The notes beneath the pieces are model-generated. The model was not told where the DNA came from, did no database searches, and worked only from the letters and a program-made list of their open reading frames with translations. The position numbers and the translations under genes are program-made. 64,000 bases of DNA from Squalus acanthias (taxonomy: Eukaryota), in assembly GCA_030390025.1 (NCBI GenBank), contig CM059431.1:98830001-98894000 (forward strand), written 5' to 3'. This document shows, piece after piece, positions 1 to 64,000 of the stretch (positions are counted from its first letter, which is position 1; each line of letters opens with the position of its first letter).

Positions 1-945
1 CCATAGCCATGCAAATTTTCCCCCTTCACATATTTATTCTGTAAATCATTTAATTGCAAATAAATCTGGTTAGCAGCTTAGCCTATGTGAAACATTGGGC
101 CAGAATTTACTGTAAAAATAACAGGGAGGATAATAGCGTTCATCGTTATTTTTACAGTAATGAAAATCCGGAAGTTGCTGTCCGGGCTGCGTCGCTCCGT
201 CGCAAGCTGTGCGAAAACGGCATCTCGCTGTCTGGCGCACCATTCAAATGCATTGAACAGCATGAGATTCCTGTACTTGCACTGTAGATACGGACTAAAC
301 TCGCCACAGAAAGTTAGGGCTTATCCATTTCAGTCTAAGTACCCTTTTTAACGGCGCGATAAGTCTTAATTACTGCCAAACAATCTCTCTGGCACTGAAA
401 ATTAACTTTTACAACTATGGAGTCTCATTCCTTCAGCTTTTAATTACAGTTGGAGATTTAAAAAAATTAATTACTTTTCTTTACTTTTTCTCTCTTTTTT
501 TCCTCTCTCTTAATCCAATTGTAATGTATTATCACATGGTTTGTCACATAGTTTAGTATGAGCATGCTCAGTTTGCTCTGGCCTAGTAAAGCAAGCCCAT
601 GAACTAGCAACGCTGGGCGGGCTTAACAAGGTCAATCAAGGGAAAATAGCGTGGGTTGGCCAGAAGTTGATGGAGGCGGGACTGAAACCCGACAAGTGGG
701 AGTCCCGCCTCCAAAAGCTCCCCATTGGTAAAATCCAGCCCACAGTGTTCAACCTTTGAGTGGAAAAGTTTAAGGTGAATTTGTGACACCTAAACTGAAT
801 TTTTTGCGATGTTTTACTGTTAATGCTGATGCAGAATTGTCTGTACTTTGCCTTTGCGTGTATGTATACACAGCAACAGTGGCGTTGATTCTCACAGGTA
901 CACAGGTAGCGTGCTGAGTCACTGTTCAACGGGATTGGGACAATC

Positions 946-1914
946 ATGGCCGCACCTACGGGATTCATCGGAAGCCTCAGCATGTATGACCGAGCTCGCA
1001 AATCATTCAGTTCTTACATTGAGCGGATGGAGATGTTTTTTAGGGCCAATAACATTATTGAGACCGAAGGTGCAGATGAGAATATTCAAGCTCAAAATAA
1101 AGTAATTTGTGAACGTAAAAAAGCAATTTTTCTAACCAAAATCGGGCCAGATGTCTATGGAACGTTGACAAACTTACTTGCGCCAGGGAAAGCGAAGGAT
1201 GTGTCGTTTGAAGACATTGTCGAGAAACTCGAGGACCATTTCGACCCAAAGCCATTAGAAATAGCAGAGAGCTATAAGTTTGGTATCAGAAACCAAAAAC
1301 AAAGTGAAACCATCAGTGAGCACATTGTAGCTCTTAAGAACCTGTCTTTGCAATGTAACTTCGGCACAATTTTGGATCGTGCGTTGCGAGATAAGTTTGT
1401 GTGTGGTCTGGTGGATGAGCGTATTGAGTCAAAATTACTGAACACTCCGAACCCAACATTTGACATAGCATGCAAAATTGCTCTATCTATGAAGATAGCG
1501 TCTAAGAACGCTAGGGAGTTCCGTCCAACTCAAGTGACTAGTGCAGCTGAGGTCTACAGTCACAAAGCCACCGCCGGACCTAAAGTTGTGAGACCAAGTC
1601 AAAAGCACGTTGAGAGCAGTTCAGTGAATTATTATCGCTGCAATGGAAATCACTCACCACAGACCTGCCAATACAGAAATGCGAAGTGTTTTCACTGCCA
1701 GAAGCAAGGTCATATTTCAACAGCTTGCAGAGCTAGATCTAAAGTAGGAAGTAAGAACCATTCTAGTGGCAATGCAAAGCAGCGACAACAAAAGGGAGGA
1801 GTTCACAATATTGAAGTGAACACACCTGATATTGAAGACCTGGCATCTACAGTATCTATGCCACTAGTCGCAACGCTAGCAGTTGTGAGAAAGACTTCCG
1901 TACAAAACATTTGA
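946..1914 (+). pseudogene. Gypsy gag with CCHC zinc knuckle
   Basis: 322-aa ORF; YIERMEMFF and LRDKFVCGL gag motifs; CFHCQKQGHISTAC knuckle; frameshifted at the 3' end. Confidence 0.85.
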
Positions 1915-1919
1915 TCAAT

Positions 1920-3955
1920 GACCAATATATTGATATGTGTATCGACATGGCAGCTGACTGCTCTATCATGAGTAAGGACACCATATGAGACGAAGTTTAA
2001 TCAAATACCACTTACCAAGAGTACCGTAGAGTTTAAAAACCTACTCCAGAGAAATCCTAGAGACATGTGGACAAATGGAATGTACAGTTCAACACAATGG
2101 CCAGTCAGTAAAGCTGCCTATTATTGTAGCAAAATACAACAACAGGCCAACCCTCATGGGCAAAGACTGGTTGAGAAAGTTAAAACTAGACTGGAAAAAC
2201 ATCTTCAGTGTAGATGAACTCGACACAATGCTGAACAAGTATAAAAGCATTTCTCAGACAGTTATGAGGGCATCACTGGGTATGACGCGCATATCCACAT
2301 CAAGTCCAACACGAAGCCTGTCTATTGTAAGGCAAGGCCGGTCCCCTATGCGTTGAAAAGTCAGGTGGAGGAAGAGCTAGAGAAACAGAGAGAGAACAGA
2401 GTGCTAGTAAAAACTGACAAAAGTGAATGGACTACCCCGATTGTGGTAGTGCCCAAAGCGGACAAAACTGTACGCTTGTGCGGTGACTACAAAGTTACTA
2501 TCAACCAAGCAGTTGACGATGAATAGTACCTGTTACCTACATCGCAGGATTTATACGCAGCACTCTCTGGGTCAAAGGTTTTCTCTAAGCTTAACCTGTC
2601 GCACGCTTACGCTCAGCTGAATGTTGACAAAGAGAGTCAACAGTATCTCACCATCAACACTCACAAGGGACTGTACTCATACACCAAGCTGCCGTATGGT
2701 GTAAAGTCCTCCCCCAAAATCTTCCAGGCTACGATGGATAAGATTTTGCAAGTAATTACAAATTGCTTATGCAATCAAGACGAAGTGCTGATCGCAACAA
2801 GCAGCGAGGAAGAAAATCTAGAAGTGTTAGATTTAGTGCTTCAAAGGTTGAATTCCCACAATGTCAAATTGAAAAGGAGCAAATGTGCTTTTGTGCAGCC
2901 CGAGGTTGTGTACCTTGGTCTGAAAGTTGATGCAAAGGGCTTGCAACCAGTTAAGGAAAAGGTTGATGCTGTCATCAATGCTCCAAAGCCACAGAACGTG
3001 TCTGAGTTAAGATCTTTCCTTGGCATGGTCCAGTACTACGCAGATTTCTGACCTGAGTTAGCGACCATGTTAGCTCCATTGCATGAGCTCCTCAAGAAGG
3101 ATGTCCAGTGGAAGTGGACAAAAGTGCAACAGGAAGCTTACGACGCTTGTAAGAGAAGTCTCTCTTGCGATGCTCTACTTGTGCACTACGACACAGAGCG
3201 CGAGCTTAAGTTTGCGTTTGATGCTTCTAATTACAGTGTGGGAGCTGTCATAAGCCACCTAATGGATGATGGCCAAGAGAAACCAATCGCGTTAGCATCG
3301 CGAACCCTCACAAGGAGTGAAAGAAACTACGTGCAAATTGAAAAGGAAGCACTCGCCACAGTGTTTGGAATCAAGAAATTCGGCAGAAAGTTTACCCTGA
3401 TAATCGATCACAAACCGCTCCTAGCAATATTAGGGCCCAAATCTGCCATCCCTGCAATAGCCGCATCAAGAATGCAACGTTGGGCAGTGTTGTTTTCACA
3501 ATATGACTACACGATTGAATATCGCACTTTAAAGCAAAACGCAATCGCAGATGCCTTGTCCAGGTTGCCACATGAAGATTAGTGTTGGGAGTGAAGGTCA
3601 CGCTAGGTGCAGTTAACAAAGACTTTCCCGTGAATGCAACTGAGATTGCAAATGAGACTCAAAAGGACTCAGTACTGAAAAGTGTGTATGAAAACACCTG
3701 AATGGATGGACTGATCAGTGTCTGGAAACAGAGTTGAAACCATTCCATAACCGTTGTACTGAACTGTCTTGTGAGCAAGGTTGTATCAAGTGGGGAAACA
3801 GCGTGGTGGTACCTACTTCTTTGAGAGAGAGAATTCTGGCCGAAATTCATACTGAACATCCAGGGATTATCAGTATGAAATCAATTGCAAGAAGCTTTGT
3901 TCACTGGCCTGGATTGGACAGTGATCTTGAATCATTTGTCAGCAAAGTGAATTGA
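1920..3955 (+). pseudogene. Gypsy pol remnants (protease, RT, RNase H, N-terminal integrase), disrupted
   Basis: TPIVVVPK..VRLCGDYK; degenerate YxDD (NQDEVLI); LRSFLGMVQYY; DASNYSVGAVI; IEKEALA; DHKPL; ADALSRLP; HTEHPGI..WPGLDSD. Several stops and frameshifts; integrase catalytic core missing. Confidence 0.88.
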
Positions 3956-5070
3956 AGTGAAACATATAGGTTTAAACAAATCTGAGATAGAAACAGAATC
4001 ATCTTTGAGTTTGGAACCAGAACAAAACAGCCCGAAAATTGGTTCAACACCAAAACCTTTTGTAAGGAGATCAGGAAGGCTCCGCAAACTTATTATTAAA
4101 CTGGATTTGTAGTTCATTTGTAGCATTTGTAGTTGATTTAAAAGAAAAAAAGCCAGGAGTTTTTGTTATGTGGTACATGTAATGCTGGGAAAGGTAGGAC
4201 CATAGTTTTGTTGTATTTGAGAGGGGAATATGTACATTTTTTTTTAAGGGGAAAGCAGTGTAATGTATTATCTCACGGTTTGTCACATGGTTTAGTATGA
4301 GCATGCTCAGTTTGCTCTGGCCTAGTACAGCAAGCACTTGAACCAGCAACTCATCCTATCTGTCCTTCATTTGTTCTACCCACATATATTACACCAACCT
4401 TTCTTTCCCTCTCTTTATTTCTTTGATTTGACATTGAATTCAATATTCTAACTAACACTAATACGATAACACTTCCTGGTTCAGACTGTGCTGTTCATTA
4501 ATAATTCTTCAATCTGATTAGTTAAGGAGACACACAGTTGCTTCTCTGTTCATACAGGTCCCGGATGCCCTGTAAAGGGTGCTGCGCTGTTTCCATCACC
4601 CACTTGCGGCAACTTGCTGTGCAAAAGCTCATGGAGATGAAACAGGCAAGGCCAAGTCTAACTAATGGCGGGCGTCATTCGTTCATCGGTTGCAGTAAAT
4701 TCTGGCCCATTATTATGTTTTATACCTACTACTGCATCAGTATGGCTCAGTGATAACGCTCTCATCTCAGCTTCAGAAGGTGGTAGATCAAGCCTCACTC
4801 CAGATTTTAGTGTATAATTTAAGCTGACACTTCAATGCAGTACTGAACCCTTCAGCTTAAATTATACAAAGTTTAAATTATACATATATTATTGAACAGA
4901 GGGACCCTTGAATGGGGAAAAAGAGGAAACTATCGAGTAAGCGACTTATGCCATTAATTATGCCACTTCACATTTTCAAGAGACTCTGATGTCACTTCGC
5001 CATTAACCTCACCAAAATCAGCGAGAAGTTAGTTATCAGCCCCATTCCCCCATTATAATCAACGGCTATT

Positions 5071-5305
5071 GGAGTTCTCCCCGGTGTCCTAGCCAATATT
5101 TATCCCTCAATCAACATCACTAAAAAAAAATCTGGTCATTATCACATTGCCATTTGTGGGAGCTTGCTGTGCGCAAATTGGCTGCCGCGTTTCCTACATT
5201 ATAACAGTGACTACACTTCAAAAAAGTACTTCATTGGTTGTAAAGCGCTTTGGGACTCCGGTGGTCGTGAAAGGTGCTATATAAATGCAAGTCTTTCTTT
5301 CTTTC
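5071..5305 (+). mobile_element. Deu-domain-type SINE, 3' part (SacSINE1-like)
   Basis: Matches the family seen at 9068-9285, 11284-11735, 23902-24335 and 26081-26765; ends AAAGGTGCTATATAAATGCAAGTCTTTC. Confidence 0.8.
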
Positions 5306-6916
5306 TATTGTTATTTTCCTGCATTTATGTCAGTTTTCACGCTGCTGCCTCTTAGACTTAAAAATAATGGCGCTGAAAACTTTGCAGCAGTGTGATTTAT
5401 GGATCAGTATTTGAGGAAGCAGGTTGTTTTATTTCTCGGGCTTCGGGAGACTTTGTGATGCACGGCACAGGACACATAAGAGCTCTTGGCTATGGACCCA
5501 AATTAGCATTTAATGAACATTATTGGAAAACAATCTCAGCAATCTGGATCTTTCTCTTTATCAATACAAAGCTGTCGCCTTGAGATGAAGCCTGATCCTC
5601 TGTGAGATATATTCATGTTCCAAGAAAAACCCTCATCACAGACAGTAACTTTTATAGTAGTGGCCACTTAAAACCCTTGCCCTAGAGACCTTAGCAAATT
5701 GTTAGATGACCAGACACACAGTCTGAGATAACTGAAATTAAAAGGCCGCACAAACAAATAAATGTTTTCATTATAGTTTAAAAACAATCTGATAAATAAT
5801 TTTCATCCTGGTGGTATGCATCCAATGTCAACAAAGCAACACAGATCAGCAGTAAATTAGCTATCCCTCTAACACAGCCTGAACAACAAGCAGCCATCAA
5901 TAAGTTGGCTCAACCTCCCGTTATCACTTTTTCCATTGTCAATCACAGCTCTACAATTCACCCCTAGATTAATCGTTACCTACAGAATTCCAAAGAAAAC
6001 CTTCACCGAGTAGCTAATTGGAAAAAAAAATTTAATTTTCAGTTTAATTAACCGAAGTGTCAAAAACCCAGCCGATTTCTCAACCAATTTCACATGGGTT
6101 CGTGTCTTTGATAATGGAACAAGTAATATTATTGTAGGCAAGATTTTTGAAATTAGCTTTTTCCATTTTCAGCCACTCTGCTTTGCTGTTGCTGTATTTT
6201 AAAACCACCTTATGTACTTTAGCCTTATTTTTGTATCGTGTTTTGGGCAAAAAGTACATTTTATGTAGCACTGCTATTGAGTTCAAAGATACATTGCTCC
6301 GTTAGCGGTGGGATCAGTACATTGTCCCCTGCCCGATGCTTCTGATTCGGCGCTGTGTTCGCTGTGGCATATTCTAATTACAAAGACAGGAAAATTATGG
6401 AGTAAGTTATCAATGGCGAGATCAGGAAAATTTACGGTCTAAGTTGCCCCTTCGCGCCACTGCTGGAAAATCTGGTCCATTATGTTACTCAGGCATCAGA
6501 AAAGTATTACTTTTCTCTATGTATTGCACGTGAAAAGCACAATATGATATAGCAAAGCAAACCACAACTAACAATTGCTACTTCATTTTTTTTTACTGCT
6601 TTTCATTCTTACAAGTTAAAGCTTTTGCTAAGAATACAAGCTGCTGCATCATACTGTATATCTATCACCTCGCTTGCCGCCAGCGCAAATCATAAACTGG
6701 GCCTGCCTTGCCCGTGATTTTCAAATGAATTGTCAAACTCATAAAATTGTCCTTACAACGCTGTGTGTCCTTTCCAGCCCCTTATTTCCAAGTTTCATTC
6801 CACTGTATAATCACTCATCCACCTCCACCTCTTATTTCAGTGGGGCATCTGATACCTTGCTGATATTACGGGAGATTGCCTCTCTTTCAGGTAAATATTA
6901 AGGTTGCCGTTTTTAC

Positions 6917-6997
6917 CTTGTCGAGGAGTGTGTTTTGCCACATTCGAAAGATACTGAGATAAGCTTCCTCTCTTGCAGCAAGGGATGTGAAGTGAAG
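6917..6997 (-). CDS. GRAMD1C: GRAMD1C-like exon, end of GRAM domain (LHFTSLAAREEAYLSIFRMWQNTLLDK)
   Basis: cag/gtaa boundaries, 81 bp, phase 0-0; resembles human GRAMD1C FFFTSFGARDRSYLSIFRLWQNVLLDK as recalled. Confidence 0.9.
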
Positions 6998-7912
6998 CTG
7001 GGGAAAAAATAACAAAATATTTAACTGCTGAGTTTAAAGTTGGTGTCCAGCACGATCTATAAATGTATTTGTAAACAGAAACAAGGGCATCTCATTACAT
7101 TTTTTTTTATAGTGGACCCCACTCAAAATCAATAATAAGGTCAAACCGCACTAAATCCTTTTCAAAAATTGTAAATTTACCCTTGAATGTCCTTTTAAGA
7201 TTAGTTTTATAGAAATGCGCATTTATTTTGTATCTTATCACATCTCAACACAATTTTTTTTAAATACTGCTACTGTTGTTATGTAGGTAAACGTAGCTGC
7301 CAATCTATGCACAGCAAGACCCCACAAGGAGCAATGAAACGAATGACCAGTTGATGTATTTTTGGTGTGTTGGTTGGTGAATGTTGGCTATAACGGAAAG
7401 AGAGCTTGTTAAGAAAGGAAACCAACTTATTAACTAAAGTTACTGATAAGGGATAAGTTCAATTAAATTCTCCTTATATGGAGTTGTATTTTAACTATTG
7501 TATAATGACATAAAGCAGCAAATTGCCACAAAGTCGGGGGTGAGAGAAATGTATAAAAAGTGTCAGATGTTAATGACTATTTGGATCCACAAAGGTCTGC
7601 TCAACCTGTATGCTGAGCTCATAACTGCAACACGTTTGAGTCCCCAACCTATCCATGCCCTGGTGTGGTTGTAAGTGCTATCTGTTAAGTACTATTGCAT
7701 GTACTGTATGCTTGATAAACTATGAACGCTGGCCTCAACGTTTAAGAATATTATTGCTTTGAGGAGTAGTTAGAACTATAGTTATAAATAAAAACCATCC
7801 TCAAATCGTCTGATTTGCAGATACTGGTTCTTCTCAGGACCGTGGCTACCAGAGACAGCAACCACATCAGTCTCATGATGCTCAGACAGACAAAAGAGCT
7901 GCTGGTCATTCA

Positions 7913-8115
7913 TAAAATCATACAGCACAGGAGGTTATTGGGCCCATCATGCTGTGCCGGCTCTTTGAAAGAGCTCTCCAAGTAGTCCCACTCCCCCTGC
8001 TCTTTCCCCCAGAGCCCTGCAATGCTTTCCCCTTCATTTATTTATCCAATTCCCTTTTGAAAGTTACTATTGAATCTGCTTCCACCGCCCTTTCAGGCAG
8101 AGCATTCCAGATCAC
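7913..8115 (-). mobile_element. CR1 LINE 3' end fragment
   Basis: Same sequence as the CR1 3' terminus at 37094-37310. Confidence 0.7.
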
Positions 8116-8612
8116 AATTGGCTCTACCTCACTCATTCAGATGGCATCTAGAAGAAGTTCATAGTTCGCACAAAGTATTATAGCACGTAGAGGCACAAAG
8201 GGGAAGCACTATAAAGACTGAGGAACTTCTGTGCCTTATGACACATGTTGGTGTAATAAATTTTAATTATACTTTTCCAGCTTTTATTCCCTTGGCAGTA
8301 CTTAGTGTTGTGGAAAAGGGAGATGATGATGTTTGGCTTGTTATTGGAACATTCCAAATAACTGTAAAGTTGAGCTTGCAATGTTGTGGGGAGGTATTGG
8401 CAATTACAGATATTGGGGTCTGAATATCTCCATGAATATATAAATTAATTACTTTCTCCATGAGAACTTGTCCCTTAACAGAGGACCTCTGACATTTCTT
8501 GGACCAGGCACATAAGAAGTCTCGGGATCATGGTCTTTCTCCGTCTCATCAGTATTTACTTCCACGTCCTCCTCCCTTTCCCACAGTGGTTCCTCCTCCG
8601 CCTGCTGCTGGA

Positions 8613-9063
8613 TGCATCAGGCAATAACTATTCTCAATACTTGTGCTACAGCCTATTGTAGAGCACCACTGAACCTGTCCAGACAGTGAAATGGTGCTTT
8701 CAGTATTCCAAAGGTGCATTCGATTATGATTCTGGTGGTTGCTTCGGCCTTGTTGTACATCTCCTCAGCATCACTGTGAAGAATACTGACTGTGGTCAGT
8801 AGACATGTCTGAAAAGGGTAACCCTTATCTTCAAGTAACCACTTGGCCTCGGATCAACTACACAGGTGACTGCCTCATTATAAATGCATCATGGCACCTG
8901 CCAGGATACCTTGCATTGACCTGCAGGATCTTATGCCTGTGGTCACATACCAGCTGCACGTTTAAAAATGATATCCCTTTCTGTTAATGTATGCCACTGT
9001 ATCTTTTACTGGTGTTCTGATAGCCCCACATGAGTGCAGTCCACAGCCCCTTGCACCCTTAGG
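8613..9063 (-). pseudogene. PIF/Harbinger DDE transposase remnant (HARBI1-like)
   Basis: Minus-strand translation gives VQGAVDCTHV, YINRKGYH, LNVQLVCDH, ARYPGRCHDAFI, WLLEDKGYP, IECTFGILK..FHCLDRFSGALQ, with stops and frameshifts. Confidence 0.85.
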
Positions 9064-9067
9064 ATGC

Positions 9068-9285
9068 CTCCCAATATTTATCCCTCAATCAACATAACAA
9101 AAACAGGATTATCTGGTCATTATCACATTGCTGTTTGTGGGAGCTTGCTGTGCGCAAATTTGCTGCCGCGTTTCCTACATTACAACAGTGACTACACTTC
9201 AAAAAAACTTCATTGGCTATAAAGTGCTCTGGGGCGTCCGGTGGTCGTGAAAGGTGCTATATAAATGTAAGTCTTTCTTTCTTTC
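9068..9285 (+). mobile_element. Deu-type SINE 3' part, abutting the Harbinger remnant
   Basis: Same family as 5071-5305. Confidence 0.8.
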
Positions 9286-9787
9286 CCACTCTAAACAGCT
9301 CAATCAATGCCCTCTCACGTTGAGAAGCTGCATCCATGGGAAATTAAAAATAAACTGGCCAACTCTAGTGAATAGTCCATCGGTCAAGTTGCAACTTGAT
9401 TGTAGACTGTGAAATGTTGCAGAGATCCCCTGTACTGGACTAGACAGGAAGGATCCCAATGCATAATTCCAGTGCAGTTGAAACCTTCACCTCCATGGAC
9501 AGATCATTGGAGCAGTGTTAAACACTTCTGTCAGCATTACACCCCTTTTTAATTTGCTTAATCAAATTATCAATGGGAGGAAAATATGGTTCCTCTGTAT
9601 CTTTTTTTTCCTACAAAATATCTATGTTGTAGGACCTTTTCAAGGCTGAGTATCTCAATATTCTTAGGTCCTAATAGTTGTGTGCTTGTACTTCTTACCG
9701 CTTCTGGTCCATGATTCAAATGGTTTGCCTTATAAATTAAGCATTATGCCACAATACTGAAAACATTTATATCAGATAAAATGTTAC

Positions 9788-9883
9788 CTTATCAGTTGCT
9801 GTACAGATCTGAATAGCATTGGGTATCAATCTTGCAGTTTTCTCTTTTGTCATGGAGGTAATCTCCTTCAAGGAAATTGTAAT
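9788..9883 (-). CDS. GRAMD1C: GRAMD1C-like exon (ITISLKEITSMTKEKTARLIPNAIQICTATDK)
   Basis: ttttacag/gtaa boundaries, 96 bp, phase 0-0; MTKEKTARLIPNAIQI is the GRAMD1-family GRAM signature. Confidence 0.93.
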
Positions 9884-10086
9884 CTGTAAAAGGATGATTT
9901 ATCAATGAATAAATGTACAGATCGAGTAATGGAGCCATTTTATTTTAATAATGATTTGTGATACTGTATGAAATGCTAACTATGGGCAATGCAAAAGCAC
10001 AATGACTACCACTCATTTAAAATGTTTCAAAACTATAGGAAAAGTAGAAAGGTTGTACTATGATAAACTGTGAATTTAAACAACTC

Positions 10087-10862
10087 ATAAGAACATAAGA
10101 ACGTAAGAGTTAGGAGCAGGAGTCGGCCATACGGCTCCTCGGGCCTCCTCCGCCATTCAGTAAGATCATGGCCGATCTTCAATCTCAACTCCACTTTCCT
10201 GCCCCATCTCCAAATCCCTTGCTTCCCCTAGAGTCCAAAAATCTACCTATCTCAGCCTTGAATATACTCAACAATTGAGCCTCCACAGCCCTTTGGGGTA
10301 TAGAATTCCAAAGACTCACAACCCTCTGAGTGAAGAAATTCCTCCTCATCTCAGTCTCAAATGGCCGACCCCTTATCCTGAAACTATGCCCCCTAGTTCT
10401 AGACTCTCCAGCCAGGGGAAAAACTTCTCAGCATCTACCCTGTCAATCCCCCTCAGAATCTTATATGTTTCAATGAGATCACCTCTCATTCTTCTAAACT
10501 CCAGAGAGTATAGGCACAATCTACTCAATCTCTCCTCATAGGACAACCCTCCCATTCCAGGAATCAATCTAGTGAACCTTTGTTGCACCACCTCTAAGGC
10601 AAGTATCTCCTTCCTCAGATAAGGAGACCAAAACTGTGCACAGTACTCCAGGTGTGGTCTCACCAAGGCCCTGTACAATTGTCGCAAGACTTCATTACTC
10701 TTGTATTCCAACCCCCTTGCAATAAAGACCAACATGCTATTTGCCTTCCTAATTGTTTGCTGTACCTGTATGCTAACTCTCTGTGTTTCCTGAACAACAA
10801 CATTTAATAGTTTCTCACCATTTAAAAAATATTCTGTTTTGCTATTCTTCCTATCAAAGTGT
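10087..10862 (-). mobile_element. CR1 LINE, 5'-truncated 3' end
   Basis: ORF 10373-10882 with LYRALVRPHLEYCAQFWSPY and RRMRGDLIETYKI; short repeat tail (CATAAGAA)n. Confidence 0.9.
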
Positions 10863-11283
10863 GTTCCAGCATACTCTACCAACCAGGTAAATGACCTGCT
10901 GGTGTCAATAAGTCAAAACTCTGCTTGATCACAGCACCTAAATTGCGTCCCAACTCATCTCTATATAAATAAAACTCTTGCAACCAGCGCATGTCCTTAG
11001 GGTGTGCTAAAGTGTCCATCATACTTTGAAATGTCACTCATGAAAAGTATCTGCTACCCAATCTCCACCCAATTGGCTCAAAAATCATATTCATAAAACA
11101 GCTAATTACAGTTAACTGATTGCCTCAGCATCATGAAGTGCTGGCCTTCCATGGAGGGTGAAGGCATCCTCAGATTCAGCCTTTGTGACTTGCATCAGTC
11201 AGTTGCTCCAAGGTGGGCTTGTCAAACATTGATGGTTGTCCTGCCCCCAGTCTCAGCAAAAAGCCACGGATAAGTGAGATGAA

Positions 11284-11735
11284 TGAAAGAAGGAAAGACT
11301 TGCATTTATATAGCGCCTTTCATAACCTCAGGACGTCCCAATGTGCTTTACAGCCAATGAAGTACTTTTGAAGTGTAGTCACTGTTGTAATGTAGGAAAC
11401 GCGGCAGCCAATTTGTGCACAGCAAGCTCCCACAAACAGCAATGTGATAATGACCAGATAATCTGTTTTAGTTATGTCAGCTAAGGGATAAATATTGGCC
11501 AGGACATCGGGGAGAACTCCCCTGCTCTTCTTCGAAATAGTACCCATGGAACTTTCACATCCACCTGAGAGGGCAAACAGGGCCTTGGTTTAACATCTCA
11601 TCCAAAAGACGGCACCTCCGACAGTACCGCACTAGAGTGTCAGCCTAGAGTATGTGCTCAAGTCCCAGGAGTGGGACGTGAACCCACAACCTTCTGACAG
11701 AGGCAAGAGTGCGACCCACTGAGCCACGGCTGATA
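11284..11735 (-). mobile_element. Near full-length tRNA-headed Deu-type SINE
   Basis: Reverse complement begins GCCGTGGCTCAGTGGG (A box) and contains GGGTTCACGTCCC (B-box-like), followed by the family body and tail. Confidence 0.85.
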
Positions 11736-11915
11736 CTACTAATTATAACTGCTCATGGCTGGCAGAAACAGCTGAACTGATGGCGAGTTGTGGGAGTGGT
11801 GAGACAACTCACCATCCATGCCATCCAGCCAGCCAGCCCACTTGAATGACTCAAACAAAGCCAGAAAGAGAATAGGCCTAGGCAGCCATCACAGTAGCTG
11901 TTGCAGGAACATCTT

Positions 11916-12669
11916 GGGGGCAAAATTGGGTCGCGCCCCCTTTGGGGCGCTACTTTTAGTGCCCTGAAAAAGTTAGCGCCCCCGCACTCGAAATTCACTG
12001 GTAGCACCCCAAGAGGGAGGCGGGGCACTACTGGAAGCGCTCTGCCTCCCTCTTGGGGAGCTGCAAGTGAATATCACGGCGCTACGTGCAGCAGCACCAT
12101 GCGCTGTGGCACATCGCGCCGCGGTACTGCAGGCCTTCCTCCCCTTATTAAAGGGGAGGGGCCTAGCGCAGCGTGACCCGGGGCCCAGCTGGGCCACCAG
12201 GGATCGGAGTACCGGCAAAAGAGCCCGGCACTCAAGAGGAGTGTTGGGCTCACAGAGCGCAGCCGGCACCCCGTGGGGGGGGCTGCACAGGAGGCCGGGG
12301 ACAGCAACGGGGGCAGGTGCTGGCAGGCGGCCAGCAACAAAAATGGCCACCTGGCACCTCCCCTTTAATTTGCGCCACCCTGGCCGCAGGTAGGCCCCCT
12401 TGACCCTGTCGGACATAGCGTCCAGCGGTAAGTCAGGGGGCGCTACCGAAGATCGCGGCCGAGAAGCAAGCGGGGCGCTGCGCACGGCGATGACGTCATT
12501 GCTGGAGGCACAGCGCCGCGGGGCGCTAACGGTTACCGCCGCCGCTAATCTCCCGCTGAATTTCGCGGGAGGCGTTAGCGGCACCACGCCCAGGCGCTAG
12601 TTGCTTTGTGCCCTGTTAGCGCCCTCTTAGGGTGCTAATGGGAGGCGCAAATCAACCAAATTTTTCCCC
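11916..12669. mobile_element. GC/CpG-rich non-autonomous Harbinger-type element
   Basis: Termini GGGGGCAAAATTGG / CCAAATTTTTCCCC, 3-bp CTT duplication; highly similar copy at 50114-50834. Confidence 0.8.
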
Positions 12670-12959
12670 CTTTATGTCCTTGTAGAAGGAGGTAACAAGT
12701 CAATCCTGTTACAGGAAGTGCTTGGCGGCATTAAACAGCCAGCCGCCAGCAGATGGGAGTAGAAAATATACCCTACAATATTCTTCAGCAAAGGGTAATT
12801 GTTTGGCCATTACTAGAGTTATTGCATTGCCTTATACATGCATTACATTTGACTTGGAAGCTGTTAATACTCTAAACAAGGCAAATAGCAGATATGATCC
12901 ATTTTTATGCATACTCAAATTAGTCACTTGGCACACCCTCTCCGTGAAAAATTACTCAC

Positions 12960-13063
12960 AGATGTTTCCCAACGAAAGATGTTGCTATGAAAGCAAAACC
13001 AGTTCTCAGTGAGGTATAAACGTCCGTGAAGCAATATGTCCTTCTGCAATGCACATGCATGAT
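12960..13063 (-). CDS. GRAMD1C: GRAMD1C-like exon, GRAM core (dHACALQKDILLHGRLYLTENWFCFHSNIFRWETS)
   Basis: tag/gtgagt boundaries, 104 bp, phase 1-0; CALQxDILLxGRLYLxENWxCFxSNIFRWET is diagnostic of GRAMD1 (Aster) proteins. Confidence 0.95.
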
Positions 13064-13776
13064 CTATGTCAACAGAAAGTGGATTCAAGTAAAGAAAGTA
13101 GTACCAGACAATCAAGTGTTGGGAGCTAAGTCTTTCAGAAACTCTTAAGGCATTCAAATATGCTACTGTTGTGTAAATATTCTGTACAGTTTATTCTGTT
13201 CCTGGAAAGAAAGGCATATTTAATAAATAATTTAAAAAGTCATTCATGATGTAGCCTTTCATAAACAGATTTTAAATGTTTCATGATATATATTTCAGAA
13301 ACCATTCACCCAAGAACACCACCTGAGAGCCTTTAAGCTTTGTCCAGGGAAATCCATGACTTGTACAGATTTGATATCTACTTTTTTTTGTGAAGTTGAG
13401 CTTTGTCCCCTTCCCAGCAAGTCAAACTTTATTCCAAGAAACTCTTTCAAACAGTCTGCACATATGCCAACGTTATCTCTGTAGCAATCGATTTTGAGAT
13501 AAGATATGGCTGTGGATTGTTTTGTATCTTTCAATTTCCTGTCAAAAGGAAAGGAGGTCTTGCTTTCACCCACAATAGGGCGATACAGAATTTTTTCAAT
13601 ACCCACATTAATAACATGAAGCATGAACATCCCTGTAGATGTTGGGCGAATCATTCCAGGTCTGCACTTAATTTCTCTTCCCTGCAAAAGTGGTAAGAGG
13701 GAGATGGCCTTATTAATCCACAAGAATCTTCCTTTTGAGGTTGAGGGCATGCTAGCAGTTAATCAAGAGCTCTATA

Positions 13777-13984
13777 GGGTTAATTTTATGGATTTGCACT
13801 CTTGCCATAGAGCTTTGCACGCTGGGCCTGTAGGTATGGAGGTCAGACAGCCCTGCAGGATTTTCCAGCCCTGCAGTGGACAGAGAATCCTGTAGGGCTC
13901 GCTGACTTCACAGCTTGAATCCCCAATATCTGCTCCCAGCAGGTGAAGCTCTGTTCTAGCAATGCAGATTCACAAAATTTACCC
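13777..13984. mobile_element. Small Harbinger/Tourist-like MITE
   Basis: Imperfect ~22-bp TIR GGGTTAATTTTATGGATTTGCA / TGCAGATTCACAAAATTTACCC; flanks ATA/TTA. Confidence 0.6.
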
Positions 13985-15863
13985 TTATATGAGCAAAGCT
14001 CTCAACACTGAATAAATCCTAGGTGTGAAATTTTCAGTCACGGCAAAAACATAAATATGGCTAAAAGTTGCATTCATCATATGGGAATACAGGGGGCAAC
14101 CAGCAGGCATTGATGTATTCCAATTCTTTCCTCATGCTGAAAGCCCTCTACTGGAGGCTGCGATTCTCCAATAAACATGTCTAAGGATTTTCATAGAAGA
14201 CTTTCACTATGACAACGAATCCTGGGACAAGTGCAATTTACTGCACAGTCATACGCAAAGCCCCATTCCATTGCCGGAAGGGTAGCAAAGTTGGACTTTT
14301 GCCCACACATCCGCCCTCACCCTGAACCAGTCCCAAATCCTAGGAACAGGGTCATTTGAATAATAGGGGTGGACGACCACACTAATAACTGCGCGATTGA
14401 GGCACCCCCCGCATGGAGGCAGAGGGATTTAAGGGTGATGCATTGCCGCTCAATCGGGGGTGGCGGGTTCAAGTTGGTCTGGTTTAAGCCTACAAATTTG
14501 CTCTCTCAAATGTTACAATTTGGTTCATTCTGGTCTGCCACTTTCCTATCGATCTGACTTCGATCGATTGTTGTTGGAATATGGCATTGTGAAGCCCACT
14601 TTTGCCCTTGAATGTTTGTTTCATGCAGGAGTACTTACTGCTGGCCATACGCTAAGTGGAACTGGCAGGACACTAATAGGCTTGATTTAAAAGCTTTTGA
14701 ATGCAATATTTTGTTTTAATTTACTATGAAACTGACTACTGTACCCCAATATAGCTAACAAATGGTTGTATATTTTTATTTAAGTAATTTAAAATCAGAG
14801 TGACTGCTGCCAATGACCGGAAGCTGCGCAGAAGCATTCTACGCATAAATCTGTGGCGGTTTAATTATTCATGTATAATAATATTGTAAGCATAGTTTCA
14901 CCCAACAGTTTTTTTTCCCCACTCGGGACCATAATTATCACGGGTTGGTTTAAGTATGAATGTATAATAATTTCACGGGGGGAGAGTTGCAGAGGTTTAC
15001 TTGTTTGGAGTGCGAGCTCCGTACACTTACCAAACATTCACTGTTCACTTCGCACTTGGGATCCTTTAACATGGAATCGATTTTTTTCAAACCGAGCCTC
15101 CAGACTTTCTCCAGACAACATGGTGTCCATGTTATTTTATAAAGTTTCGTCCCAATTAAAAAGTAAACAAATCCTATACAAAATAAGCACTACTGATATG
15201 ACTGTGACAGCCTCTTCACGGAGCAACGAACAGATGTATTTAATAGTCGCTGCAAACGGCTTCATAGCAGAGTTTCACCCAACAGTCTTTTTTCACTCAG
15301 AACTATTAAAATTTTGATGGAGCTTCTGCGAATTATCTGCCGCATTTTTGTGATGGCGACAATATTTTCTTTTCAGTTAGCGAACAACCAAAGAAACACT
15401 GAAACTGCGCATGCGCAACCAATTCATTTTGTTGGCATCAGTCGCTGCCAATTTGAAATCAGGTTCCTCAGAGCTGGTGGATTGACACTCTGATTAAAAA
15501 TGCCTATATTTTGTGAAAAAAACCATTTTCAGCTTCATTAATCAAACTGTACCATTAACACTCTTAAGTATATCAAGGAATATTTTTGAAAGCAAAAGTT
15601 TTTTTTTAATTACCTTTTAAAACGCTGCCCAATTGCGCTGGTTCATGACAGATCTTTCATTTGGCAATATGCAAATGAGTTTGAGCGAAAACTCAGGAAA
15701 AAAAAGCATTTCTCAAAACTAGCACAATTTGCGCCCGGATTATCGATTGCACCCAAATCTGTAACTCTTCTTTAAATGACATGGTCTCAATCTCACTCTG
15801 TTTTGAAGAAGTTAAAAATTCCAAGTTGATTTAATTCATTTTGAAGAAATGTTCATTACTCAC

Positions 15864-15948
15864 CTACTATAAGTATCTCTGACTCTGGGAGTTCCTTGAA
15901 CTGTTTTTTGAATTCATCATTCTTTTGCTTGTATGTGGGACTGGAGGT
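15864..15948 (-). CDS. GRAMD1C: GRAMD1C-like exon (TSSPTYKQKNDEFKKQFKELPESEILIV)
   Basis: cag/gtgagt boundaries, 85 bp, phase 0-1, joins in frame to 13063; PTYKQxNxxFxKxF motif precedes the GRAM domain. Confidence 0.92.
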
Positions 15949-17078
15949 CTGTAACTATAAGCCGTAAAAAAATAATCAGTGATCTTGAATCAATGATTGC
16001 AATACATTAAATAGCCATTATATAGTAACGCGTTACAAAGCTACTTGGGTTACAGCCAATAGTTCACTCTACAAATAGTGAATGAAGGAAATCTCCCTCC
16101 TATATTTCCAATTTATTAGGAGGAGAACCCACTCAAAGCAGGAGCTTGCCAGATTAGTCAGCCACAGGTTGGACCTTAGACTTTCTAAGAGTGCGATATG
16201 TTGTTGATACTAACATTTTGTTGCATTGCATTGAAAAAGCAAACTCTTGAATCTTTTTGTGAAAATTAATGATTTTAATAACATTTTTTTGTGTGTGAAA
16301 TGGTGTAATTCTAGCTAAGATAGTTTAGGGGGAGCAGAAAATGTACTGAGAGATGAGCTCCGCTGAACAGTGTTAGGAACACAACTTTGAGATTATAGAT
16401 AAATGCTCTTGCAGAGAGCTGGCATAGGCTTGACGGGCCGAATGGCCTCCTTCTGTGCTGTAACCATTCTATGATAAGTGGGGCCTCCTGTAATTCACTG
16501 GCGTGAATGGAAGTCTGTCAGGAGTTGTTTACTTCTGGGTAGGAATATGGCAAATCCCATTGTGCTCCGGCACTTCCGGAGTTCAGCTCATTCCATCTTG
16601 ATTGCCTGACCTAGCTGAGGTGTCCCGGCTCGTGAGTATGACTTCTGTCCTTATGATCTGTTACGAGTAGGTTGTATCGTTTTAAGATCTAGCTGTATAT
16701 GGTACTTTCCTGCCGCTTATGTGCACTTTGGACTTAATAAAGTTATACATAAAGGTATTATGCGTTGAAATTCCTTGAACACACACACCCAGGCCAAGAT
16801 CAACAAGCACAGGAATGACATTTTCACCCAGTGACACACACACCCATATCTTGCACATCTATCATTTAAAGTTGTGGTAACCGTAAGATGGACCTGGTAG
16901 CACCAATTTTGGGTGCGTGTGCGAACCTGGTAGGAGGTGTGTGTGGCAAAACCCCTCATTCAAATGGTTGAGTGCTGGCCCTCCCATACTTTTGGGTTCA
17001 GGCTCATAATAACTTTGAGCTCCAGGCATGAATAACACCTCTGACTGGGAGCTTGATATTGTGGGCATGGGTTGGGGG

Positions 17079-17206
17079 CAATGTTCTCTCTTATTTTTTG
17101 GGGGTGCGCAGCCCCTTCAAAATTCCGCGCATGCACTGTTCTTCGCATTGAAAAGCCGGCAAGCCGGCAGCGAGGGAGGTCCCGAGAGCTGTTAAAGGGA
17201 ACATTG
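17079..17206. mobile_element. Tiny hAT-like MITE
   Basis: TIR CAATGTTCTCT / AGGGAACATTG; flanking 8-mers GTTGGGGG / GTGGGGGT (6/8 match). Confidence 0.5.
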
Positions 17207-17934
17207 GTGGGGGTGGAGCAAGAAATCAGGCGGCACAGCAGGACTTAAAATCCTTACAGCACCATCTTAAAGCGGGGCTATATTGTAAAGGGTCAACTCC
17301 TTAAAGCTTCCCAGTAAAAGTTGCTAAACAAACATCAATTTCCAGAGGAGCCGCACAGGTTTTTGCATGCTTCAGTGGAAGTTTTGATTGAAGCGTGTGC
17401 CAGAGAAGGGTGGCACACCTCAGCACACTAGCAAACATCGCAGACGGCATGAGCGGAGGGGACGATGCCTGTGATTGCAGAATCACACAATCAATGAATC
17501 TGGATTAAAGTCCAAATGAAGTTTGCGACCTTAGCAGGTCAATTCAGATAGGATAGCTCACCACGGCATTTATCTTAATTAGCTGCCCAAAGTACGCACA
17601 GCATGATGTTTCCTCCCCGACATTATCTTGCAGTAATTTCAAGGATGACCATGCAGCAGGATACACTTTGCACCAGTAACCTACACCTGTTAATCTTCAA
17701 TCCATTACATTCGTAAAGGTATTCACCATTAACCATCTGCTTGATATGCACACGTTATCATGGGCTACACCATAACACTGATGTATGACTCTATTCATTT
17801 TTCCATCCAGTTTCTCCGATTGCAGTCAAAAGCTGCACATAACAGGGCCACACCAAACAGAACTAGAGGAGTAAAAACAGAAAATGCTGGAAATACTTAG
17901 CAGGTCAGGCAGCATCTGTGGAGATAGAAACAGA

Positions 17935-19515
17935 GGAACATAGGAACAGAGAGAAGGCCATTGAGTCCCTCGAGCCTGTTCCGCCATTCAATGAGATCAT
18001 GGCTGATCTGCAACCTAACTCCATATACCTGCCTTTGGCCCATATCCCTAATACCTTTAGTTAACAAAAAGTTATCAATCTCCGACTTAAAATTAACAAT
18101 TGATCTAGCATCAATTACCATTTGGGAATAGAGTTCCAACCTTCTACCAGCCTTTGTGTGTAGAAGTGTTTCCTAATTTCACTCCTGAAAGGTCTGGCTC
18201 TAATTTTTAGAATATGCCCCCTAGTCCTAGAATCCCCAACCAGCGGAAATAGTTTCTCTCTATCTACCATATCTGTTCCCCTTAATATCTTGAAAACTTT
18301 GATCAAATCAACCCTTAACCTTCTAAATTTTAGGGAATACAACCCTAATTTGTGTAATCTCTCCTCCTAACTTAACCCTTGAAGTCCGGGTATCATTCTG
18401 GTAAACCTACGTTGCCCTCCCTCCAAGGCCAATATATCCTTCCTAAGGTGTGGTGCCCAGAACTGCTCACAGTACTCCAAGTGTGGTCTAACCAGGGTTT
18501 TGTATAGCTGTAGCATAATTTCTAATCCCTTGTATTCCAGTCCTCTAGATATAAAGGCCAGCGTCTCATTAGCCTTTTTGATTATTTTCTGTACCTGTTC
18601 ATGACATTTTAATGATCTATGTACCTGGAGCCCCAAGTCTCTTTGGACCTCCACTGTTTTGAGCTTTTCACCATTTAGAAAGTCCTTTTTAGGTCCAAAG
18701 TGGATGACCTCATATTTGCCTACATTGAAATCCATTTGCCACAGTTTTGCCCATTCACTTAATCTGTCGATATCCCTTTGTAATTTTATGCTTTCATCTA
18801 CACTGCCTACAATGCTGCCTATCTTTGTGTCATCGGCAAATTTGGATATATGACTTTCTATGCCATCATCTAAGTTGTTAATAAATACTGTGAATAGTTG
18901 AGGCCCCAACACAGATCCCTGTGGGACACCACTAGTTACATCCTGCCAATTTGTGGACCTACCCATTATCCCTATGCCTGTCTCCTGCCATTCAGCTAAT
19001 TTCCTAACCAGGTCAATAATTTGCCCTCAATTCCATGGGCTTCTACCTTAGTTAACAGTCTCTTATGTGGAACTTTATCAAATGCCTTCTGGACGTCCAT
19101 ATAAATAACATCCATAGACATTCCCCTGTCCACTATTTTAGTCACCTCCTCAAAAAATTCAATCAGGTTTGTCAGGCATGACTTACCTTTCACAAATCCA
19201 TGCCGGCTCTCTCTGATCAGCAGAAAATTTTCAAGGTGTTCAGTCACTCTATCCTTAATTATAGACTCTAGCAATTTCCCCACAACAGATGTTAGGCTAA
19301 CTGGTCTATAATTCCCTGGTTTCCCTCTCTCGCCATTCTTAAATAGCGGAGTGACGTGCACAATTTTCTAATCTAAAGGAACGGTTCCCGAATCGAGAGA
19401 ACTTTGGAAGATTATAGTTAGGACATCTGTAATGTGCTCACCTACTTCCTTTAAAACCCTGGGATGGATCTGGCCCTGGGGATTTGTCACTCTTTAGTGC
19501 CATTATTTTCTTCAT
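17935..19515 (-). mobile_element. CR1 LINE, 5'-truncated, frameshifted RT
   Basis: ORFs 18115-19361: [42 protein letters not shown]. Confidence 0.92.
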
Positions 19516-19516
19516 T

Positions 19517-21236
19517 ACATAGAAACATAGAAGATAGGAGCAGGAGTAGGCTATTCGGCCCCTCAAGCCTGTTCCGCCATTTAATGAGATCATGGCTGAT
19601 CATCCAAATTCAGTACCCTGTCCCTGCTTTCTCCCCATATCTCTTGATCCCTTTAGCCTTCAGAAATATATCTAACTCCTTCTTGAATATATTTAATGAA
19701 TTGGCCTCAACTGCCTTCTGTGGTAGAGAATTCCACAGGTTCACCACTCTCTGGGTGAAGAAATTCCTCCTCATCTCAGTCCTAAATGGCTTACCCCTTA
19801 TCCTTAGACTGTGACCCCTGGTTCTGGACTCCCCCGCCATCGGGAACATCCTTCCTGCATCTAGTCTGTCTAGTCCTGTTAGAATTTTATAAGTTTCAAT
19901 GAGATCCCCTCTCATTCTTCTAAACTCTAGCAAATACAAGCCCAATCGACCCAATCTCTCTTCATACGTCATTCCTGCTATCCCAGGTATCAGTCTGGCC
20001 AATCTTCGCTGCACTCCCTCCATGGCAAGAACATCCTTCCTCAGATAAGGTGACCAAAACTGCACACAATACTCAAGGTGTGGTCTCACCAAGGCCCTGT
20101 ACAACTGCAGCAAGACATCCTTGCTCCTGTACTCGAATCCTTTTGCTATGAAGGCCAACATACCATTTGCCTTCTTAACCGCCTGCTTACCTTCAGCGAC
20201 TGGTGCACAAGGACACCCAGGTCTCGTTGCACTTCCCCTTTTCCCAATCTATTGTTGTTCAGATAATAATCTGCCTTCCTGTTTTTGCCACCAAAGTAGA
20301 TAACCTCGCATTTATTCACATTATACTGCATCTGCCATGCATCTGCCCAATCACCCAACCTGTCCAAATCATACTGGAGTTTCTCTGCATCCTCCTCACA
20401 GCACACACGCCCACCCAGCTTTGTGTCATCTGCAAACTTGGAGATATTACATCTAGTTCCCTCATCTAGATCATTAATATATATTGTGAATAACTGGGGT
20501 CCTAGCACCGATCCCTGCGGTACCCCACTAGTCACTGCCTGCCACTCGGAAAAAGACCCGTTTATTCCAACTCTTTGCTTCCTGTCTGCCAACCAGTTCT
20601 CTATCCAAGTCAGTACCTTACCCCCAATCCCATGTGCTTTAACTTTGCATGCTAATCTCTTATGCGGGACCTTGTCGAAAGCCTTCTGAAAGTCCAAATA
20701 CACCACATCCACTGGTTCTCCCTTATCTATTCTACCAGTTACATCCTCAAAAAATTCCAGTAGATTAGTCAAGCATGATTTACCTTTTGTAAATCCATGT
20801 TGACTTTGTCCGATCCTGTCACTGTTTTCCAAGTGCTCTGCTATTACATCTTTTTATAATGGACTCCAGCATTTTCCCCACTACCGATGTCAGGCTTACC
20901 GGTCTATAATTCCCCGTTTTCTCTCTACCACCTTTTTTAAATAGTGGGGTTACATTAGCTATCCTCCAATCCATGGGAACTGTTCCAGAGTCTATAGAAT
21001 TTTGGAAGATGACCAGCAATGCATCTACTATTTCTAGGGCCACTTCCTTAAGTACTCTAGGATGTAGATTATCAGGCCCTGGGGATTTATCGGCCTTCAA
21101 TCCCGTCAATTTCGCTAACACCATTTCCCTACAAATACTGATTTCATTCAGTTCCTCCCTCTCATTAGACCCTATGTTCCCCGACATCTCTGGGAGGTTA
21201 TTTGTGTCCTCCTTTGTGAAGACAGAACCAAAGTAC
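19517..21236 (-). mobile_element. CR1 LINE (second subfamily), 5'-truncated
   Basis: (CATAGAAA)n tail; ORFs 19610-21187 with [27 protein letters not shown]. Confidence 0.92.
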
Positions 21237-21242
21237 TGTACT

Positions 21243-21680
21243 TAGAATTTACAGCACAGAAACAGACCATTCAGCCCAACAAGCCATGCTCCACACGATC
21301 TCCTCCCACCCTATTTCATCTAAACCCTATCAGCATTTCTCCCCCAAGTAATTATCATGCTTCCCCTTAAAAGGCATCTATGCTATTCGCCTCAACCACT
21401 CCCTGTGGTAGCAAGTTCCACATTCTCCCCACTCTCTAGGTAAAGAAGTTTCTCCTAAATTCCTTATTAGATTTATTAGTGACTATCTTATATTTATGGC
21501 CCCTAGTTTTTGACGCCCCCATAAGTGGAAACATCTTCTCTACGTCTACCCTATCAAACCCTTATATAATTTTAAAGACCTCGATCAGGTCACCCCTCAG
21601 CCTTCTCTTTTCTGAAGAAAAGAGCCCCAGCCTGTTCAATCTTTCCTGATAGTTATAACCTCTCAGTTCTGGTATCATCA
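21243..21680 (-). mobile_element. CR1 3' end fragment
   Basis: Nearly identical to 35515-35960. Confidence 0.75.
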
Positions 21681-22519
21681 TAGAGGCTCACCCAAAAACT
21701 CCAGTCCATGCTCCAGTCATATGTACTGGCCAAACGCGTCTTGTCTGAATCTTGGTTCTGACATTGCAAATTTAATGAAGAATTAAAATTGCTCAACTGT
21801 TCCTCAACGTTTATTGCCTAAAAAAACAGAAAGAAATACAAAGGCTCAGCAATGTCGTAGAAGGAATCCTGTCCAGTGCCATAAGGCAGCACTCCATTTT
21901 TTTGTTTTCCACATGGGTAAAAAGTCAGTTCTATCAAAAGTTAAGTCATATATACATTCTAAAACATGCCACTTATTTACACAGATACTTACAAGGTACT
22001 TCCAACTACTTTAAAGACCATGACAAATGCACCATCCATCATTTTTCAATGATAGTACTGTACTTGCTTGAACCAAGACACCGAAAGTGTTGAAAATCCT
22101 GATCTTTTAACAGGCAGTTAGTTTTTATCTCTGTTTATTTCCCATCTGTGTGAGCGAGCATCTGCCTCAAAACATTTGGGGGAAAGTTTTGCGCTGGAGT
22201 TGTGTTAGTTTCTCTGCATAACTCAAGCAGGGGGGGCAGAAAACTGAGCACGGGACGGAGCCATTCCACCAGTTCCCTGCGGTCTGCCACCACTTCTGCA
22301 ATTTTCTGCTGTAAATGACAAGAGACATTGGGTTGGGCTAGAAATTGCAATTGCAAGGGGGTGTGGTTGGGCGGGGTGGAAAATACCCGGAGAAGCAGAA
22401 TATAAAAACTGCTGCTGCTGCTTAAAGGGGCAATTGGAGGAAGTAAGCAACCTGAACTACAAGGATGACAGTCAGATCAAAGAAACGAGCAGAATACTTC
22501 AGGGATCTGGATCTGTAAT

Positions 22520-22710
22520 GCTCGTAATGGAGAAACAGAGCAGGAGAGATAGTTTATTTGAGGTCAAGGGCCAAAGGTCTGCCAGAATATGGTATGCACT
22601 TTGTGGAGGGAGGTGTCTATGGCAGTGAGTGCCACCTCCTCGAAACCCAGGATCCCTTTAGAGAGCAGTAAGAAGATTAATGATCTCACTAGAGCAGTCA
22701 AGGTAAGCTA
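22520..22710 (+). pseudogene. Harbinger ORF2 (Myb/SANT-like) remnant
   Basis: SRRDSLF..LWREVSMAVSATSSKPRI..KKINDLTRAVK followed by a GTAAG donor; resembles the W-x-E-V-A..R-T..KKxNDL pattern of Harbinger Myb-like proteins. Confidence 0.55.
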
Positions 22711-23144
22711 CCCCTTCATTCAATATCGTCATGGATTCCAGGAGTCAAAGGTGAAAGTGGAATCTGACAGTACGGAGCAGAGGCATGACTTCTGGAATTT
22801 CTGACATTGGCTTGTAGTAATAGACATGAACTGGGAGAAGCCAAGGCATTGGCAGAAGAAAGTCCAACTCAACAACTCAAGCTCCAGCCAAGTACCCCAA
22901 ATTTAGTCCCAGGATCTAGACACAAGAGTAGGCCTCTCCCAGAAAACATTTTCTAGCAATTTCACTGGTTGCTGGTGATTAACGGGACTCTGTGTTTGCT
23001 TCAATGGGCTCCAGACCAACACCATTAGAAAAACAAGTGTGGATGTGAATTCAGAAAGAAAAAAATCACATTCACTAAAAAACAATTAATCATAAGAATC
23101 AAGCAAATCCCTCAAAGAAATTACACATACCCAGAATTACAGCC

Positions 23145-23901
23145 TCATAGAAATTTATGGCACAGAAGGAGGCCATTCGACTCATGTGTCTGTGCTGGCC
23201 GAAAAAGAGCCATCCAGTCTAATCTCACTTTCCAGCTCTTAGTCCATAGCCTTGTAGGTTACGGCACTTCAAGTGTATATCTAAGTGCTTTTTAAATGTG
23301 ATGAGGGTTTCTGCCACGTGTCCACCCATTTCTCCAGCCTGTCTATGTCTTCTTGAAGTCTAACACTATCCTCCTCACTGTTCACTATACTTCCAAGTTT
23401 TGTGTCATCTGCAAATTTTGAAATTGCGCCCTATACTCCCAAGTCCAAGTCATTAATATACATCAAGAAAAGCAGTGGTCCGAGTACTGACCCCTGTGGA
23501 ACACCACTGTGTACCCTCCTTCAGTCTGAAAAACAACTGTTCACCACTACTCTCTGTTTCCTGTCACTTAGTCAATTTCATATCCATGCTGCCACTGTCT
23601 CTTTTATTCCATGGGTTTCTACTTTGCTGGCAAGCCTATTATGTGGTACTTTATCAAATGCCTTTTGGAAGTCCATATACACCACGTCAACCGCATTGCC
23701 CTCATCAACCCTCTCTGTTACCTCATCAAAAAACTCGATCAAGTTAGTTAAACACGATTTTCCTTTAACAAATCTGTACTGGCTTTCCTTAATTAATCCA
23801 GACTTGTCCAAGTGACTGTTAACTTTGTCCCTGATTATCGTTTCCAAAAGCTTCCCCACTACCGAGATTAAACTGACTGGCCTGTAGTTGCAGGGTTTAT
23901 C
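23145..23901 (-). mobile_element. CR1 LINE fragment with internal deletion
   Basis: CR1 3' end joined to RT segment ([16 protein letters not shown]). Confidence 0.85.
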
Positions 23902-24335
23902 GCCTCTGACTCAGAAGGTTGTGGGTTCAAGTCCCACTCCAGAGACTTGAGCACAAATATAGAGGCTGACAGTCCAGAGCAGTACCAAGGGAGTGCTACA
24001 CTGTCGGAGGTGCCGTCTTTCGGATGAGATGTTAAACCGAGGCCCTGTCTGCTCTCGATCAGGTGGACGTAAAAGATCCCACGGCACTATTTGAAGAAGA
24101 GCAGGGGAGTTATCCCCGGTGTGCTGGGCCAACAATTATCCCTCAACCAACATCAGTAAAACAGATGATCACATTGCCGTTTGCGGGAGCTTGCTGTGCA
24201 CAAATTGGCTGCCACGTTTCCTACATTACAACAGTGACTACACTTCAAAAAGTACTTCATTGGCTGTAAAGTGCTTTGGGACGTCCGGTGGTCGTGAAAG
24301 GCGCTGTAGAAATGCCAGTCTTTCTTTCGTTTTCC
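23902..24335 (+). mobile_element. Deu-type SINE, near full length
   Basis: GGGTTCAAGTCCC B box, then family body and tail. Confidence 0.85.
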
Positions 24336-24442
24336 TTCTTTCCAGGGGATGAGGGGCTGGGACCCCCCCTGCCAGAGGGAACTGAATGTAGATTCCATGT
24401 AAGGTGGCATCCTTGCGCCTTGCCCAAGGTTGGACCAAATGT

Positions 24443-24766
24443 CTTTTTTTATTCGTTTATGGGATGTGGGCGTCGCTGGCAAAGCCAGCATTTATTGCCC
24501 ATCCCTAATTGTCCTTGAGAGGGTGGTGGTGAGCTGCCTTCTTGAACCGCTGCAGTCCGTGTGGTGAAGGTACTCCCACGGTGCTGTTAAGGAGGGAGTT
24601 CCAGGATTTTGACGCAGCGACGAAGAAGGAACGGCCGATATATTTCTAAGTCAGGTTGGTGTGTGAATTGGAGGGGAACTTGGAGGTGGTGGTGTTCCCA
24701 TGCGCCTGCTGCCCTTGTCCTTCTTGGTGGTAGAGGTCACGGGTTTGGGAGGTGCTGCCGAAGAAG
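24443..24766 (-). mobile_element. 3' end of the second LINE family (same as 38625-41217)
   Basis: Reverse complement of ~40890-41217. Confidence 0.8.
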
Positions 24767-25415
24767 CATACAGTTTTGGTGTCCATACTTAAGAAAAGAC
24801 ATACTTGCTCTCGAGGCAGTACAAAGAAGGTTCACTCGGTTAATCCCCGGGATGAGGGGGTGGACATACGAGGAGAGGTTGAGTAGATTGGGACTCTACT
24901 TATTGGAGTTCAGAAGAATGAGAGGCGATCTTATTGAAACATATAAGATTGTGAAGGGGCTTGATCGGGTGGATGCGGTAAGGATGTTCCCAAGGATGGG
25001 TGAAACTAGAACTAGGGGGCATAATCTTAGAATAAGGGGCTGCTCTTTCAAAACTGAGATGAGGAGAAACTTCTTCACTCAGAGGGTAGTAGGTCTGTGG
25101 AATTTGCTGCCCCAGGAAGCTGTGGAAGCTACATCATTAAATAAATTTAAAACAGAAATAGACAGTTTCCTAGAAGTAAAGGGAATTAGGGGTTACGGGG
25201 AGCGGGCAGGAAATTGGACATGAGGCTGAGTTCGGATCGGTCGAGGCCCTGTGGGTGGCGTAGCGGGCCCAGGGGCTGAGTGGCTGGGTCCTGCTCCTAC
25301 TTCTTGTGTTCTTTAGATTTGAGGTGAGGATCAGATCAGCCATGATCTTATTGAATGGCGGAGCAGGCTCGAAGGGCCGATTGGCCTACTCCTGCTCCTA
25401 TTTCTTATGTTCTTA
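24767..25415 (+). mobile_element. CR1 LINE 3' end
   Basis: QFWCPYLRKDILALEAVQRRFTRL..FFTQRVV.LWN.LP; tail TTCTTATGTTCTTA. Confidence 0.88.
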
Positions 25416-25559
25416 AGCACCTGAAGGTGGTGGTGGGCATCCCAAAGCTTTTGAGCTCCCATTTGCTTCATGACCTGCCTGCCTTCCTTCCTTCCCTCCC
25501 TCATTTTCTTTTATCTGCTGGGCGTGGACTTGTCACCAGGTAGCTGTCCTGCCTCTCAC

Positions 25560-25637
25560 CATTGCTGGGGGCTGCAGGCCATGGGCAGGATTTGAAGGCC
25601 CGCTCTCCACCAACATCACTGGCTCCTCGGTCTCCAT
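25560..25637 (-). CDS. GRAMD1C: Putative first coding exon of GRAMD1C-like gene (METEEPVMLVESGPSNPAHGLQPPAM)
   Basis: Strong Kozak GCTGCCATGG at the CpG island edge; donor ATG|GTGAGA; phase 0, compatible with the 15948 acceptor. No sequence homology recognised; an intervening exon cannot be excluded. Confidence 0.6.
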
Positions 25638-25900
25638 GGCAGCAGAGGCCGCTGGCCCCGCCCCCGGCCTGACCCTGACCCTGACCCCGCCCCCCCGGTC
25701 GGGCCGGCCGTTACTCGCGCGCCCTCGCGCCCAGTTTTGAATTTGCCGCGCAGGCGCACCGCCCCCTTTTCCCGTCGCGGCGCCGAAAGCCGATTGGCCG
25801 GGACTCGCTAATTTATTCAAATTTTAAGCCGGGGCGCCCTTTGACCTGAGCCTCCGTGCTAGCCCCCCTCCAGGTGGTGTGGCCCGAATGGCCTCACTGC
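25620..25900. promoter_or_regulatory. CpG-island promoter, probably bidirectional
   Basis: Unique GC/CpG-rich stretch with GC boxes (CCCCGCCCCC), an ATTGG/CCAAT box near 25792 and an NRF1-like GCGCAGGCGC; outward-facing splice donors at 25559 (minus) and 25983 (plus). Confidence 0.7.
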
Positions 25901-25982
25901 CCAAATGGGGCTCAATCCCCAAACTGGCACCTTTGACTGCGTGAGGAGGTACCCCAGCCCGAAGAGGGGGGTCTTCATTGAG
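25850..25982 (+). other. Putative non-coding first exon of the IgSF gene (5' end approximate)
   Basis: Consensus donor GAG|GTGAGT at 25982/25983 just downstream of the CpG island. Confidence 0.5.
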
Positions 25983-26080
25983 GTGAGTATTAGTGCATAG
26001 AGAGGAAGGAAGTGTTTGCTTTTGTTGGTTGTCCCACTCTGTAATTTCTATAATTTATTGCATGCCCAACGCTTTGTGAA

Positions 26081-26765
26081 AGGAAAGAATGTGCATTTCT
26101 ACAGCGCCTTCCATATCATCCTGATGTCCCAAAGCGCTTTACAGCCAATGGAGTATTTTTCGAAGGTTACTCACTGCTGTAATGTAGGAAACGCGGCACC
26201 AAATGTGCGCACAGCAAGCTCCCACAAACAGCAACGAGAGAAATAGACAGTTAATCTGTTTCTGGTAGCGTTGATTGAGGGATAATTGTTGGCCCAGAAC
26301 ACCAGGAGCGCTCCCTAATCGTCTTTAAATAGTGGCTGTGGGATCTGCTACATCCACCTGAACAGGCAGATGGGGCCTCAGTTTAACATCTCATCTGAAA
26401 GATGGCTCCTCTGACAGTGCAGCGCTCCCTCAGTACTGCCCCTCCGACAGTGCGGCGCTCCCTCAGTACTGCCCCTCCGACAGTGCGGCGCTCCCTCAGT
26501 ACTGCCCCTCCGACGGTGCGGCGCTCCCTCAGTACTGCGCCTCCGACGGTGCGGCGCTCCCTCAGTACTGCCCCTCCGACAATGCAGCACTCCCTCAGTA
26601 CTGCCCCTCCGACAATGCAGCACTCCCTCAGTACTGCCCCTCCCACGGTACAGTGCTCCCTCAGTAATGCCCCTCCGACTGTGCAGCGAATGCTCCCTCA
26701 GTACTGCACTGAAGTGCTCAACTCCTGGAGTAGGGCTTGAACCTCCAACCTGACTCAGAGGAGAG
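26081..26765 (-). mobile_element. Deu-type SINE with internal tandem amplification
   Basis: Family tail, body and head on the minus strand, interrupted by the 33-bp array. Confidence 0.8.
26408..26708. repeat. 33-bp minisatellite, about 9 copies
   Basis: Unit CTCCGACAGTGCGGCGCTCCCTCAGTACTGCCC, head-to-tail, no spacers. Confidence 0.95.
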
Positions 26766-26931
26766 CTGCTGAAGAAGTTGATCCTTTAATGTTTACTCTT
26801 CCTCATAGAGTTGCCTTTACGGTGCTGTAAATCCTTGTAAAATGTTTTCTCGGAACGGCCTACTCCTATATTGTGAGCCTGGGGCTAAATATGAAATATT
26901 GACAGGAGCGTGATTTACCGGGTTGGGCTTT

Positions 26932-27365
26932 TTTATTTATTCATTCATGGGATGTGGGCGTCGCTGGCAAGGCCAGCATTTATTGCCCATCCATAATTGC
27001 CCTTGAGAAGGTGGTGATGATGAACCACCTTATGCAACTGAGTGACTCGCTTGGCCATTTCAGAGGGCAGTTTAGAGCCAACCACATTGCTGTGGATCTA
27101 GAGTCACATATAGGCCAGACCAGGTAAGGGTGGCAGATTTCCTTTCCTAAAGGACATTAGGGAACCAGATGGATTTTTATGACAATCCGGTAGTTTCATG
27201 GTCACCATTACTGATACTAGCTTTTTATTCCAGATTTTTAAAATGTAATTAACTGAATTTAAATTCCCCAGCTGCTGTGATGTGATTAAGAACTCATGTT
27301 CCCCAGATCATTAGTCCAGGCCTCTGGATTACTAGTCCAGTAACATAACCACTATGCTACCGTAC
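26932..27365 (-). mobile_element. tRNA-headed SINE sharing both body and tail with the LINE at 38625-41217
   Basis: Reverse complement starts GTACGGTAGCATAGTGG (A box). Body matches 38630-38832; tail matches 41130-41217. Confidence 0.8.
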
Positions 27366-27895
27366 TCTTTGCTGACTGCTTTTTCTATACATGCCTTGGT
27401 TCTGATTGATCATTGTTAAAGTCCATTGCAGTAAGCCCCTCTGTTCACTTTAGCTCCAGAGTACCGATAAAAATCCTGCTCTTCCCAGCTTAAATCAATG
27501 GATGGAAAATCAGGCACCGTGGGCCCGTTATTTCCCTTCAAGTGCCATTCCTTGCCAGGAGCGCCTGGTCAGCCTATAGTGTATGCCGTTGTTAATAGTT
27601 TTAAGCAATATCTGGAATATTTTATCAAACTGGTTAAAAGAAATTGTAAGAAAAAACTTATTTTTCTTTTCTAACTTGTAATAGCCATTAAATCTTACAA
27701 TATAATTAATCACTAAATTATATTTATAACTTTTGTCTAGATTTTCACTTGGGGAGATGTTGAAAACAAGTATTTTCCAGACCTGCGATAACATTTCTCC
27801 GTGGGCTGTTACAAAATGCAAGTGTCATGAAAATACTGTGACTAATGTTCTCCAGCCCGTGCCTGCATTTCTTCTGGAGTGAAAGCTTTGAGAAC

Positions 27896-27956
27896 ATGAA
27901 ATCCTTTGGTCTTACGGTCTTCATTCAAGCCGTTTTACAGCTTGTATTCATAATTC
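27896..27956 (+). CDS. Leader (signal peptide) exon of IgSF gene: MKSFGLTVFIQAVLQLVFII; exon spans 27856-27956
   Basis: Acceptor ctaatgttctccag at 27855; AACATG start; basic-then-hydrophobic peptide; donor C|GTGAGT in phase 1, matching the phase-1 acceptor at 47111 (gives ...VFII-P-VFIKA-DHV). Confidence 0.7.
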
Positions 27957-29074
27957 GTGAGTAATAACTAAACTTGCTTTCCTATTGAGCCTAAAATCAA
28001 TATTGTTAGTAACAGTTTCTTTTTTTTATTATTCATTATTGGAATGTATGCGTTGCTGCCAAGGCTGCCATTTATTGCCCTTGACAAACTGGTGTTTGTC
28101 TTCACATCGCATGGGCACTCGGCAGTTTAAAAAACCTTGCTTTTGACTGATGTTAATTGATTCAAATAGTGATTATATGATGTTGAACTACTTAAAATTC
28201 CTGGGCAATGGAGCTATTCCTGTCTTCACTTGATAACTTGGATTGGTCTTCAAAATTCACTGGGTAGTTTTTGAATTCTACAGCCTTGCACCCAGGTACA
28301 GATTGATAAAGCAAGATTATTATTTGAATACAACTACATTAGGTACTCTTCATTAGATAAATTTGTCAACTTCTGCACATTTAAAAATTATCCTGCACTA
28401 TGAGGACAATTAAACAGGCACTTTTACACATATAAAGGTCCATTCTGTGATCCATCGCTATCAGCAGTCAGCCACAATCACAGGTAGCATATAGTGCACT
28501 CCCTGTGAGTGCTGCTCCCAATGGAAGTGTCGGATCATGGAATTCACCCCTGGGTTGCATTCACTCCATGCACCCTGCGTCCTTCCTATGACATCTGGAT
28601 GTGAGGTTTTTTTGTGTCTCGACTGGAGCAGATATTTTGAGTTTCACTTTTCTTTCTGTGTCTATTTCCTTCCATCTATTTATTCTGTCAGTTGGTTCCC
28701 CAGTAATTTCTGTTCAGCCATATTCTCTCTCCTGACATATAAAGTTACACTGACAAGATCAGTTATTTGAAGAGGCCCTGTGATCTAGAATTACACACTT
28801 TGTGTCTAATATTAGAATACAGGAATGAGATATCATTTTACTTTCAGTGTAGACTAGATCATGTAAATCATATTGAGCAGAATATAGGCAGTGTACCCAA
28901 TTTCCCAAGAAACTGTCTCAATCTGTATCACCTCCCATCCAAAAGGAAAGAAGGAAAACTCACTGAGAAAAACAAAAAGAAGATTTAGGGAGCGAACCAG
29001 AAGAGAAGAGAAAATGAAAGGGCAACACAGAGATCCACTAGTATTTATATATAATGATGATTTAAACCCAATCT

Positions 29075-30047
29075 ATATCCAAAACTCTGCTGCCCATATC
29101 CTAACTTGCTCCAAGTCCCGCTCACCCATCACCCCTGTGCTCGCTGACCTACATTGGCTCCCGGATCGGCAATGCCTCAAATTTAAAATTCTCATCCTTG
29201 TTTTCAAATCCCTCCAGGGCCTCGCAACTCCCTATCTCTGTAACCTCCTCCAGCCCTACAACCCTCCGAGATCTCTGTAACCTCCTCCAGCCCTACAACC
29301 CTCCGAGATCCCTGTAACCTCCTCCAGCCCTACAACCCTCCGAGATCTCTGTAACCTCCTCCAGCCCTACAACCCTCCGAGATCCCTGTAACCTCCTCCA
29401 GCCCTACAACCCTCCGAGATCTCTGTAACCTCCTCCAGCCCAACAACCCTCCGAGATCCCTGTAACCTCCTCCAGCCCTACAACCCTCTGAGATCCCTGT
29501 AACCTCCTCCAGCCCTACAACCCTCCGAGATCTCTGTAACCTCCTCCAGCCCTACAACCCTCCGAGATCTCTGTAACCTCCTCCAGCCCAACAACCCTCC
29601 GAGATCCCTGTAACCTCCTCCAGCCCAACAACCCTCCGAGATCCCTGTAACCTCCTCCAGCCCTACAACCCTCCGAGATCCCTGTAACCTCCTCCAGCCC
29701 TACAACCCTCCGAGATCTCTGTAACCTCCTCCAGCCCTACAACCCTCCGAGATCTCTGCGCTCCACTAATTCTGGCCTCTTGCGCATCCCCGATTCCCAT
29801 CGCTCCACCGTGCGTTCAGCTGCCTAGGCCCTAAGCTCTGGAATTCCCTCCCTAAACCTCTCTGCCTCTACCTCTGTCTCGTTAGAAACCTACATCTTTG
29901 ACCAAGCTTTTGGTCATCTATCCTAATAGCTCCTTATGTGATTTGTGTCAACTTTTGTTTGATAACGCTCCTGTGAAATGCCTTGGGCCATTTTACTACA
30001 TTAAAAGTGCTATATAAATGCCACCTGTTGTTGTTGTTGTTGTTGTT
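29075..30047 (+). mobile_element. L2-clade LINE 3' end containing a minisatellite
   Basis: IQNSAAHILT..PITPVLADLHWLP..FKIL; GCTATATAAATG followed by a (TGT)n tail. Confidence 0.85.
29236..29758. repeat. 37-bp minisatellite, about 14 copies
   Basis: Unit TGTAACCTCCTCCAGCCCTACAACCCTCCGAGATCYC, near-perfect, no spacers. Confidence 0.96.
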
Positions 30048-30320
30048 TTAATTTCAATGAATACTGGAAAGGTTGTTAAAGCGATTTTGCATAAGCAGAT
30101 CCATTCTTTTGATATCCAAATGAGTAAAAACACAATCTGAAGCAATTCTAGAGTCCAGATATCTAAGTGCAATTATCACCTTGTAGCCCGAGGGCTCAGC
30201 AAACATCCCTTCTTTAAATAGCTTGCAAACCTGTGCCCAGGTCTCAACACAAATTCCGTGTGGCATGTCCAAAATGGACCCATGCTTTTTCTGATAACAC
30301 TATCAGAAACAGTCAATTAA

Positions 30321-30685
30321 ATAAGAACATAAGAAATAGGAGCAGGTGTAGGCCATACGGCTCCTTGAGCCTGCTCCGCCATTCAATAAGATCATGGCTG
30401 ATCTTCTACCTCAACTCCACTTTCCCGCCTGATCCCCATATCCTTTGATTCCCTTAGTGTCCAAATATCTATCGATCTCTGTCTTGAATATACTCAACGA
30501 CTGAGCCTCCACAGCTCTCTGAGGTAGAGAATTCCAAAGATTCACAACCCTCTGAGTGAAGAAATTTCTCCTCATCTCAGTCCTAAATGGCCGACCCCTT
30601 ATCCTGAGACTGTGATCCCTGGTTCTAGACACAGATGAAACTGCCTCTCAGCATCTACCCTGTCAAGCCCTCCAAGAATTTTATA
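30321..30685 (-). mobile_element. CR1 3' end fragment
   Basis: RTEMRRNFFTQRVVNLWNSLP; ATAAGAACATAAGAA tail. Confidence 0.85.
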
Positions 30686-31662
30686 CGTATAACTGCATAG
30701 AACAGTTTTAGGAGGTAAATGTTCAACTTTAGCACTCCTGTTTCACACACTGGGATCACAAATGAGGAATTTAGGGGTGCAATCAATTTATGGCCCCACA
30801 ATTTTCTATCCATTAAAGATGAGAAGCTGAGAACTTTAATCCCGGGAATGTGCATGCATCCTATAAAAGGAAGGATTTCCCAATATTTGAGCGGAAATCC
30901 CGCCCAGCGTTAATTCAGCCTATTCGCATTGGGCATTGAACTTAAGCAGTGTATGGAGCTACGCAGAGACAGTTAGCAATCACCAAAGAGGGGTCCGCCC
31001 CTATAATACAATCCTCACAAAGGAGGAATGGTCCTTCTGTTGAGAAAATGCTCGACGTAGATGGGTTGGAAATCAAGTATTGAAGCTCAGCTCACCCGAT
31101 TGAGAAATGAGCTGTTGCTGCAATACAAATTCTAATTACTCTCAGGCATGGTTGGATTACAGAGATACTTGGTCACACAGTTTGTGGCACTGATACTTTT
31201 CATATTTATGGGTTCATTCACTTTTGATGGGAATATGTACAAAAAAATGGGACTATCTACAAAAAAGAGCTTTGAAATGGTATTTTCTTTCTACTTGTTT
31301 TGTTACTATCAGTCAAAAAGAATCCACCAATATCTTCAGCACACAGTGTGATTGATGTCTATGCCGAGTAAGCTTGACGATGATAGATAGAGAACAGAGC
31401 CCGCACTTTCTGAAATTCCACCATTGAGAACAGCTGCTGAAAACAGATAAATATGCAACAAAGCAGTTTTACATTAAGGAATTAAATACTGGGAGAGATA
31501 AGGGACCATAATTTGTGTACTGCAAACTTTTACATTTGTCAGTTAAAAGTTAGACTGATGTAGACTCTCTTAATGTTATGGGCAAACATCAGGGCCCAGT
31601 TTGTGTGTACGCGCTGTAGGTGGGGAATTTCGCCCACCAGTCGCACATATTGGAAAATTAAT

Positions 31663-34004
31663 GGGCCAGATTTTGCTGAAACTATAATGGCGTCTGAACG
31701 ATGCTCGCTGTTATTAATCTGAAAATCGGTGAGCAACTTGTGGCGAGGAAGCGATACCCCGTGCGTCATGAATCACCACAAGTTGCTGGACAATTTGCGC
31801 CACTCCGCTGTTATACATAGATACATAGATACATAGATACATAGAAGATAGGAGCAGGAGTAGGCCATCCGGCACTTCGAGCCTGCTCCGCCATTTAATG
31901 AGATCATGGCTGATCCTCCAATTCAGTATCCCGTCCCCGCCTTCTCTCCGTAACCCTTAACCCCTTTTGCCTGTAGAAATATATCTAATTCCCTCTTAAA
32001 TATATTTAATGAGCTGGCGTACACTGCCCTCTGTGGCAATGAGTTCCACAGGTTCACCACCCTCTGAGTGAAGAAATTCCCCCTCATTTCTGTCCTAAAT
32101 GGTTTAGCCCTTATCCTTAAATTATGTCCTCTAGTTCTGTTCTCACCCGCCAAGGGAAACATTCCTTCTGCATCTAGTCTGTCTAGACCTGTCAGAATTT
32201 TATACACTTCTATGAGGTCCCCTCTCAATCTTCTAAACTCCAGTGTGTACATCCCTAAACTACATAGTCTCTCCTCATAGGTCAATCCCGCCATTCCTGG
32301 TATCAGCCTGGTGAATCGCCGCTGCACCCCCTCCATGGCAAGAACATCTTTCCTCAGATGAGGCGACCAAAACTGTACACAGTACTCGAGGTGTGGTCTC
32401 ACCAGTGCCCTGTACAGCAGCAGCAAGGTATCCCTGTTCCTGTATTCCAACCCTTTTGCTATGAAGGCCAGCATACCGTTTGCCTTCTTGATCGCCTGTT
32501 GCACCTGCATGCTCGCCTTCAGTGACTGGTGTACAAGAACACCCAGGTCTCTCTGTACTTCCCCCTCTCCCAATTTATTGCCATTTAAATAATAATTTGC
32601 CCTCCCGTTCCTGCACCCAAGGTGGATAACTTCGCACTTGTCCACATTATAGTGCATCTGCCATTTATCCGCCCAATCACCCAGTCTGTCCAAATCGCTC
32701 TGGAGCTTCCTGGTCTCCTCCTCTGAGCCCACCCCCCCCTCCTAGTTTAGTGTCGTCTGCAAATTTGGAAATGCTGCATCCGACTCCCTGATCCAGGTCA
32801 TTAATGTAAATTGTGAACAGCTGGGGACCCAGGACAGATCCCTGTGGTACCCCACTTGTTACTGCCTGCCATTCAGAAAATGAGCCGTTTATTCCAACTC
32901 TCTGTTTTCTATCTGACAGCCAGTTCTCTATCCACGTCAATACTTTCCCCTTTATCCCATGAGCTTCAATTTTCCATGCTAATCTTTTATGTGGGACCTT
33001 GTCGAAGGCCTTTTGGAAGTCCAGGTACACCACATCTACTGGCTCTCCCCCATCTATTTTACCAGTTACTCCCTCAAAAAATTCCAATAGATTAGTCAAG
33101 CACGATTTACCCTTTGTAAATCCATGTTGACTCTGTCCTATCCTGTCCCCATTTGCTAAGTGCTCCGCTATTTCATCCTTAATGATGGACTCCAGCATTT
33201 TGCCCACAACTGATGTAAGGCTTACAGGTCTGTAATTACCTGCTTTTTCCCTACCCCCCTTTTTGAATAGTGGGGTAACGTTAGCTACCCTCCAATCCAT
33301 GGGCACTGTTCCCGAGTCTAATGAATTCTGAAAAATCATACTTAGTGCATCCGCTATCTCTAGGGCCACCTCCTTCAGCACCCTAGGATGCATGTTATAG
33401 CTTAGTGAAAACGGCAGCTCGCCCTCAACTGCCCCATGAGTTTCAAGAAATTGCTGAATTTGCGCATTAATTACCCATTAAACTTGACGCAGAATGTTAA
33501 GTCTAGTAATTAACAACGTAAATAAATACCCATTTAACAACGTGATAATTATTAAAGACTGCCAATCAGTCTCCAGCCCAGAAATTGAACAATTAAAAGT
33601 GTGGCGTCTCATTCCTTCAGGTTGTGAATTGTTGTTGGAGAGTTTTAAAATGTCAAATTTTAAATTTGAATTTTTCTCTTACTTTTCCTTTCTGTCTCTC
33701 TTTCTCTCTATATCTCCAATCTTTTTTTCCTTCTCTTTCTGTACCTGATTTGACTCTAATTTGCCCTCCTTCTGCGTCGTTCCTCTGATTCTTTCTCAAT
33801 CCTTTAATCCCATGGGTTAAGGAGATAGACTGTTGGTCCCGTCGTTCACTTGGGTCCCAGATGCCCCACTGTCCTCACCGCACCGTTATCAGCTCGCACT
33901 TCCAGCAACCTTGTGGGCAAAGATTTTTTGAGCTGAAGGGTGCAGGAACAAATCTAACTAACAGGGCACGCTGCAAGATGCCCCACTCCAGCAAATTCTG
34001 GGCA
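31663..34004. mobile_element. Harbinger-type MITE related to 97-4708, split by a CR1 insertion
   Basis: Termini GGGCCAGATTTTGCTG / CAGCAAATTCTGGGCA, AAT on both flanks; shares internal motifs such as GTCTCATTCCTTCAG. Confidence 0.7.
31816..33392 (-). mobile_element. Young 5'-truncated CR1 with target-site duplication
   Basis: TGTTATA at 31809-31815 and 33393-33399; (CATAGATA)n tail; RT open in two ORFs broken only at a C-run near 32730. Confidence 0.93.
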
Positions 34005-34311
34005 AATATCAATGGATGGAAAACTGCGCGCAACACACCTGCGATTTTTTTTTTTCCCAATATGAGCGGTCGCTGTCAGTAGGTGAGATTGCATGGTTGG
34101 AAAATCAGCCATGCAGTGTTCATAGACTCTCTCCCTTCACCTTGAGCTGGGTCTACCAAGATCCCTTAATGTTGTAACAGTGTCAGGTAAGTGGCAATTT
34201 TGTTAGCCAGTGGCCACTCTGAAAGCATCTGCAAGAATGCTGCTCTACAAACCAAAAATAACTTATCCATCAATCTAGTTGTGGAATGTGCAAATTCTAC
34301 ACGGTGGTACA

Positions 34312-34512
34312 AACCCCGATTTTTATTTTTAGATGAGGATCTGCAGCTAATAGTAAGCAACATAAGGGCACAGAGAAATGCTCAGTATGGAGCAGAGGGT
34401 AAAACAGGTGTGAAGACCATCACCATCACAGTAAATGCATGGTCACGTACTCAAGGAACTTGGAGGGATATCCAGGAAAGGAGTTGGACCTCAAGAAAAG
34501 TGCCAAGGTGAG
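34312..34512 (+). pseudogene. Harbinger ORF2 (Myb/SANT-like) remnant
   Basis: KPRF..DEDLQLIV..RNAQYG..VNAWSRTQGTWRDI, then shifted frame DLKKSAK. Confidence 0.5.
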
Positions 34513-34627
34513 CAGAGTATGGCTGAATAAATATAGGCTGTCATGCATATGGAAGCTACCATGTATAGAGAAAACCCTTTATTTCAATCACTGTAAAGTT
34601 GGAGGTGTTCAACTTACATAGTACAGA

Positions 34628-35508
34628 GGGGGGAAAATTTGGTTGCTTTGCGCCTCCCGTTAACCCCCGAGTAAGAGGACGCTAATAGGGCACAAAGCAA
34701 CTAGCGCCCGGGCGCGGCGATGTTTGCACCGCTCGCGAAATTGACCAGACATTTAGCGGCGGCGCTAAACACTACCGCCACGATCTCCTGCGCCCGCAGA
34801 TCGTGACATCAGTCGAGCGTGCAACGCCCCAGTAGCGCCCCAGACCGGATATTGAGTGGCACCCCCTGCCTTTCCGCCTGCCGCTAGCAATGACCGGTAG
34901 AGGGGAACGTTTTGCAGTCGAGAAGGGACTGGGGGAGCGCTATTTAAAGGTGGCCGCTTCCTGCTTTTTTTTGTCGGCGACATTTTTGCACCACGCATTC
35001 TGAGAGAGAGACTTCTGGAGAGATTCAACGCTGTGTGAAGGAGTTTTGGGTACTGAACAGCACTTTGCAGGTTCATTTTGATTTGACCTTCCTTGCATCG
35101 ATTTAGAAGAGACTTTGGGGCTGCACTCTGAGCTCTTTCCCTGGGCCTCTCCATTGTTCTTTCCAGCAGAATTGATGTACAGGTCTCTCCAGGCCAAGAT
35201 TCAAGGCTGCAATGAACAGGGTTTTGCTGGAGAGCAAGATCGACCCTCCCCTTTAAGAACTGGCTGGCGCCATTGTGTGTGTGTTCCATTGCTGACTGAC
35301 ATCACCTGAGCTTCACCAGCGCTCTGAGTTAGCGCCTTGGCAGTAGCGCCTTAAGAGAGGTGTGTAACGCCTGATTTAGCGCTCCAATCACCTCCAGGGG
35401 TGATGGAAGCCAAGTTTGCAGTCGGAGGTGATAATTAGCGCCAGGCGCTAAACTTTGTGCCCGGCCGATAATTGCGCCCCAAACGGGGCGATACCGAATT
35501 TCTTCCCC
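34628..35508. mobile_element. Non-autonomous Harbinger-type element, related termini to 11916-12669 but different interior, opposite orientation
   Basis: GGGGAAAATTTGGTTGCTTTGCGCCTCCCG is the reverse complement of the right end of the 11.9 and 50.1 kb copies; ends CCGAATTTCTTCCCC. Confidence 0.7.
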
Positions 35509-35514
35509 AAGTAT

Positions 35515-35960
35515 TTAAAGTACAGAAACAGGCCATTCAGCCCAACAAGTCATGCCGGTATTTATGCTCCACACGAGCCTCCTCCCACCCTTCTTCATCT
35601 AAACCCATCAACATATCCTTCTATTCTTTCTCCCTCATGAATTTATCGAGCTTCCCCTTAAATGCATCTATGCTATTCGCCTCAACCACTCCCTGTGGTA
35701 GCGAGTTCCACATTCTCACCACTCTCTGGGTAAAGACATTTCTCCTGATTTCCCTATTGGATTTATTAGTGACTATCTTATATTTATGGCCCCTAGTTTT
35801 GGACTCCCCACATGTGGAAATATCTTCTCTACGTCTACCCTATTGAACCCCATTCATAATTTTAAAGACTTCTATTAGGTCACCCCTCAGCCTTCTCTTT
35901 TCTAGAGAAAAGAGCACCAGCCTGTTCAATCTTTCCTGATAGATATACCCTCTCAGTTCT
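35515..35960 (-). mobile_element. CR1 3' end fragment
   Basis: Similar to 21243-21680. Confidence 0.75.
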
Positions 35961-36350
35961 TGTTTGCTTAAGTTGCTTATATACTTAACCTGAATTGGTA
36001 CAGTAATAAAGTCTGTTGAGGCCCAAAAAAGGATAGCCTGTAAGTGAGAAGGATGGAAAACTAACCACCATTATTCATACATAAAACTGATAGGATTAAT
36101 TATTCAAGCAGAACAGGTTAGTGAACGAGCTAAGGAACGCAGTGCTAAAATAATGCCAGTAGGGTTCTATAGTTCAACAGGAACAGGATTCCTCAGCATT
36201 AAAGTCAACTAAATCCCTCTCCATGTGTTACTGGCATTGATAGAACCACAAATACAAGTGCAGTTCCAAGCTTCCAAACACAGCAGTTACTCACCAGCTT
36301 CTCAGGGTCAGTACTTGTGCATGGCCACATGAAGAGAACAGTCTTCCCCT

Positions 36351-37023
36351 CTCCTCTACATTGGGGAGACCAAACGCAGATTGGGTGATCGCTTTGCGGA
36401 ACACCTCCGTTCAGTCCGTAAGGGGGACCCCGAGCTCCCGGTGGCCTGTCACTTTAATTCACCGCTCCACTCCCACTCTGACCTCACTGTCCTCGGCCTC
36501 TTGCATTGTTCCACGGAAGCTCAGCGTAAGCTCGAGGAACAGCACCTCATCTTTCGATTAGGCACTCTACAGCCCTCTGGACTCAACATAGAGTTCAACA
36601 ATTTCAGATCATAACCCCGGCCCCCATCACATATATATATATTTTTTTATTTTATTTTTTATCCACACTTTTGTTTGGCCTTTTTTTCTTCCCTCCCAGA
36701 AGCTGGCAGCTGTCCTTCATTCTGCCAGCGCAATTCACACTTCATCTAGAGCCATCCTTTGTTCCTCAACCTGTCCCATTTCCACCTCCTCTTGCCTTGA
36801 ATATCTCTTAATGTCTCTTAATCTCTCCTGCCTTCTATCCTATCACTGACCTTCCCTTTGTTCTTTCTTTTCCCAGCCCTAAACTTGCTTTAAAATCTAT
36901 TTCATTTCCTGCTTTTTTTCCAGTTCTGACGAAAGGTCTTCGACCTGAAACGTTAACTCTGTTTCTCTCTCCGCGGATGCTGCCTGGCCTGCTGAGTTTT
37001 TCCAGCGTTTTCTGTTGTTATTT
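36351..37023 (+). mobile_element. Penelope-like element, 5'-truncated (GIY-YIG endonuclease C-terminus plus pLTR)
   Basis: LYIGETKRRLGDRFAEHL..PVACHFN..RKLEEQHLIFRLGTLQPSGLN; 12-bp duplication CAGTCTTCCCCT at 36339-36350 and 37024-37035. Confidence 0.9.
36922..36958 (+). ncRNA. Minimal type I hammerhead ribozyme motif
   Basis: AGTT-CTGACGA-A-AGGTC-TTC-GACCT-GAAA-CGTT-AACT: core boxes, stem II, stem I AGTT/AACT, palindromic ACGT in place of stem III. Confidence 0.75.
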
Positions 37024-38624
37024 CAGTCTTCCCCTGAATCCTGACTCCTTCCTCCCTGCGATTACAGCTCCTGCATGACAACGAATGTGCCTTCATAGAA
37101 TCATAGCATGGTTACAGCACAGAAGGAGGCCATTCGGCCTGTCAAGCCCGTGCCGGCTCTCTGCAAGAGCACTTCAGCTAGTCCCACTCCCCCGCCATTT
37201 CCCCGTAGCCCTGCAAAAATTTTTCCTTCAGGTACTTATTCAATTCCCTCTTGAAAGCCACGATTGAGTCTGCCTCCACCACCCTTTCAGGCAGTACATT
37301 CCAGATCCTAACCACTCGCTGCGTAAAAAAGTTTTTCCTCATGTCGCCTTTTGTTCTTTTGCCAATCATCTTAAATCTGTGTCCTCTGGTTCTCGACCCT
37401 TCCGCCAATGGGAACAGTTTCTCTCTATCTACTGTGTCCAGATCCCTCTTGATTTTGAACACCTCTATCAAATCTCCTCTCAATCTTCTCTGTCTAAGGA
37501 GAACAACCCCAGCTTCTCCAGTCTATCCACTCTAAGGCCTTCATATCCTTCCTAAAGTGTGGTGCCCAGAATTAGACACAATACTCCAGTTGAGGCCGAA
37601 CCAGTGTTTTATAAAGGTTCATCATAACATCTTTGCTTTTATACTCTCTGCCCCTATTTATGAAGCCCAGGATCCCGTAAGCTTTTTTAACTGCTTTCTC
37701 AACCTGCCCTGCCACCTTCAACAATTTGTGCACATATACCCGCAGGTCGCTCTGTTCATGCACCTCCTCTAGGATTATACCCTTTAGTTTATATTGCCGC
37801 TCCTCATTCTTTCTATCAAAATGTATCACTTCGCACTTTTCTGCGTTAAATTTCATCTGCCACGTGTCCCCCCATTCCACCAGCCTGTCTATGTCTTCTT
37901 GAAGTCTATCACTATCCTCCTCACTGTTCACTATAATTCCAAGTTTTGTGTCATCTGCAAATTTTGAAATTGCGCCCTATACTCCCAAGTCCAAGTCATT
38001 AATATATATCAAGAAAAGCAGTGGCCCTAGAACCGACCCCTGAGGAACACCACTGTATACCTTCCTCCAGTCCAAAAAACAACCATTCACCACTACTCTG
38101 TTTTCTGTCACTTAGCCAATTTCGTATCCATGCTGCCACTGTCCCTTTTATTCTACGGGCTTCAACTTTGCTGGCAAGCCTATTATGTGGCACTTTGTCG
38201 AATGCCTCTTGGAAATCCACATCAACTGCATTGCCCTCATCAACTCTCTCTGTTACCTCATCAAAGTTGATTAAACACGCTTTGCCTTTAACAAATCCGT
38301 GCTGGCTTTGCTTAATTAATCCACACTTGTCCAAGTGACTGTTAATTTTGTCCCTGATTATTGTTTCTAAAAGCTTCCCCACTACCGAGGTTAAATTGAC
38401 TGGCCTGTAGTTGCTGGGTTTATCTTTACACACTTTTTTGAACAAGGGTGTAACTTTTGCAATTCTCCAGTCCTCTGGCACTACCCCCGTTTCTAAGGAG
38501 GATTGGAAGATTATGGCCAGTACCTTCGCGATTTCTTCCTTCACTTCCCTCAGCGTCCTAGGATGCATCCGATCTGGTCCTGGTGACTTATCTACTTTAA
38601 GTACAGCCAGCCTTTCGAGTACCT

Positions 38625-41217
38625 GGAATAAATCTGGAATAAAAAGCTAATATCAGTAATAGTGACCATGAAACTATCGGATTGTTGTAAAAACCCATCT
38701 GGTTCACTAATGGCCTTTAGGGAAGGAATTCTGCCATCCTTACCTGGTCTGGCCTATATGTGACTCCAGACCCACAGCAATGTGGTTGACTCTTAACTGC
38801 CCTCTGAAATGGCCTAGCAAGCCACTCGGTTGTAAAAAAAAACTGCTACGAAAAACAATATGAATAAAACTGGGCCTGCGACAGGTGGTGAGAGAACCAA
38901 CACAAGGGAAAAACCTATTTGACCTCATCCTCACCAATCTACCTGTCGCAGATGCATCTGTCCATGACAGTATTGGTAGCAGTGACCACCGCATAGTCAT
39001 TGTGGAGACGAAGTCCCGTCTTCACACTGAGGACACCCTCCATCGTGTTCTGTGGCACTACCACCATGCTAAATGGAATAGATTCAGAACAGATCTAGCA
39101 GCTCAAAACTGGGCATCCATGAGGCGCTGTGGGCCATCAGCAGCAGCAGAATTGTATTCCACCACAATCTGTAACATCATGGCCTGACATATCCCTCACT
39201 CTACCATTACCAGCAAGCCAGGGGACCAACCTTGGTTCAATAAGGAGTGTAGAAGAGCATGCCAGGACCTAAAAATCCTGTGCCAACCTGGGGAAGCTGC
39301 AACACAACTACATGCATGCTAAACAGCGAAAGCAGCATGCTATAGACAGAGCTAAGTGATCCCACAATCAACGGATCAGATCAAAGCTCTGCAGACCTGC
39401 CACATCCAGCTGTGAATGGTGGTGGACCATTAAACAACTAACGGGAGGAGGAGGCTCCATGAATATCCCCATCCTCAATGATGGTGGAGCCCAGCACGTG
39501 AGTGCAAAAGACAAAGCTGAAGCGTTTGCAACCATCTTCAGCCAGAAGTGCCGAGTGGATGATCCATATCGGCCTCCTCCTGAGGTCCCCACCACCACAG
39601 AAGCCAGTCTTCAGTCAATTCGATTCACTCCATGTGATATCAAGAAATGGCTGAGCGCACTGGATACAGCAAAGGCTGTGGGCCCCGACAACATCCCGGC
39701 TGTCATGCTGAAGACTTGTGCTCCAGAACTAGCCGCGCCTCTAGCCAAGCTGTTCCAGTACAGCTATAACACTGGCATCTATCTGACAATGTGGAAAACT
39801 GCCCAGGTATGTCCTGTCCACAAAAAGCAGGACAAGTCCAATCTGGCCAATTACCGCCCATTCAGTCTACTCTCAATCATCAGCAAAGTGATGGAAGGTG
39901 TCGTCGACAGTGCTATCAAGCAGCACTTACTCACCAATAACCTGCTCACTGACACCCAGTTTGGGTTCTGCCAGGACTACTCAGCACCAGATGTCATTAC
40001 AACCTTGGTCAAAACATGGACAAAAGAGCTGAATTCCAGAGGTGAGGTGAGAGTGACTGTCCTTGACATCTTGGCAGCATTTGACCGAGTGTGGCATCAA
40101 GGAGCCCTAGTAAAACTGAAGTCCATGGGAATCAGGGCGGGGGGTGGGGGGAACTCTCTACTGGCTGGAGTCAGACCTAGCACAAAGGAAGATGGTTGTG
40201 GTGGTTGGAGGTCAATCATCACAGCCCCAGGACATCGCTGCAGGAGTTCCTCAGGGCAGTGTCCTAGGCCCAACCATCTTCAGCTGCTTCACCAATGACC
40301 TTCCCTCCATCATAAGGTCAGAAGTAGGGATGTTCACTGATGACTGCATAGTGTTCAGTGCCATTTGCAACTCCTCAGATAATGAAGCAGTCCATGCCCG
40401 CATGTAGCAAGACCGGAATGACATTCAGGCTTGGGCTGATAAATGGCAGGTAACACTTGCGCCACACAAATCTCCAACAAGCGAGCGTTTAACCACCACC
40501 CCTTGACATTCAACGGCATTACCATTGCCGAATTCACCACCATCAATATCCTGGGGGGTCACCAGAAACTTAACTGGACCAGCCACATAAAAACTGTGGC
40601 AATAAGAGTAGGTCAGAGGCTGGTTATTCTGCGGTAAGTGTCTCCCCTCCTGACTCCCCAAAGCCTTTCCACCATCTACAAGGCATAAGTCAGGAGTGTG
40701 ATGGTATACTCTCCACTTGCCTCGATGAGTGCAGCTCCAACAGCACTCAAGAAGCTCGACACCATCCAAGACAAAGCAGCCCGCCTGATTGGCACCCCAT
40801 CCACCACCTTAAACATTCACTCCCTTCACCACCAGCGTACCGTGGCTGCAGTGTGTACCATCTACAAGATGCACTGCAGCAACTCGCCAAGGCTTCTTCG
40901 GCAGCACCTCCCAAACCCGCGACCTCTTCCACCTAGAAGGTCAAGGGCAGCAGGCACATGGGAACACCACCACCTCCAAGTTCCCCTCCAAGTCACACAC
41001 CATCCTGACTTGGAAGTACATCGCCGTTCCTTCATCATCGTTGGGTCAGAATCCTGGAACTCCCTCCCTAACAGCACTATGGGAGCACCTTCACCACACG
41101 GACTGCAGTGGTTCAAGAAGGCGGCTCACCACCACCTTCTCAAGGGCAATTAGGGATGGGCAATAAATGCTGGCCTTGCCAGCGATGCTCACATCCCATG
41201 AACGAATTAAAAAAAAA
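38625..41217 (+). mobile_element. Second LINE family (CR1/L2/Jockey group), EN-RT remnants, nested in CR1
   Basis: [55 protein letters not shown]; ends ATGAACGAATT plus A-run. Confidence 0.88.
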
Positions 41218-42190
41218 CCCCTATCAATTTTTATCCCATCCAGTATCCCCTCTACCTCCTCCTTCACTATGTCTATGGCTGCATCTTCCTTGATGAAGAC
41301 GGATGTAAAATACTCATTTAGCACCTCAGCCATACCCTCTGCCTCCATGCGTAGGTCTCCTTTTTGGTCCCTAATCAGCCCCACCCCTCTTATTACCCAT
41401 TTACTATTTATATGCCTATAGAAGACTTTTGGATTACCTTTTATGTTGGCTGCCTTTCTATTCTCATACCCCCCTCTTATTTATTTTTTCACTTCTCTGA
41501 ACTTTCTATATTTAGCCTGATTATCAGATGTATTCTCGACCTGACATCTGTCATATGCGCTCTTTTTCTGCTTTATCTTACTCTCTATCTCTTTCGTCAT
41601 CCAGGGAGCTCTGACTTTAATTTCCCTACCTTTCCCCCTAGTGGGAATGCACCTTGACTGTACCCAAACTATTTCTTCTTTAAAGGCAGCCCATTGTTTG
41701 ATTACAGTTTTGCCTGCCAATCTTTCATTGCAATTTAACCGGGCCAGATCCGTTCTCATCCCACTGAAATTGGCCTTCCTCCAATTAAGTATTTTTACTC
41801 TAGATTTCTCCCTGTCCTTTTCCATAGCTAATCTAAACCTTATGATACTATGATCACTGTTCCCTAAATGTTCACCTACTGACACTTGCTCCACTTGACC
41901 CACCTCATTCCCCAAAACCAGATCCAGCAATGCCTCCTTCCTCATTGGGCCGGAAACATACTGATCAAGAAAGTTCTCCTGAACACACTTCAGAAATTCT
42001 TCCCCCTCTCTGCCCTTTACACTATTACTATCGCAGTCTATATTAGGATAGTTGAAGTCCCCCGTTATCACTCCTCCTATAGTTCTTGCATCCCTCTGTA
42101 ATTGCTCTGCAAATTTGCTCCTCCATATTTTTCCCACTAGTTGGTGGCCTATAGGATACACCTAGTAGTGTAATGGCACCTCTTCTTAAC

Positions 42191-44404
42191 AATAGTGATA
42201 AGGGATTCAATAGTTAGCGGAGCAGACAGGTGTTTCTGCGGCCGCAGACGTGACTCCAGGATGGTATGTTGCCTCCCTGGTTCCAGGGTCAAGGATGTCA
42301 CTGAACGGCTGCAGGGTATTCTGAGGGGGAAGGGTGAACAGCCAGAGGTCGTGGTCCATATCGATACCAACGACACAGGTAGGAAGAGGGATGAGGTCCT
42401 GCAGGCAGAGTTTAGGAAGCTAGGAAAGAGGTTAAAAAGCAGGACCTCAAAGGTAGTAATCTCCGGATTACTACCAGTGCCACGTGCTAGTGAGTTCAGA
42501 AATAGAAAGATAGAGCAGATGAATGTGTGGCTGGAGAGATGGTGTAGGAGGAAGCGCTTTAGATTCCTGAGGAATTGGAACCATTTCTGGGGGAGGTGGG
42601 ACCTCTACAAGCCAGACGGGTTGCACCTCAATGGGAATGGGACCAATATCCTTGCGGGAGGGTTTGCTAGTGCTGTTGGGGAGGGTTTAAACTAGCTTGG
42701 CAGGGGGATGGGAACCTAAGTATAGAGTCAATAGGGAGGGAAGAAAAACTGGAATTGGAAAACAAAAATGTAGAAAGTAAATTGGAAGGACAGAGGAATC
42801 AAGGGCTAGATGGTAGTCAACAAGGAGGTTTGCCTGTACTAAATGGTATATACTTCAATGCAAGGAGTATAGTGAACAAGGCAGATGAGCTGAGGGCACA
42901 GGTAGATATTGGGACTATGATATTATAGCTATTACAGAGACGTGGCTGAAAGAGGGGCAGGTATGGCAGCTCAACATTCCTGATTTTCAGACGGGATAGA
43001 GAGGGAAGTAAAAAGCCAGTCAGCCTAACCTCGGTGGTGGGAAAATTATTGGAAAGAATTCTGAAGGACAGGATAAAACTTCATTTAGAAAGACACGGAT
43101 TAATCAAGGATAGTCAGCACGGATTTGTTAAGGGAAGGTCGTGTCTGACAAATTTGATTGAATTTTTTGAGGAGGTAATGAGGAGGGTAGATGAGGGTAG
43201 TGCGTTTGATGTAGTGTATATGGTCTTTAGCAAGGCTTTGGATAAGGTTCCACATGGCAGACTGGTCACGAAGTTAAAAGCCCATGGGATCCAGGGCAAA
43301 GTGTCAAGTTGGATTCAAAACTGGCTCGGAGACAGGAAGCAGAGGGTAATGGTTGATGGGTGTTTTTGTGACTGGAAGGCTGTTTCCAGTGGGGTTCTGC
43401 AGGGCTCAGTACTAGGTCCCTTGCTTTTTGTGGTATATATCAACGATCTTGACTTGAATATAGGGGGTATGATTAAGAAGTTTGCAGATGATACTAAAAT
43501 CGGCTGTATGGTTGATACTGAAGAAGGAAGCTGTAGACTGCAGGAAGATATCAATAAATTGGTCAGGTGGGCAGAACAGTGGCAAATGGAATTCAATCCG
43601 GAGAAGTGTGAGGTAATGCATTTGGGGAGGGTTAACAAGGAAAGGGAATACACATTAAATGGTAGGACACTGAGTAGTGTAGAGGAACAAAGGGACCTTG
43701 GAGTGCATGTCCACAGATCCCTGAAGATATCTGGCCAAGTAGATAAGGTGGTTAAGAAGGCATACAGAATGCTTGCTTTTATTAGCCGTGGCATAGAATA
43801 CAAGAGCAGGGGGGTTATGCTTCAACTGTATAAAACACTAGTTAGGCCTCAGCTAGAGTACTGCGTGCAGTTCTGGTCACCACATTACAGGAAAGATGTG
43901 ATTGCACTAGAGAGGGTACAGAGGAGATTTACAAGGATGTTGCCGGGAGTAGAGAATCTTAGTTATGAGGAAAGACTGGATAGGCTGGGTCTGTTTTCCT
44001 TGGAACAGAGGAGGCTGAGGGGAGATCTTATTGAGGTGTATAAAATTATGAGGGGCATAGATAAAGTGGATTGAAAGGACCTATTTCCCTTAGCAGAGGG
44101 GTCAAAAACCAGGGGGCACATATTTAAAGTAATTGGGGGAAGGTTTAGAGGGGATTTGAGGGGAAATTTCTTCACCCAGAGGGTTGTGGGGGTCTGGAAC
44201 TCACTGCCTGAAAGGGTGGTAGAGGCAGGAACCCTCACCACATTTAAAAAGTACTTGGATGTGCACTTGGGATGCTCTAACCTGCAGGGCTATGGACCAA
44301 GAGCTGGGAAGTGGGATTAGGCTGGATAGTTCTTTGTTGGCCGGCGGGGACACGAAGGGCTGAAATGGCCTCCTTCCGTGCTGTAACTTTCTATGATTCT
44401 ATGA
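42191..44404 (+). mobile_element. CR1 LINE with ORF1 esterase and internally deleted ORF2, nested in the minus-strand CR1
   Basis: TTAAC duplicated at 42186-42190 and 44405-44409; (TTCTATGA)n tail; RT ORF 43034-44074; EN start joined directly to RT near 43010. Confidence 0.9.
42195..42695 (+). pseudogene. CR1 ORF1 SGNH/GDSL esterase domain
   Basis: RDSIV (GDS-like), LPG, HIDTND (GxND-like) and DGLHLN motifs. Confidence 0.8.
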
Positions 44405-45003
44405 TTAACTCTAGCCATATAGATTCTGTCCTTGACCCCTCCAGGACATCCTCTCTCTTCAGCACTGTAACATTCTCCTTAACCAATACTGTCACACCAC
44501 CTCCTATCTTTCCTTCCTGAACACCTCATATCCAGGAATATTTAATACCCAATCCTACCCTTTTTTGAGTCAGGTCTCCGTTATTGCCACGACATCATAT
44601 TCCCATGTGGCTATTTGCGCCTGCAGTTCACCAACCTTGTTTGCTATGCTTTGTGCATTCACATACATACACTGTAAACTTATCTTAGACCATCCTGTGT
44701 TCTCTTTTAGTCTGACCCCACCTACTACTTTACTATTTCTTGCTTTAGTGCTATCGGTCTCCCAATCCTTTGTGCCCTTCGTTACTCCTTTCTAATTCTA
44801 CATCCTGGTGCCCATCCCACTGCCAACTTAGTTTAAACCCTCCCCAACAGCACTAGCAAACCTCCCTGCGAGAATATTGGTACTGGCTCTGTTGAGGTGC
44901 AACCCGTCCGGCCTGTACAGGTCCCACCTCCAGCCACGCATTTCTATACTCACTCGCACGTGACACCACCCCAATTGGCGGTGAAAAGTTGTGAATGAAC
45001 AAA

Positions 45004-45999
45004 GGGGTGATTTTCAACGGTTCATTCAGGCGCTAAAGAGCCTCCGAGGTGGCCAAGATGGGGTCGTGAGCTGAAATGCTGGTTTAGCCCATGTTTAACG
45101 CGAGATGCCATCTTGGTAAAGGAGATGAAGCTTGCAATAAGAACGGCCGCCCAGAGGATTGTTAAGGGGCTGATTGCCATTTAAATTAACTGCTAGTGCT
45201 CATTAATGAGGCTGCGCGGCATTTTGGCGGAGAACGCTTGGCCTAACGCCCTCTCCTAACAGTGACCAGCTGACTGGGAGTAAACAAGTCGTTGCTGAGG
45301 ATTTCGAACACTACTTAAAGGTGTGTCACCTTTTACTGTTCACTTGCTGCTGGAGGTTTGAAGAGGACTTTTGAAACACATGGGAGACTTTCTGGGACAC
45401 TTTGTCAAGACTTCACCAAAATATCAACATTTATTCCAGAAATTCTCTGAGGACTTTGCCTAAAAAGAGTGAGCACTGTGCTACTCCACCTTATTGGGCA
45501 TCTTCTAGGAGTCACCAGGAGAAAGAGAGTGCTTGGTCATGGCCATTTTGATAGGGGTTCCCCTTGGTCCGCTGGAGGAATGGGAGGAGGAGATGAGAGC
45601 AGGCAGAGCAGCCCCAGCAGGAGAGAGCGAGAGGAGGGCGAGGTAGACCCCTTCCCCCCCTCACCCCCCCGGTGGGTACAGGACATCCCTCCTCCTCGGG
45701 ACCTCCTCCACCAGGACCTCCAGTGCCGCGTCCGAGAACCTGTGCGCCCTCTAACTCGGTCCCTGAGCCATCCTGAAACCTGTCGCTGTGTGTCAGCCAG
45801 CCCACTCCACATCTTCAGTGGGAGTGGGTGCGAGGAGCCCACATACACTGCTCCACCAAAATTGTGTCTAATCAGCGCTTGAGTGCTAAACTTGCAGGTG
45901 TCTGTTTTAGTGCCTGCAGGCAGACCTTCTACCAGGCATGTCTTATGAGCACAGCACCCATTTAGTGCCTGTTTTCACCCTTTCACCAAAATAATCCCC
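45004..45999. mobile_element. Non-autonomous Harbinger derivative
   Basis: GGGGTGATTTT / AAAATAATCCCC termini, AAA flanks; traces resembling the transposase N-terminus (DLQCR, PVAV). Confidence 0.55.
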
Positions 46000-46671
46000 A
46001 AAATGTCAATGAACACCTCCTGACGTTCTACCTAGTAAGCTTCACTGCATTGTCCCAAGAGTTCTGTACTGTGAACCATGATGCAACAAGCCAGAGGCAG
46101 TTATCAGGGGCTGGATTTACAACTTGTTGGCAGATCTCAGGTTGGTGGTGCATTGCACCCTGGTTGCTCTAACCTCCTCCATGGCCAAGCAGGCGGGGAG
46201 AGGAGGAGAGGCACCAACACTTCACACAACTTCCACTTGGAAGACATTCGAATTTGAAAAGTTACAAATGCTACTTATAAGCAAAATATTCAACCTTTGG
46301 GCAATAGGGAGATTGGGTGGTGGGTGCAGTTAAAAGTCTGTTCTTTCACCTCGTGGATTTGGGTTTGCATGCAGCACAGACTTATGGGAATAAAAGGCTC
46401 TTGCTGTAAAAGTCTATGTGAAATAAGCTTGACAGTTTTAGCCCAGTTTCTTGTGGGTGAGGTGCTCACTCCGTAGAGCAATAATTTGGAAATTTTGCTC
46501 AGAGAGGCTGTCTCGATAGCTATGGTTTGTTTCCCTTTTGTATTTCTGGTACTAAATTAAGTATTACTTTACCAAGGAAGATCTCACTTCAGTTTTAATT
46601 CTCAGTTATAGGCATAAGCAGCAAAAATGTACTAAACCGTAGAAACCTAAAGACAAATATTTACCTAATAT

Positions 46672-46890
46672 ACAACAACAACTTGCATTTATATAGCGCC
46701 TTTAAGGTAGCAAAATGTCCCACGGTGCTTCACAGGAGCGTTATCAGATAAAAATTGACCTTGAGCCAAAGAAGGAGACATTAGGACAGGTCTTGGTCAC
46801 AGATGTAGGTTTTACAGAGTGCCTAATAGAGAGAGGAGGAGAGGCAGAGAGGTTTAGAGAGGGAATTCCAGAGCTTAGGGTTCTAGGCAC
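46672..46890 (-). mobile_element. L2 LINE 3' tail fragment
   Basis: CAACAACAACTTGCATTTATATAGCGCC; reverse complement of the L2 end at ~29830-30047. A similar fragment is at 48190-48460. Confidence 0.7.
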
Positions 46891-47110
46891 TGAAGGCTAC
46901 TGGGATAATAAATATTCATGATTTTGGAATTTACCTGCTATCTATTGAACATCAAGGTGTGAGATTTCCTCTGTGCGTTGTGTAGCAAAATCATAAGTGC
47001 ATTTCTTTTAAACGGGTTTACCATTTCGTAACACAGAGGAAATCTTGCCTCCCTTTCCCGAGTTACAATGAATGAACAATCTGATTAATTCTTCATTGCA
47101 ATATAAACAG

Positions 47111-47719
47111 CTGTATTCATCAAAGCTGACCATGTGGCTGAAAGTGGAACCATGTCTGTCTTCCCTCATCTGGAAACCCCTCATAACGAAACTGTGGCTA
47201 ATGGAAGAGTCAATGTGATGACAAACACAAGCTTGGCTTTGAAAACAGTTGCAACAGCCACCCTTCTGCCTATTGGGGATGAATCATTAGTTACTGAAAG
47301 CAGTGTGGAGTCAAATGAAACCGAAACTGCTGAAACAACTATCACAGAAGAGGTACGAGCACAACCACAACAGCCATCTGTGGATCAGGGTATTGACCAA
47401 CTGAAAGTTCAGGAGGGGAAGTCGGCGATTTTGCCATGCCAGTATCACAATAATGGTGCTTATTCAGACGAACTCTCTGTATTGTGGTACAGGGAAGACC
47501 TCTCTAGGAAGTTACCTATTGTAAGAGATAATGCAACTGACTCTGCTAACTATTCTGGTCGAGCGTTTCTAAGTGGGCATCTATCAAAAGGAGATGCTTC
47601 CATGACAATTCTCGATGTGGCTGAGAGTGATCGTGGCACTTATTTCTGTACTATAATACTTCCTAATGGGACAACTCTAACTGGTGATGGTACACACCTC
47701 ATGGTGAAATCAAAAACAG
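47111..47719 (+). CDS. IgSF gene exon: S/T/E-rich mucin-like segment plus V-set domain with J-like G strand
   Basis: aaacag/gtatct boundaries, 609 bp, phase 1-1, open frame; LPC, LWY, GDASMTI, DRGTYFC, GDGTHLMV; six N-x-S/T sites. Confidence 0.92.
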
Positions 47720-48564
47720 GTATCTTTACATTGTATTCTTTCAAAGCTAAACAACTCTGAAATGTTCGTTCGAAGATAACACTTTATCAATTAATAATGT
47801 GCTTTGATGTAATTATCTTTAAATCCCTCTATGGCCTCCCCTATCTCTGTAACCTCCTTCAGTGTCATGGACTGCGGCACTTATTTCACTCATTTATAAT
47901 GTAGGAATTTGGTCTATGAAAGTTAATGCTCCTAATTTCCAGTTGAAAATTGGTGATGTAAGTCTTACCAATATGGTTTTGGTGTATTGAATGTTTACAT
48001 TTAAATAATTAATTCTTAGTACACAACTATTGCTGAGTAGGGTTGATACTATATGTGAGTTTTGTCTCTTTTGAGTATCATAATATTCAATCCAGATGAA
48101 GAGATAAGGACTCAACTTCTCATATTGTAAGAGCTGGTTTTAAGGCTAAGTTGTCTATTGTGGAGACCTTTATTCAGCAATAACTATTATGACAACAACA
48201 ACTTGCATTTATTTAGTGCCAATAATTGAGGATAAAGGCCCAAGGCACTTCAACAGAAGCATAATCAAAAACATGGGCACTGAACCAAAGAAGGGAATAT
48301 TAGAAGGGTTAACAGTGGGTTTTAAGGAGTGTCTTAAAAGAGGGAAGGGAGGTGGAGAGGCAGATGGGGTTTAAGGAGGGAATTCCAACGCATGGGGCCT
48401 AGGCAGATAAAGGTATGCAGCCAATGGGGGGTCGAAGAGGAGGGGAGATGCACAAGAAGCTGGGGTAAGATTAATATGTGCTTAATGAGTAACGTCATTT
48501 TTCTGATTAAGGTGTTTTTAAATGTCAGGGCTTGGTGTATATTTTTTCATTTATCCTCTTCTAG

Positions 48565-48704
48565 GGCTTTTTGGTTTTAAAGAAACCTTAGGAACCACCA
48601 TTGGGATTATTGCAGCAAGTATTGGTGTCTTTGTTGGATTTTTGGCCATTCTTGTACCACGCTTCAGAGAAAGATGCCATGTCAAAAATCAGACACACTA
48701 CAAG
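48565..48704 (+). CDS. IgSF gene transmembrane exon (GLFGFKETLGTTIGIIAASIGVFVGFLAILVPRFRERCHVKNQTHYK)
   Basis: Pyrimidine tract plus ctag acceptor, AAG|GTGAGA donor, phase 1-0; about 20 uncharged hydrophobic residues followed by basic RFRER. Confidence 0.9.
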
Positions 48705-48954
48705 GTGAGATAAATTTGCACTGTACCAATTCATTAAACATCCAATGAAACTGTCACCTAAAATTTCAACTTAAAAACGTCTGTACAATTAGAAGGAGCC
48801 AATTTTAACTCATTCCATTGCCAACTGCTTGGTACAAACGGCTTCTCATTGTTATTTTTTACAATTCCAGCAAATGTTCTTTCACACCAGTGGAAATTAA
48901 AATGGTAATACATGTTATGAGTTGGGCCCACTGCTGATTTTCTTTGTTTCACAG

Positions 48955-49023
48955 CAATTTTCAGTTTCCATAAATGAACCAATGCACCCTCTGAGACAAG
49001 ACCTTCAAATTTATATAGTATGA
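48955..49023 (+). CDS. Candidate terminal exon A of IgSF gene (QFSVSINEPMHPLRQDLQIYIV*)
   Basis: Acceptor ctgattttctttgtttcacag, phase 0, 22 codons then TGA. Confidence 0.6.
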   Translation, partial: QFSVSINEPMHPLRQDLQIYIV

Positions 49024-49349
49024 TGAACAGGATAGGTTGCTCAGGATTAGCAATCTACACATTTAAGATAAAATTGCTTCTAGATAGTCCACGGGATTCC
49101 ATTACATCACATGTCAATTGAGAAATTGGATAATATCAACCATGTAAAATGGTTTTTGTAACAGGCTACTACTATTCGGTATCATTTACGACTAGGATAA
49201 CTTACAGAAGCATGGAAAAAATGAAAGGTACGAAACAGCACAACACAGTACTATGAGTCTGGAGACAGCTTGTAAGGGGTTAACTAAAGAAACCAGCCCA
49301 ACAAATCTCTCTGGCGTTTTTCTTGTAGATTTTGAGACAAATACTTCTT

Positions 49350-49886
49350 GGAAAGCCTCAGCTGGAGTATTGTGGACAATTCTAGGCTCCACACTTCAGG
49401 AAAGATGTAAAGGCCTTAGAAAGGGAACAGAGGAGGTTTGTCAGGATGTTATCAGGGATGAGGGACTTCAGTTATGAGGAGAGGTTGGAAAAGTTAGGAC
49501 TCTTCTCTTTGGAACAGAGAAGGTTAAGAGGTGACCTAATAGAGGTTTTCAAGATGATGAGGGGTTTTGATTCCATCCGGCGAGTGGGCCAATAACCAGA
49601 GATCATAGATTTAAAATAATTGGCAAAAGATCGAGAGGGGAGACGAGGAGAATTTTTTCACTGAGAGTTGTGGGGATCTGGAACGCTCGACCTGGAAAGG
49701 TGGTGGAAGCTGATTCCATCAATAATTTTAAAGGGAGTTGTACGGTACTCGAGGTTGAGGAACTTACAGGGTTACGGACAAAAAGTGGGGATGTGGGACT
49801 AAGCACGACTGCTCTTTCAAAGAGCCAGCATGGACACGATAGTACAAATGGCCTCCTTCTGTGCTGTAAATTTCTATGATTCTATG
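49350..49886 (+). mobile_element. Degenerate CR1 3' end
   Basis: GAAGGTTAAGAGGTGACCTAATAGAGG (RRLRGDLIE); TTCTATGATTCTATGA tail. Confidence 0.75.
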
Positions 49887-50113
49887 AAAGAGATATATGG
49901 TCTTGTTCATTAGACCAATACAGAAAATTTTCTGTTTTATAAATATATTCATTCCTTTTCTTTGAAATTCATTCAGTCAAACAAGATGGGCTGAACAATA
50001 CCATTGATACAATCTTCAAACACAAAGTCATGAAGACCACATGGGTGCTAAATATACAATGTCTAGGTTTGGCAATTCAACTCAATTCAACCCTCAGTTG
50101 ATGTTAGACACAT

Positions 50114-50834
50114 GGGGCTAAAAATTGAGGAGTGCTAATGTCGCCGGGGCACTACATTTAGCGCCCCGGAAAAATTAGCAGCCCCACGCTGGAACTTGAG
50201 TGAGTGCGCCCCAAGAGGGAAGCGGGGCGCTATTAGAAGCGCCCGCATCCCTCTTGGGGCGCTGCGAGTCAATATCGCAGCGCTTTGTGCCGCAGCACGT
50301 CGCGCTGCAGTATTGCAGGCCTTCCTCCCCTTCTTAAAGGGGAGGGGCCTGGCGCAGCGCGACCCGGGGCCCAGCTGGGCCCCCGGGGATCGGGAGTGCC
50401 GGCAAAAGAGCCCGGCACTCGAGATGTGCCGGGCTCTTGGAGCGCAGCCGGCACTCTGCGAGGGGGGCCGTTCAGGAGGCCGGGGACGGGAGCGCAGGCA
50501 GGTACTGGCAGGCGGCCAGCAACAAAAATGGCCGCCCCGCACCTCGCCTTTAAATTGCGCCTCCCCGGCCGCAGGTAGATCCCCCTGACCCCGTCGGACA
50601 TAGTGTCCGGCGGTAAGTCAGGGGGCGCTCCCGAAGATCGCGAGCGGGGCACTGCGCACGGCAATGACGTCATCGCCGGCGGTGCAGCGCCGCGGGGCGC
50701 TACCAGTTAGCGCCACCGCTAACCTCCCGCTGAATTTCGTGGGTGGCGCCGCGCCCGGGCGCTAGTTGCTTTGCGCCCCGTTAGCACCCTCTTAGGGCGC
50801 TAACGGGAGGCACAAAGCAACCCAATTTTTCCCC
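50114..50834. mobile_element. GC/CpG-rich non-autonomous Harbinger-type element, second copy
   Basis: GGGGCTAAAAATTG / CAATTTTTCCCC termini, CAT duplication; collinear with 11916-12669. Confidence 0.8.
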
Positions 50835-50945
50835 CATTCTATTCACGCCTGATTTAATTGCATTGATTCCTAATCAAAGGCAAGGAGCTGTGTTCCCACA
50901 GCTGCGATGACAACAGCTGCAATTCTGTAGCCTTCAGAAGACATT

Positions 50946-51050
50946 GGCTGGGGAATTCCTTGGAGCTCGTCATCTCTGCCGCCATAACTTCACCGCAGGT
51001 GCGGCAGACACCCTGTTTACACATGTAAAGCGCAGAGGAAATTCCCAGCC
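50946..51050. mobile_element. Very small MITE
   Basis: TIR GGCTGGGGAATTCCT / AGGAAATTCCCAGCC. Confidence 0.5.
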
Positions 51051-51073
51051 ACAGCTTCCATTTTGAAAATTAT

Positions 51074-51820
51074 GGCCCGGATTTTGTGGTTAGCAGCGAA
51101 GAAGCGACCGTTCACTACATTGCCCACAGAGTTTACGCGGGACTTTTGAGCGTAGACTTGCTGTCATTGGGCATGTAATCCAGCGCAGTGCCCTCTACAG
51201 GGGATCTGTAGGCGTCTATGAGTAGGTAAAGTAGCAGCGAGGCTCTTTAACCAATCAGATTGAAGAATCCTCACTGAGCTACGCAGCATCTAAACCAGGA
51301 AGTATAAACCAGAAATTATAAATTAGATTTAAATCATGTACAGTAAGTGAAATAAAGACTGGGAAAGAAAGTTGGGATTAACAGAGATAAAAAGAGACAA
51401 AGTAAAAAAATTAATTATTTTAATATTTTAAAATCTCCAACACTAATTAAATTCTGAAGGAATGAGACTCCACACTTGTAAAATTAATTTTTCAGTGCCA
51501 GAGAGGTTGTTTGGCAGTAATTAAGACTTATCACACCGTTAAAAATTCACTTACACCTGAATGCACCAGCCCTAACTTTTTCTGCCGTGTTTAGTGGGTG
51601 TCCAGCGAGTAAGTACAGCAACTTCACATCCTTACATTGATTTCAATGCTGAGTCGAGCGGCGAGGTACTGTTATAGCGCAGCCTGCAGAGGAGGAGGGT
51701 AACTCGGACCGCAGCTTCCCAATTCCGTGTTTAACTGCGCATGTGCATACTCTGGAATTTGCTGTCCGATTTACTCCATAACCGTTAGGCTCACCGTTAT
51801 TCTCAACGCAAATCCGGGCC
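51074..51820. mobile_element. Uninterrupted Harbinger-type MITE, inverted relative to 97-4708
   Basis: TIR GGCCCGGATTT / AAATCCGGGCC; 51450-51545 is the reverse complement of ~345-445. Confidence 0.8.
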
Positions 51821-52576
51821 AATAGGTTGCTATTGCTTTTAAAAGTTATGGGTAAAACTAACAACCAAGTGTCCATATTTGCCACACTATGAATGGACCT
51901 GGGTTTTTCTCCGGATGAAGAATAGCAGGTCACACTTGTTTTCAGCAATGCTTAGGCATGAAAAGCATCCATCTCGGTGACAGAGAAGGTGGGAAATGAA
52001 ATTAATTTGTTGTGCTCAAAATATTTAAACATACAACAGAGACTCGCTGTATTAAGGATTCTCAGTACTGTGTGAAGGGAGTGGAGTTTGTGGCAGGTTC
52101 CGATAACGATGGCTTCAGTCTTAATGGTCAGCTGAAAGAAGTTGTGACTCATTCATGACAATGTCAGACAGGTGATCAGATTGAGAAGGAGACCCGTTGT
52201 GGCATCAGTACACAAAAGGCAGGTCTCGATTACTAGAAATTACAGGAATGCCTAACCCTTGGGTTAATCACATCAGTACAGTTCATTTCACTGCTTCATA
52301 CTGTTGGACTCAGTAACTCAAACAGTAACTGGCACTCACTGTTTAAACAAATAGAAAATTTATATTATTTTTAATCACAGGCATCTAGTGTCCTTTACCC
52401 AACCTGTACCGTGGGCAGTTAAAGATCAATTAACTTGTAGATGATGCAGGAAATCCCAGTCTTACTCGAGCTCCTTCTCTGTAATTATATAAGCTCTGCC
52501 TGGTACGCTTGCGTTTCCCTACAAGACTCTTCTTTGCTAGTTACTGATGCTAATATGACTTTTTATTTTTCTACAG

Positions 52577-52645
52577 CTCGAGATGCCCCAGCATAGCTCA
52601 GAAATAAATACAACGTTGATCCACTATCTAAGTTATTTGGTATGA
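52577..52645 (+). CDS. Candidate terminal exon B of IgSF gene (LEMPQHSSEINTTLIHYLSYLV*)
   Basis: Acceptor ctaat...ttttatttttctacag, phase 0, 22 codons then TGA; AATAAA downstream at 53074. Confidence 0.5.
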   Translation, partial: LEMPQHSSEINTTLIHYLSYLV

Positions 52646-53871
52646 TGGATGTTCCTATATTCAACTTCCCTCCTCTTTTCTCCCCTTCATCATAATGAGA
52701 GATTTCTTTAGTGATGTGGATAGTTAAACATTAGTATCAATTTTACTTTTTGAGAAGTTTAATACAGAAATAAGGGTCAAAATTAGGAGTGACAGCCACA
52801 TTGTTAGAGCATTTTACTCTGTATCTAGTTGTGCTGTACCTGACTTGATGCTGGCAATGGCTGCTTCAAGTGAAACATGTTCTACTCTACTGCCATCCTT
52901 CACTTGGGATATTGGATTTACAAGTGTGTGGATCTCAGGTGATCCATTCTCATTGCTGGGCTTTCATGTTATCACAATCTTTTACCTGTAGCTCTCTCGT
53001 GGAATCGGGGAAAAAAAACCATCAGAATTGGGCCACCTCTCGGAAATCCACAGATATGATCACCTTTTGAACTAATAAAGTTGCACACAAAGGACACTGG
53101 TCAGAACAGAGTCAACGTGATCAAGCAGGGGGGTGAGGGAGAGGTTTCTAGAAAAGTAGCCACATACAATAGCTTTCTGACTATAGTCACTCTGTGGCAC
53201 AAGCCCAATATGGGAGTTGGCTACAGGCCTGAACACTCAGACAAGCAGACCAAGAGGGAGAAAGATAGAAGCATTCAGTAGATATGTTTTGAATGCTGCA
53301 GAGACATTTTGTAGCATCTAGTCAGTGTCTAATGAACATTGAGCTGCACTGCTCAGCATGGAGTATAGAGTGGCATTAGTTACAAGTACAGTCGGTATAT
53401 ATACCTGATTTTAGGTTATATGTTGTAAGCAGTTAATCCAGCGTAAAGCAATTTCGTGTGATGCTTTTAACTTTCATTACAAACTTTCCACTCTTGCTAG
53501 AACTGGGGTCATAAAAAACCTCACAGAAGCTCCCTTGGAAAAGGATTATAGAACAGACAACATGATTTACCCACAAAAAAACCAAATTAGACAGTGAAGA
53601 ACGTTTTCCTGGTTTACCAGCAGGGCAATTCTGAGACAGATGACCAAAGCCTGGCACCAGAATGAGGCCCTACATCTAGCTGGGGCTGGGGATATACCGT
53701 ATGCTTGTACAAGGGCTGGGACGTGGCAAGGGTTCCAGATACCATTCACGCACCTGCCTACCATAGGATGTTTTGCTACTTTCATACCTTCCACATTAAA
53801 TGCCTTTGCAATATACATTTCATTTCACCTTACAATTGTTGAATTTATTATTGATCCCTCGTACACCAAAT

Positions 53872-54242
53872 GTAAATCCCCTCCCTACGTCTGTAATCTC
53901 CTTCAGCCCCACAACACCCCCCCCCCCCCCCCCCCCCCCCCGATATCTGCGCTCCTCTAATTCTGCCCTCGAGCATCCCTGATTATAATCGCTCAACCTT
54001 TGGTGGTCGTGCCTTCAGTTGCCTAGGCCCTAAGCTCTGGAATTCCCTCCCTAAATCTCTGTGCCTCTCTTTCCTCCTTTAAGACGCTCCTTAAAACCTA
54101 CCTCTTTGACCAAGCTTTTGGTCACCTGCCCTAATTTATCCTTGTGCCTCAGTGTCAAATTTTTTTGTCTTATAATACTCCTGTGTAGCGCATTGGGACG
54201 TTTTACTACGTTAAAGGCGCTATATAAATACAAATTGTTGTA
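53872..54242 (+). mobile_element. L2 LINE 3' end
   Basis: Collinear with 29205-30047 but with a single degenerate copy of the 37-bp unit (containing a C-run). Confidence 0.8.
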
Positions 54243-54366
54243 ATAAATTGGCAGATTTCAGTACTCTTCCTGAGTTGGGGAGTCCCTACAGGTTTCTACA
54301 TGATAGGAGTCTCTGTTTAGCAGCAGGTTGTGAGCTCCCAGACCTGAGTAAATCATAAAGTGAATT

Positions 54367-54985
54367 AAAATGAGAAGTCGCACAACACCAGGTTATAGTC
54401 CAACAGTTTTATTTCAAATTACGAGCTTTCGGAGCTCTGCACCTTCGTCAGGTACAGTGAGGGAATACAAATCGATTACAAAGTATATATAGACAGAGAA
54501 CAATGTGTCTGCAGAGAGGCCTTCGAGACACACGACAACGCAAAATCATCGAGCAGAAACTGATAGCCAAGTTCCGCACCCATGAGGACGGCCTTAACCG
54601 GGATCTCGGTTTCATGTCACGCTACAGAACGTGACTCGACATCGTTGTCTGGTTCACAGGTGTGATTTCCAGTTTTTAAAAAAAAGTGAAAAGCTTAACT
54701 GCAGACTGCTGCATTTGACACGTTGGACCCCCTGTGACCCACCTCATTGTCTTAGCTGTACTCTACTGTGTCTTTGATGTAATGCCTCCCTGATGGATTG
54801 TATCTCTGCAGACAAATTGTTCTCTGTCTATATATACTTTGTAATCGATTTGTATTCCCTCACTGTACCTGATGAAGGAGCAGAGCTCTGAAAGCTCGTA
54901 ATTTCAAATAAAACTGTTGGACTATAACCTGGTGTTGTGCGACTTCTCATTTTTGTCCACCCCAGTCCAACACCGGCATCTCCGC
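54367..54985 (+). mobile_element. Penelope-like element with inverted pLTR copy
   Basis: ~150-bp inverted arms 54367-54517 and 54803-54953; GIY-YIG C-terminus GLRDTRQRKIIEQKLIAKFRTHEDGLNRD; 15-bp duplication ATCATAAAGTGAATT at 54352-54366 and 54986-55000. Confidence 0.88.
54865..54900 (+). ncRNA. Minimal hammerhead ribozyme motif (mirror copy on minus strand at 54420-54455)
   Basis: TAC-CTGATGA-A-GGAGC-AGA-GCTCT-GAAA-GCTC-GTA; mirror copy reads CTGACGA-A-GGTGC-AGA-GCTCC-GAAA. Confidence 0.65.
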
Positions 54986-56694
54986 ATCATAAAGTGAATT
55001 GTAAAGGTTTAAGTAACATTATCAGTAATTTCCTGCAGGAAGAAGCAAATCCTTATTTTGTAGCTGGAGGGTGAATAATAAGGAATGTGAATAAATAATT
55101 AATATAAATCTGTTCTCTTTTGAATCCTGATCACTGAATTATTTTGTAAGTATGACAAATATAACTGCACGTGCTGGCCCTGAAGGAGGCTCATCATTTC
55201 GCACGAGAGTGACCTTGACATCTTTTACTGCTGCTTTCAGCCCACTGGTGCTGGGCCCTGGCTCAGATGTGGTACTGGGTAAGTGTGGAAACAACCATAG
55301 TCCTAAGTAAGTCTTGGAATCCTGTGAAAGTTTCATGTTAAAGCTGACCTTCAAGGCATCCATTGAGGCAATGATAGCTGCCACTCAAAAACCACCTAAT
55401 GTCCTTAGTGCTGCTTCCAAGTGCCTTGCTGCTGCAGTCATCTCTTCGAGCGAAACACACTCTGTGTGTTCTGCATGACAGACTTCCTGCATTGTGTTGC
55501 AGAGACATGTAGGGGACTCCTCCCACTCACCCTGCACCTAAATTATGTGTAGAAATCTTCAGCGCTTGTGCACAAGACTGATGCTCCCTAAATCCATAGG
55601 TCTTTTGAAGACTGGCTCCCCAAGATCAGGTCCCTATACTGAAGGCAGATATTTTGCCAACTTCCATGGAGGAACAGCATTCCCCCCCCCCCCCCTCCTC
55701 CACTTCCAGGCCCTTATGCTCACTGGTGCTGTTTCACCAGGTGAGAATCTTTGACTCACAAACTACTCCCAAGTGAGTGTCTCTGGACTGGTTTCAGGGG
55801 CACACAAGATGCCATGGAGTTGGTGAGGATGGGGCAGAAGTTGCACAGGTCAAGAACCTGGCTGCTGCCGACAGGTTCTCCTTCTCCAAGCCATCCTTGA
55901 AGACAAAGTAGTGGCCGAGTCAATCCCTCTTTACATACTTTAATATACATGAAGCAGAGTCTAACTGCGTTCTCAATTGCCATGCCTTCATCAATCTGCT
56001 CTTGGTATTACACCTCCTACTTCCCCATCGCTAACATCCTCTTCCGTGCACCGCTTCATCATATGCACTCAAATTTTGGAAGTTATTATGGGGCTTCTTG
56101 TTCCCAGTCCCTAGGCTGCCATCCTTCCTAGCCCTCACGTCAGCCAGTAGAACATATATGGACGGATGGATGTATCAGAAAACCTGGATCCCTTCCAAAT
56201 ACTGACCTCTTCTCGTTCCCCAAGGCCGCTCCTTCCTCCTTGCAACCTTTCACTTCCTGTGGTGTGGTTCCGGAATAGACAAAATGCTTGTGGCTCTTTA
56301 ATTAGCTGCAGGCTTTTAAAATGCTGATGCACAACTCAACTTCCCTCTCTCCCAGCGATGGCAATGACTAACAGTTTTACTGCTGTATACCAGCCCCCAC
56401 ATACATGAGACACACTGCAGGAAACCTCAACAGGGTCACATGGGCAGGTAGAAGCCCCACCCTGCTCCTAACCCACTAATCAGAACAAACCCCAGCCCTT
56501 AACATCAGTTCCTTAAAAGGAATGGCACTGATCAGTCTGCAGATCTTTGAATAGACTTTTCTTCCAACAATCATCTTCCCACATTACTGACATCAGACAC
56601 CATTTTAATATCTTCGAGATCATTTGTATATATGGTAAACAGTGGAGACCCCAGGATGATTCCTAAGCCACTGATCACTGGACACCATTGCAAC

Positions 56695-59600
56695 TTTATT
56701 AGTATTTATTTTTTACAATTTTGCACAATGACCAAACGAATATGAAAAATGTAACCATCCTGTGCACACAAAAATCATTTACTGAACAGTGAAATTTACC
56801 ATCGTCAAAACTGGAAAAAATACAACCTCAATTATTGCCTTAACATTAATCACAATGTACAGTTGCATTGCTGCTTTAATTCCCAATATATTCTAATACC
56901 TGTTACAGCAAGATAATTATTAATTACACCCACATTTCATTGCTATTTGCTGCATTACAAGGTTTTTGACATGAATTCTATCAGAGGGAATGACTGAAGT
57001 ACAGTGACTGCCCATTTTCACACAACAGGAAGCAGAACTACATGCATTTACTGCTTATGAAAATGGTGTTATTTGAAGAAACCACCTTCTCTGTTCCAGA
57101 TGTGTAGAATGTCCTTCAAATGCTGCAGACCTCCTTCTCTGGAGTTGCTTGTCCTTTCTTGCTGAAGCACCAACATTCCAGGCACTAGTATGCAGAGACC
57201 AGACAGATTTCCACTGCCTTGCTTCCTTTGAATTTTTCCAAGTCATTTGAAAGTGTTCAAATAAATCTTCTAAAAAGGAGCCGTTGCATTAACATCCTCT
57301 GAAATTTATTTTTGGGGAAAATAAACTGTTTGAAAGTGCTAAGAGCCAAATTCAAAATTATTTACAAAATAGACTTTAACATTTCCTTTGCTTTTCCTAG
57401 GATGAAATGGATTGTGGACATTTATAAGTGGTTCAAAGTTAAATCAATGAATAACTGCATATGACTGATAAACCGATCAGAGCCAGACTCCTTCAACCAA
57501 TTTCAAACAAAAATAATGCAGACTACTTTCTAATTTCCATAACGATTACACGTATTGCACAATTTTTTAAATATTTTAGAGTTGGTTCTAAGGAAACAAG
57601 CTTGTTTCGATCCATCTTGGTAAGCTCAAATTGGTCATCATAATTGGACTGAAAGCAATTAAATCTAGAAATCTCAAATATTGCATACCCAATAATAGAT
57701 TTACAATACAAATGAGTTTTTTGATCATTTATCTAACTGGCACAAGAGCCTCAATGCATTGCAACGGCCTTAATATTCGTGAAGACTCAAAAATAAATAA
57801 TTGCATATTAATCATGATAGTGAACCCTCTAGTAAGCTGTGTGTTGGAATACAGGACTTCAAAAAGATTAACCTATTTCTAACATGCACAGAAACATTAG
57901 CACTATGCATTTATTAAAGAGCAGTGAATATTTTCCAAACTAAACTATGCTGCACTTTCCTTCCCAACTCTGGGAGCTACGCTCTAGCCTGGCTTCCCCA
58001 TCCCCGATTGATTCAGATTTACAAATATCACAATCCCCTCCAGTGTATTCCCAGCGCCAATCACAACCAGGTTATGGGCCTTAACTGTACAAGAATATGG
58101 GCAGCATAATGAACAGTTACAAATATCAAACTGAAGGTAGCAGGAATATGAAATAATTTATAACGCCAAAGCAATGCATTATTAGGCAAACTCACATGAG
58201 ATGCATCCCGATGAGAACTGAACAATTTGTAATCATTACCTGTGCACATACTTTAACCACACCTAACTGGAATAGTAATGGAATAGGATTCTAACTTTCT
58301 ACACTCTCTCTGTTAGCAGCTATTCAGCAAACACTCAGTCCTTCCATTAGACAAACTAGTAATGCAGATAATCTAAAATCCTGGAAAGCAACTTTGCACC
58401 AGTTAACTCCAAAATAAAATACCCTATTATAGGACTGGAGATCCTGTAACAATGCTAACAGATAGACTAGAATACTTCACTCAACTCAGACCATTGATAC
58501 AACTAGCTTACCCCACAGTGCAGTGTTTCAGGCACCGACCAGTCACACCTCGCAAACCAGAATTGTCTTGTGAAAACAGAAAATGTTAGCCCAGAATGTA
58601 TCCAGGTATGGATAAGGGTCAGGGGCCCTGCTCTTGGGAGGTGTCACTTAAAGATTCTGAGGACAAGAAAATTGCTTGAAAAATAAAAAAGTGGAGTTAC
58701 TTTAAAAAAAACATTCCACATAAATAGGAACACCAACACTAACCCAGTGTTTGAACTGGTTACACTGGCAGGTACAATGTACTACGTACCACACACAGCT
58801 TCTGATCATTTCAAAACCCCACCTTTCTGGTTTACAAACCTTGCATGAACCTTACAGGTGACCTTAGCTTCATTGCATTCTTCCTTAACGTGCCAATTTT
58901 CTTAACTTCTTGGATTCAGTTTGCTGGCCCACATCATTAACTTGCACATAACCTTCCAACTCAACTATCTTTCAGCAGGAAAGCAACAGAATTGGATGTT
59001 GAACATATTTCTGATCAACTGTACTTTTTATAGACCCGACTCCATACATGACTATCTTAACCTGCTGCAGTACTCAGTACAGTTGGCTTTCTGAACCCCT
59101 CTTTGCACACATAACTTGCCCTGGAATCAGTTTCACAATCCAATAAAGGAAAATTTATGACAAACTCTTGTGGACTGACCCTTTTAAAATCACGGGTTGA
59201 CCTCCTCTGTTGAAGACAGCCAAGTGTTTGGTTCTTCGGTTTCATAAGGATGAAGATGTTTTGCTTTCTATTGAAAAGCCTCCCAAAGATCAGAGTTAAG
59301 AAAATTTTTAGTTTAACTTAAAAAGCAGTTGGTCTGAATTTCAGATGCAAATCGAAAGCGGAGATTCTGAAAGCTCAACACATACTGTAAATGAGGCTAG
59401 AGCCAGGACAGAAAGCTAAATTAAGAGCTTTGTGCAAAATTACACTGTAGATCAAGGTGGAGAAGGATGCAAAGCTTACATAACTGAGTCCTAGAACCTA
59501 ACCTTCAGCTGTTTTATTTAATTTGCAGGACAAGGGATCTTGGGTTCTGTTGCAAGGTTTGAAATTGGTGTTGCACGGGACTGGCTCAGTTTCTTTGCAC

Positions 59601-60342
59601 ACTAATGAAAAATCTAACAAAGCTAAATTCTGTTGAGCTAAATTTTTCATGCATCCCATCAGTGTCCATCAGCACCAGTTGCTAGTGATGCTGTTAGGAT
59701 TGGAGCTGGTATTCCTGCTCGCTATTACTCCATTTCCCCCTTCCCCATGGTAGCTTTGTTCTGGCAAAAAAAGTCTCACACGAGTTTCTTCACACATCAA
59801 GAATCATTTCAAAGTTGATCTTGTACTTCATGCCAAAACAGGATTACTTCTGAATGTTTTGGATTCAGCCGATAAGAATCCACAGTAAGACTAGAGCTTT
59901 ATGATTGCAATAGTGCAGATAACTATTTTGAATATATACAGAGGCCTATGTATACATGGACACCTTACAGCACATATATGCCATTGACTTACATTTAAAA
60001 AATAAAGCAAGGTGGTCACATTTGGTTCTGCAATGGTTTAAAAGTGAACTTGACCTGTGAGTTACAGGAAACCAAGGGTGTACAATACCAGTTATGGCAG
60101 AGACACAATACTGACACTTGTTTTCACTACTGGTAAGCAGATCCCACACTTCTACAAACACATCCAGAATAAACTAGGTCTACCAAACTTCATCTGAACG
60201 GTGAACCAATGACTGTACATCGAATACATCAAAACATTTAAGATGTTCAATGCAGAAAAGGAATGCAAGGAAACAAAACAAAACAGCTATAAATACTGGG
60301 CAAACTGGGTTTCGTTTCAAGTATTCTCAGAGACAATGGGTT
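56695..60342 (-). other. ATP6V1A: Probable 3' UTR of ATP6V1A with tandem AATAAA signals at 56695-56700 and 56705-56710
   Basis: AT-rich stretch with no repeat I recognise, running from the stop codon to paired polyadenylation hexamers. Further AATAAA sites lie near 57305, 57910 and 59513. Confidence 0.6.
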
Positions 60343-60435
60343 TTAGTCTTCTAGACTACGGAATGCAGTTTGCATGTCTTCAGAAAGTTGCATGTAGTCT
60401 GCCTTGAGTTTTGCCTCTCCATCCTTCACTGGGTC
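60343..60435 (-). CDS. ATP6V1A: V-ATPase catalytic subunit A, last coding exon ([30 protein letters not shown])
   Basis: ctttccttccag acceptor; matches the vertebrate ATP6V1A C-terminus (..EDMQNAFRSLED). Confidence 0.96.
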
Positions 60436-62341
60436 CTGGAAGGAAAGCGCACTCATATCAATATATGCCTTTCAGACCAAAAGACAGATTTGCATTGCAA
60501 GTGGCAAGTCATTGCAACAAGCGAGGTCATGTTTAATATCACATTCACTGTTCATTCATTTGTGAATGGCTTTGGGACGCCCCGAGGTTCTGAACAGCAC
60601 TATTTAACTGCAAATTCTTTAAATAATTTTTGCATGGTTGGCACGCATTAAATGAACAGCCCGCCCAAAACTCCTCGTTAAGAGTACACTTCAGCCTCGC
60701 ATAGCATGGCATTCTGGTCCAATCTACTTCTTTGATTACTGTAAGTCTGCCATACTGAGCTGCTCATCAGAAACATTGCCACAGATAGCTCACTACACAG
60801 AATTGAAACAGCAAAGAGCAGCTCCTCTTGCCTTTGAATGCAAATACTATTGTTTCATAACATGAAGGCATTCGGACCTTTCACAGACACTGCCTAGTTT
60901 CATAAACATTACACGGTAACATGGGACCTCAGACAACGAGCATCTGTGTATTGAATGGGCTGCCAGGTTCATGCAATAGGGGCTGCTGTACATACCAACT
61001 AGAATCTTGAGAAACTAGAGCTTCATTAGTGAAAGCAGTAGGCTCACGCAGTAACTCTACCAAGGAGAAAGTGTGCAGAGCTACATTGTCACTGTTGAAC
61101 GTTACCAAAGTCCTCCCGCCGTGAGTGAAATCATTGGAATGTACAACGAACCCAGTGAGGGCTTGTTAAATGGCCTGTGTGTGGTTGAGGTTTAGCCCAG
61201 GCTGATTCCACTCTAAATGTACGTAATGAAATACAGAGACCAAGAGGTCAACACTGTCGGTGATTCTCTGACCCATGTTCCTTGCTGGGAACAGTGAACT
61301 AGGCCTATACCTTCACAAGAGTATACATGGGGGGGGGGGGGGGTTTAATGCTCCACATGCTTTCCTATATTGAAATGGATTCTATTTTTTCTAGTACAGT
61401 CAGCAGTTATACAAAATTTGAATTACAGATGGCTCCAGGATCGCCTTGGAAAACCACATCCATTGAAGAATCAAACTATTACGAAGAATGATGGGACCAC
61501 TGGGTAGTGCCCCACTTTAGACATCTCTAGGGCGTGGGGTTCGACTCCAACCCAGACTGACAGAATAAAAGTCTCCATCGGTAGGATGCAACGACCCTAG
61601 AAAACCGTGAGGCAGTCTCAGGTCAGTTTCGATTGGGGATGGGCTCAAAGCAAAGTCCCAAATTAGTTTAAGTTTTCAGTTTCACTCAGAGGCTGGTGGA
61701 CAGCTAGTGTGGAAAATGGAAAAATGTCAATGGCATATAAAAGGTACTGAGTCTCGGGGGGTGGGAATAAAGTCAGGAAATGAGGCACAACATTAGGCAA
61801 ATTACAGGGAGCTTCACTCCATGGCTGGCTGTGCTAAACATAACTTGAGTGCTTGATACCGATACTAAAGCCTGAGATGGGAAAGTGATCTGTTTTCCAC
61901 TGCAAACAACCCCACCATAACAAGAAAACACCCCACCCAAGACATACGATCATCAGGCATCGTAACTCCTTCCAATCAGTTCCAAAGTACGGTCGTCAAT
62001 GGCTAATGCTTAAACATATTTAACCCTTCCTTCTTGAATTTTCATTGAGGAAAAATTTAACAAAAGAGGCTTTGATGATGGGACTAAATTTCCCAGCAGG
62101 AACCACTTGGTGCAAGGAGCTGTTTGCGCTGTGTCGCATCACATTCCATCAGACCAACTGGCATCAGCCATGACCCCATAACCAAAATGGAGACAACAGA
62201 ATAGTCGCAACGCGGTGAAACGACAGGCCTAAGTCACTGTTGCCTCTCCTTCCCACCATTCTGTATTGAGCAGCTCAGTAGTTGGGTGCTTGTACGTCTG
62301 TATCGCACTAAGACGGTTGGGTAGAATCCATGCTTATTCTA

Positions 62342-62551
<210 letters not shown>

Positions 62552-62636
62552 TCAAAATACAATGGGCAACACAATATTGATGGCTATTTCAAAATTATTA
62601 TTTTGTATTGCGCTTTGGCAATTCTCAGAATCCCCA

Positions 62637-62775
62637 GTGCAGATAGAGGCCATTTCGGCCCATCGAGCCTGCATATCCCACCCTATCCCCGTAACCCCAT
62701 GTATTTAATCCCCCCTAACACTAAGGGTCAATTTATCATAGCCAAATCAACCTAACCCGCACATCTTTGGACTGT
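62637..62775 (-). mobile_element. V-SINE (HE1-like) fragment with CR1-type tail
   Basis: CCTAACCCGCACATCTTTGGACTGT core and GAGGCCATTTCGGCCCATCGAG tail. Confidence 0.6.
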
Positions 62776-64000
62776 CAAATCAAGCTCAGCCAAATCTACA
62801 AGCATCACTCGAGAGCAACTCCAAACTTCTCTCCAACACAAGCCACCTCCTCCGATATTCTTCTACCATACCTTCCATCCTCACCTCACACATTAAAGTA
62901 CAAGGAAATCATGCACTTTTGTCCAAAATCAAGGCTTCAGTCTGCTCCCTTCCACTGTCCTCCAGCCACACTCCAGCCCTCCATCACCCGATCCCTTTCC
63001 CTCATACTCTAGTCACCACCCTCTATCCCGGCCCTCAAAATCACATCATGAAATACACAACTAATTTCCTCAATCCCCTCCAAGCTCCTGTCCACCCAAC
63101 CTTCATTCCTCAGCCCCTTGCTCACTAACAAACCTGTCCCCTACCTCCTTCAAAACTATAGTCATTATCCCTCTCAAAAAAAAATCCTCAACCATTCCAT
63201 TCTCAAAATTCATTTGGGAGAAATTCCCATATCCAGCACTTCAATTCAAGCAACTTGAAGGGTCAGAACGTGCAACAATGTACAAGTGAGGATTACAAGA
63301 ACGTGTTATCTTTAGGATTTCGAAGAGGAACATAAGTTCTCCCCAATAAGAACTTTGACTCATTTCCTCGCTCATAGAAGCCGGACACTGTAGGCTGCAG
63401 TCTCATTCACCAACACAAACGCCACCACTTCAGATAAACTGCATACATCCCAGAGCTGCCCCATTCACCAACACAAACACCACTTCCGACAGCCTGGATA
63501 CCAATCTGAAAAAAAGCCAGCGCTGGACAGATGCTATGTACTCACTCAAACCGTCTCTCGTTTAATGTGCTGGTGCACATGGCAACTCCAGGCTCCCTGA
63601 ATTACCAACCTTTCAGTCCTCCCCTCCCAAATACACCAAGTCAATGCCCAGAACATCTGCCTCTTCCAATAATGCCAAGTAACTGGTGACCTGAACGTGC
63701 TCATATTACCAACATCCACCTCTGACAAGTTCTCTCTCCAAGAGGGACTCATTGGGATACTGTCATTGTTCAAGACCTTTGCGAGGCTACAGTAAGATAA
63801 GCCATACGGCTTTTCTGGCTGTACATTAAACCACCCCTAGTGCCTTCATTAGCACCGCGAGTCAAGAGCTACCACAAACCCACATCTCATCACCACCACT
63901 CGCCTTTACAGTGCAACAGATACACATATGCTGTAAATGATTAACTATTAAAAATACTAACAGGGTAGCAATTTAAACACAGCAGATATTCTCATTTCAA

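Follow-up and report, generated by a model that had tools for sequence, protein, structure and literature searches.

SIRP proteins carry a V domain followed by two C1 domains, JAML combines two V domains with a signalling tail, TIM proteins place a mucin domain between the membrane and a V domain with six cysteines, and NKp30 (NCR3) uses a basic transmembrane (TM) residue for pairing with an adaptor. The human 3q13 block holds CD200, CD200R, BTLA and TIGIT. Single-exon VJ genes have been sought as clues to the gene that was split by the RAG transposon (PMC12227049). The same source describes the NKp30 gene as MHC-linked and UrIg and UrIg2 as shark genes with a split leader and a non-rearranging single-exon VJ domain; the UrIg proteins have at least three C1 domains, UrIg is secreted, and both genes, linked to the MHC or to the antigen-receptor complex, are reported there from elasmobranchs only. 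For the CD28/CTLA4 family, a proline-rich FG-loop motif (PPP or E-I-P type), Tyr-based tail motifs and defined synteny blocks are described (PMC11599192).

Here, we analysed a window of Squalus acanthias DNA, i.e., the whole stretch of 64,000 nt. Between ATP6V1A and GRAMD1C, its sequence argues for a real four-exon gene with a predicted product that is a small protein of the cell surface bearing a single antibody-like domain. All features are listed in Table 1. The borders that the initial annotation had predicted for the first three exons all show the correct splice dinucleotides, and its placement of the gene also holds, since both flanks were identified, both on the minus strand, with GRAMD1C at the low and ATP6V1A at the high coordinates.

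Table 1. Features of the V-set gene and its neighbours (positions within the window).
Feature	Position	Strand	Content or evidence
GRAMD1C (Aster-C), ORF containing the GRAM-domain exon	12927..13190	-	Pfam GRAM, E 2.2e-10
GC-rich stretch (0.535), between the GRAMD1C 5' side and exon 1	24001..26000	.	composition profile
Exon 1	27896..27956	+	ATG to GT donor; 20 codons and 1 base; begins with the start codon and covers the larger part of the signal peptide
Exon 2	47111..47719	+	AG/GT borders; end of leader, ~85-aa pre-V segment, entire V domain with J-like G strand
V-set (VJ-type) domain, 118 aa as modelled	47365..47718	+	Pfam, AlphaFold2, fold matches
Putative internal phase-1 donor (G|GT) just 5' of the V domain	47389..47391	+	sequence
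Exon 3	48565..48704	+	AG/GT borders; ~10-aa stalk, TM helix, juxtamembrane basic/Cys stretch
Exon 4, coding part in the read-supported frame	52577..52596	+	phase 1; stop TAG 52594-52596
ATP6V1A last coding exon, approximate borders read off the translation	60343..60437	-	six-frame motif scan
ATP6V1A penultimate coding exon	62351..62530	-	phmmer vs. PDB: V-ATPase subunit A residues 528-587 of 617, E 1.8e-31

The leader is split in phase 1 between exons 1 and 2. Its M-K-S-F start is common to the orthologues; a second in-frame ATG lies upstream of exon 1 at 27845, and the S. torazame protein P0006 has the upstream extension. The pre-V segment of exon 2 is acidic and Ser/Thr-rich (S+T 0.26, D+E 0.15), and a sequence scan finds six N-x-S/T sequons in this exon. 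The TM helix of exon 3 shows as a hydrophobicity peak at residues 234-256. The exon 4 acceptor is an AG with a pyrimidine tract before 52577, and AATAAA follows downstream of the stop at 52603 and 53074. Splicing from the putative donor within exon 2 would yield an isoform without the V domain; the S. torazame isoform P0016 (187 aa) fuses the equivalent point directly to exon-3 sequence.

In the assembly as it stands, the exons join into an open frame of 292 aa, as had been annotated; it ends in a 32-aa tail that differs from that of other sharks but is still terminated by a stop. The read-derived contigs of both DNA samples of the same organism (2/2), however, hold an extra A behind 48669, supported by 9.21/9.21 depth in X1 and 13.8/13.8 depth in X5 with one contig each. 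That is, the A-run 48670-48672, three As in the assembly, is one base short of the contigs. Since a second homopolymer difference, +T behind 48549 and 120 bp away, is also common to both runs, homopolymer under-calling in the assembly is suggested. The data thus point to a 1-bp homopolymer error that alters the predicted tail. With the extra A, the exon 3/4 join is in phase 1 instead of the annotated phase 0, and the protein has 276 rather than about 292 aa, i.e., the length of the Pristiophorus orthologue P0003, which it matches at 21 of the last 24 residues; the tail frame found in other sharks is brought back. The 69-nt terminal coding exon of the initial annotation (52577-52645) is the same exon in the shifted assembly frame. 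The opposite reading, i.e., a correct assembly with three and not four As after 48669 and hence a frameshifted allele or incipient pseudogene with a changed tail in this species, is in our view very improbable given the full depth of the extra A in both samples and the second shared difference; moreover, the remaining gene is intact and its V domain is 92% identical to the Pristiophorus counterpart.

With regard to the V domain, the Pfam V-set profile PF07686 matches residues 96-198 of the 202-aa exon 2 translation (E 1.1e-16, 61.4 bits vs. a cut-off of 26), and the AlphaFold2 model reaches a pLDDT of 92.8 and a pTM of 0.85. The canonical signature that had been read from exon 2 is present, i.e., the B-F disulfide Cys pair (the only two Cys of the domain), the core Trp, D-x-G-x-Y-x-C and, within the same exon, a J-like G-D-G-T-x-L-x-V strand, to which TCR-alpha J strands align. 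G-x-G-T is near-invariant across 43 family rows, and the FG loop is of an L-P-[DN]-G type kept from sharks to birds. The stretch between G strand and TM helix is only about 10 residues long, and a tail of about 20 aa with a conserved juxtamembrane Cys follows. Conserved throughout the family are the V domain, the short stalk, the glycine/alanine-rich TM helix and this Cys; the top-residue frequency over the 43 rows is 0.39 for the pre-V segment, 0.67 for V, 0.74 for the stalk, 0.66 for TM and 0.50 for the tail. No ITIM, ITSM, ITAM or YxxM is found in the orthologue sequences, the tail is free of Tyr, and across the 43 rows the TM columns hold neither Lys nor Arg.

We also scanned both strands of the whole window for recombination signal sequences (RSS), allowing up to 1 mismatch in the CAC heptamer and up to 2 in the nonamer for spacers of 12 or 23 ± 1; 0 sites were found. 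None of the 17 largest intronic ORFs has an Ig-family match, and the orthologous proteins have no C domain, V running directly into the TM helix. These results agree with the earlier statement that RSS and C domain are missing and, together with the layout of exon 2, support a non-rearranging single-exon VJ-type V-set gene, i.e., what is found matches germline-joined VJ-type V genes in having a J-like strand in the V exon and no RSS. A rearranging Ig/TCR gene was rejected, V and J being contiguous, with no RSS at these settings and no C domain among these ORFs or in the orthologues; the product is unlikely to be a rearranging or diversified antigen receptor.

To place the gene among vertebrates, we relate to its protein matches. 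In one search, all matches (9/9) are from sharks with 57-87% identity, and a profile search over 1.84 billion representatives returned relatives of full architecture in chimaera, bichir, teleosts, coelacanth, lungfish, birds and squamates; the family is also found in crocodilians and turtles. Among the 120 matches listed in one search, 9 are chondrichthyan and 110 sauropsid, and neither mammals nor amphibians are present; mammals are also missing among the 20 cluster representatives checked by name. The counterparts look single-copy, and a maximum-likelihood tree of 41 rows agrees with the species tree (chondrichthyans 100/100, ray-finned fishes 96/93, lobe-finned lineage 95/86). The sequences thus indicate an unnamed gene that is widespread among jawed vertebrates. 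Of the two alternatives offered by the initial annotation, a lineage-specific gene is contradicted by a family that spans chimaera to birds with a gene tree matching the species tree, while a loss in mammals fits the searches. No named one-to-one orthologue emerged, as had been anticipated: relatives are either 'uncharacterized' or bear inconsistent automatic names (HAVR2, SYG1, KV5AF, MPZL3, IGSF6, NCTR3, SCN3B-like), the coelacanth protein having the older NCBI name 'sodium channel subunit beta-3-like'. The chicken counterpart is LOC418355, and one is also present in zebra finch.

The neighbourhood is shared as well. The best named matches of the GRAM-domain ORF are Aster-C/GRAMD1C, with no Aster-A or Aster-B name among them. 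GRAMD1C is transcribed away from the V-set gene, which lies on its 5' side; ATP6V1A is convergent with the V-set gene at a stop-to-stop distance of about 7.7 kb. The GC-rich stretch between GRAMD1C and exon 1 may be a candidate promoter region. In 10 sauropsids, the family member and Aster-C are on contigs of identical length, including a 367-kb scaffold of Tinamus, and in Callipepla their locus tags are three apart. Linkage to GRAMD1C is thus kept from sharks to birds.

This position bears on a reading that we consider improbable, namely that the gene survives as the third ohnologue of a V-set/TM ancestor linked to GRAMD1, with sister copies that became sodium-channel beta-1 and beta-3; it would then be a true ion-channel auxiliary subunit that mammals lost. 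GRAMD1B adjoins SCN3B, and the older coelacanth name as well as the place of SCN2B near the top of profile, structure and language-model searches are in line with such a descent. SCN1B and SCN3B, however, lie 3' of their GRAMD1 neighbours and not on the 5' side as observed here; neither chain is among the best 60 matches of either PDB profile search, and the search with the V domain alone returned no beta subunits. In favour of this descent, the present gene abuts GRAMD1C, and scn1b is described as closely apposed to gramd1a in zebrafish, mouse and human (PMC1965480).

Comparison with named families gave no clearly closest one, judging from sequence and model searches. The best named matches are JAML, pIgR, MPZ, SCN2B, SIRP and Ig/TCR V domains, all with about 25% identity or less. 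By sequence, JAML (PDB 3mj6) fits the family profile best (E 9e-15 with A1, 6e-19 with A3), followed by pIgR (4e-18); both, as well as the Ig light-chain V domains, whose matches extend over the J strand, rank above SCN2B. JAML is likewise a type I membrane protein with a V-set fold (Z 15.3), but its identity is about 22% and the match omits G strand and TM. The profile alignment to SCN2B spans both V domain and TM helix (E 1.2e-6), while the exon-3 peptide alone has no PDB match at E up to 10. In the all-against-all structure search, the top rows are MPZ (Z 16.7, rmsd 2.0, 113 aa) and SCN2B (Z 16.6); at Z scores no more than 1 apart, MAG, sialoadhesin, TCR delta V and antibody V domains tie with them. 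For language-model features of V, TM and tail, SCN2B (0.97) and MPZL1 (0.96; 12/30 matches) rank immediately behind the cluster of the family itself. When only the V domain is searched, Nectin-2, CD22/CD33-like, PD-1 and CD200R1-like clusters are found and neither SCN2B nor MPZL; the likeness to MPZ and beta subunits is therefore one of overall build and not a shown kinship. This build, i.e., one V-set domain immediately followed by a single TM helix and a short tail, is shared with MPZ/MPZL and sodium-channel beta-2 (PDB 8iia, 5fdy, 6j8g), as the spacing and tail length given above show. Identity to them is 22-25%, and the shark family differs by its canonical G-x-G-T J strand and its extra N-terminal glycosylated segment, of which no equivalent is known from MPZ or beta subunits.

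An immune co-receptor or ligand that, in the manner of SIRP, NKp30, PD-1 or CD200R, recognises its partner on a different cell, belongs to the IgSF-rich chromosome block corresponding to human 3q13 and may be kin of the V gene predating rearranging receptors, is a possible but rather unlikely identity of the product. SIRP-alpha D1, Ig lambda V and TCR V, which share the VJ-type V fold with G-x-G bulge, lead the Foldseek list (E 4e-10 to 2e-9, TM 0.75-0.82), the profile covers the whole NKp30 V domain including J, albeit weakly (E 4e-7), and the V-only neighbours include a Siglec-like cluster besides PD-1. Another likeness to NKp30 is that one VJ-type domain, not subject to rearrangement, is attached to a TM helix. 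On the other hand, signalling motifs and a basic TM residue for adaptor pairing are missing, the V domain is without a stalk to project it from the membrane and is highly conserved rather than diversified, and no family is prominent among the matches, whose identity is at most 28% throughout. The shark gene differs from Ig/TCR V genes, which rearrange and are paired with C domains. Membership was also rejected for SIRP (a single Ig domain in the shark protein), for NKp30 and activating NK receptors (by the TM columns) and for TIM (the glycosylated segment is N-terminal to V, V has two Cys, and the TIM-3 match, E 2.5e-12, covers part of V only). The single-exon VJ domain with split phase-1 leader is as described for antigen-receptor genes and UrIg/UrIg2 (PMC12227049), but the latter have C1 domains and are elasmobranch-only in that report, in contrast to a gene that leads from V directly into a TM helix, would be membrane-anchored and is widespread in jawed vertebrates; the UrIg family was rejected. 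The same holds for CD28/CTLA4, since the FG loop lacks PPP and E-I-P, the tail lacks Tyr and the neighbours are ATP6V1A and GRAMD1C, unlike the motifs and synteny blocks described (PMC11599192).

Our preferred reading, to which we give about an even chance, is that of a shark member of an unnamed jawed-vertebrate gene encoding a monomorphic, non-signalling surface protein built in the manner of myelin P0-type adhesion molecules and of the beta subunits of sodium channels. The product would be a 276-aa type I membrane glycoprotein with split leader, acidic Ser/Thr-rich N-glycosylated segment, VJ-type V-set, gly/ala-rich TM and ~20-aa tail, such that the V domain would sit almost on the membrane. 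Presumably without signalling of its own, it may bind one conserved partner via the V domain with its conserved FG loop, while the conserved stalk and TM helix might form a cis contact with a different membrane protein or with its own kind, in an architecture analogous to myelin P0-type proteins and beta subunits; the juxtamembrane Cys is a likely palmitoylation site. As signalling motifs and charged TM residues are both missing, a role as ligand, adhesion molecule or auxiliary subunit is at least as likely as one as receptor.

On present evidence, the gene is another orphan in a very large superfamily rather than a new kind of system. The 1-bp error is a practical correction to the assembly. 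We have little expectation that the gene is the last GRAMD1-linked copy after the two vertebrate genome duplications, i.e., a fifth, unrecognised beta-like auxiliary subunit; if true, sharks, ray-finned fishes, coelacanth, lungfish, reptiles and birds would have kept a subunit that mammals lost. A literature search found no paper on this gene family, and its apparent absence from mammals may explain the lack of study. In any case, the V-set gene is older and wider-spread than first supposed, and its chicken and zebra finch counterparts put it within reach of standard models.

We find that the plus-strand V-set gene of the window is a real, conserved and unnamed gene of the VJ type. Its second exon translates to 202 aa (P0001), in which the V-set family PF07686 is matched at residues 96-198 (61.4 bits, E 1.1e-16), and the canonical Cys, Trp and D-x-G-x-Y-x-C of the V domain are present as described in the initial annotation. 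In alignments with TCR alpha chains, the G-D-G-T-x-L-x-V strand coincides with their J strand. RSS are absent as claimed, i.e., a scan of both strands of the whole window gave 0 sites. Among the 17 largest intronic ORFs, 0 matched an Ig family. The location of the main features is summarized in the table.

Features of the window, with strand and supporting evidence where available
Feature	Position	Strand	Context or evidence
V-set gene, exon 1	27896-27956	+	
V-set gene, exon 2	47111-47719	+	
V-set gene, exon 3	48565-48704	+	
V-set gene, exon 4	from 52577	+	
GRAM-domain exon	within 12927-13190	-	Pfam, E 2.2e-10
End of last coding exon of ATP6V1A	near 60343	-	motif scan
ORF, V-ATPase subunit A residues 528-587 of 617	62342-62551	-	PDB search, E 1.8e-31
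LTR-retrotransposon pol remnant (reverse transcriptase, RNase H, integrase zinc domain)	2527-3952	+	GRAMD1C intron
DDE_Tnp_4 transposase fragment	8656-8853	-	GRAMD1C intron
Reverse transcriptase	32680-33477, 37575-37976, 38002-38646, 39360-40295, 42950-44071		intron 1
Endonuclease	41484-42161		intron 1
GDSL-esterase ORF	42174-42692		intron 1
High-copy repeats	49264-51800		last intron
228-nt contig	50832-51059		last intron

The exons proposed initially are present with canonical borders: exon 1 opens with an ATG and closes at a GT donor, and exons 2 and 3 both lie between an AG and a GT. Inspection of the sequence also places a pyrimidine tract and an AG acceptor directly before exon 4. Joined as assembled, the exons form a 292-aa open frame. 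All shark orthologues end in a short conserved tail, from which the frame of the window differs from mid-exon 3 onward. We compared the window over 46900-52800 with contigs built from the reads of two DNA samples (X1 and X5) of the same organism; the assembly may derive from one of these samples. Both samples, with one contig each, carry an additional A behind 48669 at full depth (9.21/9.21 in X1, 13.8/13.8 in X5), and contigs of both also show an additional T behind 48549. With the added A, the exon 3/4 join is in phase 1 and a TAG stop follows at 52594-52596, such that the protein has 276 aa. This is the length of the Pristiophorus orthologue P0003, with which 21 of the last 24 residues are identical. 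The phase-0 join, the 69-nt terminal coding exon and the length of about 292 aa that had been annotated are thus undone. Since the extra A is found in both samples and restores the tail of the orthologues, we consider the former 3' end a product of a homopolymer deficit; that is, the assembly seems to under-call homopolymers around 48549 and 48669, which may touch other gene models as well. Much less probably, the missing A behind 48669 is a real allele. The contigs of both DNA runs also share a synonymous A>G at 48656.

No intron-spanning contig was present among four runs, two of them only guessed to be RNA, over 46900-52800 (exon 1 lies outside), and the junctions 27956>47111, 47719>48565 and 48704>52577 are therefore without read support. 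The two guessed-RNA runs provide one contig of about 238 nt each, within exon 2, and no RNA data set is listed as containing this exon. An in-frame ATG is found at 27845, 17 codons upstream of the start (27845-27895), and matches the N-terminal extension of the S. torazame orthologue P0006. At 47389-47391, right where the V domain begins, there is a phase-1 G|GT; S. torazame has a predicted isoform (P0016, 187 aa) in which this point is connected to exon 3 and the V domain is left out. Such a form would be membrane-anchored and carry the glycosylated N-terminal segment only.

As to the distribution of the gene, exon 2 as the query of a word-indexed search yielded 9 proteins from 276 candidates, all from sharks (57-87% identity) and named 'uncharacterized' or 'immunoglobulin superfamily member'. 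A profile of these 9 proteins gave 2087 matches (E <=0.001) among 1.84 billion cluster representatives, most of them multi-Ig proteins; the best 150 include small proteins that are aligned without break from the segment preceding the V domain (pre-V) to the tail. When 20 representatives were looked up by name, 19 were family-like. Family-like proteins come from the chimaera Callorhinchus, ray-finned fishes (Polypterus, Scleropages, Umbra, Dallia, Sinocyclocheilus), the coelacanth Latimeria, the lungfish Protopterus, birds (Numida, Athene, Zosterops) and other reptiles (Hemicordylus, Phrynocephalus, Naja, Crocodylus, Gopherus, Chelydra), so the gene is not lineage-specific, as had been one of the two options put forward. 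P0111 from Pristiophorus was rejected as a member, being pIgR-like and a different gene.

A second word-indexed search, using a 14-sequence profile, gave 165 matches (E <=1e-10). The 120 matches listed include 9 chondrichthyan and 110 sauropsid proteins, including Gallus LOC418355, and no mammal or amphibian. The other option, a loss in mammals, is thus consistent with our searches in that no mammal is among the matches listed; the absence is an apparent one, short of proof. A maximum-likelihood tree of the window and 40 of the 147 family-like sequences agrees with the species tree, with the window grouping with Pristiophorus and Heptranchias. The family is old and looks single-copy. The automatic names of its members clash (HAVR2, SYG1, KV5AF, MPZL3, IGSF6, NCTR3). 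Our literature searches, with supplementary tables outside their scope, found no paper naming the gene or its family members; the supplementary tables of expression studies may list them.

The location between ATP6V1A and GRAMD1C was confirmed for both flanks by the V-ATPase subunit A and GRAM exon matches. A longer-protein search with the GRAM ORF gave 583 matches; among the best 120, named entries are almost all Aster-C/GRAMD1C and none is named Aster-A or Aster-B. The GRAM exon itself had 0 matches in the PDB. For the other flank, an initial motif scan aimed at the ATPase core was negative, and Pfam reported no relevant family for 150 ORFs of at least 45 aa within 49195-63941 despite the ATP6V1A exons inside, which were found by a later motif scan and the PDB search. 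As both neighbours are on the minus strand, the V-set gene is divergent from GRAMD1C and convergent with ATP6V1A; the stop codons of this convergent pair lie about 7.7 kb apart. The linkage to GRAMD1C is conserved, given that the longest contig is of equal size for the family member and Aster-C in 10 sauropsids (including a 367-kb Tinamus scaffold). For Callipepla, the two locus tags are three apart. In Ficedula, the UniRef entry P0321 has the name of QTRT2 and contains GRAM and VASt domains; neighbouring genes have probably been fused into one model in that annotation.

Intron 1 and the last intron are rich in repeats. Nine of the 17 largest intronic ORFs, eight of them in intron 1, match LINE-type families (reverse transcriptase, endonuclease or esterase), and the 19-kb intron 1 is full of LINE fragments on both strands (28000-46000). 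The high-copy repeats of the last intron have a very high k-mer depth in all four runs, with a maximum of about 5.9e5, compared to 10-20 in unique sequence. They are partly GC-rich (GC 0.51 over 50001-52000) and show no Pfam or Rfam match; over the whole window, Rfam gave 0 matches at gathering score. The 228-nt contig within this intron stems from X11, a run guessed to be RNA, lies on unique sequence and has three variants in common with X5, one of the DNA runs. Possible origins of this contig are a transcript missing from the annotation, pre-mRNA and carried-over DNA.

A structure model of the whole exon 2 from 10 sequences was unusable (pLDDT 34.2) and was replaced by a confident AlphaFold2 model of the V domain from 43 sequences (pLDDT 92.8, pTM 0.85). 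By Foldseek, the leading matches of this model are SIRP-alpha D1, Ig lambda V and TCR V, ahead of sialoadhesin, SCN2B and VSIG4 (TM-scores 0.75-0.82, identities 16-28%). An all-against-all structure search of 48,161 chains has MPZ (Z 16.7) and SCN2B (Z 16.6) at the top, but MAG, sialoadhesin, TCR delta V and antibody V are less than 1 Z away, so these are ties. Sequence profiles rank JAML, pIgR, Ig light-chain V, TIM-3, CD276 and NKp30, and the SCN2B profile alignment spans the V domain through the TM helix (E 1.2e-6). Using language-model features of V domain, TM helix and tail, the SCN2B and MPZL1 clusters directly follow the family's own, while the V domain alone yields Nectin-2, CD22/CD33-like, PD-1 and CD200R1-like clusters instead. 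No named family can claim the gene after fold, profile and language-model comparisons, which upholds its unassigned status. We read the overall build as similar to MPZ and the sodium-channel beta subunits, and the V domain itself as a generic antigen-receptor-like V.

GRAMD1B is adjacent to SCN3B, which counts toward a rival reading, namely descent from GRAMD1-linked sodium-channel beta genes. The scn1b-gramd1a linkage in zebrafish, mouse and human, described in PMC1965480, also favours such descent. A further rival reading is a role as immune co-receptor or ligand. A phase-1 intron interrupts the leader of the V-set gene, an arrangement shared with the antigen-receptor genes covered by PMC12227049; UrIg and UrIg2, reported there only from elasmobranchs, carry C1 domains. 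The motifs and synteny blocks of the CD28 family, as given in PMC11599192, do not fit.

Finally, we assessed conservation along the protein. The top-residue frequency over 43 aligned rows is lowest in the pre-V segment (0.39), followed by the tail (0.50), the TM helix (0.66), the V domain (0.67) and the stalk (0.74). Acidic in composition and rich in Ser/Thr (D+E 0.15, S+T 0.26), the pre-V segment holds 3 of the 6 N-glycosylation sequons. The FG loop and G-x-G-T are kept from sharks to birds, and the G strand and the glycine/alanine-rich TM helix lie only some 10 residues apart. The tail retains basic residues and one Cys; neither a Tyr motif in the tail nor a basic residue in the TM helix was found in the aligned family rows. 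Given a V domain seated on the membrane with a conserved binding loop, a TM helix as conserved as the V domain, and no signalling motif or adaptor-pairing residue, the most fitting reading of the protein is a surface protein that does not itself signal, in the manner of adhesion molecules or auxiliary subunits. Its V domain would bind one conserved partner, and its TM helix would associate in cis.
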